DNA from: an uncultured Candidatus Saccharibacteria bacterium
Lineage (GTDB): Bacteria; Patescibacteriota; WWE3; UBA101185; UBA10185
DNA length: 64,000 nucleotides
Reading direction: 5' to 3'
NCBI GenBank assembly: GCA_964387275.1
Contig: CAYLVW010000003.1
Coordinates: 45,796-109,795, forward strand
Part shown: positions 1 to 64,000 of the stretch, one piece after another
Layout: each line of letters begins with the position of its first letter
How positions within the stretch are numbered: position 1 is the stretch's first letter
Notes under the pieces: model-generated
Database searches by the model: none
The model's input: only the letters and a program-made list of their open reading frames with translations
What the model was told of the DNA's origin: nothing
Translations under genes and position numbers: made by a program

Positions 1-251
1 CGGTACAAAAAAAAGATCTCGTAGATCAAGACATGGTAGAAATAAAAATAGAGGGCACACAAGAAAAATTAATAGATATATTAAAGAGATGTTTAGATAG
101 TGAAACATCAAATTCAGATATTAGACGCACCATCGAGCAAGGCGGTGTATCAATCGATGGTGTGGTTTTGAAAAATACAAACGAAATTGTAGAATTGAAA
201 AACGGAACAATTATAAAGTTTGGCAAAAGAAAGTACTTCAAAGTTATCTAA
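1..251 (+). CDS. tyrS: Tyrosyl-tRNA synthetase, C-terminal S4 RNA-binding domain (5' end outside window)
   Basis: The frame is open from nt 3 with no upstream stop. The S4-like sequence '...RRTIEQGGVSIDGVVLKNTNEIVELKNG...' is typical of a TyrRS C-terminus. Stop at 249-251. Confidence 0.55.
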   Translation, partial: VQKKDLVDQDMVEIKIEGTQEKLIDILKRCLDSETSNSDIRRTIEQGGVSIDGVVLKNTNEIVELKNGTIIKFGKRKYFKVI

Positions 252-426
252 ATATGCAAAAGGCACTTGAAAAGAAAAAAACTCTTAAAAACTCCCTTAG
301 GTTAATGAAAAAATCTATAAAGCCGGAAAATATTTTCAAATTCATAATAATAGTGACATCCCTTGCTATAATTGCATCTTCATTCCTACCATACATAATT
401 TACTAAGATTGGGGACAACCACTAGT

Positions 427-2445
427 ATGAACCCATTAGATAGGCCAATAAATAAGCTCTCAAAGGTAGGAGATAAATATAAATTCCTCCTTAGTAAACT
501 CGATATATACACAATTAGAGACTTAATCTACCACTTTCCATTTAGATATGAAGATTATTCTAAGATATCGACAGTTAGTGAGACATGTGACGGACAGTTT
601 GTAACAGTAAGAGCAACCGTTTTAGACGTAAAAAATATATTCTCAAGATACGGTAAAAAGCTAATCAAAGCAAAAGTAACAGATCCAACCGGCTCAATGG
701 AGCTACTTTGGATGAACCAGATGTATGTGGCAAACAACTTAAGTATCGGGGATACATTCTTTTTTAGCGGAAAAATATCCTTATATAAAAGTAAAAAGAC
801 AATATTTTCTCCTGAATTTGAAAGGGTGGGGGAAGGGAATTTAAATACTGGGAGACTTGTCCCTATATACCCTGAGACAGCAGGAGTATCATCAAAATAT
901 ATAAGAGCTAGAATTAACGACGTCTTAACTCAAAATCTCTTGGAAAATTTTATTGAAGATCAAATTGACCCCGATATAAAAAAAAGACAAGAGCTTATAG
1001 ATCTTGTGGATGCCTTAAATAAGATACACTTTCCAAAAAGTATTGAGGACACTGAAGATGCCCGTAAGAGATTTTCATTTGAAGAACTATATAGTGAGTT
1101 ACTAAATGTTGAAATTAGGAAATCTGAGTGGAATAATGCTTTTAAATCCAATGGGATGGTAATTAAAACGGATATGCTAAATGGGCTTGAAGGATCCCTA
1201 CCTTTTGATCTAACCCCATCTCAAAAACAAGCCATTTCAGAAATCTCAAAAGACCTTACTTTTGAAAAACCTATGAATAGACTCTTAGAAGGAGACGTAG
1301 GTACCGGAAAAACAATTGTAGCTATCTTTGCTTCATATATAGCCCATCTTAATAATTTTTTAACTATTTATCTCGCCCCCACTGAAATACTAGCAGAACA
1401 GCACTACAAAACTTTTAAAAAAGTCCTACCAAACGTAGAGATAAATCTACTAACTGGATCAAAAAAACTAAAAAATATCGAAAACCACAGTATAGTAATT
1501 GGAACACACGCGCTACTTTACAACGAACAAATATACAAAAACGTTGGTCTAATAGTAATTGATGAACAGCATAGGTTTGGAGTCGAACAAAGAGCCAAAA
1601 TAATCAAAATGTCGCAAACCTCAGAAGACATAAAACCACACCTTCTTAGTATGACAGCAACACCCATTCCAAGAACACTAGCCCTCACTCTATATGGTGA
1701 CTTGGACATATCAGTACTAACATCACCACCAAACAAATATAAAAAAATCACAACAAAAGTAATTCCCCACAGTTCAAGAGAAAAAGTATACGAATGGATA
1801 AAAAATAAAAAAGAGGCAACCTTCATAGTATGTCCTCTCATTGAGGAATCTGAATCTGAAAGCTTTGAAAACGTCAAATCTGCACAAAAAGAATTTGAAC
1901 TGCTAAGTAAGACAATCTTCAAAGAAATACCAGTAGGACTACTTCACGGAAAAATGAAGCCACAAGAGAAACAAGAAATAATTGATAAATTCAGAAACGG
2001 AGAAATAAAAATACTTGTATCTACACCGGTAATTGAAGTAGGTGTTGATATACCAGACGCTGTTGTTATGGTAATAGAAAGCGCTGAACGCTATGGTCTA
2101 GCATCCCTGCACCAACTAAGGGGAAGAGTCGGAAGGGGAGAAAAAGAAGGTTACTGTTTTGTGTTCATGACAGAAAATTCCAGAGGCAACTATCAACGCC
2201 TTAAAAACCTTGAAGAAATAACGGACGGACTAAAATTAGCAGAGGTAGATCTAAAATATAGAGGAACAGGAGATATTTACGGCACTCTACAACACGGTTT
2301 CAAAAAATTTAAAATAGTTGACCTTACAAACCTGGAACTGGTAGAAAAAGCTAAATTAGAAGCTCAAAACACAATAAGATCAAAACCATTGGAAGAAATA
2401 AAAAAATACTCATACGAAACCGGAAAACTAATTGAAAAAAACTAA
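427..2445 (+). CDS. recG: ATP-dependent DNA helicase RecG
   Basis: Wedge/OB N-terminus. Walker A 'GDVGTGKT' and 'DEQHRFGV' motor motifs. C-terminal 'QLRGRVGRG'. Length matches RecG. The track ORF starts at TTG 409; ATG at 427 chosen. Confidence 0.9.
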   Translation: MNPLDRPINKLSKVGDKYKFLLSKLDIYTIRDLIYHFPFRYEDYSKISTVSETCDGQFVTVRATVLDVKNIFSRYGKKLIKAKVTDPTGSMELLWMNQMYVANNLSIGDTFFFSGKISLYKSKKTIFSPEFERVGEGNLNTGRLVPIYPETAGVSSKYIRARINDVLTQNLLENFIEDQIDPDIKKRQELIDLVDALNKIHFPKSIEDTEDARKRFSFEELYSELLNVEIRKSEWNNAFKSNGMVIKTDMLNGLEGSLPFDLTPSQKQAISEISKDLTFEKPMNRLLEGDVGTGKTIVAIFASYIAHLNNFLTIYLAPTEILAEQHYKTFKKVLPNVEINLLTGSKKLKNIENHSIVIGTHALLYNEQIYKNVGLIVIDEQHRFGVEQRAKIIKMSQTSEDIKPHLLSMTATPIPRTLALTLYGDLDISVLTSPPNKYKKITTKVIPHSSREKVYEWIKNKKEATFIVCPLIEESESESFENVKSAQKEFELLSKTIFKEIPVGLLHGKMKPQEKQEIIDKFRNGEIKILVSTPVIEVGVDIPDAVVMVIESAERYGLASLHQLRGRVGRGEKEGYCFVFMTENSRGNYQRLKNLEEITDGLKLAEVDLKYRGTGDIYGTLQHGFKKFKIVDLTNLELVEKAKLEAQNTIRSKPLEEIKKYSYETGKLIEKN

Positions 2446-2801
2446 CAACTACTAGGTGACACATTTACAATACTTCTAAGAATTTCCTCCAACAAGAGAA
2501 AATCAGTATCAGACATTTTCGTATACCTAATACAACTTTTACCAGTACCTTTAGGAAGCCTACTTCTAAAATCTTTCATAGCAACAGTATTAAGCACATA
2601 AAAAGAGATATAGTTTTTCTGGCTGTTAAATGAAATCTCAGGTTCATTGTTTCTTAAATACACAGGCATACCGTACATCATATTTTCATCAAAACCTTTT
2701 AGAATATTAAGACATAAGGATCTAATCCTTTCTAAATCACGGCTTCTACCTGCAGGAACAGTTTTCATATACTCATCGACAGTTTTAGCACTACTTTGCA
2801 T
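2442..2801 (-). CDS. DUF1801 (YdhG-like) domain protein
   Basis: 'KTVDEYMKTVPAGRSRDLERIRSLCLNILKGFDENMMYGMPVY...ISF' resembles the DUF1801 family. Start trimmed to the internal M (MQSSAK) because the longer ORF overlaps rsmD. Confidence 0.55.
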   Translation of the reverse strand: MQSSAKTVDEYMKTVPAGRSRDLERIRSLCLNILKGFDENMMYGMPVYLRNNEPEISFNSQKNYISFYVLNTVAMKDFRSRLPKGTGKSCIRYTKMSDTDFLLLEEILRSIVNVSPSSC

Positions 2802-2861
2802 ATTCACATTATAGCAAACAACAAAAGTGACTATACATTGCAACCATGCTAAAATCTCCTC

Positions 2862-3446
2862 GTGATAAGAATTACAAGTGGTAGTGCTAAAAATAAAAAA
2901 ATAAAAATACCAGATATTGAAGGCATAAGGGTTGCCCAAGATAAAGTAAGACAGGCAGTATTCTCAATAATCGGAGACAAAATTGAAGAAGCTACCTGTT
3001 TAGATTTGTATGCAGGGTCTGGAATAATGGGAATTGAGGCCCTCAGTAGGGGAGCAAGCTACTGTGATTTTGTAGACAAAGAGTACAACGCAATCGGAAC
3101 CATAAAAGACAACCTCACAAATTGCAACTTTGAAAATACCTTAGTGGAAGACGAAAATAAACCTTATATATTAGAAAAATACAATCTACACCACATGGAA
3201 GCAGCAAAATTTACATCCAAAACACCGGAAAAATATGATGTAATATTTGCTGATCCATTTTACAACGACCTAAAGCTCAAACACCTATTTGAAGGCATAG
3301 AACAATGTCTTAGTGCTTACGGAATAGTAGTGCTTCTACATGGAGAAGCCTTAAACATCCCACAAACCCTCTCAAACACAAATCTCATTGAAGTGGACTC
3401 TAGGAAGTACGGCGCTACACTAGTTTCTATAATTAAACACAATTAA
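2862..3446 (+). CDS. rsmD: 16S rRNA (guanine966-N2)-methyltransferase RsmD
   Basis: 'VRQAVFSIIGD...CLDLYAGSGIMGIEALSRGA...FADPFY' carries the RsmD SAM-binding and DPPY-like motifs. Length about 190 aa. Confidence 0.8.
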   Translation: MIRITSGSAKNKKIKIPDIEGIRVAQDKVRQAVFSIIGDKIEEATCLDLYAGSGIMGIEALSRGASYCDFVDKEYNAIGTIKDNLTNCNFENTLVEDENKPYILEKYNLHHMEAAKFTSKTPEKYDVIFADPFYNDLKLKHLFEGIEQCLSAYGIVVLLHGEALNIPQTLSNTNLIEVDSRKYGATLVSIIKHN

Positions 3447-3493
3447 AAAAGCCCACATTGTATGTATTTAAACATAAAACGCGGGCTATAACC

Positions 3494-3934
3494 TCATCCC
3501 CCAAACAAATAACGTACGAGCATCTCAAATTCGTTTTGAGGCAAGAGCATTCTTAAAAACCAAGCAATAATGGACAAAAGCGACACGGCAGTAATAACAC
3601 CTGCAATAATAGCAGCTGGAAACCTTTCTTCTACTAGCTCCCACACAAAAACAATTCCCATAGCATACAAAACTACCACGGTAAGAATCAAGGACACATA
3701 GGGTAGTGCATTAAAAAACACTTCGGAACTATATGAATAAACAAAAACAGCAAAACCCCCAAGAATTGTCACAGAGATTGCATACTTTAAAAAACTAGTA
3801 ATAATATCGTCATTAGTAAGCTTTAGAATTTTACCCATAAAGTCAGCGAACATCCCTAGTGAAAGTGCTAGCCCAATAAGCAAAACCAGCACTTCAATTA
3901 ACAATGCAATTATTAAGCCGTTTTGACCAAACAT
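3494..3934 (-). CDS. Hypothetical polytopic membrane protein
   Basis: Four or five hydrophobic segments. No recognisable motif. Confidence 0.45.
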   Translation of the reverse strand: MFGQNGLIIALLIEVLVLLIGLALSLGMFADFMGKILKLTNDDIITSFLKYAISVTILGGFAVFVYSYSSEVFFNALPYVSLILTVVVLYAMGIVFVWELVEERFPAAIIAGVITAVSLLSIIAWFLRMLLPQNEFEMLVRYLFGG

Positions 3935-4134
3935 GCTTTCTTTCCTCTCTTTGCTGCAAATATTAGCATAAACAGATTGTTATAACAACCTATAGTACAG
4001 ACTGGCTGTAACATACTAAAATTGGAACAACTACAATGATTTGCAAAAATACCTAAACCGAGCTATAATTACTATAGGTCAAACACTGGCTAAATCCAGC
4101 CAGGTATTCAGATAAACTCAAAGAGGAAAGTACC

Positions 4135-4488
4135 ATGAACAGCAAACTCGTCGTCGCAGCCGTTGCGTTTTTTTACGTTGCGGCTAAGTGGATTATGCCC
4201 GACTGGGATGCCTTTGTCGGCATCAGCCGGGTGAATTACAACATAGGCTTTAACGGGTTCTCAACCCTTGTGGCCTTTTATATCACGTATCGTATTTTTC
4301 CGTTTGAGTTCAAGAGCCTATACCTACTGGTACCGGCTCTATGCGGAGTGGTGATCATGGGGATGATATTTAATCCTTATTTCACCACGAACCTACCCGT
4401 CGTTCCGACGGCACTTATAATGGTGGTCTGCGGAATCGGAGGTATCGTGTTGGGGATGGCCAGGAGACAGTTGCAACAGAATTCTTGA
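4135..4488 (+). CDS. Small 4-TM membrane protein encoded by an anomalously GC-rich gene
   Basis: ORF of about 50% GC with GC-rich third positions ('ctcgtcgtcgcagccgttgcg...') inside a ~36% GC context. Hydrophobic 117-aa product. Followed by the terminator at 4495-4544. Confidence 0.55.
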   Translation: MNSKLVVAAVAFFYVAAKWIMPDWDAFVGISRVNYNIGFNGFSTLVAFYITYRIFPFEFKSLYLLVPALCGVVIMGMIFNPYFTTNLPVVPTALIMVVCGIGGIVLGMARRQLQQNS

Positions 4489-4494
4489 CCTACG

Positions 4495-4544
4495 AGGACC
4501 TGTTTAATGCGAAAATAAAGAAGCATAAACAGGTCCTATTTTTA
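4495..4544 (+). terminator. Rho-independent terminator
   Basis: Perfect 11-bp stem 'aggacctgttt'/'aaacaggtcct' followed by 'attttta'. Confidence 0.6.
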
Positions 4545-4706
4545 TGCATAAAACAGTAGTGAAAGCTCGGAAAACTGAAATATACCGGCTCACTTCCTTT
4601 CTATAGCAGAATAACCACCATATTTTTTTCATTTTAGGTCTAAGGTCTCCAATTTTAAAAATGGTTAAGGTTGACAAATACCAGGGTAAAAAGTATAGTC
4701 GTTACC

Positions 4707-4853
4707 ATGCAGGTACCTAAACGAAGACATAGTCGCGGTAGAACGCGAAGAAAAAGAAACAGCCATTATGTTAAATCCGTAACAAACGCGATTAAAACTG
4801 CAGATGGTAAAGCATATAAAAGACCTCATTTTGATGAGAAAGTAGAACTTTAA
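4707..4853 (+). CDS. rpmF: 50S ribosomal protein bL32
   Basis: 'MQVPKRRHSRGRTRRKRNSH...TADGKAYKRPH' matches the bL32 N-terminal signature (MAVPKRR...) and the E. coli-type Cys-less variant. Confidence 0.8.
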   Translation: MQVPKRRHSRGRTRRKRNSHYVKSVTNAIKTADGKAYKRPHFDEKVEL

Positions 4854-4944
4854 TCCCTTATATATCAGCATTTTGTGTTTTTTCTAGGGGATAGAAGCGT
4901 TTGTCTGTAGAAAACAGACGAAAAGCTGTATAATAAATAGTCGT

Positions 4945-5370
4945 ATGAAAAGCAAAAAAGATCCAAGACATGAAGCGCGAAAGTTAGCCTTGTCAGGTAT
5001 ATTTTGCTGGTTGTTTTCAGACTCAGATAATTTACTTACTGTAGCACTTTCAAAAGAACTAATGGAGTCAGACAATGTTGATGTAGATCTAGCAAACAAT
5101 ATTATTGCAGGGGTTAAAGAAAACAACGAAAAAATAGATGAAATTATATCCAAATGTGCTCCAGAATGGCCTATAGATAAAATATCAAAGATTGATTTAG
5201 TAATACTAAGAGTGGGTACATATGAGGTTTTATTTTCAAAAACTCCTTCAAAAGTTGCAATTGATGAAGCTGTGGAACTTGCCAAAGAATTCGGAAATGA
5301 CAGCTCAGGCAAGTTTGTAAATGGGGTGTTAGGCGCAGTGGTAGAAGCAAAAGATTCACTTATTGCATAA
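4945..5370 (+). CDS. nusB: Transcription antitermination factor NusB
   Basis: '[13 protein letters not shown]' NusB N-terminal signature. 141 aa, all-helical. Confidence 0.8.
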
Positions 5371-5609
5371 TGTCCCAAGTTAAATAGAATATTACTGAAG
5401 AAAAAAATAGGTACTTGTGGTATAAGATACTTTGAGTTAAATTCGGGTAATAGTAAATCTATTAAGGCTCATAGGTTGCGCTTGTCCCTTCTTTTGTGAC
5501 TTAATCATTTTAGAAGCTATGAAGAAAGCGTATAAACAAGCACTTGCACAGCTTAGACTTACGCCGTAAAGTAAATTTACTTATCTTGCCCTTAAATAAG
5601 GAAATAATT

Positions 5610-5846
5610 ATGACAGCTAACTATTTAAAAAAAATTAAAGAGATACTTCTCGAAAAATTCGGTGTAGAACCAGAAGAAGTAGAGTCAGATTCATACTTTA
5701 CTGATGATCTAAATCTTGGTGAATTAGAAATTGATGAGCTTTTGGTGGAGTTGGAAGAGATATATCACACAAGCCTAATGGAAGAAAAGGAAGAAATTAA
5801 ATCAATTGAAGATTTGATAGATATACTAGTCGAAAAACTTGAGTAG
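5610..5846 (+). CDS. Acyl carrier protein-like protein lacking the phosphopantetheine-attachment Ser
   Basis: Aligns with AcpP: 'IKEILLEKFGVEPEEV...FTDDLNLGELEIDELLVELEE' vs E. coli 'VKKIIGEQLGVKQEEV...[22 protein letters not shown]'. DSL is replaced by GEL. RBS 'aaggaa' upstream of ATG 5610. Lies upstream of rnc as in Bacillus. Confidence 0.7.
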   Translation: MTANYLKKIKEILLEKFGVEPEEVESDSYFTDDLNLGELEIDELLVELEEIYHTSLMEEKEEIKSIEDLIDILVEKLE

Positions 5847-5861
5847 CATCTACGCAGCGAA

Positions 5862-6557
5862 ATGCAAATAGATTTTGAAAAACTCGAAAAAATAATAGAC
5901 ACTCCCATAAACGATAGAAATCTGTATATTACAGCTTTTACTCATAGATCCTACCTAAATGAGCACCCATCATATGATAACCCATCTAATGAGAGGCTCG
6001 AGTTTTTAGGAGATGCTGTGTTGCAATTGATTTCATCCGAATTCTTGTTTAAAAAGTATGGAGATCTCCCAGAAGGGGATCTTACCAATTTAAGAGCATC
6101 TATTGTATGCACCCCCTCAATATCGGAAGAAGCAAAAAGGCTTGGTTATGGAGATTTCCTACTCCTTTCTAATGGAGAAGAAGCAACCGGAGGTAGAAAT
6201 AGAGAATATATACTGGCAAATACATTTGAAGCTGTTCTAGGAGCACTATTTCTAGATAAAGGCATAGATGCATGTAGGGTCCTTATAGAAAGGGAGTTAC
6301 TTTATAAAACTGAGGAGATAAAGGCTAAAAATCTCTACAAAGATGCCAAATCTAAATTTCAAGAACTAGCTCAAGACAAATTCGGAGTCACTCCAAGATA
6401 TGAAGTACTGGATTCATGGGGTCTTGATCATGAAAAAACCTTCAAAGTAGGGGTTTTTATTGATAAAACCTCATACGGAGTTGGGGAAGGAAAAAGTAAA
6501 CAGCGCGCAGAACAGCAAGCAGCAACAAATGCATTAGACAAAATTCAATCGCTTTGA
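5862..6557 (+). CDS. rnc: Ribonuclease III
   Basis: 'ERLEFLGDAVL' RNase III signature plus a C-terminal dsRBD. Confidence 0.9.
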   Translation: MQIDFEKLEKIIDTPINDRNLYITAFTHRSYLNEHPSYDNPSNERLEFLGDAVLQLISSEFLFKKYGDLPEGDLTNLRASIVCTPSISEEAKRLGYGDFLLLSNGEEATGGRNREYILANTFEAVLGALFLDKGIDACRVLIERELLYKTEEIKAKNLYKDAKSKFQELAQDKFGVTPRYEVLDSWGLDHEKTFKVGVFIDKTSYGVGEGKSKQRAEQQAATNALDKIQSL

Positions 6558-6571
6558 TAGAATCTCTCGGT

Positions 6572-6841
6572 ATGTCAATAACAATAAGATTAGCAAAAGA
6601 AGGAAAAAGAAACGCACCATCATACAAAGTTGTGGTTGCCCAAACCAGATCTAAAAGAAATGGCAAACCATTAGATGTACTTGGATATTTCAATCCTTCG
6701 AAAAATCCTAAAGAATTCACAATTTCAGAAGAAAAGTATACTGAATGGACCAAAAAAGGTGCATTAGTTACACCAGCTATTAAAAACCTAATAGCAGGTA
6801 CTTACGAATTTGTAAAATATTCACCAAAAAAGGATAAATAA
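6572..6841 (+). CDS. rpsP: 30S ribosomal protein bS16
   Basis: 'MSITIRLAKEGKRNAPSYKVVVAQTRSKRNGKPLDVLGYFNP' matches the bS16 N-terminus. Confidence 0.9.
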   Translation: MSITIRLAKEGKRNAPSYKVVVAQTRSKRNGKPLDVLGYFNPSKNPKEFTISEEKYTEWTKKGALVTPAIKNLIAGTYEFVKYSPKKDK

Positions 6842-6843
6842 CA

Positions 6844-7110
6844 ATGAAGGAATTTGCAGAATTTCTTATAAAACAGTTAGTAAATAATACTGGTGCAGTT
6901 TTTATAGATGAAGTCGCTGATGGTGAATATACACGAATTGTAATAAATGTAGCACAAGAAGATATGCCAATAATAATTGGCAAAGGCGGAAAAAATATTA
7001 AATCTGTAAGAAATCTCATTAGAGCAAAAGCAATTAAAGAAGGTGTTAGAGTAAGTGTAGAACTTGCGGAAGATCTCACACCTCAGCAGCAAGAAAACCC
7101 AACACGTTAG
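6844..7110 (+). CDS. KH-domain RNA-binding protein (YlqC/UPF0109 family)
   Basis: 'IIGKGGKNIKSVRNLI' GXXG KH motif. Conserved position between rpsP and trmD. Confidence 0.8.
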   Translation: MKEFAEFLIKQLVNNTGAVFIDEVADGEYTRIVINVAQEDMPIIIGKGGKNIKSVRNLIRAKAIKEGVRVSVELAEDLTPQQQENPTR

Positions 7111-7226
7111 ACACAATGCTTCTGCAATTTCTTATTAAGTTGCTACTAATTAACCTCAAATTAGCCTTAATTTCTGCTACAACATATCAATAATGTGGAG
7201 CATAATTAAAATAGCTACAATCATAT

Positions 7227-7898
7227 ATGAAAAAATATAACTTGATATCAGCACAGACTAGAATTTTTGAGTCTCCACTAAAAGAAAGGCCCTTTAAGGT
7301 AGCTATTGAGAAAAAAGCTGCTGAAATAAACTTAGTCAATCTCAGAGACTATGCAATAGATTCCTACGGAACCATCGACGGAAAACCTTTTGGAGGAGGG
7401 GTAGGAATGATTTTAAGACCAGAGCCTATATACAGTGCACTGCTAGACTTATACGGCTCTGATGAGAAGATATTGGATACTAAGGTGTCTTCAACAAAGA
7501 AGATAGTTGTTCTGGATCCGGCAGGCCCAAAGTGGAATCAAAATAAAGCTAAGGAATATTCAAAACTCGAAGAAATCACCTTTATATGTGGTAGATACGA
7601 AGGTATAGATCAAAGGGTGGTGGATTTATTTGCAAGTGAAACTGTAAGTTTAGGAGAGTTTGTCGCGTCGGGTGGGGAACTACCAGCTCTAGTAATATTA
7701 GAAACTATACTAAGGCTTGATGAAAACGTACTGGAAAAACCTGAAGCAACAGAACTTGAAAGCTACAGTAACGACAGCACAACAGAACATCCGCAATATA
7801 CAAGACCAGAGGAATTTAAAAATCTCTTAGTACCTAAAGTTCTTCTAAGTGGAGATCATAAAAAAATCAAAGAGTGGAAAAAATCAAATAGTAAGTGA
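7227..7898 (+). CDS. trmD: tRNA (guanine37-N1)-methyltransferase TrmD
   Basis: 'DGKPFGGGVGMIL', 'CGRYEGIDQRV' and 'SLGEFVASGGELPALV' TrmD motifs. Confidence 0.9.
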   Translation: MKKYNLISAQTRIFESPLKERPFKVAIEKKAAEINLVNLRDYAIDSYGTIDGKPFGGGVGMILRPEPIYSALLDLYGSDEKILDTKVSSTKKIVVLDPAGPKWNQNKAKEYSKLEEITFICGRYEGIDQRVVDLFASETVSLGEFVASGGELPALVILETILRLDENVLEKPEATELESYSNDSTTEHPQYTRPEEFKNLLVPKVLLSGDHKKIKEWKKSNSK

Positions 7899-8002
7899 AA
7901 AGCATTGAACACGTTAAAGTAGGCGCTTTATATTACAAAATATATATAAAACTGAAAGTTTTCTACTTATTAAGCCCAAATTCAACCAATTTTTAAAACA
8001 AA

Positions 8003-8833
8003 TTAGCTTTGTGGCTGCTCAGATGGAGTTGTCTCTAGGGCTTCTGGTATTTCAATTACCTGATCTATTCCTATTCGGTAAAATCTTAACTGCTTAAGCT
8101 TTGCTATGAAATCATTAAAGAGCTTTGATTTTATATCTAAATCCACAGGCTCGTCTGTTACTGCAGTAGAAACAACATATAGGTACGGAGCACTAAGATT
8201 TATTGTAACCCCAAGTTCACCCGTGGATTCAGTTTTATTCGACAATGTGTATCTAAAATCGTCCACCTGTACAAATCTTGCGGAAGACTCAAGAAGGGAA
8301 TTAAAAGCCTTTATCTGGTCGTACGTGCCATCCACAGACAAATTAACAGTAATGTAGGTCTGGGTTTGATCCGAAACATCCGGAGCTCCAGTTTCTTTAG
8401 CCTTTGTACTTGAGGTATCCTGATAGGCATAGCTTAATCTTGTAACCTCCAAACCTGATTCCTTAGCCATAGTATCTATTTGAGTTAGTAACTGAGGTAC
8501 TTTCGCTTCACTGGGTAAAACATCGTCTACAAGGGTAGAGTCTTCAATAATGACTTCTTTATAATCAATAATATTTTTTAAATTAGAAAGCTTTAGGTCA
8601 AGATTTGCTGATAGGGTTTCTTGGGCAGTTATTTTTGCTCTAACTGATGGAATTTCCATATACTTAGGGTAAATGTATAAAACACCAAGTACCAACGTAA
8701 TAACCACACAGGACAATGGAATTAAGAAATTAATAACTACGTTTCTCACAGCTACTAAAGTAGTATTAAGCTTATCAAGCTCTGGGGATTTTTGAACCTG
8801 TTTATCAATGTCAATATTCATGTTTATGGGCAT
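8003..8833 (-). CDS. pilO: Type IV pilus assembly protein PilO-like
   Basis: Single N-terminal TM, coiled-coil and periplasmic-type domain. Last gene of the pilM-pilN-pilO run. Confidence 0.55.
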   Translation of the reverse strand: MPINMNIDIDKQVQKSPELDKLNTTLVAVRNVVINFLIPLSCVVITLVLGVLYIYPKYMEIPSVRAKITAQETLSANLDLKLSNLKNIIDYKEVIIEDSTLVDDVLPSEAKVPQLLTQIDTMAKESGLEVTRLSYAYQDTSSTKAKETGAPDVSDQTQTYITVNLSVDGTYDQIKAFNSLLESSARFVQVDDFRYTLSNKTESTGELGVTINLSAPYLYVVSTAVTDEPVDLDIKSKLFNDFIAKLKQLRFYRIGIDQVIEIPEALETTPSEQPQS

Positions 8834-8834
8834 A

Positions 8835-9416
8835 TTAGTTTTTTATTAACTCCACATCATAATCTACTAAAAGTGAAAAAGAAGCTCTATTCTCTGCGTT
8901 TGATAAGTTTACAGTGTTTAGGGTAACTGTTTTAAAAAGTGCACTATACCCTTGAGTAGCAGTAGGGAAGTCTGTATCTGTAAGATCTTTCATAAACTTA
9001 GCTACAAGTAAGTAATTATCTCCGGACCCAGTTATACTAATCTTACCAGTACTATCTATTGCAAAATCTTCGATCTGAATTCCTGCTGAGGTTCTTTTAT
9101 TAAACTCATCAAGAACTATTGAGTATCTAGTTCTCTTGGAGTAAATATCCTGTAAAGAAGTAAATTTCTTGTATAAATTTCGGGCCGTAATTTCAGTGGA
9201 AGTAAGAGATGCTATCTGCTGCCTGGAAGCATCAATTTTAGCCTCCGCAACCTGCAGTTCTTTAGAGAATTGATCATGTGTATAAAAAAGGTAACCGGTT
9301 ATACCTAAAGCAATCAGTAATATAATTATGGCAAGTATAGAGGTTGTTTTTACAGCCTTCTCTCGTTTTTGTACAACTACTTCTTGATCAGGTATTAGGT
9401 TAATAAATTCAGCCAT
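8835..9416 (-). CDS. pilN: Type IV pilus assembly protein PilN-like
   Basis: 'INLIP' N-terminal motif followed by a TM and coiled coil. Immediately downstream of pilM with a 1-nt junction. Confidence 0.65.
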   Translation of the reverse strand: MAEFINLIPDQEVVVQKREKAVKTTSILAIIILLIALGITGYLFYTHDQFSKELQVAEAKIDASRQQIASLTSTEITARNLYKKFTSLQDIYSKRTRYSIVLDEFNKRTSAGIQIEDFAIDSTGKISITGSGDNYLLVAKFMKDLTDTDFPTATQGYSALFKTVTLNTVNLSNAENRASFSLLVDYDVELIKN

Positions 9417-10447
9417 TATATACCCTTTATAGCAAGACCATAACTTGTTGAGTATATGGGGCCTTGTGCAAATAAATGATCTTTTTGAACCTTAAGTTTT
9501 GGAGAAATTGTAACACCCTTCCAAGGATTTGCTACTTCAACTTCTATATCCAGGTTATTAGCAAAATAAAATAAAATTCCCGGCATTTGGGCAGTGCCTC
9601 CAGAAATAATCATCCTATTTATGGTAACGTTCGGATTATTTGTTGTAAAGAATATTCGGGATCTTTTTATCTCACTAATCATCTGATCGAATAGAGGCTT
9701 GAGTACCTCAGAAACTTTACCCTCAGCTTGACCGGCATCCATACCGTAGGCTTTCTTATACTCCTCAGCCTGTTGATAATCCATTTTTAATTCTTGGGAG
9801 ACTGCTTTTGTAAAAGTGTCACCTCCAATAGATAAATTTCGTGTAAACATAACAAAACCCTTGTATACAATAATTATTAAAGAATAATTAAAACCAATAT
9901 TTAGTATGATAGTGCCATTAGGACTCTGCTCAGTATCCCCTAAAGCTCTTGCAATAGATAAGGTTTCTGGCTCTACAGCAACTGGTGTAAGCTTTGCTCC
10001 TTTTACAATTTCAATATATTTCTCAACAATTGTTTTTTTTGCTGCAACTATCTGAACGTTCATTTTCTCTTTATCAAGCGGGTCAATATCCAGTTTTTGA
10101 TACGAAAGGTTAACTTCTTTCATAGGTAGCGGTATATACTGCTCAGCCTCAAATTTAATGAAATTGGCTAAATCCTTATCATTCATTGTCGGGGTTTTTA
10201 TAACTCTCATAAAAACTTGTTGCTCGGGCAATGAAATTACAACCCTCGGGGAAGAAAAATCAGAATCAACATAAAACTGTTTAAGAGCTTCTGAATAGTT
10301 TTTTATTTCATCTTTGGAATCTGAATCCAAGTTTAGGTGTGGGTTTTCTAAAGAGGCAAACTTATGAAGAGTTGTCTTATCTCGAGATTTCTCAATCTCA
10401 ACTGCTCGAAAGTTGTGTCTTCCTAAGTCTAAACCAATTATGGGCAT
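9416..10447 (-). CDS. pilM: Type IV pilus assembly ATPase-like protein PilM (actin fold)
   Basis: 'IGLDLG' N-terminus and actin-like ASKHA pattern. 343 aa. Confidence 0.8.
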   Translation of the reverse strand: MPIIGLDLGRHNFRAVEIEKSRDKTTLHKFASLENPHLNLDSDSKDEIKNYSEALKQFYVDSDFSSPRVVISLPEQQVFMRVIKTPTMNDKDLANFIKFEAEQYIPLPMKEVNLSYQKLDIDPLDKEKMNVQIVAAKKTIVEKYIEIVKGAKLTPVAVEPETLSIARALGDTEQSPNGTIILNIGFNYSLIIIVYKGFVMFTRNLSIGGDTFTKAVSQELKMDYQQAEEYKKAYGMDAGQAEGKVSEVLKPLFDQMISEIKRSRIFFTTNNPNVTINRMIISGGTAQMPGILFYFANNLDIEVEVANPWKGVTISPKLKVQKDHLFAQGPIYSTSYGLAIKGI

Positions 10448-10470
10448 ACTAAAATATTACATAACAAAAA

Positions 10471-11322
10471 CTAATTAGACAATGGATCAGTGGTAGATCT
10501 TTGTAACAGGGCGTAGTCAAAATCTTGAGGAAGAGCAACGGGTGTCTTTGTTATAGTTAAAGTTTTTTTTGCATCGCCCGAAGTACCTACTATGTCTATT
10601 TGAACCCCTTGCTGAGGTACTGTAAGACCAGTATCTGGAACTATTGTTACTGTCACATCTGAGTAATACGCTTTTAATCTAACTAGTTTTGGGGCTGTTC
10701 TTCCGTCTATCCTAAAGCAGTTTTGATAGGTGTAGAGCGGCGCGGCCGTGGAAAAACCATTAAATGTATTTGTAGAATTAGCTGAATTGTAGGCATAAGT
10801 ATCTGTACCGTAACTGCCGGCCGCGCCGCTAACAAAAATTGCGTACAAAGAAGGGGCTGTAGCACCAGAGCTAGTAGAGTTCCAACAAACCCAAAAATTT
10901 CTGTTATTAGGATAATTGGTCATGTTCACCTCTGAAGAATCAACCCTACCAATTGGCAAAGAATATGTAGCGAGATTACCTAAATATGTAATTATAGCTG
11001 TAGCTGAAGAACTTATACCTCTAGGGTCAGTAACACTCAAGCTACAATTGCCACCACAATTTGTAATATAATTCTCTAGAACCGAGTTATCCTCTGCAAG
11101 TAATCTCTCTGCGAGCGCTTCTGCTACTGCAGTAGCTTTAACATTTGAGTCTCCAGTTGAAAATATTCGCAGAGTTTTGTAAAACTTTTCTGAAACAGAA
11201 ACAACAACCCCTAGGGCTAACATCAATAAAAATACTACAGCCAAAAGGGTCTGACCACGCTCTTCCTTTAAAACTACACTTATCTTTTTAAAAAAACCAT
11301 TTATGATGTAAGTACTTCTCAT
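10471..11322 (-). CDS. PilX_N-like pilus-associated protein (third paralog)
   Basis: N-terminal 'ERGQTLLAVVFLLMLALGVVVSVS' resembles 'SGQALLLVIVSLTVALAVVTSIS' of the two PilX-like cassette genes. Confidence 0.5.
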   Translation of the reverse strand: MRSTYIINGFFKKISVVLKEERGQTLLAVVFLLMLALGVVVSVSEKFYKTLRIFSTGDSNVKATAVAEALAERLLAEDNSVLENYITNCGGNCSLSVTDPRGISSSATAIITYLGNLATYSLPIGRVDSSEVNMTNYPNNRNFWVCWNSTSSGATAPSLYAIFVSGAAGSYGTDTYAYNSANSTNTFNGFSTAAPLYTYQNCFRIDGRTAPKLVRLKAYYSDVTVTIVPDTGLTVPQQGVQIDIVGTSGDAKKTLTITKTPVALPQDFDYALLQRSTTDPLSN

Positions 11323-11334
11323 AACTATACCTGC

Positions 11335-11853
11335 CTAGTAATTACCTCTTGGAACTATAGTATTACTTATTGTGTAGGTTATAGGACTTTGGCCAGCAAG
11401 GGTCGTTTGTGAAAACGTCATATCTAACCTAACACTTTGAATACCATTTACTGTAGTAAGTGTAAAACAATTCGTTCCACAAGTAACAGTAACACTACCC
11501 GCTGAGGAATTATTTTGAGTTAGAGCCACCGTGTTTCTTTGAACCACTCCTGATGTAACAGAATAAGTGACATTAGTGTTACTTGAGTCTACAAAAGTAA
11601 TACTTGTACCACCCCCAGTAACACTACTACCGGCTCTTAGCTCCTTTTCAAGTTTTAAAAAAACGAAGTTTGCTGCTTGCTCAACTTCTGTTGCAATTTG
11701 ATTTTTAGTGTAGGACCTAACTAAAGTCAAAATAACATCAGAAGTAACCCCCACAGAAATTACAAGAAGTGATATTGTTATGACTAACTCCATTAGTGTA
11801 AAACCAGATCTGTTAGCTCTTAATATCTTAGTAAAATTCATTTTCTCCTCCAA
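11335..11853 (-). CDS. Type IV (pre)pilin-like minor pilin
   Basis: Class III signal 'RSGFTLMELVITISLLVI' (G-F-T-L-x-E). Confidence 0.7.
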   Translation of the reverse strand: MEEKMNFTKILRANRSGFTLMELVITISLLVISVGVTSDVILTLVRSYTKNQIATEVEQAANFVFLKLEKELRAGSSVTGGGTSITFVDSSNTNVTYSVTSGVVQRNTVALTQNNSSAGSVTVTCGTNCFTLTTVNGIQSVRLDMTFSQTTLAGQSPITYTISNTIVPRGNY

Positions 11854-12317
11854 TTACTTAAATCGGTGTAAACATATGTGGATCTCTGATTTCCCCCGAT
11901 GTTCCAAGTTACGGTAACGCTTACTCTCACAACCGTATCCGTTAAAGCCACATTACCCCCACTGACATTGGTCACTCTAAAATACCTGGTAACTTGAGGA
12001 CTAGTTCCAGATATAGCCTCTTGACCAGTAGTAACGTTACCAGAACTGTTGTAATAGCAGTTGGAGGTATCACAGTTTTGGATGGTTGTTATAAAACCGC
12101 TCCAACTTGCACTAGAATCTCTGGTAAGTCTTACTCTTTCCAAATATTCATTTGCATACTTCGAAGCTTCAAACATGATTTCTCCCTGAGTTGATGACCT
12201 AAGAGTATAAACGGACAGGGAAACCATTGCAGTAATAACAATAATAGCTACACCTAAAGCTATCACCATCTCAACTAAACCTATACCTTTTTCGTCTTGT
12301 CTAATTAGTTTGTACAT
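11838..12317 (-). CDS. Type IV pilin-like protein (PilV-like, degenerate motif)
   Basis: 'KGIGLVEMVIALGVAIIVITAM' prepilin-like N-terminus with E at +5. Confidence 0.6.
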   Translation of the reverse strand: MYKLIRQDEKGIGLVEMVIALGVAIIVITAMVSLSVYTLRSSTQGEIMFEASKYANEYLERVRLTRDSSASWSGFITTIQNCDTSNCYYNSSGNVTTGQEAISGTSPQVTRYFRVTNVSGGNVALTDTVVRVSVTVTWNIGGNQRSTYVYTDLSNWRRK

Positions 12318-12922
12318 GTAACAGTTGCCGTATTTGTCTGTATGAGACCCGGCGTATTAATAATAACGTTTCTGCAGGTTGCTGAAGTATCTGAGGATCT
12401 TTTAACATTAATACTACAAGTAGAAGTATTACAGTTGATAAAAGCCGTTCCGTTATAAAAAAGCACATCTCCATTTGCAAAACTAAAAAACACACATTTA
12501 TGGGCCGGCCCTGCAATAACTACATCGGAGTTTAACTGTGTACTAGTAGAGGCTGTGGACCAGTTCGCAGCAGAAGTACAAGAACTTGCATTAATAACAC
12601 CCGTAAAAACTCTCCATTGATAAGTATTAGACCCATTACCAAACTTCATACCCCAGTAAGTGGTATTTGTGGTTCTATCAAACTCTGTTCCTGTAAGTGC
12701 TTTATTCTGAACGCTTCTTAAATCACTTTTTACCTGCTCAAGCCCCTGGCTTACATTCTGATTGTTGATGTAAGTATTAAAACTAGGGATCATAGCTGCA
12801 GAGAGAAGGGTAAGTATACCTACAGAAATCATTAACTCTATTAATGTAAAACCTGATTTACTACATATATATCGTGAAATGTATGCAGGGCATTGCATAT
12901 TAAAATGATAGCACAAGACCAC
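12305..12922 (-). CDS. Type IV (pre)pilin-like minor pilin
   Basis: 'KSGFTLIELMISVGILTLL' motif. The true start is probably an internal M. Confidence 0.7.
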   Translation of the reverse strand: MVLCYHFNMQCPAYISRYICSKSGFTLIELMISVGILTLLSAAMIPSFNTYINNQNVSQGLEQVKSDLRSVQNKALTGTEFDRTTNTTYWGMKFGNGSNTYQWRVFTGVINASSCTSAANWSTASTSTQLNSDVVIAGPAHKCVFFSFANGDVLFYNGTAFINCNTSTCSINVKRSSDTSATCRNVIINTPGLIQTNTATVTCTN

Positions 12923-13422
12923 TAATTAATAAGCGTCAAATTGGTGCCTGTTTCAAAAACATCTACGTTATTCCCACCATCTGATACCTCTTTATCCACA
13001 AAGTGCTCTAGATTAGCATTTATTTCGTAGTCAACCCCAAAACAAAAATATGAATATCTATAGGTTAAGTTATTTATTGGATCAATAGGTAACTTTGGGA
13101 TATAGTCAGTCAAATCTTCCACCAACCACCCAAACGTAGATCCAGAAGGCACTGTGTCACTGACTCTAAGTAGAGAGGAATTATCTGGGCAGGTTTTTTC
13201 AACCATTATGTATTGAGATATAGCGGATTCTAAGTAAGCTAGATCAGAAAATCTAACCAAATCCCGAGATTTTGACTTATCTTGTGCGATATTTGAATAC
13301 AAAAGAGCAGAGGTGGCTAAAACCATGATTATACCTACAGAAACAATCAATTCTACTAAGGTAAAACCACTACTGTTTGTAAAATTAGGGGTTTTGAACA
13401 CCATAACAGGAAGTAACTGCAC
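12922..13422 (-). CDS. Type IV (pre)pilin-like minor pilin
   Basis: 'SSGFTLVELIVSVGIIMVLA' motif. Confidence 0.7.
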   Translation of the reverse strand: MQLLPVMVFKTPNFTNSSGFTLVELIVSVGIIMVLATSALLYSNIAQDKSKSRDLVRFSDLAYLESAISQYIMVEKTCPDNSSLLRVSDTVPSGSTFGWLVEDLTDYIPKLPIDPINNLTYRYSYFCFGVDYEINANLEHFVDKEVSDGGNNVDVFETGTNLTLIN

Positions 13423-13894
13423 CGCACGAAGTAATAGTGGCCCAGTTACTTAGGGAATTACATGCAGAAGCTGAGGAAGAATTGGTTTCTGTTCTTGCGG
13501 TTAAAACATATCTTGTAGCAGGGTTTGTTGTTCTATAACCATAATAGTATGTAGTGCCAGTATAGTCGCTGCAAGGATTTGGAGTCCCTGGTACTGAACC
13601 ACCACTAGGATCTGTTGGTAGGGAAGAAGCATAATTTGGAGATAACCCTGCAATTGCAGACGCATTGGACCAGCTAGCAGAAGATGGATAAATTCTATTA
13701 TCTTGAAAATAAAGTTCTAGGGCTGTTTGTAATTTTCTAAGATCAGCTATTCTTTGAGAATCTCTGGCTTTCTGTCTATATCCACCAGAATTTAGTAAGT
13801 TCAAGGCAACTCCAGATAAAATTGCTATGATTAAAACAACAATTAACACCTCTATTAAAGTAAAACCTTTTCTATTTCTGCTTATTAGTTGCAT
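13385..13894 (-). CDS. Type IV pilin / pseudopilin (GspG/PilE-like)
   Basis: 'RKGFTLIEVLIVVLIIAILSGVAL...QKARDSQRIADL' canonical pilin N-terminal helix. Confidence 0.75.
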   Translation of the reverse strand: MQLISRNRKGFTLIEVLIVVLIIAILSGVALNLLNSGGYRQKARDSQRIADLRKLQTALELYFQDNRIYPSSASWSNASAIAGLSPNYASSLPTDPSGGSVPGTPNPCSDYTGTTYYYGYRTTNPATRYVLTARTETNSSSASACNSLSNWATITSCGAVTSCYGVQNP

Positions 13895-14460
13895 GTTACT
13901 CCATCCAAATTAGTACATCCCGCAGCACTAAATCCAGTCCCCGCACTAGAGCATTGATTAGTGCAACTCCTCATAACTTTTCCTTTACAGGAAGAGGAAG
14001 TGACAGCATCCGGATTCATATATTTATAATAAGTTGTTGTTACTGATGCCATAGGAACACTTAAACAAAAATTAGAAGAATTACTATAATACCTGTACTC
14101 CTGTCCAGATACATTAGTACTAGGCCAAGAAACAATAAATCGCCCTATTTCTGCAAGTTCAGATGAATTTGTATTAGTAAAAGGGTTGTAATCGCTATCA
14201 GAGTCTGTAGCAGGTCTGCCGCTAGAGGCAAAAAAAGACTCAAATCCCTGTGCTAACTTACTCATAGTCGAAGCCCTTACGGAATCAGTGGCAATATCTC
14301 TTTGCCTATTAACATTTATAGTTGAGAGCAAAATCCCAGACAACACACCAACAAGTGAGATAACAATTAGTAATTCGATTAGCGTAAAACCTGAATTTTT
14401 ATACATAAATTCTTTTAAAAAGTGGTTATCTCGTGCACTAGATAACCACTTGAAAAACAA
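13885..14460 (-). CDS. Type IV (pre)pilin-like minor pilin
   Basis: 'KNSGFTLIELLIVISLVGVLSG' motif. Confidence 0.7.
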   Translation of the reverse strand: MFFKWLSSARDNHFLKEFMYKNSGFTLIELLIVISLVGVLSGILLSTINVNRQRDIATDSVRASTMSKLAQGFESFFASSGRPATDSDSDYNPFTNTNSSELAEIGRFIVSWPSTNVSGQEYRYYSNSSNFCLSVPMASVTTTYYKYMNPDAVTSSSCKGKVMRSCTNQCSSAGTGFSAAGCTNLDGVTCN

Positions 14461-14466
14461 TCTACA

Positions 14467-15063
14467 TTACAAGGCTGTACAGTTCTGAGCAGCTGTATCA
14501 CAAAGATACATTCTTGAATCCGCACTGCTGTAAACGAATACGTTCGTGGAACCCCAAGCTCTAGCCATCAATCTAAAAGTCGTAGTAGTGTTTGTGAAAG
14601 CACAAGCACCACTTTGGTCAGCACCTGTAGTAGCACTACCGCAATATCTGTAATAACACTGGTTTGCACCAGTACCACCCCAGCCGTTAGCACCACAAGC
14701 ATTAGTACCACCAACAGCTAAAGGTTGGCTTGATAGAGCGAACTGACAGTCAGCATCTGTTGCGGTACCACAGGTGGCACCGTTTGCTGTAACTCCAGTA
14801 AGTCCAGATAATACTTCGGTTTCATTAGGAATTCTTCCGTAAGCAGAAACAAATCCAGCAGTAGCTAAAGCTAGTTTGTTCATGGAAGCTCTGACGTTTG
14901 CATCTCTAGCTCTATTTTGCTGAGTTGTAGGATCTATAACGGCAATTAAAACTCCCGCTAAAATACCAATAATTACGATAACTATTAAAAGCTCGATAAG
15001 GGTAAAACCTGCTGTATCAGGGACCAATTTTACTTTGGTTTTGTGTAACAATTTGTTAAGCAT
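14467..15063 (-). CDS. pilA: Probable major type IV pilin (PilA-like)
   Basis: 'TAGFTLIELLIVIVIIGILAGVLIAV...NRARDANVRASMNKLA'. Gly/Thr/Ala-rich C-terminus with 4 Cys. Locally elevated GC suggests high expression. Own 170-bp upstream region with a TTGACA-like element. Confidence 0.7.
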   Translation of the reverse strand: MLNKLLHKTKVKLVPDTAGFTLIELLIVIVIIGILAGVLIAVIDPTTQQNRARDANVRASMNKLALATAGFVSAYGRIPNETEVLSGLTGVTANGATCGTATDADCQFALSSQPLAVGGTNACGANGWGGTGANQCYYRYCGSATTGADQSGACAFTNTTTTFRLMARAWGSTNVFVYSSADSRMYLCDTAAQNCTAL

Positions 15064-15233
15064 TGTTACACCCCCTCTCTAAAATAAGCAAACTATTGAA
15101 TTTTTTGCTTAGTAATTTGACTAACATTTCTGGGCAGATGAATGGAAATTAGTTCAAATTCATCTTTCAAAAGTATGAACTTATAAAAGTTGTGTGTCAA
15201 TGAAATAATAATTAAACTATACGTAAAATCTAA

Positions 15234-16157
15234 CTAGGGAAGAGCATTACCACCGTTGTATATACCAAAGCTGTACATACTAGGTAAAAACGGGTATGAC
15301 CTAAAGACACTCACTGTCTTGGTAGCAGACACATTTGAGCTCCCACTAAGCTCACCAATGGATTCGATCAAATAGCCTTGTTGGGGTATGGTAGAACCGC
15401 CCCTACCCTCAATCCTAATGTCAGCATCAGCACCTAAAACCAAAATTCTTAATCCATACATGTTATTCCCGGATATCCTAGTGCTTACATTACTTACTCC
15501 ATTAACAAAAGTCCCAGTACTTATACTCCCATTGAGGGTACCACTAGAGTTATCAACTAATGAAGCAGAACAACCAGAATTTGGGCAATACAATTGTTTC
15601 CAAGCCAAAGTAGAAGTCATAGTACCTGTATAACCAAGTATAAATACTGAGGGTTGCAAAGAACCCGATGTAGCTCTCCAATATACATCTACCCCTGTAC
15701 CTGCATACGTACTGAGATTTAGTTCATAGGTTTCATCTTTTTTTACACTAGTTTCAAAAGATGTACCACTTGGGTAGTTAGTTACTGATACGTATGCGGT
15801 AGAACTAACAGTATCTGGAGAAATTGGAGCAAATGTTACAGTGCATCTATCTTGAGCAGAGTCATACCCAGCTCCGGCATTTGTACAACTTGTGACATTA
15901 GCGTCTGTTGCAACTGAAGCCAACTGAGAGGTAGATAAATTTAGGAATCTCTCAGCCCCACCTTCAGCAGCTGCAGAAACTCTATATGAGGTATCAGTTT
16001 GGGTAATCCTGGAGATAGAGGAGAGATTTCTAACAGAAATGCTTGTTACTACAGCTAACGCCACAGTAAGACTGACTATTACAAGTAACAAGGCCTGCCC
16101 AGAGTCATTTTTGGCAGACTTAATGTATTTACTTATATGTAGGCACAAAATTTTCAT
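15234..16157 (-). CDS. PilX-like protein, cassette A
   Basis: 'NDSGQALLLVIVSLTVALAVVTSISVRNL' PilX_N-like N-terminus. About 60% identical to ORF 19628-20542. Confidence 0.6.
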   Translation of the reverse strand: MKILCLHISKYIKSAKNDSGQALLLVIVSLTVALAVVTSISVRNLSSISRITQTDTSYRVSAAAEGGAERFLNLSTSQLASVATDANVTSCTNAGAGYDSAQDRCTVTFAPISPDTVSSTAYVSVTNYPSGTSFETSVKKDETYELNLSTYAGTGVDVYWRATSGSLQPSVFILGYTGTMTSTLAWKQLYCPNSGCSASLVDNSSGTLNGSISTGTFVNGVSNVSTRISGNNMYGLRILVLGADADIRIEGRGGSTIPQQGYLIESIGELSGSSNVSATKTVSVFRSYPFLPSMYSFGIYNGGNALP

Positions 16158-16160
16158 AAA

Positions 16161-18902
16161 CTAATTCCCAACCCATGATACATTATTAACAAAAAGTCCG
16201 TTTGTGTTAGGAGAAGATGCATTTCTTTCTCTATTTGTAAGACCATACAGATATTGACCATTAAACCTTACATAAGTTGCAGGGTAGACATTTGCTGTTT
16301 GTCTATTTCTTGCGAAATCAACAGTAGACTTACTATACAAAAATCCATTTATGTATAAAGATAAGTCATCCACAGGATTTTGAGTTGTTATTGTTATAGT
16401 TCTATCATTCAAGGCTATAAAACCTACCCCCAAATTTGGGGTTCCTGAAGGTGATGGTGTTAGGTCCCCAAGGGTTGGATCTATTGTCAAGTTCTGAACA
16501 GCAACAAATACTATTCTTTCATTTATTGCTGCCGATCTTATAGGTCTCGCAATCCTTAATGTAGAAGCACCAGAGGTATCCCCAATGTAAACTACACCAA
16601 CATAGTCAGAACTGGATAGGTCATATGTTGCAACACCAGAATCATCAGCCCAATCATTAAAATCTGAGGTATTCATCCAGTAACATCTTGATGGATCCAG
16701 CTGAGAGTTTAATTGAGTTTTTGTAATCTGATTAGATAAACACGAAGATGGAACAGTGCTTTGATAATCTGATGGCCACAAAGTTGAAGAAACAGAATTT
16801 GAAATGTTCAAGTAACCCCCGTTATTTTGGTTTAAACTATTAGAGCTAACTGTATCATTTGATATAACAAAGCCGGATCCGGATATACTGTCTGTATCAG
16901 CTAATAGATATGAAGCAAAACCACCAGCAGGTGAGCCAGGTATAGTAATAGTTAAACCATTATTAGTGTATACATCCCCATCAAAGACTGAAATCCATGA
17001 AGGGAGGTTGTTTTGGGCAAAACCTAGTCGCCAAGTATTAAGATTACCATTAACAGTAACCCCAGATCCTAAAGATATGCTATTTGCACCACCAGATACT
17101 GAATACTCATTACCATTACCATCTATACTGTCAGTATCTACACAAGTAAGTCTATAAGTATTACTTCCAGATGGGCTCATTGTGGAAGTCATAGTTGTAA
17201 TTGATGTTCCTTGAGGAACTTGAGGTACAGACCAGTTACTTCCGCTGGAAGTTCCGGTATAAGCATTTGCTGAAACCGCCGATATATTACCAAGAGCAGG
17301 CCCCCCGGTTCTTGGAGTACAAGCTGTTGTTGTCAAAAATGATGAACCAGAAACAGTATATTTAGGAGGTCCTACATTTATTGTAATAACATCGTTTGCT
17401 GTCGAGTAGTTACTAGCGGCGTTCCTGTCACACCTGTAATGAAATGCCATAGTTCTGTTGTACCAAGAACCCCCATTGTATTCACTATTACAAGGCTTGA
17501 TACTGTCAATGGTACTAACGTAAATCTCATACGTACCAGAAGGCAATCCTGTAGTGTTGTAAGTGAATACATTTGAACAGGTAGTTGAACCCGCAGGACA
17601 AGCAACAGTTCCAATATCCACTGGAAAAACAGGATTACTTCTATACAGTCTTAAAAACTGCACATAGTTACCAGTGTAAGCATCATCAATATTTAAATCA
17701 CTGCCGTTTACTGTAAGGGTCAAAATGTCACCAGACGATATTGAAACGTTTCTGGAGACTTGAGCAACACCATTTACGAGAAACCCGTTGTCTATAGAAC
17801 CTCTCGTTACTGAATTCAAATAAATGTTAACCTTATCTGCTAAACCTGCGAATCTGTCACATTTAGCAAAAGGGGAGTCAAACGGACTCAAACTCCCAAT
17901 TGCTACATTACCAGAGCATTGATAACCTCTTATATCATATCCATTTACTACAGCTTCCCACTTTGCAGCAGTAAGAAGATCGGCCATAGTAGGTGTCCAA
18001 GAAACTGTTGTCATAGAACAAAGTCCAGATCCATAAACACAGTTGTAAGCTGAAGGATTCCAAGCAACCCACCCCCCTCCACCGGGCGTGCAATTTGCAG
18101 TAGTTGCGTTACAAGGCCTTCTTGCTACTAACATACTAGACATCCCATTCTGTGGATTTCCAGTGTTGGTATCTTGAGCTATGGCAGTCATAGTTTGAGG
18201 AAAGTCTGCAATATTTATCTGATCATTAATATTTACAAAGGCATCTCTAAGTTCTAATCCTGTGGTATCCCAGGTAAAATCTAGTCTGGCAGTAGGTGGA
18301 GTGGCTTTATGAAATGACCCAATCACACTTCCACAATAAACACCACCCGCATATGCAGAAGCTCCCAAATAAGCGTCTGCTACAATTCTATTATCAGCCT
18401 GGTTCGTTGGATGAAGTTCAAGTTGATCTGTAACTCTCCATACACCACCACCCATATTCGTAGCAGAAAGTATTCTTTCATCATCTTTATTATTTAAAGG
18501 TGACCAGATGTGGAACCAAACACTGCCTGTATTAGCGACTCCGTTTGCCTGCATTGTATATGCCCCAGAGTCCTGATTGAAATTAAGAGTAGGTGCAGTA
18601 ACACCAGTACAGGTAGGTGCAACAGCTCCAAGATCTACAGTGTATTTTCCAGGTGTATTGTAAGGACAGGAGTTATCGCAAATACCCCCACTAGCAACAA
18701 CTTCACACCTGTTTGAAGGAACGCCACCAGAGGTACAGGCAACGTTATTACAAGAGTTACATCTGTAGTTTCTTCCTGCATTTGTCCAAGTATCTCCGGG
18801 ATTGTGCCCTTGACAACTATCACAAGCATTAACGAATTTTGGAATAAAAACCGTAGAGGTCAAAATCACTATTGTATATATAAGTGCCTTACTTGTTCTC
18901 AT
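16161..18902 (-). CDS. Giant secreted Cys-rich protein, cassette A (candidate pilus-tip adhesin)
   Basis: 913 aa. Signal peptide then 'CDSCQGHNPGDTWTNAGRNYRCNSCNNVAC'. Paralog of 20524-23301 with conserved N-terminus (~250 aa) and C-terminus and a divergent core. Confidence 0.6.
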   Translation of the reverse strand: MRTSKALIYTIVILTSTVFIPKFVNACDSCQGHNPGDTWTNAGRNYRCNSCNNVACTSGGVPSNRCEVVASGGICDNSCPYNTPGKYTVDLGAVAPTCTGVTAPTLNFNQDSGAYTMQANGVANTGSVWFHIWSPLNNKDDERILSATNMGGGVWRVTDQLELHPTNQADNRIVADAYLGASAYAGGVYCGSVIGSFHKATPPTARLDFTWDTTGLELRDAFVNINDQINIADFPQTMTAIAQDTNTGNPQNGMSSMLVARRPCNATTANCTPGGGGWVAWNPSAYNCVYGSGLCSMTTVSWTPTMADLLTAAKWEAVVNGYDIRGYQCSGNVAIGSLSPFDSPFAKCDRFAGLADKVNIYLNSVTRGSIDNGFLVNGVAQVSRNVSISSGDILTLTVNGSDLNIDDAYTGNYVQFLRLYRSNPVFPVDIGTVACPAGSTTCSNVFTYNTTGLPSGTYEIYVSTIDSIKPCNSEYNGGSWYNRTMAFHYRCDRNAASNYSTANDVITINVGPPKYTVSGSSFLTTTACTPRTGGPALGNISAVSANAYTGTSSGSNWSVPQVPQGTSITTMTSTMSPSGSNTYRLTCVDTDSIDGNGNEYSVSGGANSISLGSGVTVNGNLNTWRLGFAQNNLPSWISVFDGDVYTNNGLTITIPGSPAGGFASYLLADTDSISGSGFVISNDTVSSNSLNQNNGGYLNISNSVSSTLWPSDYQSTVPSSCLSNQITKTQLNSQLDPSRCYWMNTSDFNDWADDSGVATYDLSSSDYVGVVYIGDTSGASTLRIARPIRSAAINERIVFVAVQNLTIDPTLGDLTPSPSGTPNLGVGFIALNDRTITITTQNPVDDLSLYINGFLYSKSTVDFARNRQTANVYPATYVRFNGQYLYGLTNRERNASSPNTNGLFVNNVSWVGN

Positions 18903-19494
18903 ATATCACGCTAACGAATTTGGTAGTAATTCCCGTCGACCTTGAAGTAACACTGTATTCGACAAACTTGACCATCCTACCAACTAAAACGCCTGCTGAA
19001 TCTTTATATATATTAGTGTATAAAACACTTTCAGGACTATCCCAATTATCAACCTGTACTAGTAATAAGTTTTGTTGTACAGGATTAGTTGAGGAGAGTG
19101 TAGTAATATAGTCATCAAAAGAATAGGGAATTAAACTGTAAATATTTCCATCGCTACTGGAAATCGTGAGTCTGTCATTTTCATAGGATTTAACGTTACC
19201 TTCTATAGAAGTTGATGTCTGCAAAGACTCTTTTAAGAGAGAGATATCATCAACAAAATTAAAATTTGAACTCTGTGTAGTCTCAATAGATTTATTCATC
19301 TCCAAAATTAGTTGAGACCCATCCGGAATATCCTTACTCACAGATCTAGGAACAAAATTTAAGTAAGTTATGTCAATAATTCGGAAGTAAACTAAACCTA
19401 AAAGCAGGGCCATCATAAGAAACACAAAAAGAATTATTATTCTAAACCCAATAAAACCTTTTAAATTAGGATCAATAGGAGCTGGCATTATCAT
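18889..19494 (-). CDS. Small single-TM protein, cassette A (degenerate pilin-like N-terminus)
   Basis: 'NLKGFIGFRIIILFVFLMMALLLGLVYF'. Paralog of 23276-23884. Confidence 0.5.
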   Translation of the reverse strand: MIMPAPIDPNLKGFIGFRIIILFVFLMMALLLGLVYFRIIDITYLNFVPRSVSKDIPDGSQLILEMNKSIETTQSSNFNFVDDISLLKESLQTSTSIEGNVKSYENDRLTISSSDGNIYSLIPYSFDDYITTLSSTNPVQQNLLLVQVDNWDSPESVLYTNIYKDSAGVLVGRMVKFVEYSVTSRSTGITTKFVSVIYENK

Positions 19495-19627
19495 CTATAA
19501 TACTCGTATAAAAAGGAACGCGTAAAGAGTTTATTTTGCAACAATAAAGATTTTGACAGCAACCTTAAGAGAAAGTGAAAGCTTTACCCACTGGAAAAAG
19601 TTACTAATTCTTACCTTAAGGCAGGGG

Positions 19628-20542
19628 TTATTGGATCTGAGCCCCGTTGTTAAAAACTGCGAAATCAAACATTGCGGGCAAGAAGTTGTACGATCTAAAC
19701 ACAGTTACTATTTTCGTAGCTGAAACATTGCTACTACTACTTAACTCACCTGTAGATTCAATCATGTAACCTTGGTAGGGAAGAGTGGCGCCTGCCGCAA
19801 ACCTAACATCTGCGTCAGCTCCAACGACCCTAACTCTTAAACCAACTACGTTATTTAACCCATTTATCGTTACGGCACTTTCAGTACCACTATTTGTGGC
19901 AGTAACACTACCTCCCACTGTACTAAACACACCACAACCTGTATATGGACAGTATAGGGATTTTAAAAGAGGGGAATTACCACTATTACCATAACCAAGC
20001 ACATAAATTGCAGGCTGTGTAGAACCTCCATCTGTTGCTCTCCAATACATCTGAATATTACCTCCTGAGTACCCATTGAGGTTCAATTCGTAAACTTCAT
20101 CTTTTTTTACCTTAACAGTAAAGTCGTTGCCGTTTGGGTAATTTGCTACTTTCACATATGCGGTAGCATCAATATTATCGCTACCTGTACCTGTAAAAGA
20201 CAGGGTACATGCGTTTCTACCAGACCCTACAAACCCTGCGTCACTTCCAGCTTGCTGGCATTTAGCCAAATCTGGGTTAGAAGTCAGAGCCCCAAGTTGG
20301 GTATCGTTAAGCCCCAAGTATCTCTCAGCCCCTCCCTCAGCAACAGCTGTAACTCTATAAGAAGTGTCAGTCTGACTTATTCTAGATATCGAAGATAGAT
20401 TTCTGAGCGAAATACTTGTAACAATAGCAAGAGCTACAGTAAGACTCACAATAACAAACAGTAAAGCCTGGCCAGACTGATTAGTTAAAATATAAGTTTT
20501 GTTAACAAATTTTCTATACATAATTAATTTCCATAATACCAA
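19628..20542 (-). CDS. PilX-like protein, cassette B
   Basis: 'NQSGQALLFVIVSLTVALAIVTSISLRNL'. Paralog of 15234-16157. Confidence 0.6.
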   Translation of the reverse strand: MVLWKLIMYRKFVNKTYILTNQSGQALLFVIVSLTVALAIVTSISLRNLSSISRISQTDTSYRVTAVAEGGAERYLGLNDTQLGALTSNPDLAKCQQAGSDAGFVGSGRNACTLSFTGTGSDNIDATAYVKVANYPNGNDFTVKVKKDEVYELNLNGYSGGNIQMYWRATDGGSTQPAIYVLGYGNSGNSPLLKSLYCPYTGCGVFSTVGGSVTATNSGTESAVTINGLNNVVGLRVRVVGADADVRFAAGATLPYQGYMIESTGELSSSSNVSATKIVTVFRSYNFLPAMFDFAVFNNGAQIQ

Positions 20543-23301
20543 CTAATATTATTTACAAATACTCCGGTGTTATTTGAATTTGAGGAAGCTCTTTCAGCTG
20601 CAGTCATAGTTGATAAATATTGGGTGGAGTACTGCACAACAGTAGAGGGTATAGTATTTGTATTTATTCTGTTCCTTTTAAAGTGAACTCTGCTGTTAGA
20701 TACCAAAAACCCCGAGACATTAAGTGTAGTATCAGGAGTTGGACTACCCTGAGTTTCAACTATCACTTGATTACTACCAACAGCCATAAACCCACCCTGC
20801 ATATTCTGGGTAACACCGTCCCCACCAACCACAGGTGCAAAGATAGCATCACGTAAAAACACAAACACCACACGCTCGTTTGCACTAGAAGAAAGAATGT
20901 TTTTTGTGATATTTAGGCTTGAGGAATCACCAACATAAATAGTAACCACAGAATTAGCGTTATTGATATTGTAGGTAACAGTTCCAGACGAACCACCTGC
21001 CCAAGAATTAAATATTGCAGATGGAGCAAAATAACATCTATTTGAATCCAAATTACTAAAAGTAGAAACATTGGATATTGTGTTAGCAGAACAGGCAGAA
21101 GGCACTGAAGTTGTATAGGAGGCTGGCCATAAATTCATGGCTGCAGAATCAGATGCGTCATAAAAACCACCCGTTGATTCATATAAAGTAGAACCGGACG
21201 GAGACACGGAAGCATTAGAATGGAAATACCCACTGCCACCCACACTATCTTTGTCTGCAAGTACAAATCTTTCAAAGGATGGATTAACAATATTTGGAAG
21301 GGCCATGTTCATGCCACCATTTGAAAAAACGTCCCCTTCATAAACAGTAATCCAAGAAGTTGGTGGGGAAGCAATAAATCCAAGTCTCCATGTGCTAACA
21401 CTTGCGTTAATCGTTTGGGAAGGGGATAAAGTAATGCAGTTTCCTGCTGAGATTGTATGCTCATTACCATTGCCTGAAATACCATCTAAGTCGACACAAC
21501 TTAAGGCATAGTTATTACCTGCATTAGGGGATAATGTAGCACATACTTGATTTGCATTGGTACCACTCGTAATATTAGGAACCGACCAATTTGTCCCAGC
21601 TATACTACCTGTAAAAGTTCCATTAACTGAAACGTTTCCTGAGTTGCCATTTGTTGCACCACTGGTATCAGCTACACAAGCAGTGGTTGTTACAAATGTT
21701 GTTCCAGAAACTGTTCTGGAAGGAGGATTTAGGGTCACAGTCACAACATCGTTAGCAGTCGCAAAATTACTTCCGGCATTTCTATCGCATCTCTGATAGG
21801 ATAAAAGACTACTTGCTGCCCAACTCCTTCCTTGACCATCGCCATTACACACTCCCACATTATCACTTACTTTAACAAGTACCTGATATGTACCAGGTAC
21901 CGAGGTTGCTGTATTCCATGTAGCGTTATTTAAAGTACAAGAAGGAGACCCTGCAGCACAACTAGCTGTACCAAAATCAACAAAACCTGTAGCTAGGGAA
22001 TATCTGGTAGCTGTTACAAAGGCAGCATAGTTTGGTGCATATGTGTCGTCAAGGTTTGAATCAGTTCCATTGGCATTCAATTGAATTACATCCCCCACTT
22101 GAGCTGTAATTGTTCTTGTAGATTGAGCAACACCATTTACCCGAACTGCGTTTGTATCAATCCAGCCTCTAGGTAACACATTTAGGTAAATATTGTATCT
22201 GTCATAAGAGGTGCCATTTCTATCACATCTGGTCCAAGGTTCCTGAAACGGACTGGTCCAAGCAGTGTAGGCGTTACCTGAGCACTGGTAACCACTTCTA
22301 TCGTACACATTTACAACTGCCTGCCATCTCGATCCGGAAATTAAGTCTCCCATAATTGGAGACCACTGATTAGTTGAGACGCTACAACTTGCACTATTAG
22401 CAGGGCAAGCTGGTACACCCCATCCAACCCAGCCCCCGGTGTAATCTGAACAATTGCCGTTAGTAGAATTACAGGCCCTTCTAAAAGCCCATACGTTTGC
22501 TAATCCGTTGTAAGTAGTACCTGGGTGAGGATCAATACCGCTTACTGTTAATTGAATCGGTGCTTCAGCAGAATTTATGTCATCTCTTATGGTAATAAAA
22601 GTGTCTCTTATATCACCACCTGTGGGATCTGCGGGATTATAAATCATACCAGTAGGTGGAGTAGCTTTATGCAAATTACCTATAACACTACCGCAGTACG
22701 ATCCCCCAGCATATGCTGAGGCATTCATATAAGCGTCTACAAAAATCCTTGTATCTGGTTGGTGTGTTGAATGCAGTTCAAGTTGATCAGTAACTCTCCA
22801 AACCCCACCCCCAACATCAGTGGCAGGAAGTATTCTTTCGTCATCTTTATTATTTAATGGTGACCAGATATGAAACCAAACACTGGATGCGTTAGACACA
22901 CCATTTGCTTGGACAGTAAAGTTTCCTGCATCCTGGTTAAAATTTACCTGAGGCGCTGTGACACTAGTACAAGAAGGTCCGGCAGCGCCAAGATCTACAG
23001 TATACTTTCCCGAGGTACCATAGGGACAAGACTCATCACAAATAGCCCCATAGAAAGGATGTGAAGCAACACTACAATGAGAACCGGAGCCATATGTAGA
23101 GGAGTACCAACAAGAAACAGCGTTACAAGAGTCACATCTATAGGATCTTCCTGCGTTTGTCCATGTATCGCCAGGATTCCTACCTTGGCAAGTATCACAA
23201 GCAAATGAAACTCTCGGTACAACCACATTTACTAAAACAAGTGCAACTACTATAAAAAGATAACTAAAGTGCTGCCTATTCATTGAAAAATACTCCAACA
23301 A
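20524..23301 (-). CDS. Giant secreted Cys-rich protein, cassette B (candidate pilus-tip adhesin)
   Basis: 925 aa. 'CDTCQGRNPGDTWTNAGRSYRCDSCNAVSC'. Conserved blocks 'VWFHIWSPLNNKDDERIL' and 'GGGVWRVTDQLELH' shared with cassette A. Confidence 0.6.
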   Translation of the reverse strand: MLEYFSMNRQHFSYLFIVVALVLVNVVVPRVSFACDTCQGRNPGDTWTNAGRSYRCDSCNAVSCWYSSTYGSGSHCSVASHPFYGAICDESCPYGTSGKYTVDLGAAGPSCTSVTAPQVNFNQDAGNFTVQANGVSNASSVWFHIWSPLNNKDDERILPATDVGGGVWRVTDQLELHSTHQPDTRIFVDAYMNASAYAGGSYCGSVIGNLHKATPPTGMIYNPADPTGGDIRDTFITIRDDINSAEAPIQLTVSGIDPHPGTTYNGLANVWAFRRACNSTNGNCSDYTGGWVGWGVPACPANSASCSVSTNQWSPIMGDLISGSRWQAVVNVYDRSGYQCSGNAYTAWTSPFQEPWTRCDRNGTSYDRYNIYLNVLPRGWIDTNAVRVNGVAQSTRTITAQVGDVIQLNANGTDSNLDDTYAPNYAAFVTATRYSLATGFVDFGTASCAAGSPSCTLNNATWNTATSVPGTYQVLVKVSDNVGVCNGDGQGRSWAASSLLSYQRCDRNAGSNFATANDVVTVTLNPPSRTVSGTTFVTTTACVADTSGATNGNSGNVSVNGTFTGSIAGTNWSVPNITSGTNANQVCATLSPNAGNNYALSCVDLDGISGNGNEHTISAGNCITLSPSQTINASVSTWRLGFIASPPTSWITVYEGDVFSNGGMNMALPNIVNPSFERFVLADKDSVGGSGYFHSNASVSPSGSTLYESTGGFYDASDSAAMNLWPASYTTSVPSACSANTISNVSTFSNLDSNRCYFAPSAIFNSWAGGSSGTVTYNINNANSVVTIYVGDSSSLNITKNILSSSANERVVFVFLRDAIFAPVVGGDGVTQNMQGGFMAVGSNQVIVETQGSPTPDTTLNVSGFLVSNSRVHFKRNRINTNTIPSTVVQYSTQYLSTMTAAERASSNSNNTGVFVNNISWYYGN

Positions 23302-23884
23302 ATTTAACTACTTTCTTGAGTTGATAAGATTGATCGTCATAATATTTTATTGAAACTTGCTTATTTAGAGCTGTTGCTATATCAGACGCAAATACTTTCG
23401 TTAAAACAGGAACTTCGGAATTAGTATTGGCAGACAAAACAAGAACTCTATTGGAAGAAGTGCTAGTTTCAAATGAAACTCTAAGCAGGTAATCAGAAAA
23501 ACTATATGTTCTAAGGGTATATAAGTCACCACTCTCAAGTTTTATATCCATAGTGCCGCTAGTAGAATCTACACCAGTGATTATACCGGTAACCAAAGTT
23601 CCTGCGTCAAGAAGGGAATAAATATCTGTAAGATCATCCTTACGTAAAGAAGGAGAGGTAGAGTTACCGGATTCAAAAGAATTTATAAACTCTCTATCAG
23701 CACCCTCCCCATCAAAAACACCATCTTTAGAATCAGAACCAAAATTATACCCATTAATCTGCACCGGAATAAGACCAAAGTATATAGAACCACCCAAAAG
23801 AGCAACAAAAATGAAAACAAATAATATCACTATCCTAAAACCAATGAAACCTTTAACATTTTCGGCAGAATTTACGTGTTTCAT
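23276..23884 (-). CDS. Small single-TM protein, cassette B
   Basis: 'NVKGFIGFRIVILFVFIFVALLGGSIYF'. Paralog of 18889-19494. Confidence 0.5.
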   Translation of the reverse strand: MKHVNSAENVKGFIGFRIVILFVFIFVALLGGSIYFGLIPVQINGYNFGSDSKDGVFDGEGADREFINSFESGNSTSPSLRKDDLTDIYSLLDAGTLVTGIITGVDSTSGTMDIKLESGDLYTLRTYSFSDYLLRVSFETSTSSNRVLVLSANTNSEVPVLTKVFASDIATALNKQVSIKYYDDQSYQLKKVVKFVGVFFNE

Positions 23885-24786
23885 ATATTCATATAAATTT
23901 TGACTAATTCAACACCAAAAAGCAAGGCTGTAATAGAACCTAAAACTAAAAAGGGTCCAAACGGAATGGTATCTTTTATGGATTTTCTCTTCAAAACAAT
24001 TAATACAAGGCTGTATAAGGCCCCATAGACAAAACCTAGGAAAATAGCAAGAATTGCATATGGAAATCCATTTACAAGTCCTATCAAAAATCCAAGTTTA
24101 AGATCTCCACCACCCATTCCACGACCCTTAGTAAGGATTATTAGTGCTAGAAAGAATAACGAGATAAGAAACGCAGTCAAAAATACTCCTCCCAAATCTA
24201 AGACACTTTCTTTTATCACATCATTAAAATACCCAACTTTAAGCAGGTATTGACCAAAATCATTGTCTGATAGCGCACTATAGATACTAACAAGCCTAAA
24301 ACTAAAATTAGAAATATAATACAAAATAGAAACCACTACTCCTGTATAAATAGCTCCATTTGGAATAATTGTGTATTTAGCATCAGCCAATACAATAACA
24401 ATAAAAATACAAAGTATAAGAAGCAGGTAGGCAAAATTTAGATAAGCGAATGGGGTAGTTACCTTGGTAATAGAAGTTATGACACCAATCAATACAAAAG
24501 CCACACCAGTCAGAGATTCAGAAATTGGGTAGGACATGGATAGCGGGTTGCTACAGTACCTACACCTCCCGCGCAACAAATAAAATGAAACCAAGGGAAG
24601 TAAGTCTCTAGGCGCAAGTGTAGTGTCACACTTGTCACATTTGGACCTACCTCTTACAAATGATTCATTTCTATAGCTTCTGTCAGCAATCACATTCAAA
24701 AAAGAACCTACAAACAAGCCTACAATAAATAAGAACGTATATACAGAAACATCTATAACTAAAGGTAGGGAAGAGTAATCAACCAT
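23881..24786 (-). CDS. pilD: Prepilin peptidase PilD (A24 family)
   Basis: N-terminal Cys tetrad 'CDKCDTTL...CRYC'. Polytopic membrane protein. Confidence 0.85.
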   Translation of the reverse strand: MVDYSSLPLVIDVSVYTFLFIVGLFVGSFLNVIADRSYRNESFVRGRSKCDKCDTTLAPRDLLPLVSFYLLRGRCRYCSNPLSMSYPISESLTGVAFVLIGVITSITKVTTPFAYLNFAYLLLILCIFIVIVLADAKYTIIPNGAIYTGVVVSILYYISNFSFRLVSIYSALSDNDFGQYLLKVGYFNDVIKESVLDLGGVFLTAFLISLFFLALIILTKGRGMGGGDLKLGFLIGLVNGFPYAILAIFLGFVYGALYSLVLIVLKRKSIKDTIPFGPFLVLGSITALLFGVELVKIYMNI

Positions 24787-24788
24787 AA

Positions 24789-25319
24789 CTATAATATTAT
24801 TAAAGAGGTGCCAACCTCATAAAATGAATTATCATCTCCACCATCTGTTGTCATCTTTGAAGCATTATCGGGGGATTCTAAAACACCGTTAATTTCAAAA
24901 TTATTTCCATCTGACCCATAAGTGTAAACGTATGTTCCAGAGTTTGTAGGATCAAGAGGTAACACCTGTATGAAATTAGCCAGACCAGCTTTGCCAGAAG
25001 GAACCACAAATTTCACATAGCCTGAACCATCTATACCAATACCACCTAAACTACTACTACAATCAGTACAGCTGGAAGTACTGCTTAATGTAAGCTGTCC
25101 GTCTGCTTGAGCAAGTAGTAGAGCTTTTACTAGGGTGTTCATATCTTCGGTACGCCTTGCATCACGACCTTTGGCCAAAAAATCCCCAGGTTTAAGAACC
25201 GTCAAAAGCAACCCACTCATAATAGAAACAACAGCAATAACAATCATTAACTCTATTAAGGTAAAACCATTTCTGATTTTAAAGTAAGACTTAAAGTAGG
25301 TAGGTAGGTTCATACACAT
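24789..25319 (-). CDS. Type IV (pre)pilin-like protein
   Basis: 'RNGFTLIELMIVIAVVSIMSGLLL...AKGRDARRTEDM'. Confidence 0.7.
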   Translation of the reverse strand: MCMNLPTYFKSYFKIRNGFTLIELMIVIAVVSIMSGLLLTVLKPGDFLAKGRDARRTEDMNTLVKALLLAQADGQLTLSSTSSCTDCSSSLGGIGIDGSGYVKFVVPSGKAGLANFIQVLPLDPTNSGTYVYTYGSDGNNFEINGVLESPDNASKMTTDGGDDNSFYEVGTSLIIL

Positions 25320-25320
25320 A

Positions 25321-26529
25321 TTATTGTATAGAACTGGTGATCTTGTATATAGGGGTAATAATTGAAACGATCAAAACACCAACCATAGCTCCAAGCATAA
25401 TTAAGATCAAAGGTTCTAAGGCAGCGGATAACCCCTTAACTGCGTTGTCTGTTTCACCTTCAAAATAATCAGCTACTCTAGTAAGAACTTGATCAATTTG
25501 ACCGGTTTCTTCTCCAACAGATACCATTTGACCAAGTAAAGGAGGGTAAACCTTAGTGTTACTCTTAAAATAATCGGATAAAGAATTACCCTTTTCAACG
25601 GTTTTGGCAGCAACAAGGGTGGCATCACGAAGCTGTTTATTTTGTATAACTTTTCCAACGATATTTAAAGCTTCCACAATTGGTATAGCTGAAGATATTA
25701 ATAACCCAAGAGTTCTGGTAAATTGTGTAATATCCTTTTGCTTATTAATTTTCCCAAAAACCGGTAATCTAAAAGCTACAAAGGAGGCAAAATTCTGACC
25801 GTCTTCAGTACCTAAGTAGTACCTTCCAAAGAAAAAAGCTAATACAACTATACCTATTGCTATATACCAGTAGTTAATCATGAAGTCAGAAATCCCAATC
25901 ATGATTTGGGTTTCTAGGGGAAGTTGAACATTTAGGCTTTTATACATGGACGCAAGCTTGGGAACAACAAGTATCATAAGCAGAACAAAAACACCAACCA
26001 TAGCCAAAAATACAATGGCAGGATAAATCATAGCAGCCTTAAACTTTGCGTCTAGCTCACGTTCTGCTTCCATATTGGTGGCAAGTCTTTTCAAAATTTC
26101 ATCTAACCTACCGGAGGACTCACCAGCTTTAACAAGAGCTTGATAAGTTTGCCCAAAAACTTTTGGGTGACGGGCGAATGCTTCGGATAGGGAAGTACCA
26201 CCTTCCACAGACCTCAAACAATCCAAAATAATACCCTTGAATGTCTTGTTCTGAGTTTGATCTGCCAACACCTCTAAAGCCCTTGATAAAGGAAGTCCAG
26301 CTGAAATCATAGTTGAAAATTGTCTGGTAAAGGCAACGATCTCATTTATGGGAACACCCATTATGCTAAAAACATCATCCAAAAATGAGGAACGTTTTTC
26401 ATTGATTGATATAACAAAAAGCCCTTGGTTCTTAAGCAAGGTTACCGCAATAGACTCGGATCTTGCATCAACAGTACCTGACCTCTTACCTCCTGAAAAA
26501 TCTGTAGCAATATAAGTATATAAAGGCAT
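25321..26529 (-). CDS. pilC: Type IV pilus platform protein PilC (GspF family)
   Basis: Two GspF repeats and 3 TM. 402 aa. Confidence 0.85.
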   Translation of the reverse strand: MPLYTYIATDFSGGKRSGTVDARSESIAVTLLKNQGLFVISINEKRSSFLDDVFSIMGVPINEIVAFTRQFSTMISAGLPLSRALEVLADQTQNKTFKGIILDCLRSVEGGTSLSEAFARHPKVFGQTYQALVKAGESSGRLDEILKRLATNMEAERELDAKFKAAMIYPAIVFLAMVGVFVLLMILVVPKLASMYKSLNVQLPLETQIMIGISDFMINYWYIAIGIVVLAFFFGRYYLGTEDGQNFASFVAFRLPVFGKINKQKDITQFTRTLGLLISSAIPIVEALNIVGKVIQNKQLRDATLVAAKTVEKGNSLSDYFKSNTKVYPPLLGQMVSVGEETGQIDQVLTRVADYFEGETDNAVKGLSAALEPLILIMLGAMVGVLIVSIITPIYKITSSIQ

Positions 26530-26530
26530 A

Positions 26531-27595
26531 TTATCTTCCTTTTAGAAGCCTCCTAAGTTCGTCCGGTCTAAGTGTCCATTTCATAGCATCGGAAACATCT
26601 ACATTTCCTGAATCCACTAAAGTGGCCAAGCTTCTTTCTAGTGTAACCATACCTTGATTAGCTGCAGTTTGAATAGCATTATCAAGTAAATGAGTTTTTC
26701 CTTCTCTAATTAGATTTCTAACAGCATCTGTCGCTAGCATTATCTCAAGAGCTGGTATAACGCCGCCCTTAGTAGAAGGTATAAGTCTCTGAGATACTAT
26801 AACTTCAAGCACCTGAGATAACTGGACTCGGATCTGATTTTGTTTTGCTTCCGGAAAAGAACTAATAATTCTTTCGACAGACTGAGAAGCAGAATTTGTA
26901 TGTAATGTACCAAACACCAGGTGACCTGTTTCAGCAATCTCTAGAGTTGCAGACATAGTAGCCTCATCCCTCATTTCTCCAATCATAACGACATTTGGAT
27001 CTTGCCTTAGTACTGATTTTAAAGCCACATCCCAGGAGTGGCTATCTATAAACATTTCTCTTTGATCAATAAGTGATTTCTTATTTACGAATGTGTATTC
27101 AATAGGGTCCTCAATAGATACTATGTGCTCGGCTCTATTAGTATTGATGTGATCTATCATGGATGCAATAGTTGTAGATTTACCATGACCAGTAGGACCA
27201 ACTACCAACACCAACCCCTGCTTCATCTCACAAAACTTCTCAACAATTGGAGGTAAACTCAAATCTTTTAGGGTTGGAATTTTCATAGATATAAGCCTCA
27301 TTGCAACAGAAACATAACCCCTTTGGTAAAACGCGTTGACCCTAAATCTTGCCTTAGTACCAAGTGCAACAGAAAAATCTAACTCTTTGTTTACATCAAG
27401 TATGTCTAGCTGCTCTCGCTCAAGAATTTGGGAAAGAAAAAAATCCATGTCCTCTATGGACATAGGATCATAATCAGAAAGTAACTGAAGCTTGGTATTA
27501 ATCCTAACTGTAGGCACCTGACCAATAGCTAAGTGCAAATCTGAGGCATTAAGCTTAAGAACTTGTTCTAATAATTGTGTTACGTTTAATTTCAT
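26531..27595 (-). CDS. pilT: Twitching motility / retraction ATPase PilT
   Basis: 'GPTGHGKSTT' Walker A. 354 aa, PilT length and motifs. Confidence 0.85.
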   Translation of the reverse strand: MKLNVTQLLEQVLKLNASDLHLAIGQVPTVRINTKLQLLSDYDPMSIEDMDFFLSQILEREQLDILDVNKELDFSVALGTKARFRVNAFYQRGYVSVAMRLISMKIPTLKDLSLPPIVEKFCEMKQGLVLVVGPTGHGKSTTIASMIDHINTNRAEHIVSIEDPIEYTFVNKKSLIDQREMFIDSHSWDVALKSVLRQDPNVVMIGEMRDEATMSATLEIAETGHLVFGTLHTNSASQSVERIISSFPEAKQNQIRVQLSQVLEVIVSQRLIPSTKGGVIPALEIMLATDAVRNLIREGKTHLLDNAIQTAANQGMVTLERSLATLVDSGNVDVSDAMKWTLRPDELRRLLKGR

Positions 27596-27709
27596 GGCAG
27601 TTACTAGATTTGCTAAACATATACTTTGAAAACAAATCTATTGTACTTTCTTACCCTTTCTTAAAAGGATTTATCTATAGGAAGTGGTGCTCCCAACAAA
27701 TAAATCACC

Positions 27710-29473
27710 TTAAGACTTAGCTACCCTCATAACTTCTTCCAAAGTTGTAATACCTTCTAAAACTCTCAAATACCCATCCTGCATTAAGCTTAACATACCT
27801 TCTTCTTGGGCAACACTATCAAGCTTTGTAGCAGAGCTGTTATCAAGAACCAAGTGGCCAATCTGATCTGACATTACTAGTAACTCATAAATACCAAGCC
27901 TACCTTTGTATCCAGTATTGTTACATTTTTCACAACCCTTTCCTTTTTTTACCTTGATTTTGCCGTCTTTATACTTTTTCACAATTCTTGCAATATCAGG
28001 ATCCTTAGTCATAAGAACTTTACTTTTTTCAATGGAAACTAATACTCTTTTAATGCTTTCCTCAATTTCTTCAGGCACATCCTGCTCCTCACCACAATTT
28101 GGACAAACTTTCCTGACTAGTCTCTGGGCTAAAACAGCATTAAGTGTAGATGCCAATAAGAAATTTTCTACTCCCATATCAAGAAGCCTGGGTAAGGCGC
28201 CTGCGGCAGAATTAGTGTGAAGGGTAGATAAAACTAAGTGCCCAGTTAGAGCAGCTTGAACAGCCAAGTTAGCAGTCTCACCATCTCTAATCTCTCCTAC
28301 CATTATTATGTTTGGGTCTTGCCTTAAAAATGATCTAAGGGCAGAAGCAAAAGTAAGTCCTGCTTGAGGGTTAATTTGCACTTGATTAACCCCGGGAACT
28401 CTAATTTCTACAGGATCCTCAGCGGTGACTGTATTAACCCTAACTGTATTTAGCTTGGATAGGGCAGAGGCTAATGTAACAGTTTTACCTGAACCTGTAG
28501 GACCTGTTACTAAAACCATCCCAGTTGGTTTTAAAATTGCTTCTTCTAATCTTCGTAGAGTAAGCCCCCGTAATCCTAAATCTTTAAATGTAAAAACAGC
28601 TCCTTCTTCTTTCAAAAGCCTAATAACTACTTTCTCACCGTAGATAATTGGAAGAGTAGAAACCCTTAAATCAGTTTGAGTATTACCTACCTGAACTTTA
28701 AATCTACCGTCCTGGGGAACACGCTTCTCATCTATCTTCATTTTTGCGAGAATTTTGATTCTAGCTACTACAGATTCTTGCATTTCTTTCGGTAATACTC
28801 TCTTTTCCTCTAAAATTCCGTCAATTCTGTATCTTAGTCTGGTACCTTTTTCTGAAGGCTCTAGGTGTACATCGGATGCACCAGTTTTAACAGCTGTTTC
28901 TAAAATCATTCCAACAATTCTCGCAATCGGAGCATCCCTTATTGTAGCGTCAGTAAGTTCACCAGAATTTTCTTCAAGTTTTAAGGTTGTCTGGTTAATC
29001 TCTTCAAGAGCTGCACTAATTTCCTCGCCAATTGCCTTACCTTTTTCCTCTTCAAGTACCCGTTCTACATCTTTAGGAGTTGTGATATAGGGAACTACTT
29101 TGTAGCCAGTTTTTCTTTCAAGAAATTCAATGGTCTGAAGATCCATAGGATCTACCATTGCGAGAGATAAGCGATCTCCATCAAGGTAGAAGGGAACTAC
29201 ATTGTATTTTTTTGCAACATTAAGTGGAACTAAATCCAAAAGAGCTGGATCAGGTTTTACCGTAGCAAGGTCAACAAATGATATCCCATACATTTCACCA
29301 TAAACTTTTACAAAGTCATCATTACTAACGTAACCTCGTTCTTTTATAATCTGGACGGTATCTTTTCCCGTGTTGGAACGCTCAAATTTTATTGCGGAGA
29401 GCTGATCAGCAGTAAGTAAATGCTTGTCGTAAAGTACATCTTCAATTGATTTTGAATTGTCACTAAAAATCAT
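27710..29473 (-). CDS. pilB: Type IV pilus assembly ATPase PilB (GspE family)
   Basis: 'GPTGSGKT' Walker A. C-terminal tetracysteine 'CPNCGEE...CEKCNNTGYKGR'. The track ORF extends to 29539; start set at the MIFSDNSK ATG. Confidence 0.85.
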   Translation of the reverse strand: MIFSDNSKSIEDVLYDKHLLTADQLSAIKFERSNTGKDTVQIIKERGYVSNDDFVKVYGEMYGISFVDLATVKPDPALLDLVPLNVAKKYNVVPFYLDGDRLSLAMVDPMDLQTIEFLERKTGYKVVPYITTPKDVERVLEEEKGKAIGEEISAALEEINQTTLKLEENSGELTDATIRDAPIARIVGMILETAVKTGASDVHLEPSEKGTRLRYRIDGILEEKRVLPKEMQESVVARIKILAKMKIDEKRVPQDGRFKVQVGNTQTDLRVSTLPIIYGEKVVIRLLKEEGAVFTFKDLGLRGLTLRRLEEAILKPTGMVLVTGPTGSGKTVTLASALSKLNTVRVNTVTAEDPVEIRVPGVNQVQINPQAGLTFASALRSFLRQDPNIIMVGEIRDGETANLAVQAALTGHLVLSTLHTNSAAGALPRLLDMGVENFLLASTLNAVLAQRLVRKVCPNCGEEQDVPEEIEESIKRVLVSIEKSKVLMTKDPDIARIVKKYKDGKIKVKKGKGCEKCNNTGYKGRLGIYELLVMSDQIGHLVLDNSSATKLDSVAQEEGMLSLMQDGYLRVLEGITTLEEVMRVAKS

Positions 29474-29546
29474 AGGGCAGTGTGTGGTGCAAAACCAATG
29501 CAAACGAGTGGTTTGCCCACATTGAAAATAATGATACATTAAAGGA

Positions 29547-30212
29547 ATGTTAGGTACAATATTAATCTACGGAGGAACTATAGAAGAAAGAATAGGAAAG
29601 GGAAAAACCTACATAAGTGAATTAAAAATACCTTTAACCCCCAACCCAGATCTATTTATACTAGAAAATGAACCAGATAAAAAAAGCATCGGAATTAAGG
29701 AAACCAAGAATGCAATTGGTTGGCTTGTAGATAGGCCCTTTTCGGCGCCACACAAAGCCTTACTAATTCCCCAAGCTGAAAAACTAACACTTGATGCACA
29801 AAATTCTTTACTCAAAACCCTCGAAGAGCCTCCAACCAAAACCTTAATAGTGCTTTGTACAAAAAGAGAAGAAGACCTAATACAAACTGTTATATCAAGA
29901 AGTAGAAAAATTGCGCTTACTAAAACCAATAACAGCAACACACCAGATATTGACGGGGTTAGCTTTAAAGAAGTACTAAAAATGGATTTGGCTACTAAAT
30001 TAGAAAAATCGACTGAACTTGCAAAATTGGAAAGGTCAGAAATTGTAGATCTTCTAACAAACTGGGAAAATGAAATACATGATAATCTCCTAAGTATTGA
30101 AACTTCTTCACTAATAAATTCGTATAATATTATTAGAGAAGTTAGAATTGATCTGGAGAAAACAAATGTCAGTATTAAGTTTGGTTTGGACTATCTAATG
30201 ACCCAAATCTAA
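29547..30212 (+). CDS. holB: DNA polymerase III delta'-like clamp-loader subunit (short form)
   Basis: 'LLKTLEEPP' clamp-loader signature. Only 221 aa. Confidence 0.6.
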   Translation: MLGTILIYGGTIEERIGKGKTYISELKIPLTPNPDLFILENEPDKKSIGIKETKNAIGWLVDRPFSAPHKALLIPQAEKLTLDAQNSLLKTLEEPPTKTLIVLCTKREEDLIQTVISRSRKIALTKTNNSNTPDIDGVSFKEVLKMDLATKLEKSTELAKLERSEIVDLLTNWENEIHDNLLSIETSSLINSYNIIREVRIDLEKTNVSIKFGLDYLMTQI

Positions 30213-30233
30213 TGACAAACATTACAATTTTAG

Positions 30234-32240
<2,007 letters not shown>

Positions 32241-32336
32241 TTTACGTGTATTTTCTTTTTTAACATTAAAATAGCTAGCAGGTTACAAGTAATGTGTTAG
32301 CCTATATTTGAATCTTTGTTGGTTTGAATATGATTT

Positions 32337-32388
32337 GGGCGGGCGGGTTGAGGTGGATTATTTTTTACCACTACAGACCCGCCCGCCC
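32337..32388. terminator. Strong GC hairpin (11-bp perfect stem gggcgggcggg/cccgcccgccc, 30-nt loop) between convergent genes
   Basis: Directly visible inverted repeat. Lies between gyrB and minus-strand ORF 32448-32915. The loop is unusually large for a terminator. Confidence 0.4.
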
Positions 32389-32447
32389 TATGAACCAAAC
32401 GAAAACCTAAACCAAAAAAACTAACTCAGACAACAACCTTACAAAAC

Positions 32448-32915
32448 CTAAATCAGATCTAAACCACTTCCCCTAAGATTAAGATGAGCAGGTTGGTACA
32501 ACTCGCCGAAAGCTAGATCCTCACACCCACTAGGATATCTATCACTGCATGCCCAAAGCTTGTAGCTTCTTGCATTACTATAATCATAGAAACAACCACC
32601 TCGTTCATTCGTAGCCACAATTCCAACATAAAAATCGAAAATATCTCTAGGCAAAGTAAACATGACGCTCGTCTTTATGCTACCGTTATACCCAAGATAC
32701 TCTACAACATGATGTATTTCAAAAACCAAAATATCCTTCCTAGTTCCAGGAATAGAAATGCGACTATTAAGCTTAGGTTGCATATCAGCTTCACTAAGTT
32801 CGGGGCTAGGATCAAATCTTGTAGCAAGTAGCCTGAGCCAATTAAAAGGAAGCCTAGATCTATAAGAAGCGGGCTCTGCCGTAAAAATACGATTAGGTTG
32901 CCGTGACAGAGCCAT
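32448..32915 (-). CDS. Hypothetical protein
   Basis: 155-aa ORF with no recognisable motif and somewhat higher GC. Confidence 0.35.
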   Translation of the reverse strand: MALSRQPNRIFTAEPASYRSRLPFNWLRLLATRFDPSPELSEADMQPKLNSRISIPGTRKDILVFEIHHVVEYLGYNGSIKTSVMFTLPRDIFDFYVGIVATNERGGCFYDYSNARSYKLWACSDRYPSGCEDLAFGELYQPAHLNLRGSGLDLI

Positions 32916-33079
32916 TAGAGCCTCCCAGCACGGTTGAAAAGACTAAACAAACCTTCAATGAAACATCTGACAAACACCTGAACCATTGTAGCTCCTTTGC
33001 AAATGGGCGAATCATCCCACCAGCAGCTTACAATTCTACCAACTTGAATAACAAAAGCCAAATCTGGTAGACTGCATCA

Positions 33080-34033
33080 ATGAAAATATACACAATAGGG
33101 CATTTATCTCCAGATCTAGATGCAATAACCTCAGCTGTTGCATATGCAGAGTATTTAACAGTTTCTAAAAAATATAATGATGCTGTCGTAACACCATTAA
33201 GGCCAGGTAGCCCAAATAAAGAAGTGGACTATATTTTCAACAAATTCGGGCTAGCCATACCAAAACACATTGAAGAGGTGGAAATACTACCTGAAGACAA
33301 AATAATTCTGGCTGATCACAACGAACAAGCACAAAGACATCCAAAAATTAATCCCGAGCAAATTATGGAGATTGTTGACCACCATAAGATTAACGTAAGC
33401 TTCAACAATCCTATAAAAGTAGACATTAGGCCCATAGGCGCAACTGCAACAATAGTTTCTGACTATTTTGAGTTACTTAAAATATCCCCAACCCCACAAT
33501 TAGCGTCAGCAATGGTGTGTGCAATTTTGTCAGATACATTGGGCTTAAAAGCAGCCACAACAACAGAAACAGACATTAGAGCAGTAGAAAAGCTTACAAA
33601 AAACTTTAACTTAACTGTAGACGAGCTTATTTTTGATGTATTCAAAGCTAAATCAGACTTAAGCGGGATGTCATTTGTTGAGATAGTAAAAAAAGATTAT
33701 AAAATGTTTGAGTTTTCAGGCAAAAAGGTCTTTATTGGTGGTATTGAGACTGTAGAACCAGAAAAAGTTCTAGAATCAAAACAAGATCTAGTTACTGCAC
33801 TTGGGGAAGTAAAAAAAGAACTAGGAGCTGATCTTGGGTTTATATTTGTATCAGATATTCTAAAAATATACTCAATTGGTATATATCAAAGTGATGATGA
33901 AAGAACAGTTTTAAATAAAGCTTTTAATGTAGATGCGGGGGATTTCTCAATTCATGTGGGTCCTATAACCTCAAGAAAAAAAGATATAGCCCCAGCTATT
34001 GAAAAAGCCTTAATCCTAAGCACGATTAGATAA
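33080..34033 (+). CDS. ppaC: DHH/DHHA2 family II (Mn-dependent) inorganic pyrophosphatase
   Basis: 'GHLSPDLDAITSAVAYA', 'LADHNE' and 'VDHHK' DHH motifs with a C-terminal DHHA2 region. About 317 aa. Confidence 0.75.
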   Translation: MKIYTIGHLSPDLDAITSAVAYAEYLTVSKKYNDAVVTPLRPGSPNKEVDYIFNKFGLAIPKHIEEVEILPEDKIILADHNEQAQRHPKINPEQIMEIVDHHKINVSFNNPIKVDIRPIGATATIVSDYFELLKISPTPQLASAMVCAILSDTLGLKAATTTETDIRAVEKLTKNFNLTVDELIFDVFKAKSDLSGMSFVEIVKKDYKMFEFSGKKVFIGGIETVEPEKVLESKQDLVTALGEVKKELGADLGFIFVSDILKIYSIGIYQSDDERTVLNKAFNVDAGDFSIHVGPITSRKKDIAPAIEKALILSTIR

Positions 34034-34091
34034 AAAAGTTTCTAATATTTCATTGAAACACCAATAAAAAGCTGATAATATATTCAGGCAT

Positions 34092-36722
34092 ATGGCATCA
34101 AAAAATAAAGAAATTCGACCATTTGAACAAGACAACCCAGATGGGATTATAAACTCCGATATTACATCAGAAATGCAATCAGCATATCTTGATTACGCTA
34201 TGTCAGTTATTGTTTCAAGAGCACTTCCTGATGTAAGAGACGGTCTAAAGCCTGTTCATAGAAGAATCATATATGCCATGCAGGAACACAACATGATACA
34301 CACAGGTAAGTTCCATAAGTCTGCAACAGTTGTTGGTAATGTAATGAGTAAATACCACCCACACGGAGATGTTGCTATTTATGATTCTCTGGTTAGAATG
34401 GCCCAAGACTTTACACTTAGATACCCACTAGTAATTCCACAAGGTAACTTTGGTAGCATCGACGGAGACCCAGCAGCTGCGATGAGATATACAGAGTGTA
34501 AATTAGCCCAAGTATCCGAAAAACTATATGCAGATATAGACAAAGATACAGTTGATGTAGAACTAAATGACTTGCAAAATGAAGAACCAAGATTTCTCCC
34601 ATCAGTTCTACCAAATTTGTTATTAAACGGGTCCTCTGGTATTGCAGTTGGTATGGCCACTAATATACCGCCACATAACTTAGGTGAAGTTGTAGATGGG
34701 TTAATTCATACCATGGATAATGCAGAAACATTGGGCAATGAAAAAGACATCTACGAAGTAGAACTAAACTTAAACTTTAACAAAAACAGAGAGAAAAAAA
34801 TCGGAGATACAGTAAGAGTTGTAAAAACCGAATTTTCGTCGTCAGCATCAGTAGAAGACCTGATTAATCATATAAAAGGACCGGACTTCCCAACTGGTGG
34901 AATAATATACGATCAAAAAGAAATCATTCAAATGTATGCAACAGGCAAGGGAAGAGTAGTAACCAGAGCAAAAATGGAAATAGAAGAATCTAAAACAGGT
35001 AAAACAAAGATCATAGTCACGGAAATCCCATACCAAGTTAATAAAGCTACCCTCATAGGTAAAATTGCAGACCTAGCAAGAGAGAAAAAAATAGACGGGA
35101 TATATGACCTCAGAGATGAGTCAAATAGAGAGGGTATGAGAATAATGATTGAGCTTAAAAAAGAAGCTATAGCAAAAAAAGTACAGAATCAACTCTACAA
35201 ATATACACAGCTTCAAAACACATTTAATGCAAACATGGTAGCTCTTCTGGATAATGAACCACTATTGATGCCTCTAAAAATGATGTTAGAGGAATTTATA
35301 AAGCATCGACAAAAAATCGTTGTCAGAAGAACCATTTTTGATCTTAGAAAATATAAAGAAAGGGAACACATTTTAGCAGGCCTTAAAAAAGCCCTGGATC
35401 ATCTGGACGAAATAATAAAACTTATTAGAGGCTCAAAAGATGCAGAAACTGCAAAAATAGGCTTAATAGAAAAATTTGATTTCACGGAAATACAAGCACA
35501 AGCAATCTTAGACATGCAACTTAGAAAACTTGCTGCTTTGGAGAGAAAAAAGATTGAAGATGAACTTGAGGAAATTACGAAAACCATAAAAGGTTTAGAA
35601 GCTCTACTAATATCACCAAAAAAGATTGCAGAAACAATAAAATCAGAACTTTTGGCTTTAAAAGAACAATATGGCGATGAAAGAAAAACAAAAGTAATCA
35701 AGGGTAAGGTAGGTGAACTATCTGATGAAGATTTAATAGTTGATGAAGCCTGTATTCTTACAATATCAGACAACGGATATATTAAAAGATTAAAAGAGGA
35801 TACATATAAAAAGCAGGGAAGAGGAGGTAAGGGTGTTACAGGCCAAACACTAAAAGAAGAGGATGAGGTTTCTATGCTACGAACCTGCAGAACCCATGAC
35901 TATGCGTTGTTTTTCACCAACCTAGGAAAAGCCTATAAATTAAGAGTTTGGGAAATAGCAGAGTCTTCTAGAACCGCAAAAGGCACGGCTCTTGTGAATT
36001 ACCTAAATATCCAAAAAGAAGAAAAAGTAGAATCGCTTCTTACCCTAACTCCTGAAGAATTTGAAAGCAGCAAAGGATATGTATTCTTCGGAACTCAAAA
36101 AGGTAATGTTAAAAAAACAAGCCTAGAGGAGTTCGCCAATATTAGAGCCTCTGGTATTATTGCAATAAAACTAGACGCAAATGACAGCTTAGTCTGGGCC
36201 CAAGTATCTTCGGGATCTGATACAGTACTTCTTACAACAGCACAAGGTCAGTCTATAAGATTCACTGAAAAAGATGTAAGACCTATGGGTAGAGCAGCAG
36301 CAGGTGTAATTGGAGTAAAACTCGCAAAAAGAGACGACAGGGTAGTTGGCATGGTTGTAATACCACAAAAATTAGGAAACCTCGATCTTATTACAGTAAC
36401 CGAATTGGGTTACGGTAAAAAAACCAAACTAGCTGAGTACAAAGTACAGGGAAGGGGCGGATCAGGTATACAAACCCATAAAGTCAATGATAAAACAGGG
36501 GAGCTTGTAAACGCCAAAACTCAAGATGAAACTTCGACTGGGGATATATTAATTGCAACACTAACCGGAAAAGTGATAAGAATTACCAACAGCTCAATCC
36601 CACAACAAGGAAGAGCTACAAGTGGAGTCAGACTCATCAGACTAGAAGAAACAGATAAGGTAACATCGGTGGCCTTGATAGAAGAAATTGAATCTGCAGT
36701 AGATCCGGAATTAAACCCCTAG
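34092..36722 (+). CDS. gyrA: DNA gyrase subunit A
   Basis: '[23 protein letters not shown]' and active-site 'RYTE' region. C-terminal beta-pinwheel repeats. 876 aa. Confidence 0.95.
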
Positions 36723-36827
36723 CTTTTCGTAAATAAACTGTGAACTGATTAGTCTACCTCACCTTTTTTCTTATAGGTAATGGTCAATATGCACACCAAC
36801 ATGGTTAAAATCCGTGTTTCACCTGCC

Positions 36828-36874
36828 ACGAAAATAAAAAGTACCCACACCTCAGTTCAAACCTTAGTGTGGGT
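36828..36874 (-). terminator. Rho-independent terminator of ORFan P1
   Basis: Stem 'acccacac'/'gtgtgggt' followed on the minus strand by 'ttttatttt'. Confidence 0.5.
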
Positions 36875-36883
36875 ATTAAAAAG

Positions 36884-37288
36884 CTAATAACTCAAATCGC
36901 GTAAAAACCCCTCTACGTTATCCAACCAAGACTGATCCCCAGTTCTTACAACCTCAGCGTATTTCTTATCAAAAAGTTCCCTAATGTAGCTCTCACTTGC
37001 ACTAATATATACATAAATATTATCTCTAAGAAGAGCACTAAGGGCGGGCAAAGTTTCATTGTAGAAATGTTTGAGATTATTTCTTGAATCACTAACTCCT
37101 ATATATGGATAATCGTGAACTTTATAGATATGTAATCCATACTCAATACCTTTGTATTCAACAAATAAAACGTTGCACTTCGCACCTGATCTGCACAACA
37201 CACCTCTAATTGAAACCCTACCACTACGTAAGCCTTCAACAAGAGTTCTTAGCAGTGCATAGTCATATTCGGTGATACGTGCCGACAT
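36884..37288 (-). CDS. ORFan P1 (island 1)
   Basis: 134 aa with no known motif and its own terminator. Possible weak similarity to P2 (58659-59084). Confidence 0.5.
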   Translation of the reverse strand: MSARITEYDYALLRTLVEGLRSGRVSIRGVLCRSGAKCNVLFVEYKGIEYGLHIYKVHDYPYIGVSDSRNNLKHFYNETLPALSALLRDNIYVYISASESYIRELFDKKYAEVVRTGDQSWLDNVEGFLRDLSY

Positions 37289-37427
37289 CTTGCCTCCTCT
37301 TTCCGTAGACTTTGGAAATACTAACTTACACTACTACAAATGTCAAAATCAAAACCAGGGCTATAAAATGCTGGGTTGTGCATAGCCTATATTTCTAAAC
37401 TTATGCCTCTCCACGCTGTTGCCTTAC

Positions 37428-37470
37428 AAAAAAGGGCTCCATAAATACCAAACGGCACTATATGGAGCCC
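37428..37470 (-). terminator. Rho-independent terminator of ORFan P3
   Basis: Perfect 10-bp stem 'gggctccata'/'tatggagccc' with a T6 run on the minus strand. Confidence 0.6.
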
Positions 37471-37508
37471 AAATAAACTATTACTTCTCTCTACTTCACA
37501 AAAAAACC

Positions 37509-37949
37509 TTACTCATCGTTAGTTGAAAGCAAAAACTCAGCAAGATTAAAACGAAACCGCCGGTTAGTAGCGAGTCTCTTCTTTGTTTGTACAGCAACAG
37601 CAGCCTTAAACTTCCTAAGAATTGAAACAAAAATATCAGGATATCTTGTCAATTCAAAGTCATATAAAGCCATATCCCGCAACTTTTCTACACAAAGATC
37701 TCCGGTGACAATCCCCGTACCTTGCCTATCAACAATGGCAACCTTAAGAGTGTCTGGACAATTACGAACATTAGTAATAGTAATTTTCCTGTATCTATCA
37801 AGAACCACAAGAATATACCCATCCGGGTTTGTAATAGTATCGGTCTCAACTACATGCAGTTCTGTAGACTTCAGACCTTTAATTACATCAAAAACGTAAT
37901 CCAGCAACTCAAATACCTGTCTATTTGTAGCAACATACAGACCGTGCAT
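37509..37949 (-). CDS. ORFan P3 (island 1), homolog of P4
   Basis: Shares 'TNPDGYILVVLDRYRKI' with P4 'TNPDLGIVEQVLDRRFKV', and 'FDV' upstream. Confidence 0.5.
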   Translation of the reverse strand: MHGLYVATNRQVFELLDYVFDVIKGLKSTELHVVETDTITNPDGYILVVLDRYRKITITNVRNCPDTLKVAIVDRQGTGIVTGDLCVEKLRDMALYDFELTRYPDIFVSILRKFKAAVAVQTKKRLATNRRFRFNLAEFLLSTNDE

Positions 37950-37992
37950 TTGTTTTTCTCCTGCTTGAAAGACTCTTTATCTACTGAGTCAA

Positions 37993-38448
37993 TTACTCTG
38001 TAAAGCTCCTAAGAAGTTCTTTAAGCCACCTATCAATACCAAAGTGTTCACGAAGCCCATCTGCTCCGTATTTATGGTCCAACGCTGACGCAATAATACT
38101 AGTAACACTCTCGTATAGTTCGTTGAAATCGTTATTCTCAGCATATGTCAACCTCTTACCGTTATAAACCTCAATAAGTACCGGCTCTCTACTTACTCTA
38201 TTACCATATACTGTAATAGTAAGCTCAGAGCTTGTATTAGCATCAATCTCAGGTCTATAAATTACTTGAATTGAGGTATCGTTGGAACCTAGCAAGGTAA
38301 AAATACAAATTCTATCCCTCTCCCTATATTCAAAATTAAAAGTGTTGCTAGCCAAGGCCTTGATACCAAGAGTCACAAGTAGGGTGTGTACCGTTTTAAG
38401 AAGATCAAATCTACCTTTAGTATTGAGTCTTCGGATACCGCTTGCCAT
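37993..38448 (-). CDS. ORFan P6 (island 1), probable homolog of P5
   Basis: Start moved to the MASGIRRL ATG. 'VYGNRVSREPVLIEVY' matches P5 'LVGEIKSRELGIVLRDLY'. Confidence 0.45.
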   Translation of the reverse strand: MASGIRRLNTKGRFDLLKTVHTLLVTLGIKALASNTFNFEYRERDRICIFTLLGSNDTSIQVIYRPEIDANTSSELTITVYGNRVSREPVLIEVYNGKRLTYAENNDFNELYESVTSIIASALDHKYGADGLREHFGIDRWLKELLRSFTE

Positions 38449-38507
38449 CTCGTCTCCTTTTCCACTATCGGTCAGAATTTTACTAGGAAATACTATATAA
38501 TGCAAAT

Positions 38508-39212
38508 GTGCTCGAATACGAAAAAAACCTGCTATCACAGCAAAAAATACATATAGCCGGTGTGGATGAGGTGGGTAGAGGCTGCCTGGCAGGTCCTATG
38601 GTGATAGCTGCAGTAATATTAGACCACAAACACATTGAGCAATTAACAAGTAGAAATAACGACGTCTCAAATGGTATGAAGGAATTAGACATTGGAATAG
38701 TTACTAAATATACCCAAATTAAAGATTCTAAGCAGATTAGCGACAAAAAGAGAAGGGAACTAGCAAAATTTATTAAACAAGCTGCAATTACGTACTCAAT
38801 TATAGAAATTAGTGCGTCAAATATTGATAAATACGGTATTTCTATGTGTACTAATTACGGGTTTCGTGAAGCTGTATCAAAACTCACCATACGACCCCTG
38901 CATATACTGACGGATGCATTTAAGATAACTGGAATAAATCCCAATATTCAAACAAATTTGGTAAAAGGCGATACAAAGTCCATATCTATAGCATCTGCAT
39001 CAATAATCGCAAAGGTATACAGAGATGATCTGATGATAAAACTCTCCCAAGATAATAACTATAGTATGTATGGTTTTGACAAGCACAAAGGGTATGGCAC
39101 TGCTCTGCATCTTTCAAAAATAAACGAACATGGATCCTCAGACATTCACAGAACAACTTTTGCCCCAATTTCCCACCTAATAACAAACTCTTACAAAAAG
39201 CCCACTAAGTAG
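38508..39212 (+). CDS. rnhB: Ribonuclease HII
   Basis: 'IAGVDEVGRGCLAGPMV' RNase HII N-terminal DEDD motif. Confidence 0.85.
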   Translation: MLEYEKNLLSQQKIHIAGVDEVGRGCLAGPMVIAAVILDHKHIEQLTSRNNDVSNGMKELDIGIVTKYTQIKDSKQISDKKRRELAKFIKQAAITYSIIEISASNIDKYGISMCTNYGFREAVSKLTIRPLHILTDAFKITGINPNIQTNLVKGDTKSISIASASIIAKVYRDDLMIKLSQDNNYSMYGFDKHKGYGTALHLSKINEHGSSDIHRTTFAPISHLITNSYKKPTK

Positions 39213-39246
39213 AGTATTACATATACTAACTAAGAATTTTTTTCTA

Positions 39247-40347
39247 TTGACCTCCAAATGTTCATTAGATAATATAAGGTACGTGACTGAACACGATTTT
39301 CCATTAGCTTTATCATATGACGACGTTTTGCTCGTCCCTTCATATTCCGAAATAACATCAAGGTCCCAAGTAAGCACTAAAACCAAACTATCAGAGAAGT
39401 TAACTTTAGAGATCCCGCTAATTTCAATAAATATGGATACTGTCACTGGTGTAGAAATGGCTATAAAAATGTCAGAACTGGGTGGGTTGGGTCTTATACC
39501 AAGATTTGATGCCCCAGGTATCCAAGCTGAAAAAGTGACTAAAGTTAAAAAAGCAGGTCAGCGTGTAGGTGCTGCTCTAGGTTGTAAGGAAGGTTTCCTG
39601 GAGAGAGCTGAGATTTTAGTAAACTCCGGCGCTGACCTACTGACAATTGATGTTGCTCATGGTCACATGAAAAAAGCCTTAGAAGCAACAAGTGATTTAA
39701 AAAACAGATTTGGAGATCTAATAACTATAATGTCAGGGGTTGTAGCTACATATGAAGGTGCCAAAGATCATTTTATGTATGGAGCTGATGTTGTGAGAGT
39801 AGGGGTAGGTCCGGGTACAATTTGTACTACTAGAGTTGAAACTGGTTTTGGGGTTCCACAAATTACAGCGATATCTGAGGCGGCTAGAGCTGCCAGGGAA
39901 GCTGGTAAGGTAATTGTGTCAGACGGAGGTGCTACTACTTCAGGGCACATAGTTAAAGCTCTAGCCGCCGGGGCATCTGCACATATAGCAGGATCTATAT
40001 ATGCAGGAACAGACGAAGCCCCAGGAGAGAAAGTGGAAATAGATGGAAAGATCTACAAAGAGTACAATGGTTCTACTTCCAAAAAAGAAAAGCTTAGACA
40101 AATAGAAAAGGATAACTCAGACAAAGATCACTCCTACGCAAAACATATAGAGGGAGTTGAAGCATTTGTTCCATACAAAGGCCCTGTCTCAGAAATAGTA
40201 GAGAAGTATGTCCATAACATCAGATCTGGTCTTAGTTATGCCGGCGCAGAAAATATACCGGATTTGTGGAAAAAGGCTAAATTTATTAGAATAACAGGTG
40301 CGGGTTTCAAGGAAAGCCAGGCTCACGACGTTGTACTAATAAGATAA
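39247..40347 (+). CDS. guaB: IMP dehydrogenase/GMP reductase family protein (no CBS pair)
   Basis: '[11 protein letters not shown]' and catalytic '[20 protein letters not shown]'. 366 aa with no CBS insert. Confidence 0.75.
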
Positions 40348-40407
40348 GCGCCATACTGCCACTTTTACCTGTAATAACAGGCAAAACCTCAAACCCATAC
40401 AACATAT

Positions 40408-41457
40408 ATGAAAACTAATCAAAAATTATTCAGAATAGTTGCCTTTATAGTATTTGTGATACTACTGCTTGGGGTTCTTGGCATATTTTCATCAAGTCTA
40501 TTCTTCAAAATCCTGAACTTTATATGGATTTTCTTCATGATATGCGCAATTATCTTTATATTTCTAGGAATAATGGTCATTTTTGGACTTAGGAAAGAAG
40601 CTGAAAGAATTTTAGATTTTCTATTGGAGGGATCATTAACTATAGTAGACTTTGTCGAGTTCCTTAGAAAAATATGGAGGAAATTTCTTGCTTTACTTAA
40701 AGACTTCCTAACATACTTTATACCGTTTACAGCTGTGTTAATAACCATAGTTATTTATTTTGTACTCATTTATCTGTTTAAATATGTAGGTAAAACCTAT
40801 GATGTAACATACCTAGCTGTGGGTCTTACTATATTACTTATCACTGCGGTTAACTTTATTCCAGCTCAAAGTGAGGGAGATGAACTAGTTACCTGGTCTA
40901 AAATGGTATCAAACTCCTTTAAAAGTGTACTTAGAGATTCAATGGAACTAATGATTTTCGTTTTCTTCTTAACAATGGATAGCACAAACTTGTTCTTTAT
41001 TCCGGAAAGCTTAAATGTCCCACTTCACTCTGCAATTGGAACCTATGATCTTATGAAACGAGGGATAGTTTTTAAGGATCATACAGATGTAACTCTTACT
41101 TTGGTGATTGCAACAATTGGACTAGAGGTTTTCAGGTATTTTCTAAAATTAGCGAGACAAGCAATCATTTTCTATGAAAAATCTGCAATGGAACCATCAA
41201 TAAATAGATCATTATTAATTAAAGATTCAATAAGACTCAGTTTCTCAAACTCAAAGAGGGAAGTATTAAAGTTTATAACTTTCACCACCTTCCTTATCTC
41301 AGTTTTCTTACTATTTCCTAGGCTTAAGACCCTACTTATGGTGGTCACTAGTGTGAACCTGTTGATACTGGATCTCATAAAACCCGACCGTTTGGTTATA
41401 AAAAGCAGTTCTGATCTGATAAGCAGAATACTCGGAAAAATCTTTAGACTAAGTTAA
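40408..41457 (+). CDS. Hypothetical polytopic membrane protein
   Basis: At least 8 hydrophobic segments. No motif. Confidence 0.45.
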   Translation: MKTNQKLFRIVAFIVFVILLLGVLGIFSSSLFFKILNFIWIFFMICAIIFIFLGIMVIFGLRKEAERILDFLLEGSLTIVDFVEFLRKIWRKFLALLKDFLTYFIPFTAVLITIVIYFVLIYLFKYVGKTYDVTYLAVGLTILLITAVNFIPAQSEGDELVTWSKMVSNSFKSVLRDSMELMIFVFFLTMDSTNLFFIPESLNVPLHSAIGTYDLMKRGIVFKDHTDVTLTLVIATIGLEVFRYFLKLARQAIIFYEKSAMEPSINRSLLIKDSIRLSFSNSKREVLKFITFTTFLISVFLLFPRLKTLLMVVTSVNLLILDLIKPDRLVIKSSSDLISRILGKIFRLS

Positions 41458-41524
41458 AAAATATCCAATAAACTTTTTATATGATACTGTTTACATTTAA
41501 CCCGCAGCAGAGGCTTATTTATAG

Positions 41525-42508
41525 TCACTCATCATCATTAAAATCCTCACTATCTATTTCTTTATGAAATTTCTCATGTATGTCCTTTAACTGTTTGTTA
41601 GTGACATGGGTATAAATTTGGGTTGTTGATACATTTGAGTGACCTAATAACTCCTGGACAGAGCGCAAATCAGCCCCATTTCGCAGTAAATCCGTTGCAA
41701 AAGAGTGCCTCAGTGTATGCGGAGTTGCATCAACACTTATACCCGCTCTTAATGTATATTTCTTAACAAGTCTTTGAACACTTCTGACAGTAAGCCTCAG
41801 GGATTCACCCTCAAAATCTTCAGGCTCCATATGCTTACCACTATATCTAAGAAATAGAGGATCAAAACTGTCTATTCTGGTACCTAAATATCTTTTTAAC
41901 CAGCTCCTAGCACTTTCTCCTAAAAACACCATTCTTGCCTTACGACCTTTACCAATTACTGTAAACTCACCAGTATTTAAATTAATATCGCCTTTATTTA
42001 GCTTTACCAACTCACTTACTCGAAGACCAGTTGTAAAAAGTGTCTCTAAGATCGCCCTATCTCTTAAACCAGATTTTTTGTTTAAATCTTGCACTTCAAA
42101 TAATCTCTTCAGTTGATCATTGTCCAGTACTTTAGGGACCCTGTCTTCCATTTTCCCAAGAATAATCTGATCCGGGGAAATTACCTCAATTTTTTCTTCT
42201 ACCAGCAAATATTTTAAAAAAGCTCTTGCAGCAACCAAAAAAGTTTTTTGAGTAGTTCTTTTAAACTCGGTGTTAAATTTTTTGCTTTTGCGCCTGTTTA
42301 AATCCAATCTGTATTTCCTGATTAATTCTTCGCTTAAATCCTTGGCAGTTAACTTGTCCTTACTAAGCTGAGCAGAGCACCAGTCTAACATGTCAGTAAG
42401 ATAAAAGTGGTACATTTTTATGGTATTTTGAGACAAGTTTTTTTCAATCTCACAATGCTCTAAATATCTAATTAAAAGGTCGTGAAGGGTTTTTCCAGAT
42501 TGTGGCAT
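41525..42508 (-). CDS. Tyrosine site-specific recombinase (XerC/XerD family)
   Basis: C-terminal 'HTLRHSFATDLLRNGADLRSVQELLGHSNVSTTQIYTHV' (R..H..R..Y catalytic signature). Start set at the MPQSGKTLHD ATG. Confidence 0.85.
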   Translation of the reverse strand: MPQSGKTLHDLLIRYLEHCEIEKNLSQNTIKMYHFYLTDMLDWCSAQLSKDKLTAKDLSEELIRKYRLDLNRRKSKKFNTEFKRTTQKTFLVAARAFLKYLLVEEKIEVISPDQIILGKMEDRVPKVLDNDQLKRLFEVQDLNKKSGLRDRAILETLFTTGLRVSELVKLNKGDINLNTGEFTVIGKGRKARMVFLGESARSWLKRYLGTRIDSFDPLFLRYSGKHMEPEDFEGESLRLTVRSVQRLVKKYTLRAGISVDATPHTLRHSFATDLLRNGADLRSVQELLGHSNVSTTQIYTHVTNKQLKDIHEKFHKEIDSEDFNDDE

Positions 42509-42530
42509 AACATATATGTTAACAGATATT

Positions 42531-42560
42531 TGTATGGAGTTTAACGACATTAATTTATAA
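42531..42560. repeat. Direct repeat copy A (overlaps the xer 5' end and upstream)
   Basis: 'tgtatggagtttaacgacattaatttataa' against copy B 'tgtatgtttaacgacattgaattacat'. Confidence 0.6.
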
Positions 42561-42594
42561 TTATAAATCGATTTTGGTGGCTGTGGATTGAATT

Positions 42595-42626
42595 GGGGCG
42601 GCCTTTTTCATGAAAAAGGCCGCCCC
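42595..42626. terminator. Bidirectional rho-independent terminator (perfect palindrome)
   Basis: 'ggggcggcc tttttcatgaaaaa ggccgcccc'. 9-bp GC stem with an A/T run on either strand. Confidence 0.7.
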
Positions 42627-42665
42627 CAACACCCAAACAACAAAACCAGCCATATTGTGACAAAA

Positions 42666-43013
42666 TCAAAAAGAAATAGAAACAGTGAGATAAGTCGGTG
42701 TTGAAAACTTAACATCAAAAACATAGCATTGAGAGTTTAAAGCCCTCATAAAATCCCCATACAACAAGTCATAGTCACCGAAAACTCTCTTAAGAAGAGT
42801 GGAAACGACATAAATAGTATTCCATAAACACATATTCCTGTAGATGCTTTCTGGTATACCAGCTTCTAGCTGTCGTTCAGAATTAATATAACCTACAGTA
42901 ATAGTTGTAACCTTGCCACTCTTTACCAAGTCAAAAAAACTAGGAGTAAGTTCTAATTTAAACCTAGGCAACATAGTATCGAAAAGGGACAAACTTCCTG
43001 TTCCGAGTGTCAT
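42666..43013 (-). CDS. Hypothetical protein
   Basis: 115 aa with no motif. Downstream of the AT-rich region. Confidence 0.4.
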   Translation of the reverse strand: MTLGTGSLSLFDTMLPRFKLELTPSFFDLVKSGKVTTITVGYINSERQLEAGIPESIYRNMCLWNTIYVVSTLLKRVFGDYDLLYGDFMRALNSQCYVFDVKFSTPTYLTVSISF

Positions 43014-43019
43014 ACTAAG

Positions 43020-43989
43020 ATGCCTCCTTTAGGCATAGTTCTTTCTCCGTCTACGATTTACAGTTTATACCACCCAGAGTCGTAGCGAGTCAAATGATTC
43101 AGCATACCTATTAATAATAATAATCGATCCTGGGGCATTCTAGAGGCCATATGCCAGAATTTGTTGCTACTACAAGTAAAACAAGCCTTTACATGTCCCA
43201 TATAGTGTATAGAGAACTAAATAAGGAGGAGTCTAGTCATTAAAAAGCAAAACTAGCGGCAAGGGAAAACTATAGTGATAGACAAAATAGGGAATAAATA
43301 AAAAACTAAAATAATTTTTCAAATTTTTTTATCTTACAAATAAATTACTTCGCCAAAATAAAAACTAAAAATAAAATATAGACTAATTTTTAGAGAGAAG
43401 CGCACTTTACTAGATATCTGAAACGTCGTTAAATGTATGTTTAACGACATTGAATTACATTTTAGGCCTTACTACAGTAACTAAAGAGATTCACAGGTAA
43501 AAAGAGAAGAGTTAGTAATCGGACAGTAATTTAATCCCGAATTTCACTAAATTAATCACTATAAAAAAATATTTAAATAAATAATAAATATATTATTAGT
43601 TTCTTAACCAGGCTCAACACCACAGCTTAAGTGATTGGGTTTGATATACCGCAGTCCTACATATCCACAAAGTCTACTCCCTGCACAGGTGGATATTACC
43701 TAAATTAGAATCAAAAATCATGGGTTTTTGTTGTTATATTAACCTAAAGAGGCATAACTATGACAAACCTCCATAAAAACTATGACAATCCTACAATGGT
43801 CATTAGAATATTATTATGACAAACGTACAACTATAGGTTAGCAGACTACCCTATAGTATGCTACCCTGCTTCTCTGTCCCATACTGTAACCCGAAAAATT
43901 ACCCAACAAATAATTACTCAATAATTCCCTTTTTATTGCAGTGAAAAGGAAAATAAAAACTCACGATATATTTTTTATAAATATTAAGC
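43020..43989. promoter_or_regulatory. 970-bp AT-rich ORF-free region with DnaA-box-like motifs and short direct repeats
   Basis: No ORF of 60 aa or more. 'atatccaca' at 43661 and 'ggtggatat' at 43688. Three copies of 'tatgacaa(a/t)c' at 43759, 43781 and 43815. Long A/T tracts. Confidence 0.4.
43444..43470. repeat. Direct repeat copy B (pseudo 5' end of xer, 'MSLN...')
   Basis: The reverse complement encodes 'MSLNIH...', mirroring the Xer N-terminus 'MSLNSIQ'. Contains the palindrome 'gtcgttaaatgtatgtttaacgac'. Confidence 0.55.
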
Positions 43990-44814
43990 TTAAGGATTAA
44001 ACACTAAAAGAATTGCCAAAAAGGTTGCGGTTATTACAAGATGCTGCACTATAAGATTCATAGTCACATTGTTTTTTAGTGTTTCAGAAACATAATTTAA
44101 GCAAAACATAAACACAGAGGCCACAAATATTGATCTTAGAAAGGATTCTGTAGGGATAAAAGATACCGCAAGTCCAGAGAAAAAGACAAAAAACATTGTG
44201 AAAATTACAAGGCTGGACTTCTCTCCTCTGGATAAATTCTTGTGAGAATCTTCGAAAGAGTATGACCATATGAGATACATGACAAGAGAGGCAGATGATA
44301 ACGATGCTATAAAATTCTGCACTATAGCATTAACATTTATCTTAAAAACTGATGCAAAGAATGGAATAGTTAAAGAGATTAACAAAATCTGCATCCAAGT
44401 CAGTGCAGCCCTGTACAATGGGATGCTCTCACTTCTCTCTTCAATCACTAAAAAAATATTGTTAATAAGCGATGCTATGTATAACGCAATAAAAAATAAA
44501 ATAACCAAAGTAATTTTGATGTAGATACTTAGATTTGGAAAGTAGTAAAAAGAGCCTAAAACACCAACAGTCAGATGAAAAGGCATCAAAGAATGGGTTG
44601 AGAAATTTCTAAATGAAACTGAGGGAAACTGGATGATAAATACTCCAAGAATTGAACATGCAAGCGCTAAAAACGTGTACAAAACTCTATACTCAAAACT
44701 ACCCCCAAAAGCAAAAAGCAACACAAAAAGGCTCACTAAGGCTGAGTAAATAGTAAATCTTGCTTTTTTATCTACTTTTAGTAGACTTGCGTTTAGTTTT
44801 TGCTTTAACTTCAT
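43990..44814 (-). CDS. Hypothetical polytopic membrane protein
   Basis: About 8 TM segments. Overlaps the ruvC 3' end, so the start is uncertain. Confidence 0.45.
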   Translation of the reverse strand: MKLKQKLNASLLKVDKKARFTIYSALVSLFVLLFAFGGSFEYRVLYTFLALACSILGVFIIQFPSVSFRNFSTHSLMPFHLTVGVLGSFYYFPNLSIYIKITLVILFFIALYIASLINNIFLVIEERSESIPLYRAALTWMQILLISLTIPFFASVFKINVNAIVQNFIASLSSASLVMYLIWSYSFEDSHKNLSRGEKSSLVIFTMFFVFFSGLAVSFIPTESFLRSIFVASVFMFCLNYVSETLKNNVTMNLIVQHLVITATFLAILLVFNP

Positions 44815-45292
44815 AATCTCCTGTTGTTTTTTTTAAATGACACAGTGCCATAGCAACAGCATCATTCTCATCATCAGATTTAATAATCTCTTTAAGAAAG
44901 AGGTGCTTTTGAACTGAGTTTTGCATGTCTTTCTTATCCGCTCTTCCATAACCAGTTAGTACTAACTTAGCTTGGAGGGCTGTATACTCATAAACTTTCA
45001 TATTATTCGTGGATGCTGCAAGTAAAGAGATCCCTCTTGCCTGACCCACATTTATCGCGGTCTTTGCATTAGTATTAAAAAATAGCTGTTCAATAACCAT
45101 AATATCGGGCTTGTGGTTATCAATAATCTGAGTTATTTCTTTAAAAAGTTTGGCCAATCTATCTGGAGTTTCCATATCTACTGTTGTAATAAGTACCGTG
45201 GAGTGAAGAAGCTTTGGTTTGGATGGTCTACTTACATCTAAAACAGCACAACCCATCCTAGCAGTACCAGGATCAATTCCAAGAATCTTCAT
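44768..45292 (-). CDS. ruvC: Holliday junction resolvase RuvC
   Basis: 'ILGIDPGTARMGCAVLD' RuvC N-terminus. 174 aa. Confidence 0.85.
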   Translation of the reverse strand: MKILGIDPGTARMGCAVLDVSRPSKPKLLHSTVLITTVDMETPDRLAKLFKEITQIIDNHKPDIMVIEQLFFNTNAKTAINVGQARGISLLAASTNNMKVYEYTALQAKLVLTGYGRADKKDMQNSVQKHLFLKEIIKSDDENDAVAMALCHLKKTTGDYEVKAKTKRKSTKSR

Positions 45293-45846
45293 TACTCCTG
45301 CCCTTCTTCTATTATTTTAAAATTATAGAAGACTTCCTGCACATCATCGTGATCTTCCAAAGCCTGAACAAAATCAAAAAGTTTATCCGAAGTCTCAGCA
45401 TCAGTGACTTCCATACTAAAAACAGGGTTTTTTGGATCGGATCCGAATATATACCCGACACTGCCTGGTGTACCCAAATTACCACCATGCCTACTAAATA
45501 TAGTTCTTAACTCAGCAACAGTTCTGTTTCTATTATCTGTAACAGCTTCAACCATAAATGCAAAGCCACCAGGGCCAAATCCTTCGTAGGTGACCTCCTC
45601 AATATGCTCCCCAGACAACTTACCCGTACCCTTGTCTATTGCCTTTTCGATGTTCTCTTTAGGCATTCGGTTTTCTTTAGCCTTCTCAACCGCAAGTCTT
45701 AGGGCTGGGTTTGAATCTAAATCACCGCCACCCTTTTTTGCTGCAACAGTAATAAGCCTGCTAAGCTTAGAAAATACCTGACCTCTTTTAGAGTCGTTGG
45801 CTGCTTTATCTCTTTTTATTGTTGCCCATTTCGAATGACCGCTCAT
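45292..45846 (-). CDS. yebC: YebC/PmpR family regulator (short)
   Basis: '[22 protein letters not shown]' family signature. 184 aa against a typical length near 240. Confidence 0.8.
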
Positions 45847-45889
45847 AGCAGTAAAATTCTACCAAAACTTCCCTATCCTAACAAACAAC

Positions 45890-46603
45890 TTGCTTTTACC
45901 AATATATTTTGTTAACTTCTTACTCATGCAAAATTCAAGTATTATCGGACTAGAGAAAAAAGCTATTGATTTCGCACTAAACGCCAATTGGGAAGGAGCA
46001 GTTGAAATAAATCAACAAATACTGACCAGGGATCCGGATAACGTAGATGCAATGCTAAGGCTTGGTAAGGCTTACCTACAAACTAAAGAGTTTAATAAAG
46101 CAAAAAAAATGTTTAAAGAGGTCTTGAGCATTGATCCAATCAACTCCACGGCTCAAAAAAACCTCAAGCTGGCAACAGAAAAAAAATCTGAAAAACGAGT
46201 ACTACACTCCCTAAACTCAAACTCATTAATAATCGAACCAGGCACTTCAACTGAAGTAAAATTTGAAATTACCGCTAAAAGAGTGTTCTCTGAGGACTTC
46301 ACACCGGGAGAAAAATTCGGCCATAAGATAGAAAAAAACGGCATAAATGTGATCCGCCACAAAGAAGATGAAGATATTGAACTTGGAATAATAAACGGAG
46401 ATGTTGTGCAAAAATTACAATGGGCAAAAAGTCAAAATGCCAAAATTGAAGTCTACTTTGTAGGTGGAAAAGAAAAAATCATGGAAGTATTGGTCAAATG
46501 CTCTGTTCCGGTATTCAAGGGCGAAAAACAAGATATAAAACCTTACATTAAAAAAGATTCTATAGACGAACCAGAACTTGAGCTCCCAGAGACAGAAGAG
46601 TAG
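45890..46603 (+). CDS. TPR-repeat-containing hypothetical protein
   Basis: TPR-like helices ('AMLRLGKAYLQTKEFNKAKKMFKEVLSIDP'). Confidence 0.45.
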   Translation: MLLPIYFVNFLLMQNSSIIGLEKKAIDFALNANWEGAVEINQQILTRDPDNVDAMLRLGKAYLQTKEFNKAKKMFKEVLSIDPINSTAQKNLKLATEKKSEKRVLHSLNSNSLIIEPGTSTEVKFEITAKRVFSEDFTPGEKFGHKIEKNGINVIRHKEDEDIELGIINGDVVQKLQWAKSQNAKIEVYFVGGKEKIMEVLVKCSVPVFKGEKQDIKPYIKKDSIDEPELELPETEE

Positions 46604-46610
46604 CTTATAT

Positions 46611-47468
46611 CTATCTTAAATCATCTAAATCAGCCAAATCCTTAGTAGTTTCATTAGGAAGTGCAACAATTTTGGGCTTTACCTCATTTACTACTTTTAC
46701 TGGTTTTTTTTCTTCGACGGATGGGTTCGGTTTTGGCTTTGCTCTAGAAACACTAGATACTACTGCAGTAGTGGGTTTAGAGGCAGGATGACCTCCACCG
46801 ACACCTTTAAAACTCTGCCCCTGCTTTTTAACCAAAGAAGGTTTTGGTAAAGAATTGCTTTCAGATTTTTGAGTTATAACTGCGGGTGCTTCAGACTTTA
46901 CTACCTTATTAAATGCAGCAAATGGAGCAGATAAATTAGACTCTGGCAATACCACATCAATTAAATCGTTTAGCTTTACCTGATTAAACTCAATAGCTCT
47001 ATCTAGAAGTAAATGAGACCCAGCTTCGGTAAGAACATGCCATTTCCCTTCTTTTTTTGTAACAACACCCTCAAGATTTTTCCTTGCTACTTTTTCAATT
47101 TGTTTAAATACTTTCTTCCCATCTTCCTCAATAATTTTCAAAATATCTCCGTAGACTAATCTGGATTTAGCAGCATAATTGGAGGGAACCTCATGCTTAG
47201 AGCCATCTGAGGCAATAATGTATTTGCCATCGTACTTCCCCTCAACGCCCGGCATAGATTTGTAATCCTTTCTCTCCATAATAGCCTCCATTACATCTTT
47301 TGCGGAATCTAAAGCACGCTCAGCTGCATCAACTAGCTTCTTTAATTTGTTTAATTGGCTTTTTAGATTGGGGTCTTTGAGATCTACAGTTAGATCTTCT
47401 TTGTTTAAAACAATACTTGTATCTGCGTCAGATGCAGTATTTTGCGATAAATTTATTGTATCTGTCAT
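46611..47468 (-). CDS. Hypothetical protein with a Lys/Pro-rich C-terminal tail
   Basis: No motif. C-terminus 'KPKPNPSVEEKKPVKVVNEVKPK'. Downstream of the large ATPase. Confidence 0.4.
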   Translation of the reverse strand: MTDTINLSQNTASDADTSIVLNKEDLTVDLKDPNLKSQLNKLKKLVDAAERALDSAKDVMEAIMERKDYKSMPGVEGKYDGKYIIASDGSKHEVPSNYAAKSRLVYGDILKIIEEDGKKVFKQIEKVARKNLEGVVTKKEGKWHVLTEAGSHLLLDRAIEFNQVKLNDLIDVVLPESNLSAPFAAFNKVVKSEAPAVITQKSESNSLPKPSLVKKQGQSFKGVGGGHPASKPTTAVVSSVSRAKPKPNPSVEEKKPVKVVNEVKPKIVALPNETTKDLADLDDLR

Positions 47469-47615
47469 ATTTGCTCCTTTAATTAATGAGGTTCCGAGAA
47501 ATAAAATTTTCGGTACCTTCTTTTCTTGCGGGTGAAAGACCTCTCTTTCATATCTAGATTAAAACCTAAACTCTTTACCCGCTACGAAAATAAAATTTGA
47601 CTAACAAAATTATAA

Positions 47616-50186
47616 CTAATGATTGGCGGTTCCCGCAAATCTGGAAGAATCAGAGCCTCCTGAAACACTTCTAGACCCATCTGAAGGCTTTCTATCCTTA
47701 GCTTCCTGAGCAAGAGCTAATCCCTTATCAAAATTAGTTTCAACCCACTTATTTATTTTTTCTTCGACATAAATTCTATCAGTACCATACTTCTCCCTAC
47801 TTCTTGCAATTACCTTCTCCTTATTAGGGGTATTATTTATTATGTTGGAGCCAGATTCCCAAGGCAAAAGTATTCGTGCAGAAAAAGGCAAAGACGTCAT
47901 ACCATCTATCATAAGCTTGATATAAATGTTAAATCTCTCAAGCGATATAATATCACTTTGATCAAAATATGGCGCAAACTCGTTAGCTAATACCTTAGCA
48001 TCTGGAGCACCCAAAGAAAATGTTGCTATGGTACCGACATTACCAAAAACTGCTTTTAGTAAGTTCTCTGGCAACTGGTCTGTAAATTGGTGTGTCAAAT
48101 ACAAACCAAGTCCGTATTTTCGGGACTCTGATAATATTTCTTCAAAACTACCTGTTGCAAAATTTTGAAATTCATCAACATATAAGTAAAAGGGCCTTCT
48201 CTCTTTATAGGGTATCTTGGCTCTTTGTAAAGCCATAAACTGAATTCTAGAAACTAGTAAAGCTCCCAAAAGATTAGAGTTATCTGTACCTATCTTACCT
48301 TTGGATAAATTCATCAAAACAATCTTGCCGTTATTCATAGCTTCCCATAGATTTATTGTAGATTTTCGCTGTCCTAGAATATTTCTAATAGTTGTGGAAG
48401 CTAAAAACCTATTTACCTTGTTTTGGATAGGAGCTATGGCTTCTGTCGCAAATTTCTGATTTCCCTTTAGGTTTTTAAACTCGGTCTCCCAAAACCTAAG
48501 CACTACTGGATCCTTAACATAGTGGAGTATATACTTCCTGTAGTTATCATCCTCAAGCAATCTAGTTATGCCAAGTAGTGTGGTTCCAGGAACCTCCAGT
48601 AACGTCAAAATTGCGTAGTTAAGTAAATATTCCAATCTAGGACCCCAAGAAAAATCAAAATGGTGTTTAATAGCAGATACAAGGGCAGAAGCCATAATAT
48701 TTTTCTGAGAAGGGTCTTCCATTTCAAGCAGATTTAACCCTATGGGACGTTCTGTATCTGATGGGTCAAAGTAAATTACATCCTCGATTCTATTATCTGG
48801 AATGTGTTCTAAAACCTTATCTATAGTCTCACCATGAGGATCCAACACCCCAACGCCCGCACCATTTTGAATGTCCTGTGTGATCATGGTTTCGAGCAAT
48901 GTAGACTTACCTGTACCAGATTTACCAATTAGGTACATGTGCCTCAATCTATCATCGGTATTAGCCATCCCAAATCTAACCTTTGAACTTCTATACATAG
49001 TTTCTCCCATATAATTACAATCTGTAATTGGCAATGTTGACGGAGGTTCTGCTTTTTTTGAGTGTATCCAGGAAATATTTGGTGTTTCGACCTTATTAGA
49101 TGGCATATGATAGAGAGTTGCAAGCTCTTCAACATTCATAACAACAGCTCTCTCATCCTCGTACTGCCTCTTTATATAAGCATCTAGAGCATAATTTCTA
49201 TCATGTGATATTGTAGAAACAAACGCATTAGAAGATGTACTGGTAAACTGCTTTAAAGAAGCTACAACAGATCTGAGATTAGAAACTACCCTATCTTGGG
49301 TATTAGAAGAGGACATAACTCTAATAACAACCTTATAACCCATCTTGGCTAACTTATTCTCAATCCCACTTAACTCATTTTCCTGAACTGGAGTAAGTTT
49401 TGGAGGCCCAGCCGGCTTTACTGAAGCCACAGGCTTACCAAACCTATCAACCTCGGCGTTGTATCTAAAAGGCGATATAGCTATATTGGAAGCTAAATCC
49501 AGCATTTCCTTACCAATAGATCCCGCAAATTCAGCAAAAGGGTTGCTACCAGAGCTTTTCTTTAGATCTACCCCTTCCCTTATAGCGTTTGTATATTTGT
49601 AACCGTCATTTTGCCAAGTATCAGGAGTGGGTCTAACTAATACCTGCATCCACAAACTCTCTTCACCAAGCACTTCAGAAAAAGAAGAAGTTAACCCAGA
49701 TAATGGATCAGTCTCAAAATCTCTGAAAGTTTTTATTGGGAAAAAATCTGGTTTTGAAAAACTAAGGTAGCTTACCTCAAAAAAAGAATCACGGGGCGTA
49801 TATTTCTCAGTATAATCTGAAACAGGTATTAATTGAGCTGTGGGGTATTGAGCATAAAGCTGACTTTCTACAAATTTAATGGCGGATGGAGGGGCTGTAA
49901 AATAAAACTTCAAGCCTTCTCTACCAGTAGATACAATCTCAAAAGAAATGTTCTCCTGAACTATGGAGTCCTCCCTAAGAAGACCGTGTAAGGATGCGAA
50001 CATATTTTCTGCAGAAAGTGGGGAGGTTTCTAGTTGATTTTCATCAATTTTAGGTACGCGGATTTCAAAAACTTCAAAGGCACCGGAATTAGAAGCTGAG
50101 GTATCGATTTTAGAACCAAATCGTTTAAACGCTATAAAACCCCCGGTCAAGGCTATAAGACTAAAAACTATAAAATATATTGCCAT
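47616..50186 (-). CDS. Membrane-anchored P-loop ATPase of the HerA/FtsK/TraD (DUF87-like) superfamily with a large N-terminal domain of unknown function
   Basis: N-terminal TM. About 400 aa with no motif. 'RHMYLIGKSGTGKST' Walker A, 'VLDPHGE' and 'FYLYVDEFQNF' Walker B. 856 aa. Confidence 0.6.
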   Translation of the reverse strand: MAIYFIVFSLIALTGGFIAFKRFGSKIDTSASNSGAFEVFEIRVPKIDENQLETSPLSAENMFASLHGLLREDSIVQENISFEIVSTGREGLKFYFTAPPSAIKFVESQLYAQYPTAQLIPVSDYTEKYTPRDSFFEVSYLSFSKPDFFPIKTFRDFETDPLSGLTSSFSEVLGEESLWMQVLVRPTPDTWQNDGYKYTNAIREGVDLKKSSGSNPFAEFAGSIGKEMLDLASNIAISPFRYNAEVDRFGKPVASVKPAGPPKLTPVQENELSGIENKLAKMGYKVVIRVMSSSNTQDRVVSNLRSVVASLKQFTSTSSNAFVSTISHDRNYALDAYIKRQYEDERAVVMNVEELATLYHMPSNKVETPNISWIHSKKAEPPSTLPITDCNYMGETMYRSSKVRFGMANTDDRLRHMYLIGKSGTGKSTLLETMITQDIQNGAGVGVLDPHGETIDKVLEHIPDNRIEDVIYFDPSDTERPIGLNLLEMEDPSQKNIMASALVSAIKHHFDFSWGPRLEYLLNYAILTLLEVPGTTLLGITRLLEDDNYRKYILHYVKDPVVLRFWETEFKNLKGNQKFATEAIAPIQNKVNRFLASTTIRNILGQRKSTINLWEAMNNGKIVLMNLSKGKIGTDNSNLLGALLVSRIQFMALQRAKIPYKERRPFYLYVDEFQNFATGSFEEILSESRKYGLGLYLTHQFTDQLPENLLKAVFGNVGTIATFSLGAPDAKVLANEFAPYFDQSDIISLERFNIYIKLMIDGMTSLPFSARILLPWESGSNIINNTPNKEKVIARSREKYGTDRIYVEEKINKWVETNFDKGLALAQEAKDRKPSDGSRSVSGGSDSSRFAGTANH

Positions 50187-50325
50187 TTTTGCTCCTCCAT
50201 AAGCTTGTCATTAGGTACATGGTACCAATCTCTCTAAAAATTCTACTATAAATTAGAAACAATACCAGGTGCTGTTTTCAGTTATATAACAAGAAAAAAG
50301 CGACAGATATTAAATCACCCCCGTC

Positions 50326-50354
50326 CTAATTTTGGACGAGGGTGTAGAAAGGAG
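50326..50354 (-). terminator. Possible terminator after the LCP gene
   Basis: Imperfect hairpin 'cacccccgtcc'/'ggacgagggtg'. The T-run lies about 15 nt away. Confidence 0.3.
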
Positions 50355-50372
50355 AGAGACAATACAGTCATG

Positions 50373-51452
50373 TTAATATAACTCAGACGCTTTGTCAAAT
50401 CCTAATATCACAACAATATCTGACCTATCAAGCTCGGCATCACCTACACCCACAACTTGCTCTTTGGTCACTACCTTTGTAATACCAAAAGTATTTTGCA
50501 ACCACGAAACAGTCTCAGAACCCTTATTAGAAGTAATAATTAAGCTCTCTTGATAAAGAGCATCGGAGTTACCCACCGAAACAACACGCACGTTCATATT
50601 TTCTACAACCCTCGCTCCAAAACTAGCAAAACCTCCCTTACCAGATCCATTTAATACAGACACAGTTAATGCTTCATGCTCAACTGCAGAGTCAGAGTTG
50701 AAATCTCGTACAAAAGAATCCAAATCAGTTGGATCTGTTATGTAAGTTTCTGAAAAGTTATACTTATATACCCTTTCTTCAGGAAGCTGAGACAAAAACT
50801 TTTGCATCTCTAATAAATCCCTAATTGTCATGTCTGTTTTAACATTAGTCTGAAACTCTCTTATAGATTTCAAATTAGTTAAAGAGTTAATTAAACCCGT
50901 TTCAAACAATTTGTCCGCATTTTCAATGTAAGAACCATTAACTAGTATGAATTTATCGACCTTAAAACCAAATATCTTTGAGACACTCTTTCGTAAGAAC
51001 TCGGTTCCTTCACCCACAGTACTACCCTCGTTCATCATACCTACCCTAAAAGCCTTACCAATCTCCTCATCAGAAAGGTTTCCAGGCATATCAACTACAG
51101 TTTTTGGGTTTATTGTGTATATGACAAGCTTATTTGTATTTTTTTGAAATAAGTAATACTTAATTCCTAATACTTCAGCTTCTTTGTCATTTAATGAGCT
51201 AACATTTACCTGCATTAGGGTAAAAATATCCAAAGATGATAAATCCTGCGAGTTTGAAGAAAATGCTGACACAAAACTAGATTGAAAAGATTTATATAAT
51301 AGCCCTCCCCCAAGCACTAAGACACTAAGTGAAAAAATCCCAGTAAGTATTAAGGACGAAACAACAAGTCTGGCAGACTTAGAGCGTTTTAAAACGTCGA
51401 TGTGCAGGATACTTCGTTTTTTTCTAATTCTATAGGCAGGATTTTTGGGCAT
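50373..51452 (-). CDS. LytR-CpsA-Psr (LCP) family protein
   Basis: N-terminal TM and an LCP-like core with a C-terminal LytR_C-like segment ('ALTVSVLNGSGKGGFASFGARVVENMNVRVV'). Confidence 0.7.
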   Translation of the reverse strand: MPKNPAYRIRKKRSILHIDVLKRSKSARLVVSSLILTGIFSLSVLVLGGGLLYKSFQSSFVSAFSSNSQDLSSLDIFTLMQVNVSSLNDKEAEVLGIKYYLFQKNTNKLVIYTINPKTVVDMPGNLSDEEIGKAFRVGMMNEGSTVGEGTEFLRKSVSKIFGFKVDKFILVNGSYIENADKLFETGLINSLTNLKSIREFQTNVKTDMTIRDLLEMQKFLSQLPEERVYKYNFSETYITDPTDLDSFVRDFNSDSAVEHEALTVSVLNGSGKGGFASFGARVVENMNVRVVSVGNSDALYQESLIITSNKGSETVSWLQNTFGITKVVTKEQVVGVGDAELDRSDIVVILGFDKASELY

Positions 51453-51585
51453 AAATCGTGATTAATTATGAAATCTCCTGACTTATTTTGCAATAGTTTT
51501 TATTAAACACAAAAAGACTGTCCAGAAACTTGAGTAATTTTTATATACAAACCTACCAATAACGTTTTGTTAGCAATGTTCTCAG

Positions 51586-52314
51586 TTAGTGAAGATTAAA
51601 CTCTTGAGGAGTGGGAGCTACTAATTCTAACCTATCTCCTGTATGGGGGTGATTCAAAATTAAAGTGTTCGCATGAAGCATAAGTCGGTTAAATAATGGA
51701 AACACTTGTTCATATTGTTTTTTGGTCATATAAATATCATCGCCTGCCACAGGATGCCCTATCCCGACTAAATGTACCCTTATTTGATGTGTTCTTCCAG
51801 TTCTAGGAAAAATATTAAACATGGTGAAATGTAACCCAGAAATCTCAAAATTGCCAATATTCTCCAAACTGGTGAAGGCATCTTTTCCTTCTGGAGACAT
51901 AATCATTTTATATCTGTAATCCGGGTTGCGCATGATAGGCGCATCTATTTCGATTTTTTGCTCTAGTACCTTACCTAATACAAGAGCAATATACTTCTTC
52001 TGTACTTCTCTATCTCTAAACTGCTTCTGCAGGTTGATAAAAGAAGCTTCATCTTTTGCAACTACTATAACCCCAGAGGTTTGTTTGTCCAGTCGGTGTA
52101 CTATACCTGATCTTAATTTAAACTCATCAAATTCTATGTCTTCCTCAGAACGGTCTAAAGAAGAACTCAATTCCTCGAAAGGAGCGTTGTAATGCTCTAT
52201 TAAATAAGATTGTAAGGTAAAATCACCGGAACTTTTAGATTTATTTACTACAACCCCAACAGGCTTGTCAAAAACTACCAAATATTCATCTTCGTAGATT
52301 ACCGGGATTTTCAT
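51586..52314 (-). CDS. RluA-family pseudouridine synthase
   Basis: 'HRLDKQTSGVIVVAKD' catalytic Asp motif. No S4 domain. Confidence 0.8.
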   Translation of the reverse strand: MKIPVIYEDEYLVVFDKPVGVVVNKSKSSGDFTLQSYLIEHYNAPFEELSSSLDRSEEDIEFDEFKLRSGIVHRLDKQTSGVIVVAKDEASFINLQKQFRDREVQKKYIALVLGKVLEQKIEIDAPIMRNPDYRYKMIMSPEGKDAFTSLENIGNFEISGLHFTMFNIFPRTGRTHQIRVHLVGIGHPVAGDDIYMTKKQYEQVFPLFNRLMLHANTLILNHPHTGDRLELVAPTPQEFNLH

Positions 52315-52325
52315 TAAATGAAACT

Positions 52326-52709
52326 TTACTTAAAGTACGCTTTAACCTCATCAATTATCTTGTCAGGGGTTATTTCAGATTTTATTAAATAGCCATCGGC
52401 ACCAAGAGAAAATCCCTCGCTAATAATACTCTCACTATCTAGATTGGTTAGCAAGATGACAGGCTTAGCTTTTAGTTTATCATTTGACTTAATATGCTTG
52501 AGAATCTTCATACCGTCCTCACCAGGAAGCATTATATCTAAAAGTGCTAGATCCCATTCATCTGAAAATGCTCTTTTTAAACCAATGTCTCCGTCTTTTG
52601 CCTCTAAGACTTTGTAACCATTATCTCTTAAAACTTCAGCGTAGACCATTCTTATGTCAGAATCGTCTTCAACCAATAATATTATTTTTTCGTTATTTTG
52701 TGGTTCCAT
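52326..52709 (-). CDS. Stand-alone response-regulator receiver (CheY-like)
   Basis: 'ILLVEDDSDIR...LALLDIMLPGEDGMKIL...KPVILLT' with Asp and Lys in canonical positions. Confidence 0.75.
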   Translation of the reverse strand: MEPQNNEKIILLVEDDSDIRMVYAEVLRDNGYKVLEAKDGDIGLKRAFSDEWDLALLDIMLPGEDGMKILKHIKSNDKLKAKPVILLTNLDSESIISEGFSLGADGYLIKSEITPDKIIDEVKAYFK

Positions 52710-53022
52710 GTGAATAATAATACACCACTACACAAATAATTAACAAGCCTATAAGAACTAACACATCAGCCACATTGAAAGCAAACATATTAAAAAAGTT
52801 TAGGTTGTCTAAAACGCACTCACCATTTAGCCTAAAATAAGAGTTATAAGAACTACCGCCCAAAAAAAGAATAATACCCAGTAGGTAGAGTTTATTGGTC
52901 AAAAGCTTTTGAAACTGGTAAATAAAAAAAATAAAAGCTAAACCACAGACAAAAAGCAGATATTTAAATTCCAAATACCCAGACAAAAGATAAAAACAGT
53001 TATATGTCCCATCAATAAACAT
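52693..53022 (-). CDS. lspA: Lipoprotein signal peptidase (LspA)-like, N-terminally short
   Basis: 'GGSSYNSYFRLNGECVLDNLNFF...FNVADVLVLIG' resembles LspA 'GGALGNLIDRL...VVDF...FNIAD'. Only 109 aa. Confidence 0.55.
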   Translation of the reverse strand: MFIDGTYNCFYLLSGYLEFKYLLFVCGLAFIFFIYQFQKLLTNKLYLLGIILFLGGSSYNSYFRLNGECVLDNLNFFNMFAFNVADVLVLIGLLIICVVVYYYSHGTTK

Positions 53023-53025
53023 TTA

Positions 53026-53958
53026 TTATTTACTGTGGGCAATACAAGTGGTAGCTTCTGGGAAGGCTTTTAAACGAGCTGTTTCTATAGGACTGTTACA
53101 AACCTCACATATCCCGTATTTACCTATTTTTAGTCTTGCTAAAGCTTTCCTAACGAGTACTTGCATAGAATTTACACTGGCTTTTTGCCTATCAATATCC
53201 TCTTTTCTAAGATCCTCTAAAATGGCTTCGTCTAACTCTTCTGAATTTCCAACTGCCCTATCGCCTTTTAAGTAAGGATCTTCCTCAGTAAGCTGTTTTT
53301 GCTCCTTGTCCAGTCTCTTTTCTTTATTAATTAGAGTATCTTTAAAAAATTTTAATAGTCCTTCGGAAAGTTTATTATTTGGCATATCTCGTTTAAACCT
53401 AAAATATAAATTAACTGTACTTAGTGTAACTAATATTAGGTAAAAGATCAAATATGGAACTGTGCGTATGATTGAAACACCAAGCAAAACCCCGACACAA
53501 ATAAAAAACGAAAAAATAATCCCGGATTTTAAACTTTTATCACGAAGTTTTGTAAATGTTACAACAGAAACAAAGTAGACAAAACTAATTATCAGATCTA
53601 GGGGTGCTTTATTAACAAAAAATTTCCCAAAAAAGTATACGAAAATACTTATAGACCAAGAGAGGCTAAATATATCCAGTACCCTAAAAACTGACCATCG
53701 CCAAAATCTCGACAATATAAAAATAGGAAGTAAAGCCCCAATAATGTAAGAATATACCCCAAGAGAACTAAATATAAACAATACTGAGGATAAGACTGAG
53801 GTTAGTATGAATAAGTCGAACAGTTTAAATTCTACGAAACCGTCCCTCCTACCTAGAAACCATACTACAAAAGAGGAAGTAAAAATACCTAAACCCCCGA
53901 AAACATATAGTGTCCTTAGTGAAAAAAATCCTAAATTTAAAATCTCAGGCAACTGCAT
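53026..53958 (-). CDS. Polytopic membrane protein fused to a C-terminal DksA/TraR-type zinc finger
   Basis: About 200 aa of TM helices and a charged linker. C-terminal 'CEVCNSPIETARLKAFPEATTCIAH' resembles DksA 'CEECG..IPEARLKA.P.A..C..C'. Confidence 0.55.
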   Translation of the reverse strand: MQLPEILNLGFFSLRTLYVFGGLGIFTSSFVVWFLGRRDGFVEFKLFDLFILTSVLSSVLFIFSSLGVYSYIIGALLPIFILSRFWRWSVFRVLDIFSLSWSISIFVYFFGKFFVNKAPLDLIISFVYFVSVVTFTKLRDKSLKSGIIFSFFICVGVLLGVSIIRTVPYLIFYLILVTLSTVNLYFRFKRDMPNNKLSEGLLKFFKDTLINKEKRLDKEQKQLTEEDPYLKGDRAVGNSEELDEAILEDLRKEDIDRQKASVNSMQVLVRKALARLKIGKYGICEVCNSPIETARLKAFPEATTCIAHSK

Positions 53959-53999
53959 ATAGGTATTATACCCTGTGTGAAAAGATAAGTATCTGCTGG

Positions 54000-54554
54000 T
54001 TAAGCCTTCTGTATGTACTCACCTGTCCTAGTATCCACCTTTATCTTATCTCCAATTTTTATAAAAGTAGGAACTTTTACCACTGCCCCATTGTGTAAAG
54101 TGGCGTCTTTTAGAACATTGCTTACTGTGTTTCCCTTAAATCCTGGCTCTGTATAGGTCACTTCAAATATTAACGTTATTGGCAGATCAACAGAAATAGG
54201 GTTATCTTCAAAATAAACTACCTGACAAATCTCGCCCTCAATTAAAAATCTCACGGCATCTCCGATAGCATCTTCAGTAATGTATATTTGCTCATAAGTG
54301 TCCGGATCCATGAAAACAAACCTATCACCCTCTTTATATAAATATTGCGCGTTCTTACGTCTAACGTCAGCCTCTTCCACTACCACAGAAGCGCCGTATC
54401 CTTTCTCCAAAACATTACCTGTAATGAGATTTCTAACCTTAACCTTCACATTAGCCCCACCTCTTGCTGATTTTATATGCTCATACCTTAGTACAATAAG
54501 TGGTTGGTTATCCTCTTTGTATATTTTTCCTGTTTTTAAATCTGAGGCTATCAT
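54000..54554 (-). CDS. efp: Elongation factor P
   Basis: Three EF-P domains. '...KSARGGANVKVKVRNLITG...' aligns with E. coli EF-P. Start moved to the MIASDLKTG ATG. Confidence 0.85.
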   Translation of the reverse strand: MIASDLKTGKIYKEDNQPLIVLRYEHIKSARGGANVKVKVRNLITGNVLEKGYGASVVVEEADVRRKNAQYLYKEGDRFVFMDPDTYEQIYITEDAIGDAVRFLIEGEICQVVYFEDNPISVDLPITLIFEVTYTEPGFKGNTVSNVLKDATLHNGAVVKVPTFIKIGDKIKVDTRTGEYIQKA

Positions 54555-54663
54555 AACGCCAGCTATGATAACAGAAATGGCGCGTCCTGGCAAAACTAAT
54601 ACAGCATTCGCGTTTTTTCGCAAAGGTGCTGTGTTTTGCCGGGCCGCGCCAGGAAAACTGTTC

Positions 54664-55047
54664 CTAACTACTAATTAAAACTCCGTGATTAAGAAAAACT
54701 TCACGTAAACTCCTAAGTGCCTGCTGAGCAAAACTCTGAGGAAAACTAGTAAGCAAGGAACCGGGATCAACTGTAAATTTACCTTCAGCAATGGTATTCC
54801 CAGATCTTGAGGAAGAATGGAATTGAGAGCCTCTATAAATCCTTAGTGAAGCGTTTACCGGATGATAGCTAATATCTTGCTTAATAATCCACCCAAAGAC
54901 GGAAGTCAAAAAAGACCTACGAATCTTTAAAACCTCTCGCCAATACAAGATTTTAGGTAACCTAGGTAAAAGGCTAACATCCCCCAAGTTAAAAGCTTGA
55001 GACAAGCCATTATCAAGAGTTATAAGGACGATAGTTTCTCCTGACAT
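54664..55047 (-). CDS. Hypothetical protein
   Basis: 127-aa ORF upstream of efp with no motif. Confidence 0.35.
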   Translation of the reverse strand: MSGETIVLITLDNGLSQAFNLGDVSLLPRLPKILYWREVLKIRRSFLTSVFGWIIKQDISYHPVNASLRIYRGSQFHSSSRSGNTIAEGKFTVDPGSLLTSFPQSFAQQALRSLREVFLNHGVLISS

Positions 55048-55200
55048 CTTTCTCTCCTCTTTATAAACTAGGGTGTATGGTAATAAAAACTTGGTTTTTT
55101 TGCAAACTAATCAAAAGCTATTGGGATTAAAATAATACTATTAAATTAGGGGATCTTAGACACCCCAAGTCACTAAGCTCACCTTACCTGCTAAGTAACA

Positions 55201-55286
55201 TGGTGCCGTGAGTGAGAGTCGAACTCACACGGGATTGCTCCCAGTGGTTTTTGAGACCACCGCGTATACCATTCCGCCACCACGGC
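55201..55286 (-). tRNA. tRNA-Leu (anticodon CAA), type II with long variable arm
   Basis: Reverse complement 'GCCGTGG TG GCG GAATGGTATA CGC G GTGGT CTCAAAA ACCAC TGGGAGCAATCCCGT GTGAG TTCGACT CTCAC TCACGGC A CCA'. 7-bp acceptor, 3-bp D stem, T-loop TTCGA. CCA is encoded. Confidence 0.8.
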
Positions 55287-55374
55287 AAAATATCTAGAAC
55301 GGGACAATTTTACCATAGTAGCCTGTTGTGACAATACATACCTTACTGATACTATCTGAGATTTAAATAAATCA

Positions 55375-56757
55375 TTAATTCTGAGAACGCTCAACCTCGT
55401 AGAACTTTGTCCTGTTACCCTTAAAAAATAAGTCAATCTCTCCAGTAGCACCGTTTCTGTGCTTTGCAATTAGTAGCTTATAATTTTCCCTATCTTCTTC
55501 GTTTGGTCTATATAGGAACATGACAACGTCTGCATCTTGCTCAATGGATCCTGAATCCCTCAAGTCTGAAAGCTGTGGTTTTTTATCTCCGCCCCTCTGC
55601 TCAACAGCTCTGGATAACTGGGAAAGCGCTACCACGGGAACCTTTAGTTCCCTAGCTAAATTCTTAAGAGACTGAGATATTTCTGAAACTTCTTGAACTC
55701 TACTGTCTAAATTTCTGCCTTTAACAAGCTGGAGATAATCAACAACAATTAAGCCTATTTTATGTTCCAATTGGAGCCTTCTGGCTTTAGTTCGCATCTC
55801 CATAACACCTATACCAGGAGTGTCATCTATAAAAATAGGTGCCTCTGCAAGCTCTCCTGCGGCGATGCCATACTTTTCAAAATCTTCTGGTTCAAGATTA
55901 CCTGTTGATATCTTCCAGTTATCAATACTCCCCTGCGCAGATATCATACGATCTACTATGGATTCCCTACCCATTTCCAGTGAAAAAACAGCTACCGGTA
56001 TTTTGTGCTCTACCGCTGCATATTGTGCGGCATTAATGGCCAAAGATGTCTTACCAACAGAGGGTCTTGCTGCAAGTATTATCAAGTTTTCTTTCTGAAA
56101 CCCAGACAACATCTTATCCAAAATTTTAAGTCCTGTGGGAGTACCTCTAAGAGCGCCTCTTGTTTTACTAAGCTCATCCAACCTTTCAAAAGTAACCTCC
56201 AGAGTATCCTTAACATGTACAAAGTCTTGATGCATTCGATCCTGGGATACTGAGTATAACAATTGCTCAGAACGATCTAGTAGCTCGTCAATCTCGGGCT
56301 CTGTATATACCATATCATTAATTTGAGCCGCCATTCCAATAAGTGCTCTCTTTACAGCGTGGTCTTTAATAAGTTTTGCGTAGTACTCAACATTTCCTGC
56401 AGTTGGTACAAAATTCACTAGTTCGGATAAATAAGTTACTCCCCCACTTTCTTCTAACTTATTTAATTTCTTTAATTCGCCAGGAACAGTTATTAAGTCA
56501 GGTGGCTCCCTTCTCTCATAAAGATTTAGGATTGCAGTATAGATATTTTGATGTGAGGTTTTGTAAAAATGCTCGGGTCTTAAAAACTCCACCACTTTTA
56601 TCATCGCATCTTTATCAATTAACAAAGCACCAATGACTGATTTCTCAGCGTCGAGATCATGCGGAGGCAAACCGTGCCCCTGAATATTTAATCTCGCATT
56701 TTCGTCATATACTTTTTTGGTGTTTTTTTGTACTTTAGGCATAGATGTTTGCAACAA
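55375..56757 (-). CDS. dnaB: Replicative DNA helicase DnaB
   Basis: N-terminal 'DLDAEKSVIGALLID' and RecA-like 'ILAARPSVGKTSLAINAA'. 460 aa. Confidence 0.9.
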   Translation of the reverse strand: MLQTSMPKVQKNTKKVYDENARLNIQGHGLPPHDLDAEKSVIGALLIDKDAMIKVVEFLRPEHFYKTSHQNIYTAILNLYERREPPDLITVPGELKKLNKLEESGGVTYLSELVNFVPTAGNVEYYAKLIKDHAVKRALIGMAAQINDMVYTEPEIDELLDRSEQLLYSVSQDRMHQDFVHVKDTLEVTFERLDELSKTRGALRGTPTGLKILDKMLSGFQKENLIILAARPSVGKTSLAINAAQYAAVEHKIPVAVFSLEMGRESIVDRMISAQGSIDNWKISTGNLEPEDFEKYGIAAGELAEAPIFIDDTPGIGVMEMRTKARRLQLEHKIGLIVVDYLQLVKGRNLDSRVQEVSEISQSLKNLARELKVPVVALSQLSRAVEQRGGDKKPQLSDLRDSGSIEQDADVVMFLYRPNEEDRENYKLLIAKHRNGATGEIDLFFKGNRTKFYEVERSQN

Positions 56758-56830
56758 CTATCTTAATATAGCCGTACAGATTTTATTTTTCAAGACAACT
56801 TTGGCAGTTAATATACAATGAGGCACTAAT

Positions 56831-57484
56831 TTAGTGAGTAGGTATCAAAACTACTACTTCTGTTTCGTCTGGGATATCTGATTTACCAGAAACTTTTAGT
56901 TTTTCTACCGGTTTTAGCCCATCCTCACCCATTTCATGTAAAAATTTTTCAATGCCATCCATTTTTTCAGGAATACCTACAAGATCGGGGGTCTGGTAGT
57001 GCATTGGTAAAACGTATCCAGGCTCGATACTTGAAATTACTTTGGAAGCAAGTTTAGAATCAATCGTAAAAACCCCACCGACAGGAATCATAAGTACATC
57101 TATTTCAGGTAATCTCTCTAAGGTCTCTTTTGAAAGCTCGTGACCTAAATCTCCTAAATGTAACAAATTAAAACCATCGGCTTCAATAAGAAATATAGTG
57201 TTCTTACCCCTTATGGAACCATCACTTAAATCATGAAAGGTAGAAATGCCCACCACCGAAACGTCCAAAGCTTCAAACTCACCGGGAGTAGTAATAGCTA
57301 GCTTGGAGATAGCAAGTCCAGAAACGTTAGAGTGATCTGGATGCGAATGACTAACTGTAACTAAATCGGCTTCTAACTTAGGAAGCCTATAACCAAGCAT
57401 CTTTGGGTCGTATGGGTCAGTAACTATAATTGCAGATTTGGTTTTGATTTTAAAACAGGAATGCCCTATATATGTAATTTCCAT
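56831..57484 (-). CDS. MBL-fold metal-dependent hydrolase (UPF0173-like)
   Basis: 'VTVSHSHPDHSN' HxHxDH motif. Confidence 0.75.
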   Translation of the reverse strand: MEITYIGHSCFKIKTKSAIIVTDPYDPKMLGYRLPKLEADLVTVSHSHPDHSNVSGLAISKLAITTPGEFEALDVSVVGISTFHDLSDGSIRGKNTIFLIEADGFNLLHLGDLGHELSKETLERLPEIDVLMIPVGGVFTIDSKLASKVISSIEPGYVLPMHYQTPDLVGIPEKMDGIEKFLHEMGEDGLKPVEKLKVSGKSDIPDETEVVVLIPTH

Positions 57485-57686
57485 TGCTGTATCTTAGCAA
57501 ATGTTTTTAGATCTTTCTACATAAATATCGGTAAATGAATACTTTGTGGACTAAAGTTTAACCACTCTTTCTTTATTGTTGGTCAATTTCAGGTCCGTAG
57601 CCCCCCCCCAGACTAAAACCCAAACCTAGCAACTCTACAAAAACAAACTAACTTTTGCTATATTATTCAAAATAAGGGAGAACAAA

Positions 57687-58046
57687 ATGCAATCCACTGT
57701 GTTTGTAAACACGGAGAACTGCAAATTAAGTAGGATTACGGCTGGCCTTACTTTAACTGAAGCGTGTGAACAACTAGACAACGTTAAAAAATACCGTATA
57801 TCAACTACCCCAAGAGGAATTAAGTGCATAGGAATAAGGACAGAGTTTGATGTAAAAGTGTTTGGTATGTTTATACAAGGCACTAATCCAGATCTTGGAA
57901 TTGTTGAACAAGTATTAGACAGACGTTTTAAGGTTCACCGATTTAAGCTAGAGATGGACAAAGAAACCAGACAGCATATTCTATCCCTGCCTTGGGGGGA
58001 CAGACTTGTTAGAATACTAGATAAATATGTCTCAGAAGTGGAATAA
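57687..58046 (+). CDS. ORFan P4 (island 2), homolog of P3
   Basis: 'FDVKVFGMFIQGTNPDLGIVEQVLDRRFKV' against P3 'FDVIKG...TITNPDGYILVVLDRYRKI'. Confidence 0.5.
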   Translation: MQSTVFVNTENCKLSRITAGLTLTEACEQLDNVKKYRISTTPRGIKCIGIRTEFDVKVFGMFIQGTNPDLGIVEQVLDRRFKVHRFKLEMDKETRQHILSLPWGDRLVRILDKYVSEVE

Positions 58047-58157
58047 GTAGTGGATCTGGCGTCTTTTGATTTCAAGTTTCAAAAACCCAAAGTATAAAGT
58101 GGTAGTGTACCTACTCTACCCCGATATAATCAATATTCATCACAGCAAGAGGAAAAA

Positions 58158-58571
58158 ATGAAAAACTTTGGGGCAAGATCTGCACTATTTATCCTTAAAG
58201 AAGCCGATGAGTACAATGGAGATAGAGAACCAAAGCTTGCTTTAACTGCAGTACGTAAGAGACTAGAAGAAGTTGTGTCGTGGTATAGAGATGGTAGGTA
58301 TAAAAACATACAGATTGATTTAAGAGCCGAAAAGAAGTTCGATGGTATATACCTACTGTTCCGGGGACAAAAAGTCTTTGGGATATATCTTGTAGGAGAG
58401 ATTAAATCCAGAGAGCTGGGAATTGTACTTAGAGATCTTTATAAGGTAATGCATTTTAACCTAGTTATGAGAAGATCCGAAAGCTATTTGCTGGAAGGTT
58501 TTTGGGGCAAAGGTTTTATGGATGTTATCAGCCATTATAAGAGAGATCAACGGGTGTGGTTTGCCAGGTAA
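58158..58571 (+). CDS. ORFan P5 (island 2), probable homolog of P6
   Basis: 'WYRDGRYKNIQIDL...LVGEIKSRELGIVLRDLY' against P6 'EYRERDRICIFTLL...VYGNRVSREPVLIEVY'. Confidence 0.45.
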   Translation: MKNFGARSALFILKEADEYNGDREPKLALTAVRKRLEEVVSWYRDGRYKNIQIDLRAEKKFDGIYLLFRGQKVFGIYLVGEIKSRELGIVLRDLYKVMHFNLVMRRSESYLLEGFWGKGFMDVISHYKRDQRVWFAR

Positions 58572-58588
58572 GTTTTAGGAGGTAGGTA

Positions 58589-58624
58589 GGCGGGGCCAGT
58601 TTTCTAAAGTAAACTGGCCCCGCC
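58589..58624. terminator. Bidirectional rho-independent terminator
   Basis: 'ggcggggccagttt ctaaagt aaactggccccgcc'. 14-bp stem between convergent P5 and P2. Confidence 0.65.
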
Positions 58625-58658
58625 TCAACAAAACAAACACTAAAATCTTAATAAACGC

Positions 58659-59084
58659 TCAAGTATATAAAGGAGTATATCTCTCAAAAACCTCCGACCT
58701 TAGCAAATCCTTAATCTGGAAATCCCAATAATTGTAAATTGTTTCCAAATAGAGAGGTTGAATCTCAATTACAAAATCTAAATGACCGTAAATTGTTTGC
58801 AAAAGTTCAACAAATCTCGGAATATCGGGTCTTCTGGTAACACCCTTATTGGTAATGTCACAAATGTAAATCCCACAAACATTTTCGAATAGGTCCCTTG
58901 TCCTGGCAGGTCTATAAACAAATACTCCATACCCAACAGATTTAATAACAAACTCTTCAGCATTTGATAACCGAAGCTTACGACGGCACATGCTCTCAAA
59001 ATCATCTATAGAAAGACCTGGCTTAATACCGGTGTACCTATGAACAGGATTTTCAGGAAAACAAACAAAACCAAAACTTCGCAT
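58659..59084 (-). CDS. ORFan P2 (island 2)
   Basis: 141 aa with no motif. Weak 'LF.E...GI.Y' and 'LL..IY...I' similarity to P1. Confidence 0.45.
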   Translation of the reverse strand: MRSFGFVCFPENPVHRYTGIKPGLSIDDFESMCRRKLRLSNAEEFVIKSVGYGVFVYRPARTRDLFENVCGIYICDITNKGVTRRPDIPRFVELLQTIYGHLDFVIEIQPLYLETIYNYWDFQIKDLLRSEVFERYTPLYT

Positions 59085-59189
59085 CCTTCCCTCCTCTGAA
59101 TTTAATTTTTATACACCAAAATACGCTCAATTTAAAGATCTAAGCCGTGGTTACTTCATTTTTTTTTCTAAATAGACTATTATAGCCGT

Positions 59190-60557
59190 ATGAATGACAA
59201 AGGAAATGATGTAAAACAAAATAAAAGCCTCACTCCACAACCCTATAAAGGTGCACGAGATTTCTATCCAAAAGACATGGAAATAAGAAATTTTATTTTT
59301 AATACATGGAAAGCGGTGTTAGTAAAATATGGCTATGAAGAATATGACTTCCCTATTTTGGAACCCTTGGAGATATTTGCTGCAAAATCAGGTGAAGAAA
59401 TAATCAGCGAACAACTTTTCAGCTTCCAAGACAAGGCTGGAAGAAAACTTGCCATAAGACCTGAACTCACACCAGGTACTGTTAGACTCATAGTCCAAAG
59501 ATATAAAGAGCTTCCACAACCAATAAAATGGTTCATGATAGGAAACAACTGGAGATACGAAAAACCACAACAAGGAAGAGGTAGGGAGTTCAATCAGTTA
59601 GAAGTAAATATATTTGGGGTTGATAGCAACTTAGCAGACCTGGAGATATTCTCACTAATAATCGAGCTTATGAAAGCTTTTGGCGCCGATGAAAACATGT
59701 TTGAGGTTGAAGTTAGCGATAGAAGATTAATTAATGCCCTACTTTCAGAAACCTTGAAACTACCTCAAGAAAAACAAGTTCTGGTCAGAAGAATCATGGA
59801 CAAAAGAACTAAAGTATCAAAAGAAGACTTTTACACCATGCTAAAAGAATTAGGTTTAAATGAAAGCGAATGTGAAAAGATTGATCTTTTTCTGTACTCA
59901 AATTTAAACTCACTTCAAAGTGTTATTTCAGGAAGTATCTTAGAATCCAATCAAGGTTATATAAATATCCTAAACTTGTTCGAAAAGCTTAAAAAAGTAG
60001 GACTTGATAAATACTGTAGGTTTGACCCGTCAATAATTAGAGGTTTTGACTACAGTGATGGTCTGGTATATGAGGTATATGACAAAAATCAAGAAAATAA
60101 AAGATCTATGTTTGGGGGTGAAAGATTTGATAAGTTAGCCAATATTTTTGGAGAATATTCCTTACCAGCAACTGGATTTGCAATGGGAGATTATACACTG
60201 CTAGAGTTTCTAAGAAACTGGAAGCTACTACCTGAATTTATACCAAAAACAGAGTACTTGGTCACAATATGGCCCGGTGCTAAAGAAGAAGTAGATGATA
60301 AATACTTCTCTGCTTCTTATAAAGCTGCAGAAAAACTAAGGAATAAAGGATTTACAACTATGCTTTGGAATGACCCTAAAACTAAAATAGACAAACAACT
60401 TAAATACGCTGACAAAAAGGGGATACCTTTTGTTGTAATAATTGGAGATTCTGAAATCGAAAACGAAAAGATTACAGTTAAAAATCTTAACAATGAAACG
60501 CAAGGAACTTTTAGCTATGATGAATTTTTCACTGAAATAGAAAAAAAGTCAAAATAA
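59190..60557 (+). CDS. hisS: Histidyl-tRNA synthetase
   Basis: 'KGARDFYP' motif 1 region. 'RYEKPQQGRGREFNQLEVNIFG' class II motif 2. C-terminal anticodon-binding domain. Confidence 0.8.
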   Translation: MNDKGNDVKQNKSLTPQPYKGARDFYPKDMEIRNFIFNTWKAVLVKYGYEEYDFPILEPLEIFAAKSGEEIISEQLFSFQDKAGRKLAIRPELTPGTVRLIVQRYKELPQPIKWFMIGNNWRYEKPQQGRGREFNQLEVNIFGVDSNLADLEIFSLIIELMKAFGADENMFEVEVSDRRLINALLSETLKLPQEKQVLVRRIMDKRTKVSKEDFYTMLKELGLNESECEKIDLFLYSNLNSLQSVISGSILESNQGYINILNLFEKLKKVGLDKYCRFDPSIIRGFDYSDGLVYEVYDKNQENKRSMFGGERFDKLANIFGEYSLPATGFAMGDYTLLEFLRNWKLLPEFIPKTEYLVTIWPGAKEEVDDKYFSASYKAAEKLRNKGFTTMLWNDPKTKIDKQLKYADKKGIPFVVIIGDSEIENEKITVKNLNNETQGTFSYDEFFTEIEKKSK

Positions 60558-60613
60558 CCTAAACACCAAATATACCCTTTCTCGAATAATCAAAATCCAC
60601 TATCATTTAAGAT

Positions 60614-61609
60614 ATGGCAAAAAAACTACCCAAAAACCTGCAAATAGCCTTTATAGCATTAATAATTGCCCACATTCTTTGGGGAGCAGCTACACCAATA
60701 ATTAAAATTACTCTAAATGAAATACCTCCATTTACGTTTTTGTTTCTAAGATTCTTGCTTGTAGGAATAATATGCCTTCCGTTTTTGTATCTGGAGTTGA
60801 AAAATAACCCAGTCAATAAAAAAGACATACCTAATTTAGTAATTTTAGGGCTATTGGGGCAATCAAGTTTAATACTGCTTTTTATAGGTCTTAATTACAC
60901 AACTACAATAGATGCAGCTATATTAAGTGTATTTTCGCCTCTTTTTGCCATAATAGCCGGTCATCACTTTTTTAATGAAAAAGTTAATGAAAAAGTTAAA
61001 TTTGGCGTAGCTCTTGCTACATTGGGCACTAGTGTTGTAATTTTTGAGCCTCTTTTTTCTACAACAACATCAACTGTACCGTTTCATTTAAGAATCACGG
61101 GTGACTTACTTATTATTTTATATAATGTAGCGTTTACGGCCTTTATCCTATGGTCAAAAATGGTAATGGGGCAAAAGTCTTTAGTATTAAAAGATGAGTT
61201 AAAACATTTAAAAATTAAACCAATGCACAAAACTTACCACCCAAATTTAATAACCTTAATAACTTTCTATATAGCGTTAGCGAGTTTTATACCTTTCTCA
61301 CTTCTTGAAGTATTTGGATATCTTGGTGGAAATCCCTTTCATATAGGTATGGTGGATAAATGGGGGGTGCTGGGAATAATATATATGGCTATATTCTCAT
61401 CAATAGTTGCCTACCTTCTGTTTCAATGGGGACTTGAAGAATCCAGCGTTGCAGACACAGCTATCCTGGGGTATTTAACACCAATATTTACCCTACCCTT
61501 TTCATTTATTTTATTGAGTGAGATACCAACGTCTCTTAACATAGTAGGAATGGTTATAATTATGGTGGGTGTATTTATATCAGAGCGCTATAAAACAACA
61601 GCCAAATGA
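60614..61609 (+). CDS. EamA/DMT-family transporter
   Basis: Ten TM segments in two EamA-like halves. Confidence 0.7.
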   Translation: MAKKLPKNLQIAFIALIIAHILWGAATPIIKITLNEIPPFTFLFLRFLLVGIICLPFLYLELKNNPVNKKDIPNLVILGLLGQSSLILLFIGLNYTTTIDAAILSVFSPLFAIIAGHHFFNEKVNEKVKFGVALATLGTSVVIFEPLFSTTTSTVPFHLRITGDLLIILYNVAFTAFILWSKMVMGQKSLVLKDELKHLKIKPMHKTYHPNLITLITFYIALASFIPFSLLEVFGYLGGNPFHIGMVDKWGVLGIIYMAIFSSIVAYLLFQWGLEESSVADTAILGYLTPIFTLPFSFILLSEIPTSLNIVGMVIIMVGVFISERYKTTAK

Positions 61610-61747
61610 AGAAGCCGCAACTAAGTCTAGGTTGTTAATAGTGAGTAATAGAAAAGTTCATAGAAGAAGCAGTAATACCAAACCAACTACAAAAATAAAC
61701 CCCATAATTGCCCTTGCAAAGCCTTTTTTAACCTGTTATACTCGCAT

Positions 61748-62104
61748 TTGCGATTTATGAAAGACACTATACACCCACAAGTTCATACAGACTGTGTTGT
61801 CACATGTGTTTGTGGCAGCTCATTCACTACAATATCCACTAAAAAAACTATATCAGTGGAAATCTGCTCTAAATGCCATCCCTTTTATACAGGCCAACAA
61901 AAGTTTGTAGATACAGAAGGTAGAATTGATAAATTCGCTAAAAAAGTGAAGCTGGCACAAGATAAACAAGAAGCTACACAAAAAGTAAAAGCTGCTAAAA
62001 AAACCAAGAAAATGGAAGCCCAAACCAAAGCACCAGAACAAAAAGTATCCCTTAAAGATATCCTAAAACAAGCAAAAGAGTCTTCAAAAGAAGAAAGTAA
62101 TTAG
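61748..62104 (+). CDS. rpmE: 50S ribosomal protein bL31 with a Lys-rich C-terminal extension
   Basis: 'IHPQ...CVCGSSF...[13 protein letters not shown]' bL31 zinc-ribbon signature, followed by a tail of about 45 aa of K/A/E. Confidence 0.8.
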
Positions 62105-62154
62105 ATAAATCCCATACCTAACCAGTATAGTAGTGTAATTGGTAAACTATCCAT

Positions 62155-63123
62155 ATGGAACCTATAATCAAACAAATTCGATCAGAAATCGAATCCCTTA
62201 ACCAAAAAATTTTGGAAATAAACGCCCACCTGGCTACTGAGAAAGACTCTGAAATGGTAAACATGCTTAAAATTGAGATTGATACAATCAGGGGACAAAT
62301 AGAGGCATTAAACGCCTCAATAGAAACCATGGAGACCGGATATAGCTCTGATATAGAAGATCTGTCAGACTCTAAGATTAACCCGAATATAGCAATTCTG
62401 GAGGTAAGGTCGGGAACAGGTGGAGACGAGGCTGGTTTATTCGCATTCGACTTATACAGAATGTATTTAAGGTACTTTGAGCAGTCAGGGTGGAAATTCG
62501 AGGATAACTTTCTCTCAGAAAATGGCGTAGGTGGTATTAAAACAGCCTCTGTAACTGTTAGAGGAAAAAACGCGTATGAGTTACTAAAATATGAATCAGG
62601 GGTTCATAGAGTTCAAAGAATACCGAAAACTGAATCAGGAGGCAGGATACACACTTCAACAGCTACCGTGGCAGTACTCCCACAAGTAGATAAGGTAGAA
62701 ATAGAAATTAAACCTGAGGATGTTAAACTAGATTTTTTTAGAGCCGGGGGTCACGGGGGGCAAAACGTAAACAAGGTCTCAACAGCTGTTAGACTTACCC
62801 ACCTACCAACTGGTGTTGTTGTGGAGTGCCAAGAAGAACGCTCACAAGGAAAAAATCGAGATAAAGCTATGGGGATACTAAAATCACGATTGTACAACAT
62901 GATGCAAGAACAGCAAGTTAAAAATATTGCTGACTTACGATCAGAACAAGTTGGATCAGGTGACAGAAGTGAGAAAATAAGAACTTACAACTGGCCCCAA
63001 GACAGAATAACAGACCATAGATTAGGAGTTAGCTGGCATAATATACCAGCTATAATGAACGGTGGGATTGAAAAAATTCTAACTGATTGCCAAAAACTAA
63101 CTCACGAACAAAAACAACAATAA
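62155..63123 (+). CDS. prfA: Peptide chain release factor 1
   Basis: 'GGQNVNKV' GGQ motif. '[12 protein letters not shown]' PxT tripeptide motif, RF1-type. Confidence 0.9.
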
Positions 63124-63188
63124 ATACCCTAAAATCTAAAGCTAGTTATATAAATATATAAATCCCACCGACAAACTAAAACTACTAC

Positions 63189-64000
63189 TTACCTCGTGGT
63201 ATTAGGCAGTTCTTCGAGGATAATATCAATGTCCAACACGTCCCCATCTCTGTCAAGTGAAAGCTCCACTCTATCTCCTACTTTCATAGAAGACACTTTA
63301 TTCGCAAGTGCATAATCCCCCACTACATCCTCACCATTAAAAGTTAAGATAATATCGCCTCTTTTTATACCAGCCTTAGACGCAGGAGAGTCTGGCAAAA
63401 CAGCAGACACAAAAGCCCCTTCGGGTAAATCCCTAAGTGTGGCAATCTCTTTAGTAATAATCCGATAACTAATACCCATATAAGGCTTAATAATGCGCCC
63501 TTCCTTAATAAAAGACTCTAAAATAGGCTTTAGTTTGTTTACAGGGATTGCAAAACTTATATTATCAGCCCCCATAGTTGTTGCAACGTTTATACCAATA
63601 ACTTGACCGGCAGAATTTAATAAGGGCCCTCCTGAGTTTCCGGGATTTAACGCTGCATCAGTCTGTATAACATCATCATATACTTTTGTAGCTGTCCCAA
63701 AACCCCCGCTAGCACTAAGCCCCCGGGCAATACCTGAAATAACTCCTGTTGTGACGGTATTTTGAAATCTCCCAAGTGCATTACCAATAGCAATGGCTTG
63801 CTGCCCAACTTTCAAATTAGAAGAATCACCAAATTCTGCGACAGGAAGATTTCTAGCGCTGATCTCTAATATGGCTAGATCTGATGTTTCATCAAGATTT
63901 ATATTTTCAACCTCATAAGTAGTCCCATCTTTTAATACCACAGAATATTGCCCCGAAGGATCATCAACAACGTGAGAGTTTGTGACAATTAAACCATTAT
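63189..64000 (-). CDS. HtrA/DegP-family trypsin-like serine protease with PDZ domain (N-terminus beyond the window end)
   Basis: 'GNSGGPLLN' catalytic Ser. The frame stays open past the annotated GTG and reads '...GLIVTNSHVV' (catalytic His) up to the window edge. C-terminal PDZ. Confidence 0.8.
   Translation of the reverse strand, partial: NGLIVTNSHVVDDPSGQYSVVLKDGTTYEVENINLDETSDLAILEISARNLPVAEFGDSSNLKVGQQAIAIGNALGRFQNTVTTGVISGIARGLSASGGFGTATKVYDDVIQTDAALNPGNSGGPLLNSAGQVIGINVATTMGADNISFAIPVNKLKPILESFIKEGRIIKPYMGISYRIITKEIATLRDLPEGAFVSAVLPDSPASKAGIKRGDIILTFNGEDVVGDYALANKVSSMKVGDRVELSLDRDGDVLDIDIILEELPNTTR

Follow-up and report, generated by a model that had tools for sequence, protein, structure and literature searches.

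The coding sequence at positions 5610–5846 raises the question of what a protein of the acyl carrier protein (ACP) type does when the serine that normally receives its prosthetic group has been replaced and the gene is still kept immediately upstream of rnc. All positions refer to the window, that is, the whole stretch of 64,000 nucleotides that was analyzed, and all residue numbers are those of the window protein unless E. coli numbering is indicated.

The open reading frame and its product

The sequence is a 78-codon ORF on the forward strand with an ATG start and a TAG stop. The following two features were assigned at this site:

5610..5846, + strand: coding sequence of the serine-less ACP-fold protein, stop codon included (ORF list, ACP homology, ACP fold)
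5598..5602, + strand: Shine-Dalgarno-like AAGGA, 7 nt before the ATG (direct reading of the sequence)

The 78-aa product has the sequence MTANYLKKIKEILLEKFGVEPEEVESDSYFTDDLNLGELEIDELLVELEEIYHTSLMEEKEEIKSIEDLIDILVEKLE. It is strongly acidic, with 25 Asp and Glu residues among the 78 and seven basic ones (pI about 4.1, net charge about −18). A longer ORF starting from TTG 5544 (100 aa) was rejected because the homologues all begin at the position equivalent to the ATG and because the Shine-Dalgarno-like sequence precedes 5610; the AAGGA block is identical in the relative L004. The homologues are 76–83 aa long with the same N-terminus, and these lengths hold down to about 30% identity. An identical protein is encoded by two contigs, L002 and L003, which come from separate sequencing runs and were assembled independently, indicating that Gly37 and Glu38 are not an assembly error. 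The G+C content of the window is 34–40%.

Homology to acyl carrier proteins and predicted fold

According to the comparison with the NCBIfam ACP models, the 78-aa protein matches them with E values from 7.6e-12 to 1e-8. A phmmer search against PDB sequences matched 106 ACP chains, the best with an E value of 5.6e-9. With 71 family sequences as input, AlphaFold2 gave a model with a mean pLDDT of 86.7, and DSSP analysis of this model shows four helices at residues 2–17, 38–52, 57–62 and 66–77. In the Foldseek comparison with the PDB the top 50 matches were all ACPs, and the model has the four-helix ACP fold; the best match was 4dxe, the ACP of S. aureus (TM 0.90, rmsd 1.2 Å). The protein is thus a true ACP homologue, well past chance, and the initial annotation, which aligned it with AcpP along its full length, was right in this respect.

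The scores obtained with curated family models are lower than those models require. The Pfam PP-binding model, whose gathering score is 20.8, gave 14.7 bits, TIGR00517 gave 40.1 bits against a cut-off of 70.45, and the remaining NCBIfam ACP models likewise scored under their cut-offs. The protein descends from AcpP yet stands outside the functional family by its missing serine, its curated scores, its pocket and contact residues, and its lack of a fab gene context.

Replacement of the attachment serine

The HMMER alignments with ACPs of the PDB run without a gap through the motif, the window side being DDLNLGELEIDELL. Therefore, G37-E38-L39 fall in the D-S-L columns, which agrees with the initial reading of 'GEL' in place of the canonical 'DSL'. 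The features concerned are as follows:

5706..5729, + strand: motif D33-L-N-L-G-E38-L-E40 in place of the canonical motif (ungapped HMMER alignments to PDB ACPs)
5718-5720, + strand: codon GGT of Gly37 (ungapped HMMER alignments)
5721-5723, + strand: codon GAA of Glu38, in the serine column (ungapped HMMER alignments)
5721..5765, + strand: helix II (residues 38–52), the acidic 'recognition helix' (DSSP on the AlphaFold model; conservation table)

In the AlphaFold model, helix II begins with Glu38, at the site of the phosphopantetheine serine in ACPs. The closest serines are S28 and S55, which lie 10 residues upstream and 17 residues downstream of it, respectively. No serine can be brought into the attachment column.

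For a wider comparison, 145 family members and 102 canonical DSL ACPs were placed in one alignment. The attachment column contains Ser in 102/102 canonical ACPs and in none of the 145 family members, where it is occupied by Glu (82), Asp (55), Ala (2), Gln (2), Asn (2), Lys (1) and Pro (1). The preceding column (−1) is mixed in the family (Thr 59, Gly 48, Ser 23, Ala 8, Asp 5, Asn 1, Glu 1); hence, there is no conserved hydroxyl group near the former serine site. The three closest relatives (69–91% identical) have Ser at −1 and the window protein has Gly, and such an S37G exchange between orthologues with 91% identity indicates that the serine at −1 is dispensable.

Other replacements occur in more divergent proteins. 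In a sister clade with the same synteny the serine is replaced by Pro (DLGADPIE, L073), and divergent proteins in the same genomic slot contain DFGASDLE (L075) and DLNLSNLE (L074). One member of the sister clade, P0031, which is 67% identical to the Pro forms, has the motif DLGASSVE and keeps Ser in the canonical column. The Pro and other replacements indicate that the serine was exchanged for different residues in different lineages.

The absence of Ser from the attachment column, together with the loss of other canonical residues, supports the prediction, already made in the initial annotation, that the protein cannot be given 4'-phosphopantetheine (4'-PP, Ppant). The acidic residue itself, Glu or Asp in 94% of the family at the former serine column, argues for a selected role of this residue and not for neutral drift. 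It could cap or stabilize the N-terminus of the helix, or it could preserve, at a partner interface, the negative charge once placed there by the phosphodiester of the prosthetic group.

Remodelled and retained residues

In the same alignment of 145 family members and 102 canonical ACPs, eight pocket and contact columns all depart from the canonical consensus, with Jensen-Shannon divergence of 0.75–0.97 (E. coli numbering):

Gly33: Gly in 102/102 canonical ACPs; Asn in 143/145 family members
Ala34: Ala in 102/102 canonical ACPs; Ile, Leu, Val or Met in 144/145 family members
Asp35: Asp in 102/102 canonical ACPs; Thr, Gly or Ser in the family
Thr39: Thr or Gln in canonical ACPs; Leu, Ile or Met in the family
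Met44: Met in 101/102 canonical ACPs; Ser, Ala, Glu or Thr in the family
Asp56: Asp in 101/102 canonical ACPs; variable in the family
Ala59: Ala in 101/102 canonical ACPs; Lys, Ile, Leu or Ala in the family
Ala68: Ala in 88/102 canonical ACPs; Leu, Ile or Val in the family

Ala34, Thr39, Ala59 and Ala68 of E. coli ACP line or gate the acyl pocket in acyl-ACP crystal structures. Asp35, Met44 and Asp56 are recurrent contacts with enzymes of fatty acid synthesis (FAS) and with AcpS. Given these pocket roles and the bulky replacements in the family, the acyl pocket has probably been filled in, and the interface to FAS enzymes seems to have been dropped.

Other parts of the protein were retained. 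The residues kept from canonical ACPs are K8, G16, D31, L32, E41, E47 and E48 (E. coli numbering). The acidic face of helix II is preserved, with E40, E43, E49 and E50 all present, in accordance with the initial annotation. Asp68 of the window protein (window numbering), found in 135/145 family members, is conserved rather than new, since Asp is also present in 75/102 canonical ACPs. Glu75 (window numbering; 131/145) and the acidic C-terminus are enriched in the family compared with canonical ACPs.

Distribution of the family

When 1.84 billion representatives were searched exhaustively with HMMER, 27 clusters were found at E ≤ 1e-10, and a profile search of a set of 5.8 billion proteins yielded 185 matches at E ≤ 1e-6. 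The source names of the relatives are candidate division WWE3 (Katanobacteria), Curtissbacteria (Microgenomates) and 'Patescibacteria group', and the lineage, WWE3 and Curtissbacteria, was derived from named relatives only. As judged from these sequences, a whole clade has lost the serine, with Glu or Asp nearly fixed in its place, and this is not an oddity of a single gene. A metagenome scan with a 16-sequence alignment gave 60 loci; because the search pattern contained Glu, these loci were left out of the serine-column counts and used for synteny only.

No relatives of the protein were found in viral collections. The long matches were checked for Rosetta-stone fusions and none was informative: they comprised repeats or fusions of canonical DSL ACPs, artefactual read-throughs and a single protein of the family, P0054, that contains an acidic insertion. 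No description of a serine-less ACP in CPR bacteria or Patescibacteria was found in the literature.

Gene neighbourhood

The ACP-like gene lies in a series of genes of the same orientation, most of which encode ribosomal or RNA-maturation proteins:

4671..4853, + strand: rpmF, ribosomal protein L32 (Pfam Ribosomal_L32p 8.2e-5, above the cut-off; conserved synteny)
4945..5370, + strand: nusB, the upstream neighbour (Pfam NusB 1.6e-34; conserved synteny)
5371..5609, + strand: 239-nt spacer from nusB to the ACP-like gene (alignment with L004 and L002)
5862..6557, + strand: rnc, RNase III (Pfam Ribonucleas_3_3 with E 2.5e-37, Ribonuclease_3, dsrm)
6554-6841, + strand: rpsP (Pfam on the identical contig L002; tblastn synteny)
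6844-7110, + strand: KH-domain khpA-like gene (Pfam on the identical contig L002; tblastn synteny)
7227-7898, + strand: trmD (Pfam on the identical contig L002; tblastn synteny)

The rnc gene begins 15 nt past the stop codon of the ACP-like gene, in the same reading frame. Beyond trmD, the opposite strand carries a cluster of type IV pilus genes. The spacer at 5371..5609 has conserved ends and a variable middle, and it is probably a promoter plus a 5' UTR. A structured RNA or riboswitch in the spacer was rejected, as the fold z-score was 0.12 (no fold signal) and the Rfam comparison gave nothing above noise; the spacer was treated as an ordinary 5' region. No sigma-70 consensus promoter is listed on the + strand of this spacer.

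The gene order is recG-(rsmD)-rpmF-nusB-ACP-rnc-rpsP-KH-trmD, and beyond it pilO...pilM lie on the other strand. This string of genes is present in WWE3 (L006/7), in two lineages of the Curtissbacteria type (L008-L011 and L076/77) and in all metagenome loci of sufficient length. The rnc gene is directly downstream of the ACP-like gene in 56/56 distinct loci, and the gap between the ACP stop codon and the start of rnc has a median of 9 nt (20 nt or less in 36/56 loci, overlap in 6, maximum 119 nt). The acp-rnc position noted in the initial annotation is therefore a constant property of the loci examined, and it corresponds to that of B. subtilis, where acpA-rnc(-smc-ftsY) forms one operon and the 1.1-kb acpA-rnc mRNA is autoregulated by RNase III (PMC4838370).

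Since acp and rnc were already adjacent before the serine was lost, and since all nine genes of the string are conserved, the adjacency alone does not pick out RNase III. The conserved string shows co-expression and by itself no specific functional link to RNase III. In E. coli, rpmF precedes plsX-fabHDG-acpP, and in B. subtilis, plsX-fabD-fabG precede acpA. The CPR layout is therefore best read as the ancestral rpmF...acp-rnc...rpsP-KH-trmD region minus the lipid genes and smc-ftsY-ffh.

Pfam scans of the genes of the 64-kb window detected none of the following domains: ACPS (PF01648), ketosynthase, FabD/G/Z/I and PlsX/Y/C. The Pfam content of the window includes type IV pilus components, gyrase, DnaB, RNase HII, IMPDH, RuvC, EF-P, HisRS, RF and others. 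In addition, no ACPS, ketosynthase, fab or pls genes were found within ±10 kb of the ACP-like genes of the annotated relatives. CPR bacteria are reported to lack lipid and phospholipid synthesis in general (PMC7304191), and their phospholipid genes have been described as 'generally incomplete' (PMC13293708).

Selective constraint

The ACP-like gene was compared with its 91%-identical orthologue in L004, which gave dS 0.48, dN 0.044 and dN/dS 0.09. In the same comparison, dN/dS was 0.012 for nusB and 0.029 for a fragment of rnc. The value for the ACP-like gene is 3–8 times that of its neighbours and far below 1, which indicates a genuine constraint that is less strict than theirs. The motif D-L-N-hydrophobic-x-[ED]-[LMI]-[ED] survives to about 30% identity, and D33, L34, N35, E40, E49, D68 and E75 are invariant or nearly so across lineages with just 30–50% identity. 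The ACP-like gene is under purifying selection, which speaks against a relic in decay.

Possible role of the protein

The attachment serine was lost throughout the clade, phosphopantetheine presumably cannot be attached, and the gene has been kept under selection in the conserved acp-rnc slot; therefore, a role other than the carrying of fatty acids is suggested, as the initial annotation had proposed. The explanation that we favour as the probable one, with some reserve, is that the gene encodes a permanently apo, non-carrier protein of the ACP fold, kept as an acidic binding or stabilizing subunit.

The steps leading to such a protein may have been the following. An ancestral acpP/acpA gene would have been located between rpmF-(plsX-fab) and rnc. 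The lipid-synthesis genes would then have been lost in the Patescibacteria lineage that includes WWE3/Katanobacteria and Microgenomatia such as Curtissbacteria, while the small ACP was kept and its attachment serine was swapped for Glu or Asp. With the conserved Gly33, Asp35, Met44 and Asp56 lost and the small Ala34, Thr39, Ala59 and Ala68 (E. coli numbering) changed to bulky residues that would fill the acyl pocket, the remainder would be a compact and very acidic four-helix module in which the helix-II face (E40, E43, E49, E50) was kept. This face is the means by which ACPs dock onto basic patches of their partners. The ACP-like protein may work as a stoichiometric binding or stabilizing subunit of another protein, docking through helix II. 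It would be translated from the same transcript as RNase III and the ribosome and RNA-maturation proteins.

In view of the co-translation with RNase III and the otherwise ribosomal and RNA-maturation content of the operon, the foremost candidate for the partner, although a tentative one, is RNase III or a factor of ribosome biogenesis. A more specific version, which we regard as rather unlikely, is that in Microgenomatia and WWE3 the Glu/Asp ACP serves RNase III, or a ribosome or rRNA-maturation step, as a dedicated stoichiometric subunit or as a regulator, with the acidic residue mimicking the lost phosphate of phosphopantetheine. If true, bacteria would have in such a subunit their own counterpart of organellar ACPs that act as scaffolds independently of FAS.

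Slightly less probable still is a partnership with RNase III alone, in which the protein would act as a regulator or an acidic nucleic-acid mimic on the basic dsRNA-binding surface, kept at a fixed ratio by translational coupling. The invariable position of rnc, the short distances, the overlapping frames in several lineages and the net charge of the protein are all consistent with this. However, the acp-rnc adjacency is ancestral, as Bacillus has it with a normal ACP (PMC4838370), the entire neighbourhood is conserved to the same degree as rnc, and no fusion protein or other independent link between ACP and Rnc was found among the long matches.

The retention of the subunit for a classical partner of E. 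coli ACP, such as a RelA/SpoT homologue, a cysteine desulfurase (IscS/SufS) or an SMC-type condensin, appears improbable. The fold of the model is matched by PDB complexes of ACP with MukBEF and Nfs1-ISD11 (Foldseek ranks 32, 44 and 50), and in the B. subtilis operon smc comes after rnc (PMC4838370). However, neither the conserved string nor the 64-kb window contains a RelA/SpoT, IscS/SufS or SMC gene, and Met44 and Asp35, which are conserved in canonical ACPs, are lost in the family. The contact of E. coli IscS with ACP is a disulfide to the 4'-PP thiol, the binding of SpoT requires the holo form of ACP and is not known outside bacteria that have two RelA/SpoT paralogues, and MukB is known from gamma-proteobacteria only. 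The earlier suggestion of SpoT, IscS and MukB as moonlighting partners is thus unlikely to apply here.

It is very improbable that the protein is still a carrier, bearing a prosthetic or other group on a non-canonical residue such as a Ser or Thr at −1. A hydroxyl residue does occupy this column in 82/145 family members, the three nearest relatives have Ser there, and the sister-clade protein P0031 retains the canonical serine. Against this, Gly and Glu occupy columns −1 and 0 of the window protein, column −1 is Gly in 48 members and Thr in 59, and the S37G exchange shows that the position tolerates the loss of its serine. Phosphopantetheinyl transferases (PPTases) are not known to modify Thr, and E. 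coli ACP with the S36T substitution stays apo. Gly33 and Asp35, which are present in all canonical ACPs of the alignment, are gone, and the four small residues of the pocket are bulky.

Equally doubtful is a functionless relic, a leader cistron that would provide a promoter, translational coupling and perhaps an autoregulatory target for the expression of rnc: the autoregulated acpA-rnc mRNA of B. subtilis (PMC4838370) and the ACP stop that in most loci lies within 20 nt of the rnc start or overlaps it would fit, but a leader ORF has no amino-acid sequence requirement, whereas this gene has a dN/dS of 0.09, its seven invariant or nearly invariant residues persist across distant lineages, its sequence gives a confident prediction of the ACP fold, and its former serine column is acidic and not drifting.

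Comparison with known acyl carrier proteins

Among known systems, the bacterial FAS II ACP (AcpP/AcpA; PF00550, TIGR00517) shares homology with the window protein over the full length (E about 1e-9 to 1e-12), as well as the four-helix fold (TM 0.90), the size, the acidity and the acidic helix II, and acpA of B. subtilis occupies the same chromosomal slot upstream of rnc. Unlike AcpP/AcpA, the window protein has Glu38 for the attachment serine and scores below all curated cut-offs, its family has lost Gly33, Asp35, Met44 and Asp56 and has bulky residues for Ala34, Thr39, Ala59 and Ala68 (E. coli numbering), and there are no fab or pls genes near the ACP-like gene in the window or in the relatives' flanks.

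The closest precedent for the favoured reading, an apo subunit without carrier function, is the mitochondrial-type mACP of Plasmodium, which has the ACP fold with the attachment serine replaced and, like the window gene, has been retained under selection. This protein has no Ppant and was kept after the loss of FASII in its compartment; it is essential, as it binds to the Isd11-Nfs1 Fe-S cluster complex, which it stabilizes, and does not act as a carrier (PMC8547962, Falekun et al. 2021). Plasmodium mACP is eukaryotic and organellar, whereas the window gene is bacterial and lies inside an RNA-processing and ribosomal operon. The replacement in Plasmodium mACP is hydrophobic (Phe), in contrast to the acidic Glu or Asp of the family. 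Isd11 is a LYR-motif protein, and LYR proteins are not known in bacteria. No cysteine desulfurase or LYR-like gene was found in the conserved neighbourhood.

A looser resemblance exists to ACPs that act as accessory subunits, in MukBEF-AcpP, MmpL5-AcpM, EmbA/B-AcpM, Nfs1-ISD11-ACP and apicoplast ACP-PKII, all of which are among the structural neighbours of the model. The stabilization of the apicoplast PKII by ACP is a reported case, and this association uses the 4-PP group (PMC13574338). The accessory ACPs of these complexes are ordinary holo- or acyl-ACPs of cells that also run FAS, whereas the window protein would have no attachable prosthetic group. The family thus appears to represent a bacterial, clade-wide, acidic-substituted ACP without Ppant that is linked with the rnc operon.

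Few bacterial proteins are as highly connected as ACP, and its carrier and binding functions are hard to separate. In a large CPR clade, evolution seems to have split one function from the other. The identity of the partner would reveal a FAS-independent function of ACP in bacteria, could possibly explain the old linkage of acp and acpS genes with rnc operons, and would correct the database annotation of serine-less family proteins. Most relatives are at present annotated as 'acyl carrier protein', 'phosphopantetheine-binding protein' or 'hypothetical protein', and under the first two labels they could be miscounted as lipid metabolism in CPR genomes. Some Patescibacteria hold on to a canonical DSL ACP: a profile search of genome contigs with a 4-sequence alignment returned one locus only (L001, from another Patescibacteria MAG), and its protein has the motif GMDSLD.

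Replacement of the attachment serine in sister lineages

The nusB–ACP–rnc gene order was also found in sister lineages, and in each of the following loci the attachment serine of the ACP-like protein is replaced by a different residue:

L073, 2648-2887: motif DLGADPIE, Ser to Pro
L075, 2557-2808: motif DFGASDLE, Ser to Asp
L074, 3528-3773: motif DLNLSNLE, Ser to Asn

The serine is kept in the protein P0031 (motif DLGASSVE), which shows 67% identity to the Pro forms. Taken together, the differing replacements and the serine kept in P0031 suggest that the attachment residue has been lost repeatedly or recently.

The spacer separating nusB from the ACP-like gene is 239 nt long (5371-5609). According to its alignment with the locus of the 91%-identical orthologue (L004), the first ~76 nt and the last ~70 nt are near-identical, whereas the middle part has been replaced, the L004 version being longer by 117 nt. 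In the WWE3 relatives (L006), the spacer is missing and nusB overlaps the start of the ACP gene. Neither a search for RNA structure in the 239-nt spacer nor its comparison with Rfam gave a signal.

Other ACP and ACP-like proteins

A canonical ACP (motif GMDSLD) is encoded at 5304-5537 of L001, a locus of the Patescibacteria MAG JAQVLT010000023.1; the gene does not adjoin rnc and has bipA/typA upstream. Thus, an ordinary ACP is still present in some Patescibacteria.

On L072, a 214-kb contig (NCBI JAWVGW010000023.1), positions 6001-6255 encode a further ACP-like protein that lacks the serine, P0049 (84 aa, motif EDFKMDEIDF). Its gene lies among ~30 small ORFs, arranged in a row on one strand and lacking Pfam matches, and the contig likewise encodes RtcB, an RNA ligase and dCMP deaminase. 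Given these features, the contig has the appearance of a large phage or mobile element and not of the CPR operon; a search of the viral contig collection found no relatives.

Other features of the window

Inside the type IV pilus cluster, a three-gene module is duplicated in tandem (15234-23884, minus strand):

15234-16157, minus strand: copy 1, gene 1, 307 aa
16161-18902, minus strand: copy 1, gene 2, 913 aa
18889-19494, minus strand: copy 1, gene 3, 201 aa
19628-20542, minus strand: copy 2, gene 1, 304 aa
20524-23301, minus strand: copy 2, gene 2, 925 aa
23276-23884, minus strand: copy 2, gene 3, 202 aa

Identity between the copies is 53%, 48% and 32% for genes 1, 2 and 3, respectively, and Pfam gave no matches for the genes of the module. 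The ~920-aa proteins have a Cys-rich N-terminus and are possible pilus-tip or adhesin-like proteins.

Two further pairs of genes were noted:

41525-42550, minus strand: tyrosine recombinase (Phage_integrase)
47616-50186, minus strand: TrwB/TraG/HerA-like type IV coupling-protein ATPase, 855 aa
52693-53022, minus strand: signal peptidase II ORF, 108 aa (Pfam)
53026-53958, minus strand: adjoining protein, 309 aa (Pfam)

The recombinase and the ATPase are ~5 kb apart, with several ORFs without a Pfam match between them; they may be what is left of a conjugative or mobile element that had integrated here. For the signal peptidase II ORF, the alignment covers only positions 55-140 of the 142 in the Pfam model, in its C-terminal part, and in the 309-aa protein only a C-terminal DksA/TraR zinc finger is recognised, which may reflect a start-codon or annotation issue or, alternatively, truncated genes.

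Follow-up and report, generated by a model that had tools for sequence, protein, structure and literature searches.

A patescibacterial type IVa-like pilus locus with a duplicated three-gene cassette that may encode alternative pilus tips

The gene block described here occupies positions 8003-29473 on the minus strand of the window, the whole 64-kb stretch of DNA that was analysed, and consists of an uninterrupted series of 22 ORFs, all of them intact (every feature below lies on the minus strand). These genes are colinear with a related contig (L002) at 14% nucleotide difference, and dN/dS ranges from 0.007 to 0.15 for the 18 genes from PilB to pilin 8, the part covered by that contig. An earlier, sequence-only reading had described overlaps of 1-4 nt at many junctions, which is only partly accurate: three of the eight overlaps are of this size (1, 4, and 4 nt), but the other five reach 20 nt (8, 10, 13, 14, and 20 nt), and the 13 remaining junctions are gaps or spacers (six of 1-3 nt, three of 12-23 nt, and four larger ones of 60, 114, 133, and 170 nt). 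The closest matches of PilB (76% identity) and GyrB (about 79%) are MAGs of candidate division WWE3, and the best-matching WWE3 MAGs share gyrB-holB/pilB synteny with the window. On sequence grounds, the source organism is a Patescibacterium of WWE3 type, with WWE3 (Katanobacteria) and other Patescibacteria MAGs as its nearest relatives.

The machinery genes were assigned by Pfam and NCBIfam profiles. The assembly ATPase PilB (587 aa; 27710..29473) matches Pfam T2SSE (about 1e-131 to 2e-131) and MshEN (2e-21), with 588 bits to TIGR02538, under the equivalog cutoff of 676; a GPTGSGKT Walker A motif and a CxxC...CxxC motif are visible, and dN/dS against L002 is 0.008. The first ATG of its ORF is at 29539, and the gene calls of relatives correspond to the 587-aa form, in agreement with the end coordinate given in the earlier reading. 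The retraction ATPase PilT (354 aa; 26531..27595) is present as had been claimed, with 424 bits to TIGR01420 (pilT_fam) against a cutoff of 319, a visible AVRNLIRE motif, and dN/dS of 0.007 against L002. It is followed by the platform protein PilC (402 aa; 25321..26529; two T2SSF domains, 2e-62) and the prepilin peptidase/N-methyltransferase PilD (301 aa; 23881..24786), which matches A24_N_bact (5e-27) and Peptidase_A24 (27.1 bits vs a cutoff of 26.5) and shows the motifs CxxC...CxxC, D(AKYTIIP), and GGGD. At the other end lie PilM (343 aa; 9416..10447; PilM_2, 1e-52), PilN (193 aa; 8835..9416; Pfam PilN, 4e-5, 24.0 bits vs a cutoff of 22.8), and PilO (276 aa; 8003..8833; Pfam PilO, 1e-9, 39.1 bits vs a cutoff of 22). 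From established family knowledge, PilD would cleave and methylate eight prepilins, PilB, PilC, and PilM/N/O would build the filament straight through the wall without a secretin, and PilT would retract it.

Family matches for all core components thus bear out a complete pilB-pilT-pilC-pilD-pilins-pilMNO locus, and the reported lack of a pilQ secretin and of pilP holds within the window, where a profile search gave no Secretin or PilP match in any ORF of at least 270 aa. The absence of PilQ from CPR genomes (PMC6744442) and the non-Gram-negative envelope reported for the Patescibacteria/CPR group (PMC3812714) likewise support a cell without an outer membrane. Each part of the core reading that could be tested is borne out: this is a type IVa-like pilus locus, complete and without broken genes, such as cells lacking an outer membrane carry. 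This reading is correct but not new, since PilQ-less T4P loci have already been documented for the WWE3/Patescibacteria group. T4P-1 of Nanosynbacter lyticus TM7x, also an ultrasmall Patescibacterium, and other CPR loci similarly combine PilB/T/C/D, PilM/N/O, and several pilins without PilQ or PilP, and the PilT-bearing TM7x locus is essential and drives twitching (PMC11623550; PMC6744442). T4aP loci of Gram-positive bacteria (Clostridia, Streptococcus sanguinis) also carry pilB-pilT-pilC-pilD-pilMNO without a secretin (PMC8179133).

Seven pilin genes encode G/FTL[IVM]E and are recognised by the N_methyl model, and an eighth encodes G/IGLVE, so the earlier count of at least eight genes with class-III signal peptides was right. 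Its description as an unusually large complement is not supported, as the complete loci of the close relatives L089, L090, L086, and L087 carry 7-9 class-III pilins, which makes eight a normal count, together with two PilX_N-type genes each. TM7x locus 1 has five pilins, compared with eight plus three PilX_N-type proteins here. Pilin 1 (24789..25319; RNG/FTLIELMIV; N_methyl 2e-7, with a TIGR02532 match) occupies the slot between pilC and pilD, which is filled in nearly all Patescibacteria loci examined.

Pilin 2 (198 aa; 14467..15063; TAG/FTLIELLIV; N_methyl 3e-7), with GspG and PilA-type N-terminal matches both under cutoff, is most likely the major subunit, because its protein is 100% identical to the L002 ortholog, its dS is low (0.30 vs 0.6-1.2 in neighbouring genes in the same comparison), the gap upstream has been kept, and a terminator-like hairpin follows. 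Over its 170 nt, this gap matches L002 at 94.7% identity, compared with about 85% locus-wide, and holds at 15064..15200 a promoter-like site, a conserved leader, and a strong Shine-Dalgarno sequence, GAGAGGGGGTG; the promoter-like site reads TTGACA-17-CATACT (15200-15172), from a scan that was overall at chance level, and the fold of the leader was not significant. The hairpin, directly after the gene (14410..14451), has a 12-bp stem and a U-run, with an MFE of -24.3 kcal/mol (z -4.9; none of 200 shuffles equally stable), and lies in a gap 98.3% identical to L002. Pilin 2 also has the highest Gly/Ala/Ser/Thr content of the pilins (0.42).

Downstream lie pilin 3 (173 aa; 13885..14406; NSG/FTLIELLIV; N_methyl 9e-8; start taken from the L002 gene call), pilin 4 (169 aa; 13385..13894; RKG/FTLIEVLIV; 2e-9), and pilin 5 (160 aa; 12922..13404; SSG/FTLVELIV; 3e-6). 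Three further pilins occupy minor pilin positions: pilin 6 (197 aa; 12305..12898; KSG/FTLIELMI; 1e-6) that of GspH/FimU, with weak GspH, ComGD, and PpdD-type matches under cutoff; pilin 7 (159 aa; 11838..12317; EKG/IGLVEMVIAL) that of GspI/PilV, with an N_methyl E value of 0.029, below threshold, a Tt1218-like match (0.047), and a PilV match (TIGR02523, 3.5e-4) under cutoff; and pilin 8 (168 aa; 11335..11841; RSG/FTLMELVI; 5e-5) that of GspJ/PilW, with weak ComGF and PpdC-type matches. The pilin 7 motif is kept as G/IG[LI][IV]E in L006, L086, L087, L089, and L090. Together with X3 (283 aa; 10471..11322; ERG/QTLLAVV), which lies directly before pilM in the GspK/PilX position, pilins 6-8 stand in the order GspH-I-J-K (FimU-PilV-PilW-PilX) and probably prime assembly. 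X3 is a paralog of two longer proteins, C1 (297 aa; 19628..20521; SG/QALLFVIV, without Glu5) and C2 (307 aa; 15234..16157): C1 and C2 share 53% identity, and C1 and X3 share 26% across their full length (E 2e-15). The sequence-only reading had called these three genes PilX_N-like; they are mutually homologous, and of 24 members of the family in related loci, 8 match Pfam PilX_N, but none of the three matches the model itself. In 16 of 22 related loci, the gene immediately preceding pilM belongs to this family.

Apart from a duplicated three-gene cassette, its only unusual part, this T4P gene cluster is ordinary for Patescibacteria. Two diverged tandem copies, together 8.65 kb (15234-23884) or 40% of the locus, sit between pilD and the candidate major pilin gene; the earlier reading missed this 40%, with its two genes for 913- and 919-aa proteins, two genes for proteins of about 200 aa, and the duplication itself. 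Each copy runs in the order A-B-C, where A spans the membrane once (bitopic) and is about 200 aa long, B is secreted and rich in Cys, and C is a pilin-like protein of PilX_N type with about 300 aa. A1 (202 aa; 23276..23884; N-terminus KGFIGFRIVILFVF), which has no Pfam match, opens cassette 1 and shares 4 nt with pilD and 8 nt with B1; its homolog A2 (201 aa; 18889..19494; 32% identity) opens cassette 2 and overlaps B2 by 14 nt. B1 (919 aa; 20524..23283) is modular, with a ComZ/IBP-like beta-solenoid predicted as its C-terminal domain, and is 47% identical over its full length to its paralog B2 (913 aa; 16161..18902), with 74-78% identity at residues 101-200 and 30-56% in the rest.

Could the second cassette lack any role of its own, being either a surplus copy in decay or a product of misassembly? 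The tandem repetition of the same gene order and the single cassette of most related loci would fit, but we regard this as hardly tenable and already contradicted by the data. Protein identity between the copies of A, B, and C is no more than 32-53%, which makes a collapse or expansion artefact of the assembly impossible; in two lineages 14% apart in DNA, neither copy is disrupted; purifying selection is strong, with dN/dS against L002 of 0.022 for B1, 0.026 for B2, 0.019 for C1, and 0.044 for C2 (A1 and A2 have 0.15 and 0.10); and an independent locus, L090, also has two B genes.

B is a large secreted protein that has not been described before. It begins with a Sec-type signal peptide, not a pilin-type one, followed here by a GBS_Bsp-like module and in relatives by CBM60 or Ig/FN3 modules. 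Its C-terminal domain recurs in about 100 cluster representatives, in every case as the last domain after variable modules, and a conserved tail, disordered in the model, ends the protein. The AF2 model of this domain has a pLDDT of 77, compared with 46 for the full-length model. No LPXTG motif or other anchor was found in B. The closest fold match of the domain is ComZ, among Foldseek matches with E values of at least 0.04, which are not significant, and no relation to ComZ, DUF3494, or PilY1 was detected at the sequence level. The structural match to the Caldicellulosiruptor tapirins, with which B has no sequence relation, is much weaker than that to ComZ or IBP, and no PilX-type gene is known to be paired with the tapirins. 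Beta-solenoids as such recur among unrelated adhesins and lyases.

Among 19 B genes for which a verdict was possible, 16 have a C-family gene directly after them; those in L007 and L078 and one of the two in L090, the second, do not. The 16 include all seven loci found by anchoring on B alone, of which five lay inside pilus loci; the B-C pair of L085 had no pilus genes in the DNA examined. There is a minor but real chance that B works independently of the pilus, at the surface or as an enzyme (e.g. as a wall adhesin used on the host cell, or as a polysaccharide lyase/depolymerase of beta-helix type). It would then merely share an operon with the pilus genes, the N-terminal helix of C tethering it to the membrane outside filaments.

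We think it reasonably likely, instead, that this is a functional chromosomal T4aP-like locus of a WWE3-type cell without an outer membrane, in which the A-B-C cassettes serve as alternative tips. Each cassette would probably form an adhesive pilus tip: C as a Glu5-less PilX-type cap subunit, B as a Sec-exported, disulfide-rich protein whose conserved ComZ-like beta-solenoid docks on C or the tip complex while its variable N-terminal modules bind a host or surface ligand, and A possibly as a membrane-anchored assembly factor. The proposed link of B to C and to the pilus is drawn from gene adjacency and one predicted fold. B and C would then be a two-polypeptide tip adhesin, equivalent to the "pilin plus solenoid" tip plug of ComZ and cyanobacterial PilX but divided in two, and two cassettes would provide two alternative tips on a single machine.

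Thermus thermophilus ComZ (PDB 6QVI) is a tip pilin whose GspK-like domain carries a solenoid as an insertion (PMC6561018), and cyanobacterial PilX proteins, proposed tip plugs, have the same architecture. The likeness lies in a triangular ice-binding-protein-like beta-solenoid encoded among minor pilin genes, a GspK/PilX cap position with a proposed role as tip plug, and occurrence in lineages without PilY1. Those solenoids, however, interrupt a pilin fold within a single polypeptide, whereas here the solenoid is the C-terminal domain of the non-pilin B, with the cap-type pilin encoded by its own gene next to it; detectable sequence similarity is lacking, and the fold match depends on a predicted structure. 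ComZ being a DNA binder, its place as the top match would also fit a pilus made chiefly for DNA uptake (competence), with B as the DNA receptor at the tip like ComZ in Thermus, as would the lack of nucleotide synthesis in CPR and the linking of CPR T4P to competence (PMC6744442; PMC3812714). We consider this quite unlikely: the lysines with which ComZ binds DNA are placed between its pilin and solenoid domains (PMC6561018), an arrangement absent here, the modules of B are of wall or glycan type (GBS_Bsp-like; CBM60 in relatives), and the competence genes comEC and dprA were not found in the window.

The adhesive-tip proposal has other parallels. In TM7x, large minor "PilX" proteins without a canonical PilD signal are proposed tip adhesins (PMC11623550; PMC6744442), but the adhesin domain of PilX1/PilX2 (jelly-roll or beta-propeller) is part of the pilin-like protein itself, whereas here a duplicated cassette encodes the large module as a Sec-secreted protein of its own, B, beside a small PilX-type C. 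In Gram-positive T4aP, adhesion comes from bulky modules on minor pilins (PMC8179133); those of S. sanguinis (vWA, lectin) are grafted onto true pilins, unlike the separate protein seen here. PilY1/PilC of Pseudomonas and Neisseria, a tip adhesin associated with the minor-pilin priming complex, resembles B as a large non-pilin Sec-exported protein encoded beside core minor pilins, with a conserved C-terminal domain and a variable N-terminal part; its C-terminal domain is a beta-propeller (Pfam Neisseria_PilC, not matched by B), compared with the solenoid predicted for B. With PilY1, too, one machine can bear alternative sets of tip proteins, Myxococcus having three alternative clusters. L018 and L020 have a B shortened to the signal peptide and the solenoid, and keep the order pilD-B-C.

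The pilus block (8003-29473) is encoded entirely on the minus strand and consists of 22 open reading frames, none of which contains a frameshift or internal stop, in agreement with the sequence-only reading of this stretch as an intact, single-strand type IV pilus (T4P) locus. Pfam and NCBIfam also bear out the core set of PilB, PilT, PilC, PilD, PilM, PilN and PilO that had been assigned there. PilB (27710-29473) matches T2SSE (2e-131) together with an N-terminal MshEN domain (2e-21), and among NCBIfam models type_IV_pilB fits it best, with 588 bits, under the equivalog cutoff of 676. PilT (26531-27595), earlier taken to be the retraction ATPase, is confirmed as such by TIGR01420 (424 bits, cutoff 319) and by the presence of the AVRNLIRE motif. 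PilC (25321-26529) has two T2SSF domains above the Pfam gathering score, and PilD (23881-24786) matches A24_N_bact and, narrowly, Peptidase_A24 (27.1 against a gathering score of 26.5), with both Asp motifs and a Cys-rich N-terminal domain visible. Among the alignment proteins, PilM (9416-10447) matches PilM_2 at 1e-52, PilN (8835-9416) passes its Pfam cutoff narrowly (24.0 against 22.8), and PilO (8003-8833) exceeds that of Pfam PilO. The genes are closely packed: eight junctions overlap, by 1-20 nt, six are separated by 1-3 nt, and only four spacers reach 60 nt or more (60, 114, 133 and 170 nt); the earlier description of tight, overlapping junctions therefore stands, with the exception of the overlap size of 1-4 nt, as most overlaps are longer. 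The block is a complete, constrained T4aP gene set that includes a retraction ATPase.

No ORF of at least 270 aa in the 64-kb window matches Secretin or PilP, consistent with the absence of pilQ and pilP noted previously for the locus. The window outside the block is mainly housekeeping (recG, rnc, trmD, holB-like, gyrB, gyrA, IMPDH, ruvC, efp, dnaB, hisS). A PilB search covering one genome per GTDB species returned 508 relatives, the top ones (71-76% identity) being MAGs either of candidate division WWE3 or with a Saccharibacteria or Patescibacteria label; against these relatives GyrB shows 74-79% identity. The gyrB-holB/pilB arrangement is common to the window and to WWE3 loci (L006, L012 and L013 among them), and the other flank, pilO/trmD..rnc, is common to the window and two further related loci (L089 and L090). 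These best relatives and shared flanks place the window in a WWE3-type Patescibacterium. Many MAGs with Patescibacteria-typical PilB, gene order and flanks are titled "uncultured Gammaproteobacteria" or "Pseudomonadales" (L026, L032, L034-L036 and others), and these titles look unreliable. Previous studies have reported co-localised PilB/T/C/M/N/O/D in CPR genomes, with PilQ not found (PMC6744442), a WWE3 genome encoding T4P components, pilT among them (PMC3812714), and a locus of the same composition in Saccharibacteria that is essential and powers twitching (PMC11623550). The reading of the block as a T4P locus with no secretin gene nearby is therefore correct and of a type already on record, and the locus as such is ordinary for the group; placement in CPR supports a probable lack of a secretin in the cell as a whole.

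The same applies to its number of pilins. Seven pilin genes of the block have a class-III leader of the form G/FTL[IVM]E and an N_methyl match, and an eighth (11838-12317) has a G/IGLVE leader and sub-threshold matches only, so that the count of at least 8 class-III pilins holds. The description of this complement as unusually large does not, as the complete or near-complete loci of close relatives also contain 7-9 class-III pilins, together with two PilX_N-type genes (L086, L087, L089 and L090, and also L006, L018 and L020). In all these relatives, as in the window, the four genes before pilM are a GspH/FimU-like pilin, a G/IG..E pilin (PilV/GspI-like), a third pilin and a PilX_N-type protein lacking Glu5, which is the canonical core minor pilin order; weak NCBIfam matches of the minor pilins, all under cutoff, agree with a GspH-I-J-K-type order. 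The last of the four, X3 (10471-11322), and the third genes of the two cassettes discussed below, C1 and C2, had together been called PilX_N-like. No match to Pfam PilX_N (PF14341) was obtained for any of them, even at an E value of 10; the model is matched by 8 of 24 C-family homologs from related loci (best 2e-7), and C and X3 are homologous over their full length (26% identity, E 2e-15). The three genes are therefore one family, with the consensus GQxLL...RAxxAAEAGxE. A sequence-profile search of the PDB with the C family gave chance-level matches only.

Pilin 2 (14467-15063) is probably the major subunit, judging from its spacers, conservation and a hairpin. It follows the largest spacer of the block (170 nt), in which lie a strong Shine-Dalgarno sequence and a TTGACA-17-CATACT site, to be read against sigma-70 and terminator consensus scans whose overall yield was that of chance (46 sites against 45.7 expected). 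Compared with L002, a related colinear contig, its upstream spacer is 94.7% identical and its 60-nt downstream spacer 98.3%; the locus as a whole is at about 85% and another spacer at 66%. At the protein level pilin 2 does not differ from its L002 ortholog (100% identity), and its dS is 0.30, against 0.6-1.2 in neighbouring genes. Immediately after its stop codon lies a hairpin (14410-14451, minus strand) with a 12-bp stem and a U-run (-24.3 kcal/mol, z -4.9), which was found by folding and missed by the consensus terminator scan; the conserved leader of the gene has no significant fold (z 0.08). Separately, the slot between pilC and pilD, held here by the pilin gene 24789-25319, is filled in about 60 related loci, nearly all the Patescibacteria loci examined, typically by a pilin with the N-terminus KG/FTLVELLVVIA..., and this pilin could represent a second filament type from the same machine.

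What the sequence-only reading passed over is that 15234-23884 consists of two tandem copies of a three-gene cassette, A1-B1-C1 (19628-23884) and A2-B2-C2 (15234-19494). A1 and A2 (202 and 201 aa, 32% identical) have an N-terminal membrane anchor, B1 and B2 (919 and 913 aa) are 47% identical over their full length, and C1 and C2 (297 and 307 aa) are 53% identical. Two related sequences, L002 and L003 (JGI 3300005324 contig Ga0070403_11625; Logan SRR5165160), are colinear with 10871-33272 of the window at 85.8% nucleotide identity; most pilus genes are 94-100% identical in protein, and dS is about 0.8-1.1. The L002 contig, whose DNA is 14% different, carries both cassettes in unchanged order, which places the duplication before the split of the two lineages. 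Values of dN/dS against L002 are low (B1 0.022, B2 0.026, C1 0.019, C2 0.044, A1 0.15, A2 0.10). An alternative in which the second cassette is an artefact or in decay is contradicted by these selection data, by the conservation of that cassette in L002 and by the divergence of the copies, which is also too great for an assembly error. Cassette number varies among relatives: L089 is a single-cassette version of the same locus with the same flanks, and L090 (Ga0233437_1000078, 2834-10609) is an independent pilus locus with two tandem B-family genes (818 and 678 aa), a bitopic ORF before each and a C-family gene after the first only. As L090 carries its two B genes independently, cassette multiplication is recurrent in the clade. 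Two diverged cassettes kept under selection in two lineages offer a natural comparison.

In most loci, B has a bitopic ORF of about 180-320 aa directly in front of it, with recognisable homology to A in the close clade only. The N-termini of A1 and A2 (23276-23884 and 18889-19494) and of their close orthologs read K-G-[FY]-I-G-[FY]-R-I, followed by a hydrophobic stretch, which resembles a prepilin cleavage site in which Arg replaces Glu5. We considered and rejected A as a pilin, since the KGFIGFR motif is restricted to the close clade, being absent from more distant positional equivalents, and has Arg at +5.

The B proteins begin with a Sec-type signal peptide ending in an invariant Ala-Cys, with no pilin helix, and contain 26 Cys, of which 24 are invariant across six sequences; neither a wall-sorting motif nor any other anchor was found in them. 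Close relatives are few. Only four were recovered among 5.8 billion proteins, all directly downstream of pilB-pilT-pilC-pilin-pilD-A, and the close-family alignment found none in 185,579 GTDB species genomes. An exhaustive profile search (HMMER) gave 147 matches, about 100 of which share only the last 290-420 residues. This shared domain is always C-terminal in those proteins, which have a signal peptide and a Cys-rich start followed by differing middle modules (GBS_Bsp-like, CBM60, Ig/FN3). A word-index protein search with a 27-sequence profile of the domain returned nothing, though exhaustive HMMER had found these relatives; a blank from an indexed search is thus not absence for divergent, compositionally biased families. 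Between B1 and B2, residues 101-200, with a weak GBS_Bsp-like match, are the most conserved (74-78%, against 30-56% for the rest). A minimal B of 308-334 aa, comprising signal peptide and solenoid only, occurs in two related loci (L018, 15632-17540; L020, 15627-17467), where it sits directly between pilD and the C-family gene in the order pilD-B-C-pilins-pilM. The shared domain has no match in Pfam and, by domain profile, none among PDB sequences, the source annotation of the cassette and of the B family is "hypothetical protein" only, and our literature search turned up no paper that brings Patescibacteria, solenoid and pili together. As far as our searches went, the family is without a Pfam model, functional annotation or published description.

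The shared domain of B is predicted to fold as an ice-binding-protein-like triangular beta-solenoid. In fold comparison, the model scored highest against ComZ of Thermus thermophilus (12.4, 212 residues aligned), followed by DUF3494-type ice-binding proteins (11.1-11.5), two-partner-secretion (TPS) adhesins (about 8), Tapirins (7.2), and lyases and tailspikes (7.2 or below). Foldseek also placed ComZ and ice-binding families on top in the PDB and a viral library, at non-significant levels; the viral library gave only non-significant DUF3494 matches, with no sign of a phage tail-fibre origin. AF2 on full-length B1 (6 sequences) was unusable (pLDDT 46). In ComZ, a tip pilin associated with competence, a GspK-like pilin domain carries a triangular solenoid of this ice-binding-protein-like type as an insertion; ComZ binds a neighbouring GspI-like pilin and DNA (PMC6561018). 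Cyanobacterial PilX minor pilins of ComZ-like architecture have been proposed as a tip plug replacing PilY1 (bioRxiv 10.64898/2026.02.12.705559). With its predicted solenoid, B would resemble these tip pilins; unlike ComZ, the solenoid is not inserted in a GspK-like pilin domain, and B and the pilin-like C are separate genes. Two other assignments were examined. A PilY1/PilC tip adhesin was rejected, as B1, B2 and 10 relatives have no match to the Neisseria_PilC propeller and the predicted fold is a solenoid. Nor does B match DUF3494 in sequence, with no Pfam match at E <= 0.01 and no PDB sequence match, the fold alone being similar. It is the ComZ analogy that suggests a competence pilus with B as DNA receptor, an explanation we consider improbable.

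B is coupled to C and to the pilus by gene order. Among 80 PilB-anchored loci, nearly all of sufficient length have the order pilB-pilT-pilC-(pilin)-pilD, and L006, L007, L012, L013, L018, L020 and L078 have a B-domain gene within the pilus locus or next to it. To avoid anchoring on pilus genes, we also scanned metagenome contigs with the B-domain motif, which gave seven loci; a C-family gene starts -18 to +5 nt from the end of B in all seven, and five are inside pilus loci. Overall, a C-family gene directly follows 16 of the 19 B genes with enough downstream sequence, and one directly precedes pilM in 16 of 22 loci. A role for B as a surface protein or enzyme independent of the pilus seems unlikely to us.

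From what is known of the families involved, pilins would be exported via Sec and processed by PilD, the filament would be polymerised by PilB, PilC and PilMNO and retracted by PilT, and from the anatomy of the locus, pilins 6-8 and X3 would make up the priming complex. We propose that C may act as an alternative, Glu5-less cap subunit, on which B would dock through its solenoid with its variable part as the adhesin, so that two cassettes would provide two alternative tips; as one hypothesis, we give this about an even chance. If B docks on C in this manner, B and C together would be a ComZ/PilX-solenoid tip split into two chains. The key step of the proposal, which we put forward as a testable candidate, draws its support from two things, the adjacency of the genes and a single predicted fold. 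The last residues of B, G[LV]FV..[IV].W, are conserved and yet disordered in the monomer model, which fits a partner-binding strand and proves nothing.

Those Patescibacteria that have been cultivated live attached to other microbes, and for locating and holding a host T4P are the leading candidate; the pili of Saccharibacteria drive host binding and twitching. The large, disulfide-rich, modular secreted B proteins, tied to a PilX-type cap gene and, by their predicted fold, linked structurally to the solenoid tip pilins of Thermus and cyanobacteria, are a concrete candidate for host recognition. More tentatively, and as a possibility that falls short of even, the tip of WWE3-type pili could be a two-gene module, in which a PilX-type cap receives a secreted B that plugs in by its ComZ-like solenoid, with the fast-changing N-terminal modules of B choosing the host cell and two modules giving two host or surface specificities on one retractile machine; the ComZ/PilX solenoid tip could then occur as a split, exchangeable cassette. 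If the link holds, the host range of WWE3-like bacteria could be read in the variable part of a single gene, and recombinant tests could proceed without cultivation.

Elsewhere in the window, a release-factor gene on the plus strand (62155-63123, 322 aa, PCRF and RF-1 domains) has no counterpart to roughly the first 35 positions of the PCRF profile, and no programmed frameshift was seen upstream in 61990-62230. A VirD4/TrwB-type coupling protein of 856 aa is encoded at 47616-50186 on the minus strand (TrwB_AAD_bind 2e-9, weak T4SS-DNA_transf and TraG-D_C), surrounded by genes without a Pfam match, the unannotated ORFs 43990-44814 and 46611-47468, and a tyrosine recombinase (41525-42550), with ruvC and yebC interspersed in the region. 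The coupling protein may be part of the recently described Patescibacteria monoderm-type type IV secretion/conjugation system, or of an integrated element.

Follow-up and report, generated by a model that had tools for sequence, protein, structure and literature searches.

Two giant proteins in a WWE3 type IV pilus operon as candidate pilus-tip accessory proteins

What are two giant secreted proteins doing in the middle of a type IV pilus operon? Type IV pili are almost universal among Patescibacteria, a group that lives attached to other cells and accounts for much of bacterial diversity. To our knowledge, their host recognition is known only in a few Saccharibacteria, and the WWE3 lineage, to which the DNA considered here belongs, is uncultivated. 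In the window (the whole 64,000-nucleotide stretch of DNA that was analyzed), a sequence-only reading had picked out two large proteins as possible analogs of the PilY1/PilC tip adhesins, with conserved termini as an anchor and a hypervariable core as the binding surface.

Two collinear paralogs under purifying selection

The two giant open reading frames are real, and together they bound the range 16161-23301 that had been singled out. Giant A (16161..18902, minus strand) is a multi-domain protein of 913 aa, predicted to be secreted, and giant B (20524..23301, minus strand) is its paralog with an identical domain order, 925 aa long when read from a TTG. Giant B probably starts instead at the ATG of 23283, which would make it 919 aa long, because its ortholog P0003 and the ortholog P0009 start at MNRQ. 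The ortholog of giant A, P0001, is 94% identical and shares its synteny. The same range also holds two genes, at 18889-19494 and 19628-20542, that the earlier reading had passed over.

The giants are collinear in a BLASTP comparison (798 bits, 48% identity across 898 aa), and their similarity, judged from this alignment, is far above chance. In 50-residue windows, identity peaks at 74-82% around aa ~90-190, runs at 34-56% across the middle and reaches its minimum, 28-44%, over the last ~130 aa, with gaps totaling only 23. Each of the 24 Cys of giant A is aligned to a Cys in giant B, and none of the 24 varies in seven relatives.

Is the core hypervariable? The claim of a hypervariable stretch of ~500 aa has to be given up: the middle, at 34-56% identity, contains few gaps, and dN/dS relative to the nearest ortholog locus is 0.00-0.04 in each domain of the giants. 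For giant A, dN/dS calculated against the ortholog locus L005 is 0.03; for giant B, dN/dS is 0.02. Both proteins are under strong purifying selection, and diversifying selection is ruled out by the per-domain values. Nor are conserved termini found around a variable middle when A is compared with B, since the C-terminal part is the least conserved. The pattern survives in a weaker form among distant family members: in P0012, P0016, P0017, P0020, P0052 and P0061, a Cys-rich N-module and the C-module are kept and the intervening sequence is different. Recent gene conversion, a shufflon and a DGR-type mechanism were also rejected, because the best stretches of paralog DNA are only 72-79% identical and no relevant inverted repeats were found.

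At the level of motifs, the earlier description was largely borne out. In each giant, A-C and the Cys-rich opening motif come after the only hydrophobic segment, which is N-terminal; VWFHIWSPLNNKDDERIL and GGGVWRVTDQLELH are present in giant A and giant B alike; and the reported richness in S, T, G and N is seen in both, these residues making up ~40% of each protein. The end motif was correct for giant B (FVNNISWYYGN) but not for giant A (FVNNVSWVGN), in which a single residue separates W and GN.

How would such proteins be held at the cell surface? A sequence scan of both giants found no LPxTG, no C-terminal hydrophobic segment or anchor and no other retention signal, and surface retention would therefore require a protein partner. 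The combination of LPxTG, hydrophobic segment and charged tail that marks sortase-anchored Gram-positive adhesins is missing from the giants, and the prepilin motif G-F-T-L-x-E is absent from them. A lipoprotein signal, prompted by the invariant A-C, was ruled out as well, the Cys lying 1-4 residues past the Ala in relatives.

Domain layout and the C-module family

Giant A begins with a predicted type I (Sec) signal peptide (18828..18902, minus strand; aa 1-25), which contains the hydrophobic segment (aa 6-25) and ends in ...FVNA before Cys27, at the putative cleavage site; A26-C27 is invariant among seven relatives. A Cys-rich N-terminal module (18606..18827, minus strand; aa 26-99) follows, with nine invariant Cys and two CxxC pairs, and it had no match in a Pfam search. 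Next comes a diverged GBS_Bsp-like beta-sandwich (18288..18605, minus strand; aa 100-205), the part in which A-B conservation is highest. Over aa ~100-205, the giants score 16.6 and 22.2 bits against PF08481, for which the cutoff is 31.6; the relative P0004 carries a precomputed PF08481 match, and the A1 profile recovers proteins bearing 2-10 strong PF08481 repeats. Repeats of this type, kin of the giants' domain, occur in peptidoglycan hydrolases and other surface proteins. The beta-rich middle region (17406..18287, minus strand; aa 206-499) has five conserved Cys pairs and is 34-52% identical to giant B, and parts of it are found again in other family members. A full-length AlphaFold model, built from a 7-sequence alignment, was all-beta but too poor (pLDDT 48.5), and therefore no claim is drawn from it for aa 200-500.

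The C-terminal module of giant A consists of one or more predicted beta-sandwich domains (16998..17405, minus strand; aa 500-635; residues 1-135 of AlphaFold model m844abf00a0a3), where family profile matches frequently begin, and a predicted right-handed beta-helix with a conserved tail (16164..16997, minus strand; aa 636-913), which defines the family. The tail reads ...RNR..N.YP...V.Y...YLY.LT..ER....GLFVNNVSW.., and disulfides are predicted in the module at C528-C587 and C721-C740. The corresponding beta-sandwich and beta-helix module of giant B (20527..21762, minus strand; aa 514-925), the second row of alignment A2, scores 325 bits against the A2 profile in hmmsearch (E = 4e-99).

The last ~300-400 residues of the giants define a family of ~100 representative proteins, a size taken from an exhaustive profile search. 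By these profile matches, the giants are members of an undescribed protein family that neither Pfam nor NCBIfam recognizes and that no source has named. The C-module always lies at the extreme C-terminus, in proteins of 180-1400 aa (many of the shorter ones being fragments) whose N-terminal parts are unrelated, and members share a signal peptide, a start rich in Cys, N-terminal parts that vary and the C-terminal module. A signal-peptide-like h-region is found in 66 of the 73 full-length members. Neither the prepilin motif nor a fused PilX domain occurs in any of these 73, and the A5 (PilX-like) profile has no match among 158 family and related proteins.

What does the C-module look like? Its structure, predicted from 25 sequences, is a right-handed beta-helix or triangular beta-solenoid of the ice-binding-protein (IBP-1) kind, and the top fold matches are ice-binding-protein folds and ComZ. 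Foldseek searches with the model gave nothing significant against PDB (best E = 0.046) or BFVD, the A2 profile had no match at E <= 10 among all PDB sequences, and sequence homology of the giants to ComZ, ice-binding proteins or PilY1 was not detectable. The missing PilY1 beta-propeller, already remarked upon in the earlier reading, was confirmed: there is no Pfam match, and a beta-helix is predicted in its place.

A predicted beta-helix admits other functions. The DUF3494/IBP-1 ice-binding proteins (3WP9, 6BG8, 5UYT) share the right-handed beta-helix that is predicted in the giants but differ in Pfam assignment, which the giants lack, in genomic context, and in having neither the extra beta-sandwich domains nor the conserved C-terminal tail. 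That the giants are genuine DUF3494-type ice-binding proteins, placed in the pilus operon by chance, is hardly credible, since Pfam DUF3494 (Ice_binding) matches none of the 25 C-modules at E <= 1, the conserved pilus-operon context has no link to ice, and ComZ has the identical fold without ice binding. The giants could also be secreted beta-helix enzymes or effectors that attack the host envelope, for instance as a polysaccharide lyase or depolymerase, and that leave the cell with the pilus machinery or through it, the machinery then working as a type II secretion system; we regard this as improbable.

Three-gene cassettes in the pilus operon

The giants belong to a three-gene cassette that is present as a tandem duplicate: a small membrane protein gene comes first, the giant second and the gene for a PilX-like pilin of ~300 aa third. 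Together, the two copies stand between pilD and an array of seven prepilin genes, within a single pilBTC...pilMNO operon on the minus strand. Upstream (23881..29539) are pilB (27710-29539), pilT (26531-27595), pilC (25321-26529), a prepilin gene (24789-25319) and pilD (23881-24786); this block has Pfam matches to A24_N_bact/Peptidase_A24 and N_methyl, with T2SSE and T2SSF in the L001/L005 orthologs. Downstream (8003..15063) are the seven prepilins (11335-15063), pilM (9416-10447; orthologs carry PilM_2), pilN (8835-9416) and a pilO-like gene (8003-8833; orthologs carry PilO). N_methyl scores above its gathering threshold in six of the seven prepilins; the other (11838-12317) is sub-threshold, at 14.4 bits versus 21.2, and has a weak PilV match. 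No secretin gene is evident among the open reading frames of the operon. The suggested type IV pilus link is strong, and it holds for all relatives with enough flanking DNA: every one of them sits in the slot between pilD and the prepilins of a WWE3 pilus operon, a slot that is shared by close orthologs and by distant members from independent metagenomes and WWE3 MAGs.

The cassettes are compact. In the cassette of giant B, the gene for the small bitopic membrane protein TM202 (23276..23884, minus strand) shares 4 nt at its start with the end of pilD, and X304 (19628..20542, minus strand), a PilX/GspK-like minor pilin gene, shares 19 nt at its start with the end of giant B. In that of giant A, the end of TM201 (18889..19494, minus strand) overlaps the start of the giant by 14 nt, and X307 (15234..16157, minus strand), encoding a PilX/GspK-like minor pilin without Glu5, lies 3 nt downstream. 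Within the window, the coding regions of the giant/PilX-like pairs overlap or are 3 nt apart, which suggests coupled translation of adjoining cassette genes. Promoter and terminator scans of the cassette region gave nothing above shuffled expectation, so that separate regulation of the two cassettes is without support.

X307 and X304 are 53% identical, and a third PilX-like gene, X283 (10471-11322, minus strand), encodes a protein 27% identical to X307. These pilins have an invariant G-Q, ~22 hydrophobic residues and an AAAEGG.E motif, and Glu5 is absent in all 25 aligned. PF14341 (PilX_N) matches four of the 25 (best E = 7.7e-4), the window proteins themselves being unmatched; database homologs of X307 and X304 are named PilX or carry PF14341. 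The PilX-like gene is directly 3' of the giant in 18 of 23 distinct members; in another two, the next gene is a second giant, itself followed by a PilX-like gene, and in the remaining three a PilX-like neighbor is absent. A small membrane protein gene precedes the giant gene in 12 of 16 family members. TM201, a bitopic protein like TM202, has a single N-terminal TM segment, is 32% identical to TM202, has a dN/dS of 0.10 and has no family match.

Could the giants be envelope or cell-surface proteins that are co-expressed with the pilus and not carried on it? One might think of an adhesin tethered by the upstream small membrane protein, or of a collar that spans the wall or S-layer around the pilus. 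The tapirins of Caldicellulosiruptor (PDB 4WA0, 6N2B/C), whose function is attachment, are likewise secreted non-pilins with a C-terminal beta-helix, and their genes adjoin the type IV pilus locus of a monoderm. However, the giant genes are paired most closely and most consistently with the PilX-like pilin (18/23) and not with the membrane protein, which is the fastest-evolving member of the cassette and shows no recognizable conservation over the family as a whole. Moreover, the best fold matches of the predicted C-module are not to tapirins. An envelope protein thus deserves some weight but is the unlikely choice.

A giant at the pilus tip?

On balance, by a little better than an even chance, we take the giants to be non-pilin accessory proteins, adhesin or plug, docked at the tip of the WWE3 type IV pilus, analogous to PilY1 and ComZ and members of neither family. 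Gene context and predicted fold are what point to the tip and to adhesion. The giants would be exported by Sec via a type I signal peptide and folded outside the membrane with 12 disulfides, and the small membrane protein encoded upstream may hold or chaperone the giant before it is loaded. The C-terminal beta-sandwich and beta-helix module, possibly with the tail, would then dock onto the product of the next gene downstream, the PilX/GspK-like pilin without Glu5, as the adjacency of the genes suggests. If this pilin caps the minor-pilin priming complex, the giant would be borne outward on the pilus tip, with its N-terminal half (Cys-rich, GBS_Bsp-like and further beta domains) facing outward as a binding surface whose ligand is probably the host-cell wall or a glycan. 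The two tandem cassettes would provide two alternative tips for one machine.

How far does the analogy with PilY1 go? PilY1 has a signal peptide, a variable N-terminus at the extreme tip and a conserved C-terminus adjoining PilX, and M. xanthus has three PilY1-type clusters in one genome (PMC7541494). Like PilY1/PilC of Pseudomonas, Neisseria and Myxococcus, the giants are non-pilins with a type I signal peptide, the cleavage of which is predicted, and they are encoded among minor pilins beside a Glu5-less PilX-type pilin, with several cassettes per genome and, at the level of the family, a conserved C-terminal domain and a variable N-terminal part. On the other hand, they have a predicted beta-helix where PilY1 (PF05567) has its C-terminal beta-propeller, no vWA domain and a small membrane protein in each cassette, and they belong to a monoderm-like CPR bacterium. 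The analogy first proposed is thus retained for its operon, signal peptide, PilX neighbor and family-level architecture, but its variable-middle argument is lost.

ComZ of Thermus thermophilus (PDB 6QVI) has the triangular ice-binding-like beta-solenoid that is predicted in the giants, and the match to this tip-located solenoid lends independent support to the tip reading (PMC6561018). The solenoid of ComZ, like that of cyanobacterial PilX, interrupts a GspK-like pilin of the same polypeptide, before the last beta-strand. The solenoid of the giants, in contrast, is predicted on a separate Sec-exported protein with ~500 extra N-terminal residues; the PilX-like pilin is a separate gene, none of the full-length members is a fusion, and there is no sequence similarity. 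ComZ also raises the question of whether the giants are tip DNA receptors for natural competence and not host adhesins. Scavenging supplies Patescibacteria with the nucleotides they depend on, and DNA uptake has been associated with their pili. Against a DNA receptor, acidic residues outnumber basic ones in both giants (D+E 63 and 59 versus K+R 46 and 41), the lysines implicated in DNA binding by ComZ lie between its pilin and solenoid domains, whereas the giants have no pilin domain, and ligand diversity is a better fit than DNA binding for the Bsp-like domain and the variable N-terminal domains. A DNA receptor is accordingly given only a small chance.

Several observations run counter to a tip location. 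Between A and B, the C-module is the least and the Bsp-like domain the most conserved part, the opposite of what a constant anchor and a variable surface would give; for this divergence to be compatible with an anchor role, each giant must have diverged together with the PilX partner that belongs to it. A protein of ~95 kDa would have to cross the wall and S-layer of a monoderm-like cell, and three of the 23 members lack a PilX-like neighbor.

A more specific form of the tip-docked reading is tentative, and we would not expect it to hold in full: WWE3 would possess exchangeable three-gene tip cassettes that amount to a split ComZ, in which a Sec-exported beta-helix adhesin docks non-covalently on its own PilX-like cap pilin, perhaps by donation of the giant's conserved C-terminal strand, with a dedicated membrane chaperone. 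In Nanosynbacter lyticus TM7x, a member of the Saccharibacteria, PilX2 is required for host binding (PMC11623550). The likeness is that both pilus loci are from Patescibacteria and encode large tip candidates without a canonical PilD signal; however, PilX1 and PilX2 are single pilin-type proteins with their own jelly-roll or beta-propeller, and a separate giant partner is not described in the available part of that report.

In the split-ComZ reading, several orthogonal giant/PilX pairs per operon would give one pilus machine alternative tips that set the host range of the epibiont. More generally, the C-module family is a strong candidate for the part of the WWE3 pilus that makes contact with the host. 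One functional theme would then have three tip solutions: the PilY1 propeller, a solenoid fused into a pilin, as in ComZ and the cyanobacterial PilX proteins, and a solenoid that a separate protein carries. The C-module, the paired PilX-like pilin and the N-terminal Bsp-like domain offer concrete targets. As to distribution, a scan of genome contigs using the close-family alignment gave no match, the metagenome scan for the family was run with the subfamily alignment, and outside WWE3 there is an hhalign hint at just 67% probability. In the complete WWE3 genome CP006914, a 727-aa protein occupies the equivalent slot of the pilus operon, with an hhalign probability of 99.1%.

A duplicated cassette in the pilus operon

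The two giants, A and B, are encoded within a single type IV pilus operon (window 8003-29539, minus strand), which is transcribed in the order pilB, pilT, pilC, a prepilin gene and pilD, followed by two three-gene cassettes and then by seven prepilin genes, X283, pilM, pilN and a pilO-like gene. (Orthologs of the operon carry T2SSE, T2SSF, PilM_2 and PilO.) Each cassette encodes a small bitopic membrane protein, a giant and a PilX/GspK-like minor pilin of the X300 type: TM202, giant B and X304 directly downstream of pilD, then TM201, giant A and X307. In a PilM alignment search, the nearest relatives (49-66% identity) came from MAGs of candidate division WWE3 (Katanobacteria, Patescibacteria) and included the complete genome CP006914. 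The pilB ORF (27710-29539, minus) has 609 aa versus 587 aa in relatives, and the additional residues at its N-terminus (MYHYFQCGQTTRLHWFCTTHCP...) probably arise because the first ATG was taken as the start.

The region singled out by the sequence-only reading is bounded by giant A (16161-18902, minus, 913 aa) and giant B (20524-23301, minus, 925 aa from a TTG start), with TM201 (18889-19494, minus, 201 aa) and X304 (19628-20542, minus, 304 aa) between them. Giant B would probably start at the ATG at 23283, for a length of 919 aa, because its orthologs P0003 and P0009 begin at MNRQ. Coding regions inside a cassette overlap by 14-26 nt or are separated by 3 nt; with the ATG start, the overlap between TM202 and giant B is 8 nt. 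The cassette was duplicated as a whole, TM201 and TM202 being 32% identical, X307 and X304 53%, and the giants, which are collinear, 48% over 898 aa (BLASTP, 798 bits, 23 gaps).

Within the operon, TM201 and TM202 (23276-23884, minus) evolve fastest (dN/dS 0.10-0.15), their relatives being only 30-38% identical where PilT is about 90% identical. Both begin with KGFIGFRI(I/V)ILFVF, which resembles a prepilin G-F motif with Arg at the Glu5 position and is not shared by their counterparts in more distant loci.

The giant family and its predicted C-terminal fold

All 24 cysteines of giant A align with cysteines in giant B, and all are invariant across seven relatives (38-94% identical). The motifs quoted in the sequence-only reading are present, except at the end of giant A, FVNNVSWVGN, which has a single residue ahead of GN instead of two. 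At the mature N-terminus of giant A (aa 26-51; 18750-18827, minus), and equivalently in giant B, two CxxC pairs (C27xxC30 ... C48xxC51, spacing 17 residues) form a zinc ribbon- or knuckle-like arrangement that could bind metal or form disulfides; several distant family members also carry this module N-terminally.

A word-indexed search returned five homologs only, all close and of the same synteny, and an exhaustive profile search over 1.84 billion representatives gave 188 matches in two classes. About 100 proteins of 180-1400 aa (class 1) align solely to the final ~300-400 positions of the profile, and in every case the matching part is the extreme C-terminal end of the protein; this C-module defines the family. 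Of the full-length members, which number 73, 66 show a signal-peptide-like h-region and 61 have a Cys shortly behind it. They contain a median of 26 Cys, and all of them lack prepilin motifs and fused PilX-like domains. The class 2 matches, to aa ~95-200, are unrelated surface proteins with 2-10 strong Pfam GBS_Bsp-like repeats plus amidase and glucosaminidase, subtilase, GH94 or CotH domains. From these matches, the best-conserved segment of the giants appears to be a diverged Bsp-like domain; against the Pfam model, the giants themselves reach 16.6 and 22.2 bits (cutoff 31.6). No Pfam or NCBIfam model covered the C-module in 25 members checked, and no source searched had a name for the family.

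The AlphaFold model of giant A aa 500-913 (25-sequence alignment; pLDDT 82.4, pTM 0.75) consists of one or more beta-sandwiches and then a right-handed beta-helix, with the last ~20 residues poorly defined. Neither Foldseek against PDB and BFVD nor a sequence profile search of PDB gave a significant match. Fold comparison scored DUF3494/IBP-1 ice-binding proteins at 12.0-12.5 and ComZ of Thermus thermophilus at 11.6 (222 residues aligned), followed by two-partner-secretion adhesins (~7), tapirins (6.2-6.6) and lyases and tailspikes (5-6.7). That the giants are genuine ice-binding proteins is nevertheless exceedingly improbable; ComZ itself is a GspK-like pilin into which a solenoid similar to ice-binding proteins is inserted, its tip location being argued on steric grounds (PMC6561018), and cyanobacterial PilX has the same solenoid, proposed to substitute for the PilY1 plug. 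A secreted beta-helix enzyme or effector is a distinctly poor prospect, since no catalytic family was matched and enzymes score much lower in the fold comparison. The likeness to ComZ might instead suggest a DNA receptor, but the giants are net acidic, and this too is improbable.

Proposed cap pilins and docking at the pilus tip

What, then, do the giants do? Their candidate partners offer a clue. All 25 aligned X300 proteins carry an invariant G-Q followed by about 22 hydrophobic residues, lack Glu at +5 and share the motif AAAEGG.E; four match Pfam PilX_N weakly, and more than 860 database relatives occur across Patescibacteria, some with PF14341 or a PilX name. In priming complexes, the capping subunit is a PilX/GspK pilin that lacks Glu5 (PMC6561018, PMC7541494). 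A third, more distant paralog, X283 (10471-11322, minus; 27% identical to X307), lies at the end of the prepilin array adjoining pilM, with no giant alongside, a position kept in WWE3 and more distant Patescibacteria loci; it may be a default cap pilin.

PilY1 of M. xanthus carries a type I signal peptide; its C-terminal domain is conserved and adjoins PilX, its N-terminal domain is variable and occupies the extreme tip, and different tips come from several clusters (PMC7541494). The giant family follows the same plan, with a predicted ComZ-like beta-helix where PilY1 has a propeller; unlike in ComZ, where it lies inside the pilin, the helix is on a separate polypeptide. For these reasons we lean towards the giants being non-pilin, tip-docked adhesins or plugs, each paired one-to-one with its own PilX-like cap pilin. 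Each giant has one hydrophobic segment, N-terminal, and neither has an LPxTG or C-terminal anchor; a cell-tethered surface protein or envelope collar, off the pilus, is an unlikely though credible alternative. Type IV pilus tip accessories that bear an ice-binding-protein-like solenoid are already known. What is new is the division between two proteins, the large N-terminal extension with its Cys-rich and Bsp-like parts, and the three-gene cassette, tandemly multiplied in WWE3; such proteins are not described in the available portions of the WWE3 genome paper or the Saccharibacteria pilus paper.

The hypervariable core proposed for the giants was not borne out. In 50-residue windows, A and B are 34-56% identical in the middle, with a maximum of 74-82% at aa ~90-190 and a minimum of 28-44% near the C-terminus. 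Conserved ends around a different middle do occur in a subset of distant members, which keep the N-terminal Cys-rich module and the C-module, so that the pattern is valid in that family sense only and not between A and B. When these two paralogs are compared, divergence is greatest in the C-module and smallest in the Bsp-like domain, which would fit each giant having co-diverged with its own X partner, given that X304 and X307 are only 53% identical, while a shared ligand-binding or structural domain was kept. The duplication appears to be old, and recent gene conversion was rejected as the source of the A-B conserved region, because even the best stretches of paralog DNA are only 72-79% identical; no shufflon-like inverted repeats were found there. 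The nearest ortholog locus is L005 (94-96% amino-acid identity, dS about 1). Measured against it, both giants have a dN/dS of 0.02-0.03, and their individual domains 0.00-0.04, values similar to those of the pilins (0.00-0.05) and somewhat higher than those of PilT and PilC (0.01). The giants are well constrained, not diversifying. In the same comparison, the 198-aa prepilin (14467-15063, minus) has no amino-acid differences and a dS of 0.30 (neighbours, 0.6-1.2), which could reflect strong codon constraint, if this is the major pilin and highly expressed, or recent inter-lineage exchange.

Conserved slot and family reach

In Logan contigs, JGI metagenome contigs and WWE3 MAGs, all members with enough flanking DNA lie between pilD and the prepilin array, although the number and order of cassettes differ among genomes. 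An X300-type gene is directly 3' of the giant in 18 of the 23 distinct members with downstream sequence, and in two more another giant intervenes; in 12 of 16, the gene in front is a small ORF whose product has a TM segment at its N-terminus. CP006914, too, has a family member in this slot, a protein of 727 aa (hhalign probability 99.1%, E = 1.6e-18). Beyond WWE3 the signal fades: one CPR protein, in locus L033, reached 67% probability, a marginal match to the C-module profile, and a second gave no hhalign signal.

Large secreted proteins are also found near a PilX-like gene in other Patescibacteria (L033:8039-9943, L035:3655-5571 and 8104-9954, L037:7910-9124). They end in a related motif (...Y.P.Y...L......W.E(V/I)..), and only the L033 protein gives that marginal match to the C-module profile; tip partners may make up a much wider superfamily. 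The slot tolerates insertions, since in one related lineage a gene lies between pilD and the giant cassette (L013:1225-3054, L014:3007-4347), its N-terminus resembling, as judged by eye, an aspartyl- or asparaginyl-tRNA synthetase.

Follow-up and report, generated by a model that had tools for sequence, protein, structure and literature searches.

The 1,785-bp segment between gyrA and rnhB in this WWE3 genome is, on balance, best explained as a lineage-specific accessory cassette, in which two insulated transcription units encode three soluble proteins with a likely binding or modulating role. The segment is part of the window, the whole 64,000-nucleotide stretch of DNA that was analysed. In this explanation, the cassette would have been inserted in reverse orientation into the gyrA-rnhB junction of a WWE3 bacterium, before the lineage of the window and its sister lineage split. 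The first unit would consist of a promoter, the genes P3 and P2, and a terminator. The second would consist of a promoter, the gene P1, and a terminator. Such a layout would insulate the cassette from its convergent and divergent housekeeping neighbours. The proteins would have been kept by purifying selection and yet have evolved fast, and they may bind macromolecules in the manner of adaptors, inhibitors or immunity-type factors, in accessory or conflict-related processes.

As an example of accessory-gene gain in a reduced CPR genome, the cassette is clean and can be dated. It has the form of a self-contained, reverse-oriented unit dropped into the spacer between co-directional housekeeping genes.

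Layout and expression signals of the cassette

The order of genes along the plus strand is gyrB, a DHH phosphoesterase gene, gyrA, the insert, rnhB, an IMPDH-family gene, a gene for a 349-aa membrane protein, and a gene for a Xer-type recombinase. According to the ORF map, the insert (36723..38507) runs from the gyrA stop codon to the rnhB start codon. On its left is gyrA (34092..36722, plus strand), for which Pfam families were found on the orthologue in the sister lineage (locus L001). On its right is rnhB (38508..39212, plus strand), the gene for RNase HII, with the Pfam family RNase_HII found on the orthologue. Among GTDB species representatives, gyrA finds its best matches in MAGs of candidate division WWE3 (Katanobacteria, CPR/Patescibacteria), with identities that do not exceed 73%. 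An unrelated second orphan gene lies in the spacer between gyrB and the DHH gene, and orf155 has no relation to P1-P3.

The original prediction listed three minus-strand open reading frames of 134, 146 and 151 aa, and all three are present where it placed them. They are P1 (134 aa, 36884..37288), P2 (146 aa, 37509..37949) and P3 (151 aa, 37993..38448), each on the minus strand and hence antisense to the flanking housekeeping genes gyrA and rnhB. All three starts have strong ribosome-binding sites upstream: GAGGAGG ahead of P1, AAGGAG ahead of P3, and for P2 an AGGAG of its own. The latter lies within the 43-nt spacer that separates P2 from P3, in which no significant hairpin is found (z -0.8).

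Two intrinsic terminators are present on the minus strand. The first (37428..37470) has a stem at 37434-37470 and a T-run at 37428-37433, with a dG of -25.3 kcal/mol and a z of -4.8. Its perfect outer stem of 10 bp, GGGCTCCATA / TATGGAGCCC, is followed by T6, and the structure is also recovered as inverted repeat I8. The second (36831..36875) follows P1. Its stem at 36842-36875 has the sequence TACCCACAC / GTGTGGGTA, and from there a T-rich tail extends to 36831 (dG -18.7 kcal/mol, z -2.9). Terminators had been proposed near 36828-36874 and at 37428-37470, and both proposals hold up, since each has a hairpin and a T-run and both stems are intact in the sister locus.

The three genes appear to form two transcription units, a bicistronic one that begins with P3 and continues with P2, and a monocistronic one with P1. 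Two units rather than three are proposed because the terminator at 37428-37470 follows P2 and because the spacer between P3 and P2 is free of a significant hairpin. The genes had been described as individually terminated, with this terminator assigned to the third of them. That part of the description has to be changed: the terminator follows the 146-aa reading frame, so that three genes are served by two units.

A promoter-like site can be placed ahead of each unit. For P3-P2 it is found at 38477..38506 (minus strand; TTTGCA, 18 nt, TAAAAT), scores 9/12 in the consensus scan, and sits in the 59-bp divergent spacer adjoining rnhB. For P1 it is found at 37318..37346 (minus strand; TTGACA, 17 nt, TAGTAT) and scores 10/12. 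This is the top-scoring promoter-like site of the region, and both of its hexamers are identical in the sister locus. Sites of this kind are not enriched, with 9 found against 9.8 expected in shuffled sequence. It is position and conservation that argue for the two sites being real promoters, and their activity is presumed on these grounds.

When the window is compared with the sister locus, the regulatory signals turn out to be better conserved than the coding DNA. The stem of the P3-P2 terminator is identical in the two, and that of the P1 terminator is conserved. The spacer between rnhB and P3 is ~94% identical and the spacer between P2 and P1 ~85%. For the coding DNA of P1 and P3 the identity is 70-73%, and 40-60% of the synonymous sites are different. 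This contrast supports expression of the cassette from its own signals.

Coding status and rate of evolution

Evidence that the three reading frames are genes can be obtained from comparison with the sister lineage. These alignments, and the dN/dS values taken from them, consist of two sequences (the window and the L001 lineage), because no locus with a gyrA between 73% and 99% identical to that of the window was found among GTDB genomes and JGI metagenomes. In the annotated frame, dN/dS against the sister locus is about 0.21-0.28 for P1-P3, with zero stops. If the same alignments are read in shifted frames, dN/dS is about 1.0-1.4 and 7-37 stops appear. All insertions and deletions in P1-P3 are of whole codons. 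These observations indicate that P1-P3 are real genes under purifying selection. Because they are under selection, the proteins must do something.

An opposite reading is that the reading frames are spurious and the segment is a non-coding spacer. This would agree with the lack of homologues and domains for P1-P3, and with the low confidence of the structure models described below. It is already effectively refuted and its probability is close to nil, given the difference in dN/dS between the annotated and the shifted frames, frames that stay intact across a dS of ~0.6-1.2 with whole-codon indels, and a ribosome-binding site at every one of the three starts.

The proteins of the cassette nevertheless evolve fast. 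P1 is 63% identical to its orthologue in the sister locus (dN/dS 0.27), P2 is 76% identical (dN/dS 0.22), and P3 is 62-63% identical (dN/dS 0.21). At the amino acid level gyrA and gyrB are 99% identical, with a dN/dS of 0.009 for gyrA, and rnhB is 84-85% identical with a dN/dS of 0.14. Over 20 kb, 19 genes are common to the window and the sister locus. P1-P3 have the three highest dN/dS values among them (0.22-0.28 in this comparison), the next-highest being 0.14 and the median ~0.03.

The difference between identities of 63-76% in the cassette and 99% in gyrA raised the possibility of hyper-divergence by recent transfer. This was ruled out, since the dS of the cassette equals that of its flanks: it is 0.6-1.2, matching the flanking genes, and 0.5-1.2 over the whole region. 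For the same reason, the low identity reflects relaxed constraint and not separate ancestry.

Insertion site and origin

The junction between gyrA and rnhB was compared across 41 WWE3-like loci in which both genes are present. The loci were drawn from GTDB genomes and JGI metagenomes with gyrA as bait. They exclude the sister lineage, and some of them are repeat samples of one genome. The two genes are, in 32 of these loci, co-directional and separated by an estimated gap of only 5-138 bp. The remaining nine have a gap of 0.47-2.2 kb with unrelated cargo. In the gaps that were read, this cargo consists either of NrnA-like DHH genes, one or two in number, or of a membrane protein encoded in reverse orientation. 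That the segment was inserted into a conserved gyrA-rnhB neighbourhood had been suspected from the window itself, and this synteny comparison, with a gap of no more than ~140 bp in most relatives, agrees with it.

The insert of 1,785 bp is found only in the window and in two loci of the sister lineage (L001 and L002), and is absent from the 41 related loci. Searching with hmmsearch --max, no relative of P1-P3 is found in 58 other WWE3-like loci. In the one sister lineage (L001, L002, and L003), for which JGI, Logan, and ENA provide independent assemblies, P1-P3 have the same place and orientation as in the window. A further independent Logan assembly (L004) has part of the arrangement of the window, and over P2, P1, and most of gyrA it is 100% identical to it. 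Because separate assemblies from NCBI, Logan, JGI, and ENA agree on the arrangement, it is not an assembly artefact.

The comparison supports the view that the segment is an insertion into a normally tight junction. Since the cargo differs across WWE3 lineages, the junction can be regarded as a permissive, repeatedly used site. The cassette has been inherited vertically since the lineages of the window and its sister split. Its arrival predates that split, because its dS matches that of the flanks, and is later than the divergence from relatives with at most 73% gyrA identity.

The position of the cassette could itself be functional, if P1-P3 modulate the products of their neighbours, DNA gyrase or RNase HII. 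The cassette adjoins gyrA and has the 59-bp divergent control region in common with rnhB, and other bacteria have small gyrase-binding proteins. This proposal is nonetheless very improbable. P1-P3 have no Pfam match to the GyrI-like, CcdB, ParE, YacG, or pentapeptide families. The unrelated cargo found at the junction elsewhere in WWE3 (an NrnA-like DHH gene or a membrane protein) argues for a permissive site, and the unrelated orphan gene in the gyrB-DHH spacer also counts against a role for position.

A classical genomic island is recognized by patchy presence at a conserved site, by deviating base composition or codon usage, and by an integrase, a tRNA target, or direct repeats. The cassette shows the first of these features and not the others. 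The GC content of P1-P3 had been described as somewhat higher than that of the flanking genes. It is in fact ordinary: 0.373-0.384, against 0.371 ± 0.027 for the 28 long ORFs of the window, and thus within half a standard deviation. Their GC3 is 0.31-0.33 against 0.29 ± 0.022 in the window, or about +1 to +1.8 SD, and their codon-adaptation index is 1.6-2.6 SD low, with a similar value for rnhB.

The search for mobile-element marks gave no Rfam matches. No repeats beyond chance 10-mers flank the insert and no integrase lies within it, and the only tRNA of the window is at 55201-55286. The XerC-like (Xer-type) recombinase at 41525-42550 is considered a housekeeping gene, because its position is conserved across WWE3. 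The cassette is therefore without the classical marks of recent transfer.

The DNA of the insert was imported from elsewhere, because in most relatives the site is at most ~140 bp long. Alternatively, the genes may have a de novo origin, or may have been overprinted on a former junction gene that had decayed. P1-P3 are without any homologues, as such an origin would predict, and junction genes like those of other lineages could have decayed. The idea is highly unlikely all the same. With ~140 bp or less in most relatives, the 1.8 kb of raw material would still have had to be imported. In both lineages the three genes are already well formed, and ribosome-binding sites, promoter-like sites, and terminators are in place. 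Overprinting on the cargo of other lineages was rejected directly: the insert retains no similarity to it (tblastn, all E >= 0.06), and no Pfam remnants were found in the other reading frames of the insert.

Protein families and candidate roles

The absence of recognisable domains, which had been noted from the reading frames themselves, is borne out by database searches. At E <= 1, searches of P1-P3 against Pfam, PHROGs, PADLOC, and NCBIfam give nothing but one chance-level match, and no defence-system family of PADLOC-DB v2 is matched. Sequence profile searches against the PDB give chance matches only (E >= 1). In a word index of 5.8 billion proteins, P1-P3 match only themselves and their orthologues in the sister locus; the P1 orthologue was missed by the word index and was recovered from the L001 DNA. 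For P1 and P3, coverage of the protein databases is that of this word index. For P2, HMMER was run exhaustively against 1.84 billion representatives, and the sister orthologue is the sole match.

The three proteins show no similarity to each other in these tests either. BLASTP gives no alignment among them at E <= 10, and hhalign gives a probability of at most 0.3%. This rules out, at the level of sequences and profiles, that they are tandem paralogues of one family, and the window contains no paralogues of P1-P3. They appear to represent three families whose only relatives in public databases are those of the sister lineage, and they add three families without relatives in billions of sequences. 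The ORFan status first given to them stands: P1-P3 occur only in the lineage of the window and in one sister lineage. They have no characterised homologues and are not conserved core genes across relatives.

P1-P3 are soluble proteins of 15-17 kDa with a pI between 6.3 and 8.6. The pI is 6.8 for P1, 8.6 for P2, which has a basic C-terminal helix, and 6.3 for P3. Enzymatic motifs, membrane segments, and signal peptides are absent from all three.

AlphaFold models of the proteins were built on two-sequence alignments and are of low confidence, with a pLDDT of 40.1 for concatenated P3+P2+P1 and 46.8 for P3 alone. The predicted secondary structure is a mixture of helix and sheet in P1-P3. In the model of P3, one N-terminal helix is followed by five strands in a meander and then by three C-terminal helices, an order that is the same in both runs. 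P1 was modelled once, in the concatenated run, and at low confidence has a similar order of elements. P2 is the least confident part of that run, with fewer strands predicted. When these low-confidence models are used as Foldseek queries against the PDB, no match is found at E <= 0.001.

The predicted layout of P1-P3 can be compared with small binding proteins in which helices back an antiparallel sheet, such as the FP domain of PI31/Fbxo7, actin-capping protein, DR_1245, CdiI, PsiB, and AcrIIA11. A comparison can likewise be made, from models with a pLDDT of 40-47, with the helix-sheet binding folds of YbjN and type III chaperone-like proteins. Fold matches of this kind would indicate an architecture at most, and not a family.

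From the absence of enzymatic motifs, membrane segments, and signal peptides, together with the predicted helix-backed antiparallel sheet, we infer that P1-P3 are most likely non-enzymatic proteins with a binding or modulating role, accessory and possibly conflict-related. The evidence for a binding or conflict-related role consists of these negative results and of models with a pLDDT of 40-47. They are less likely to have a metabolic or core function.

One candidate of this general type is a toxin-antitoxin or toxin-immunity pair formed by P3 and P2, with P1 as a solitary immunity or antitoxin-like gene. In such a system one protein would poison a cellular target, and its co-transcribed partner would neutralise it by direct binding. 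Like type II toxin-antitoxin and toxin-immunity pairs, P3 and P2 are small, adjacent, apparently co-transcribed, and fast-evolving. Unlike type II systems, they have no recognisable toxin or antitoxin domain, no overlap, and no mobile spread. Pfam, NCBIfam, and PADLOC give no toxin or antitoxin family, and no DNA-binding antitoxin domain is detected. The two genes are 43 nt apart, the fold matches come from low-confidence models, and the pair is present in two sister lineages only, which is not the patchy occurrence of mobile modules. A pair of this kind is thus decidedly unlikely.

Another proposal is that the genes are moron-like cargo derived from a phage, gained horizontally as autonomous units of promoter, gene, and terminator, possibly for exclusion, defence, or anti-defence. 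Phage morons are stretches of additional DNA that separate genes which are neighbours in related genomes, and they have a promoter and a terminator of their own (PMC3594210). The layout of the cassette fits this definition, since it separates two genes that are neighbours in its relatives and carries its own terminators and putative promoters. In addition, its best fold matches in BFVD are all uncharacterised phage proteins, with E >= 0.0035 and hence none at E <= 0.001. The differences lie in the setting, for the cassette is found in a chromosomal housekeeping cluster (gyrB, DHH, gyrA, rnhB, and the IMPDH-family gene), with no deviation in GC and no phage homologues. Phage genes are absent nearby, and the XerC-like recombinase is a housekeeping gene. 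Neither pattern scans of IMG/VR, nor tblastn against 50,697 phage records, nor PHROGs gave a match for P1-P3. A phage origin is for these reasons unlikely. For every rival to an accessory cassette, either nothing speaks positively in its favour or one of the tests above goes against it.

A more specific form of the accessory cassette may also be considered. P1-P3 might all be copies of a single new helix-backed-sheet fold that have diverged very far, and together form a conflict or symbiosis module not seen before. An example would be a set of inhibitors or immunity proteins that this episymbiotic WWE3 lineage directs at a factor of its host or of a phage. Their similar length, the similar order of their predicted elements, their fast evolution, and their insulated units point in this direction. 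It is an unlikely outcome.

Whatever their role, genes of this kind are not rare. A survey of CPR genomes lists, for the phylum, 54,343 clusters that are lineage-specific and have no known function. They comprise 283,874 genes, and 45,788 of the clusters are specific at the species level. The cassette is real and tidy, yet ordinary, for orphan cassettes are common in CPR genomes. As no function is assigned to it, it alters no open question and is not expected to surprise a specialist. P1-P3 resemble the clusters of the survey in having no family, in being restricted to the level of species or genus, and in coming from a CPR genome. They differ in that the site, the layout of the units, the selection regime, and the approximate time of arrival have here been worked out for one cassette.

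Variable spacers between gyrB and rnhB

Across WWE3 lineages, the gyrA-rnhB junction recurrently varies in gene content. In the window and in its sister lineage (L001 and L002), it holds a cassette of three minus-strand orphan genes, P1, P2, and P3. Seven loci of other WWE3 lineages have different cargo at this position (L012, 10609-11628; L013, 7697-8710; L018, 10531-11541; L021, 10474-11529; L036, 8592-10656; L007, 10540-11181; L040, 8923-9537). In some of these lineages, the cargo is a same-strand NrnA-like DHH phosphoesterase gene or a pair of such genes. In others, it is a reverse-oriented membrane protein gene, with a product of about 205-213 aa.

The same gene cluster contains a second reverse-oriented orphan gene, orf155, which codes for 155 aa. 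It is located on the minus strand at 32448-32915, within an 840-bp spacer (32241-33079) between gyrB and a DHH phosphoesterase gene, two housekeeping genes that are co-directional with each other and opposite to orf155. In L012, L013, and L021, the distance between gyrB and DHH is just 13-76 bp. Searches of Pfam and NCBIfam with orf155 returned no match, and it is unrelated to P1-P3. The window and sister-lineage copies are 92% identical, with a dN/dS of 0.07. Because orf155 is a second such orphan, found only in the window and L001/L002, the data suggest that the window's lineage has more than once acquired a single reverse-oriented unit in a spacer of the gyrB-rnhB cluster.

The genes gyrB and orf155 converge, and their ends are separated by a strong GC-rich hairpin (about 32330-32385; GGGCGGGCGGGT ... 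ACCCGCCCGCCC) with a perfect 12-bp stem. No T-run follows the stem on either strand. The hairpin possibly serves as a terminator of an atypical or bidirectional kind.

A promoter-like site and an indel in the cassette region

The cassette insertion deprives rnhB of its upstream neighbor gyrA. A promoter-like site (ATGTCA-18-TAAAAT) lies on the plus strand of the P2-P1 spacer at 37340-37369, facing rnhB and reading antisense through P2 and P3. Since the consensus scan of the cassette region yielded no excess of sites over shuffled sequence, this site may be a chance match.

Compared with L001, the cassette region has a single large indel. The interval from the gyrA stop codon to the P1 terminator is about 75 bases longer in the window (about 36723-36800) than in L001 (about 11065-11158), which lacks this extra sequence.

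Divergence elsewhere in the shared region

A stretch of about 975 bp (43014-43989) contains no ORF of at least 50 aa, and its GC content falls to 0.25. An Rfam search of it found nothing at E <= 1, and its L001 counterpart likewise has no called gene. The two are 67-83% identical at the nucleotide level, with indels, compared with about 88% in the flanks.

Apart from P1-P3, four genes of the 20-kb shared region stand out by a clearly higher rate of evolution, with dN/dS values of 0.09-0.14: DHH (33080-34033), rnhB (38508-39212), and those at 29547-30212 and 46611-47468. The other genes there have values of 0.008-0.08.
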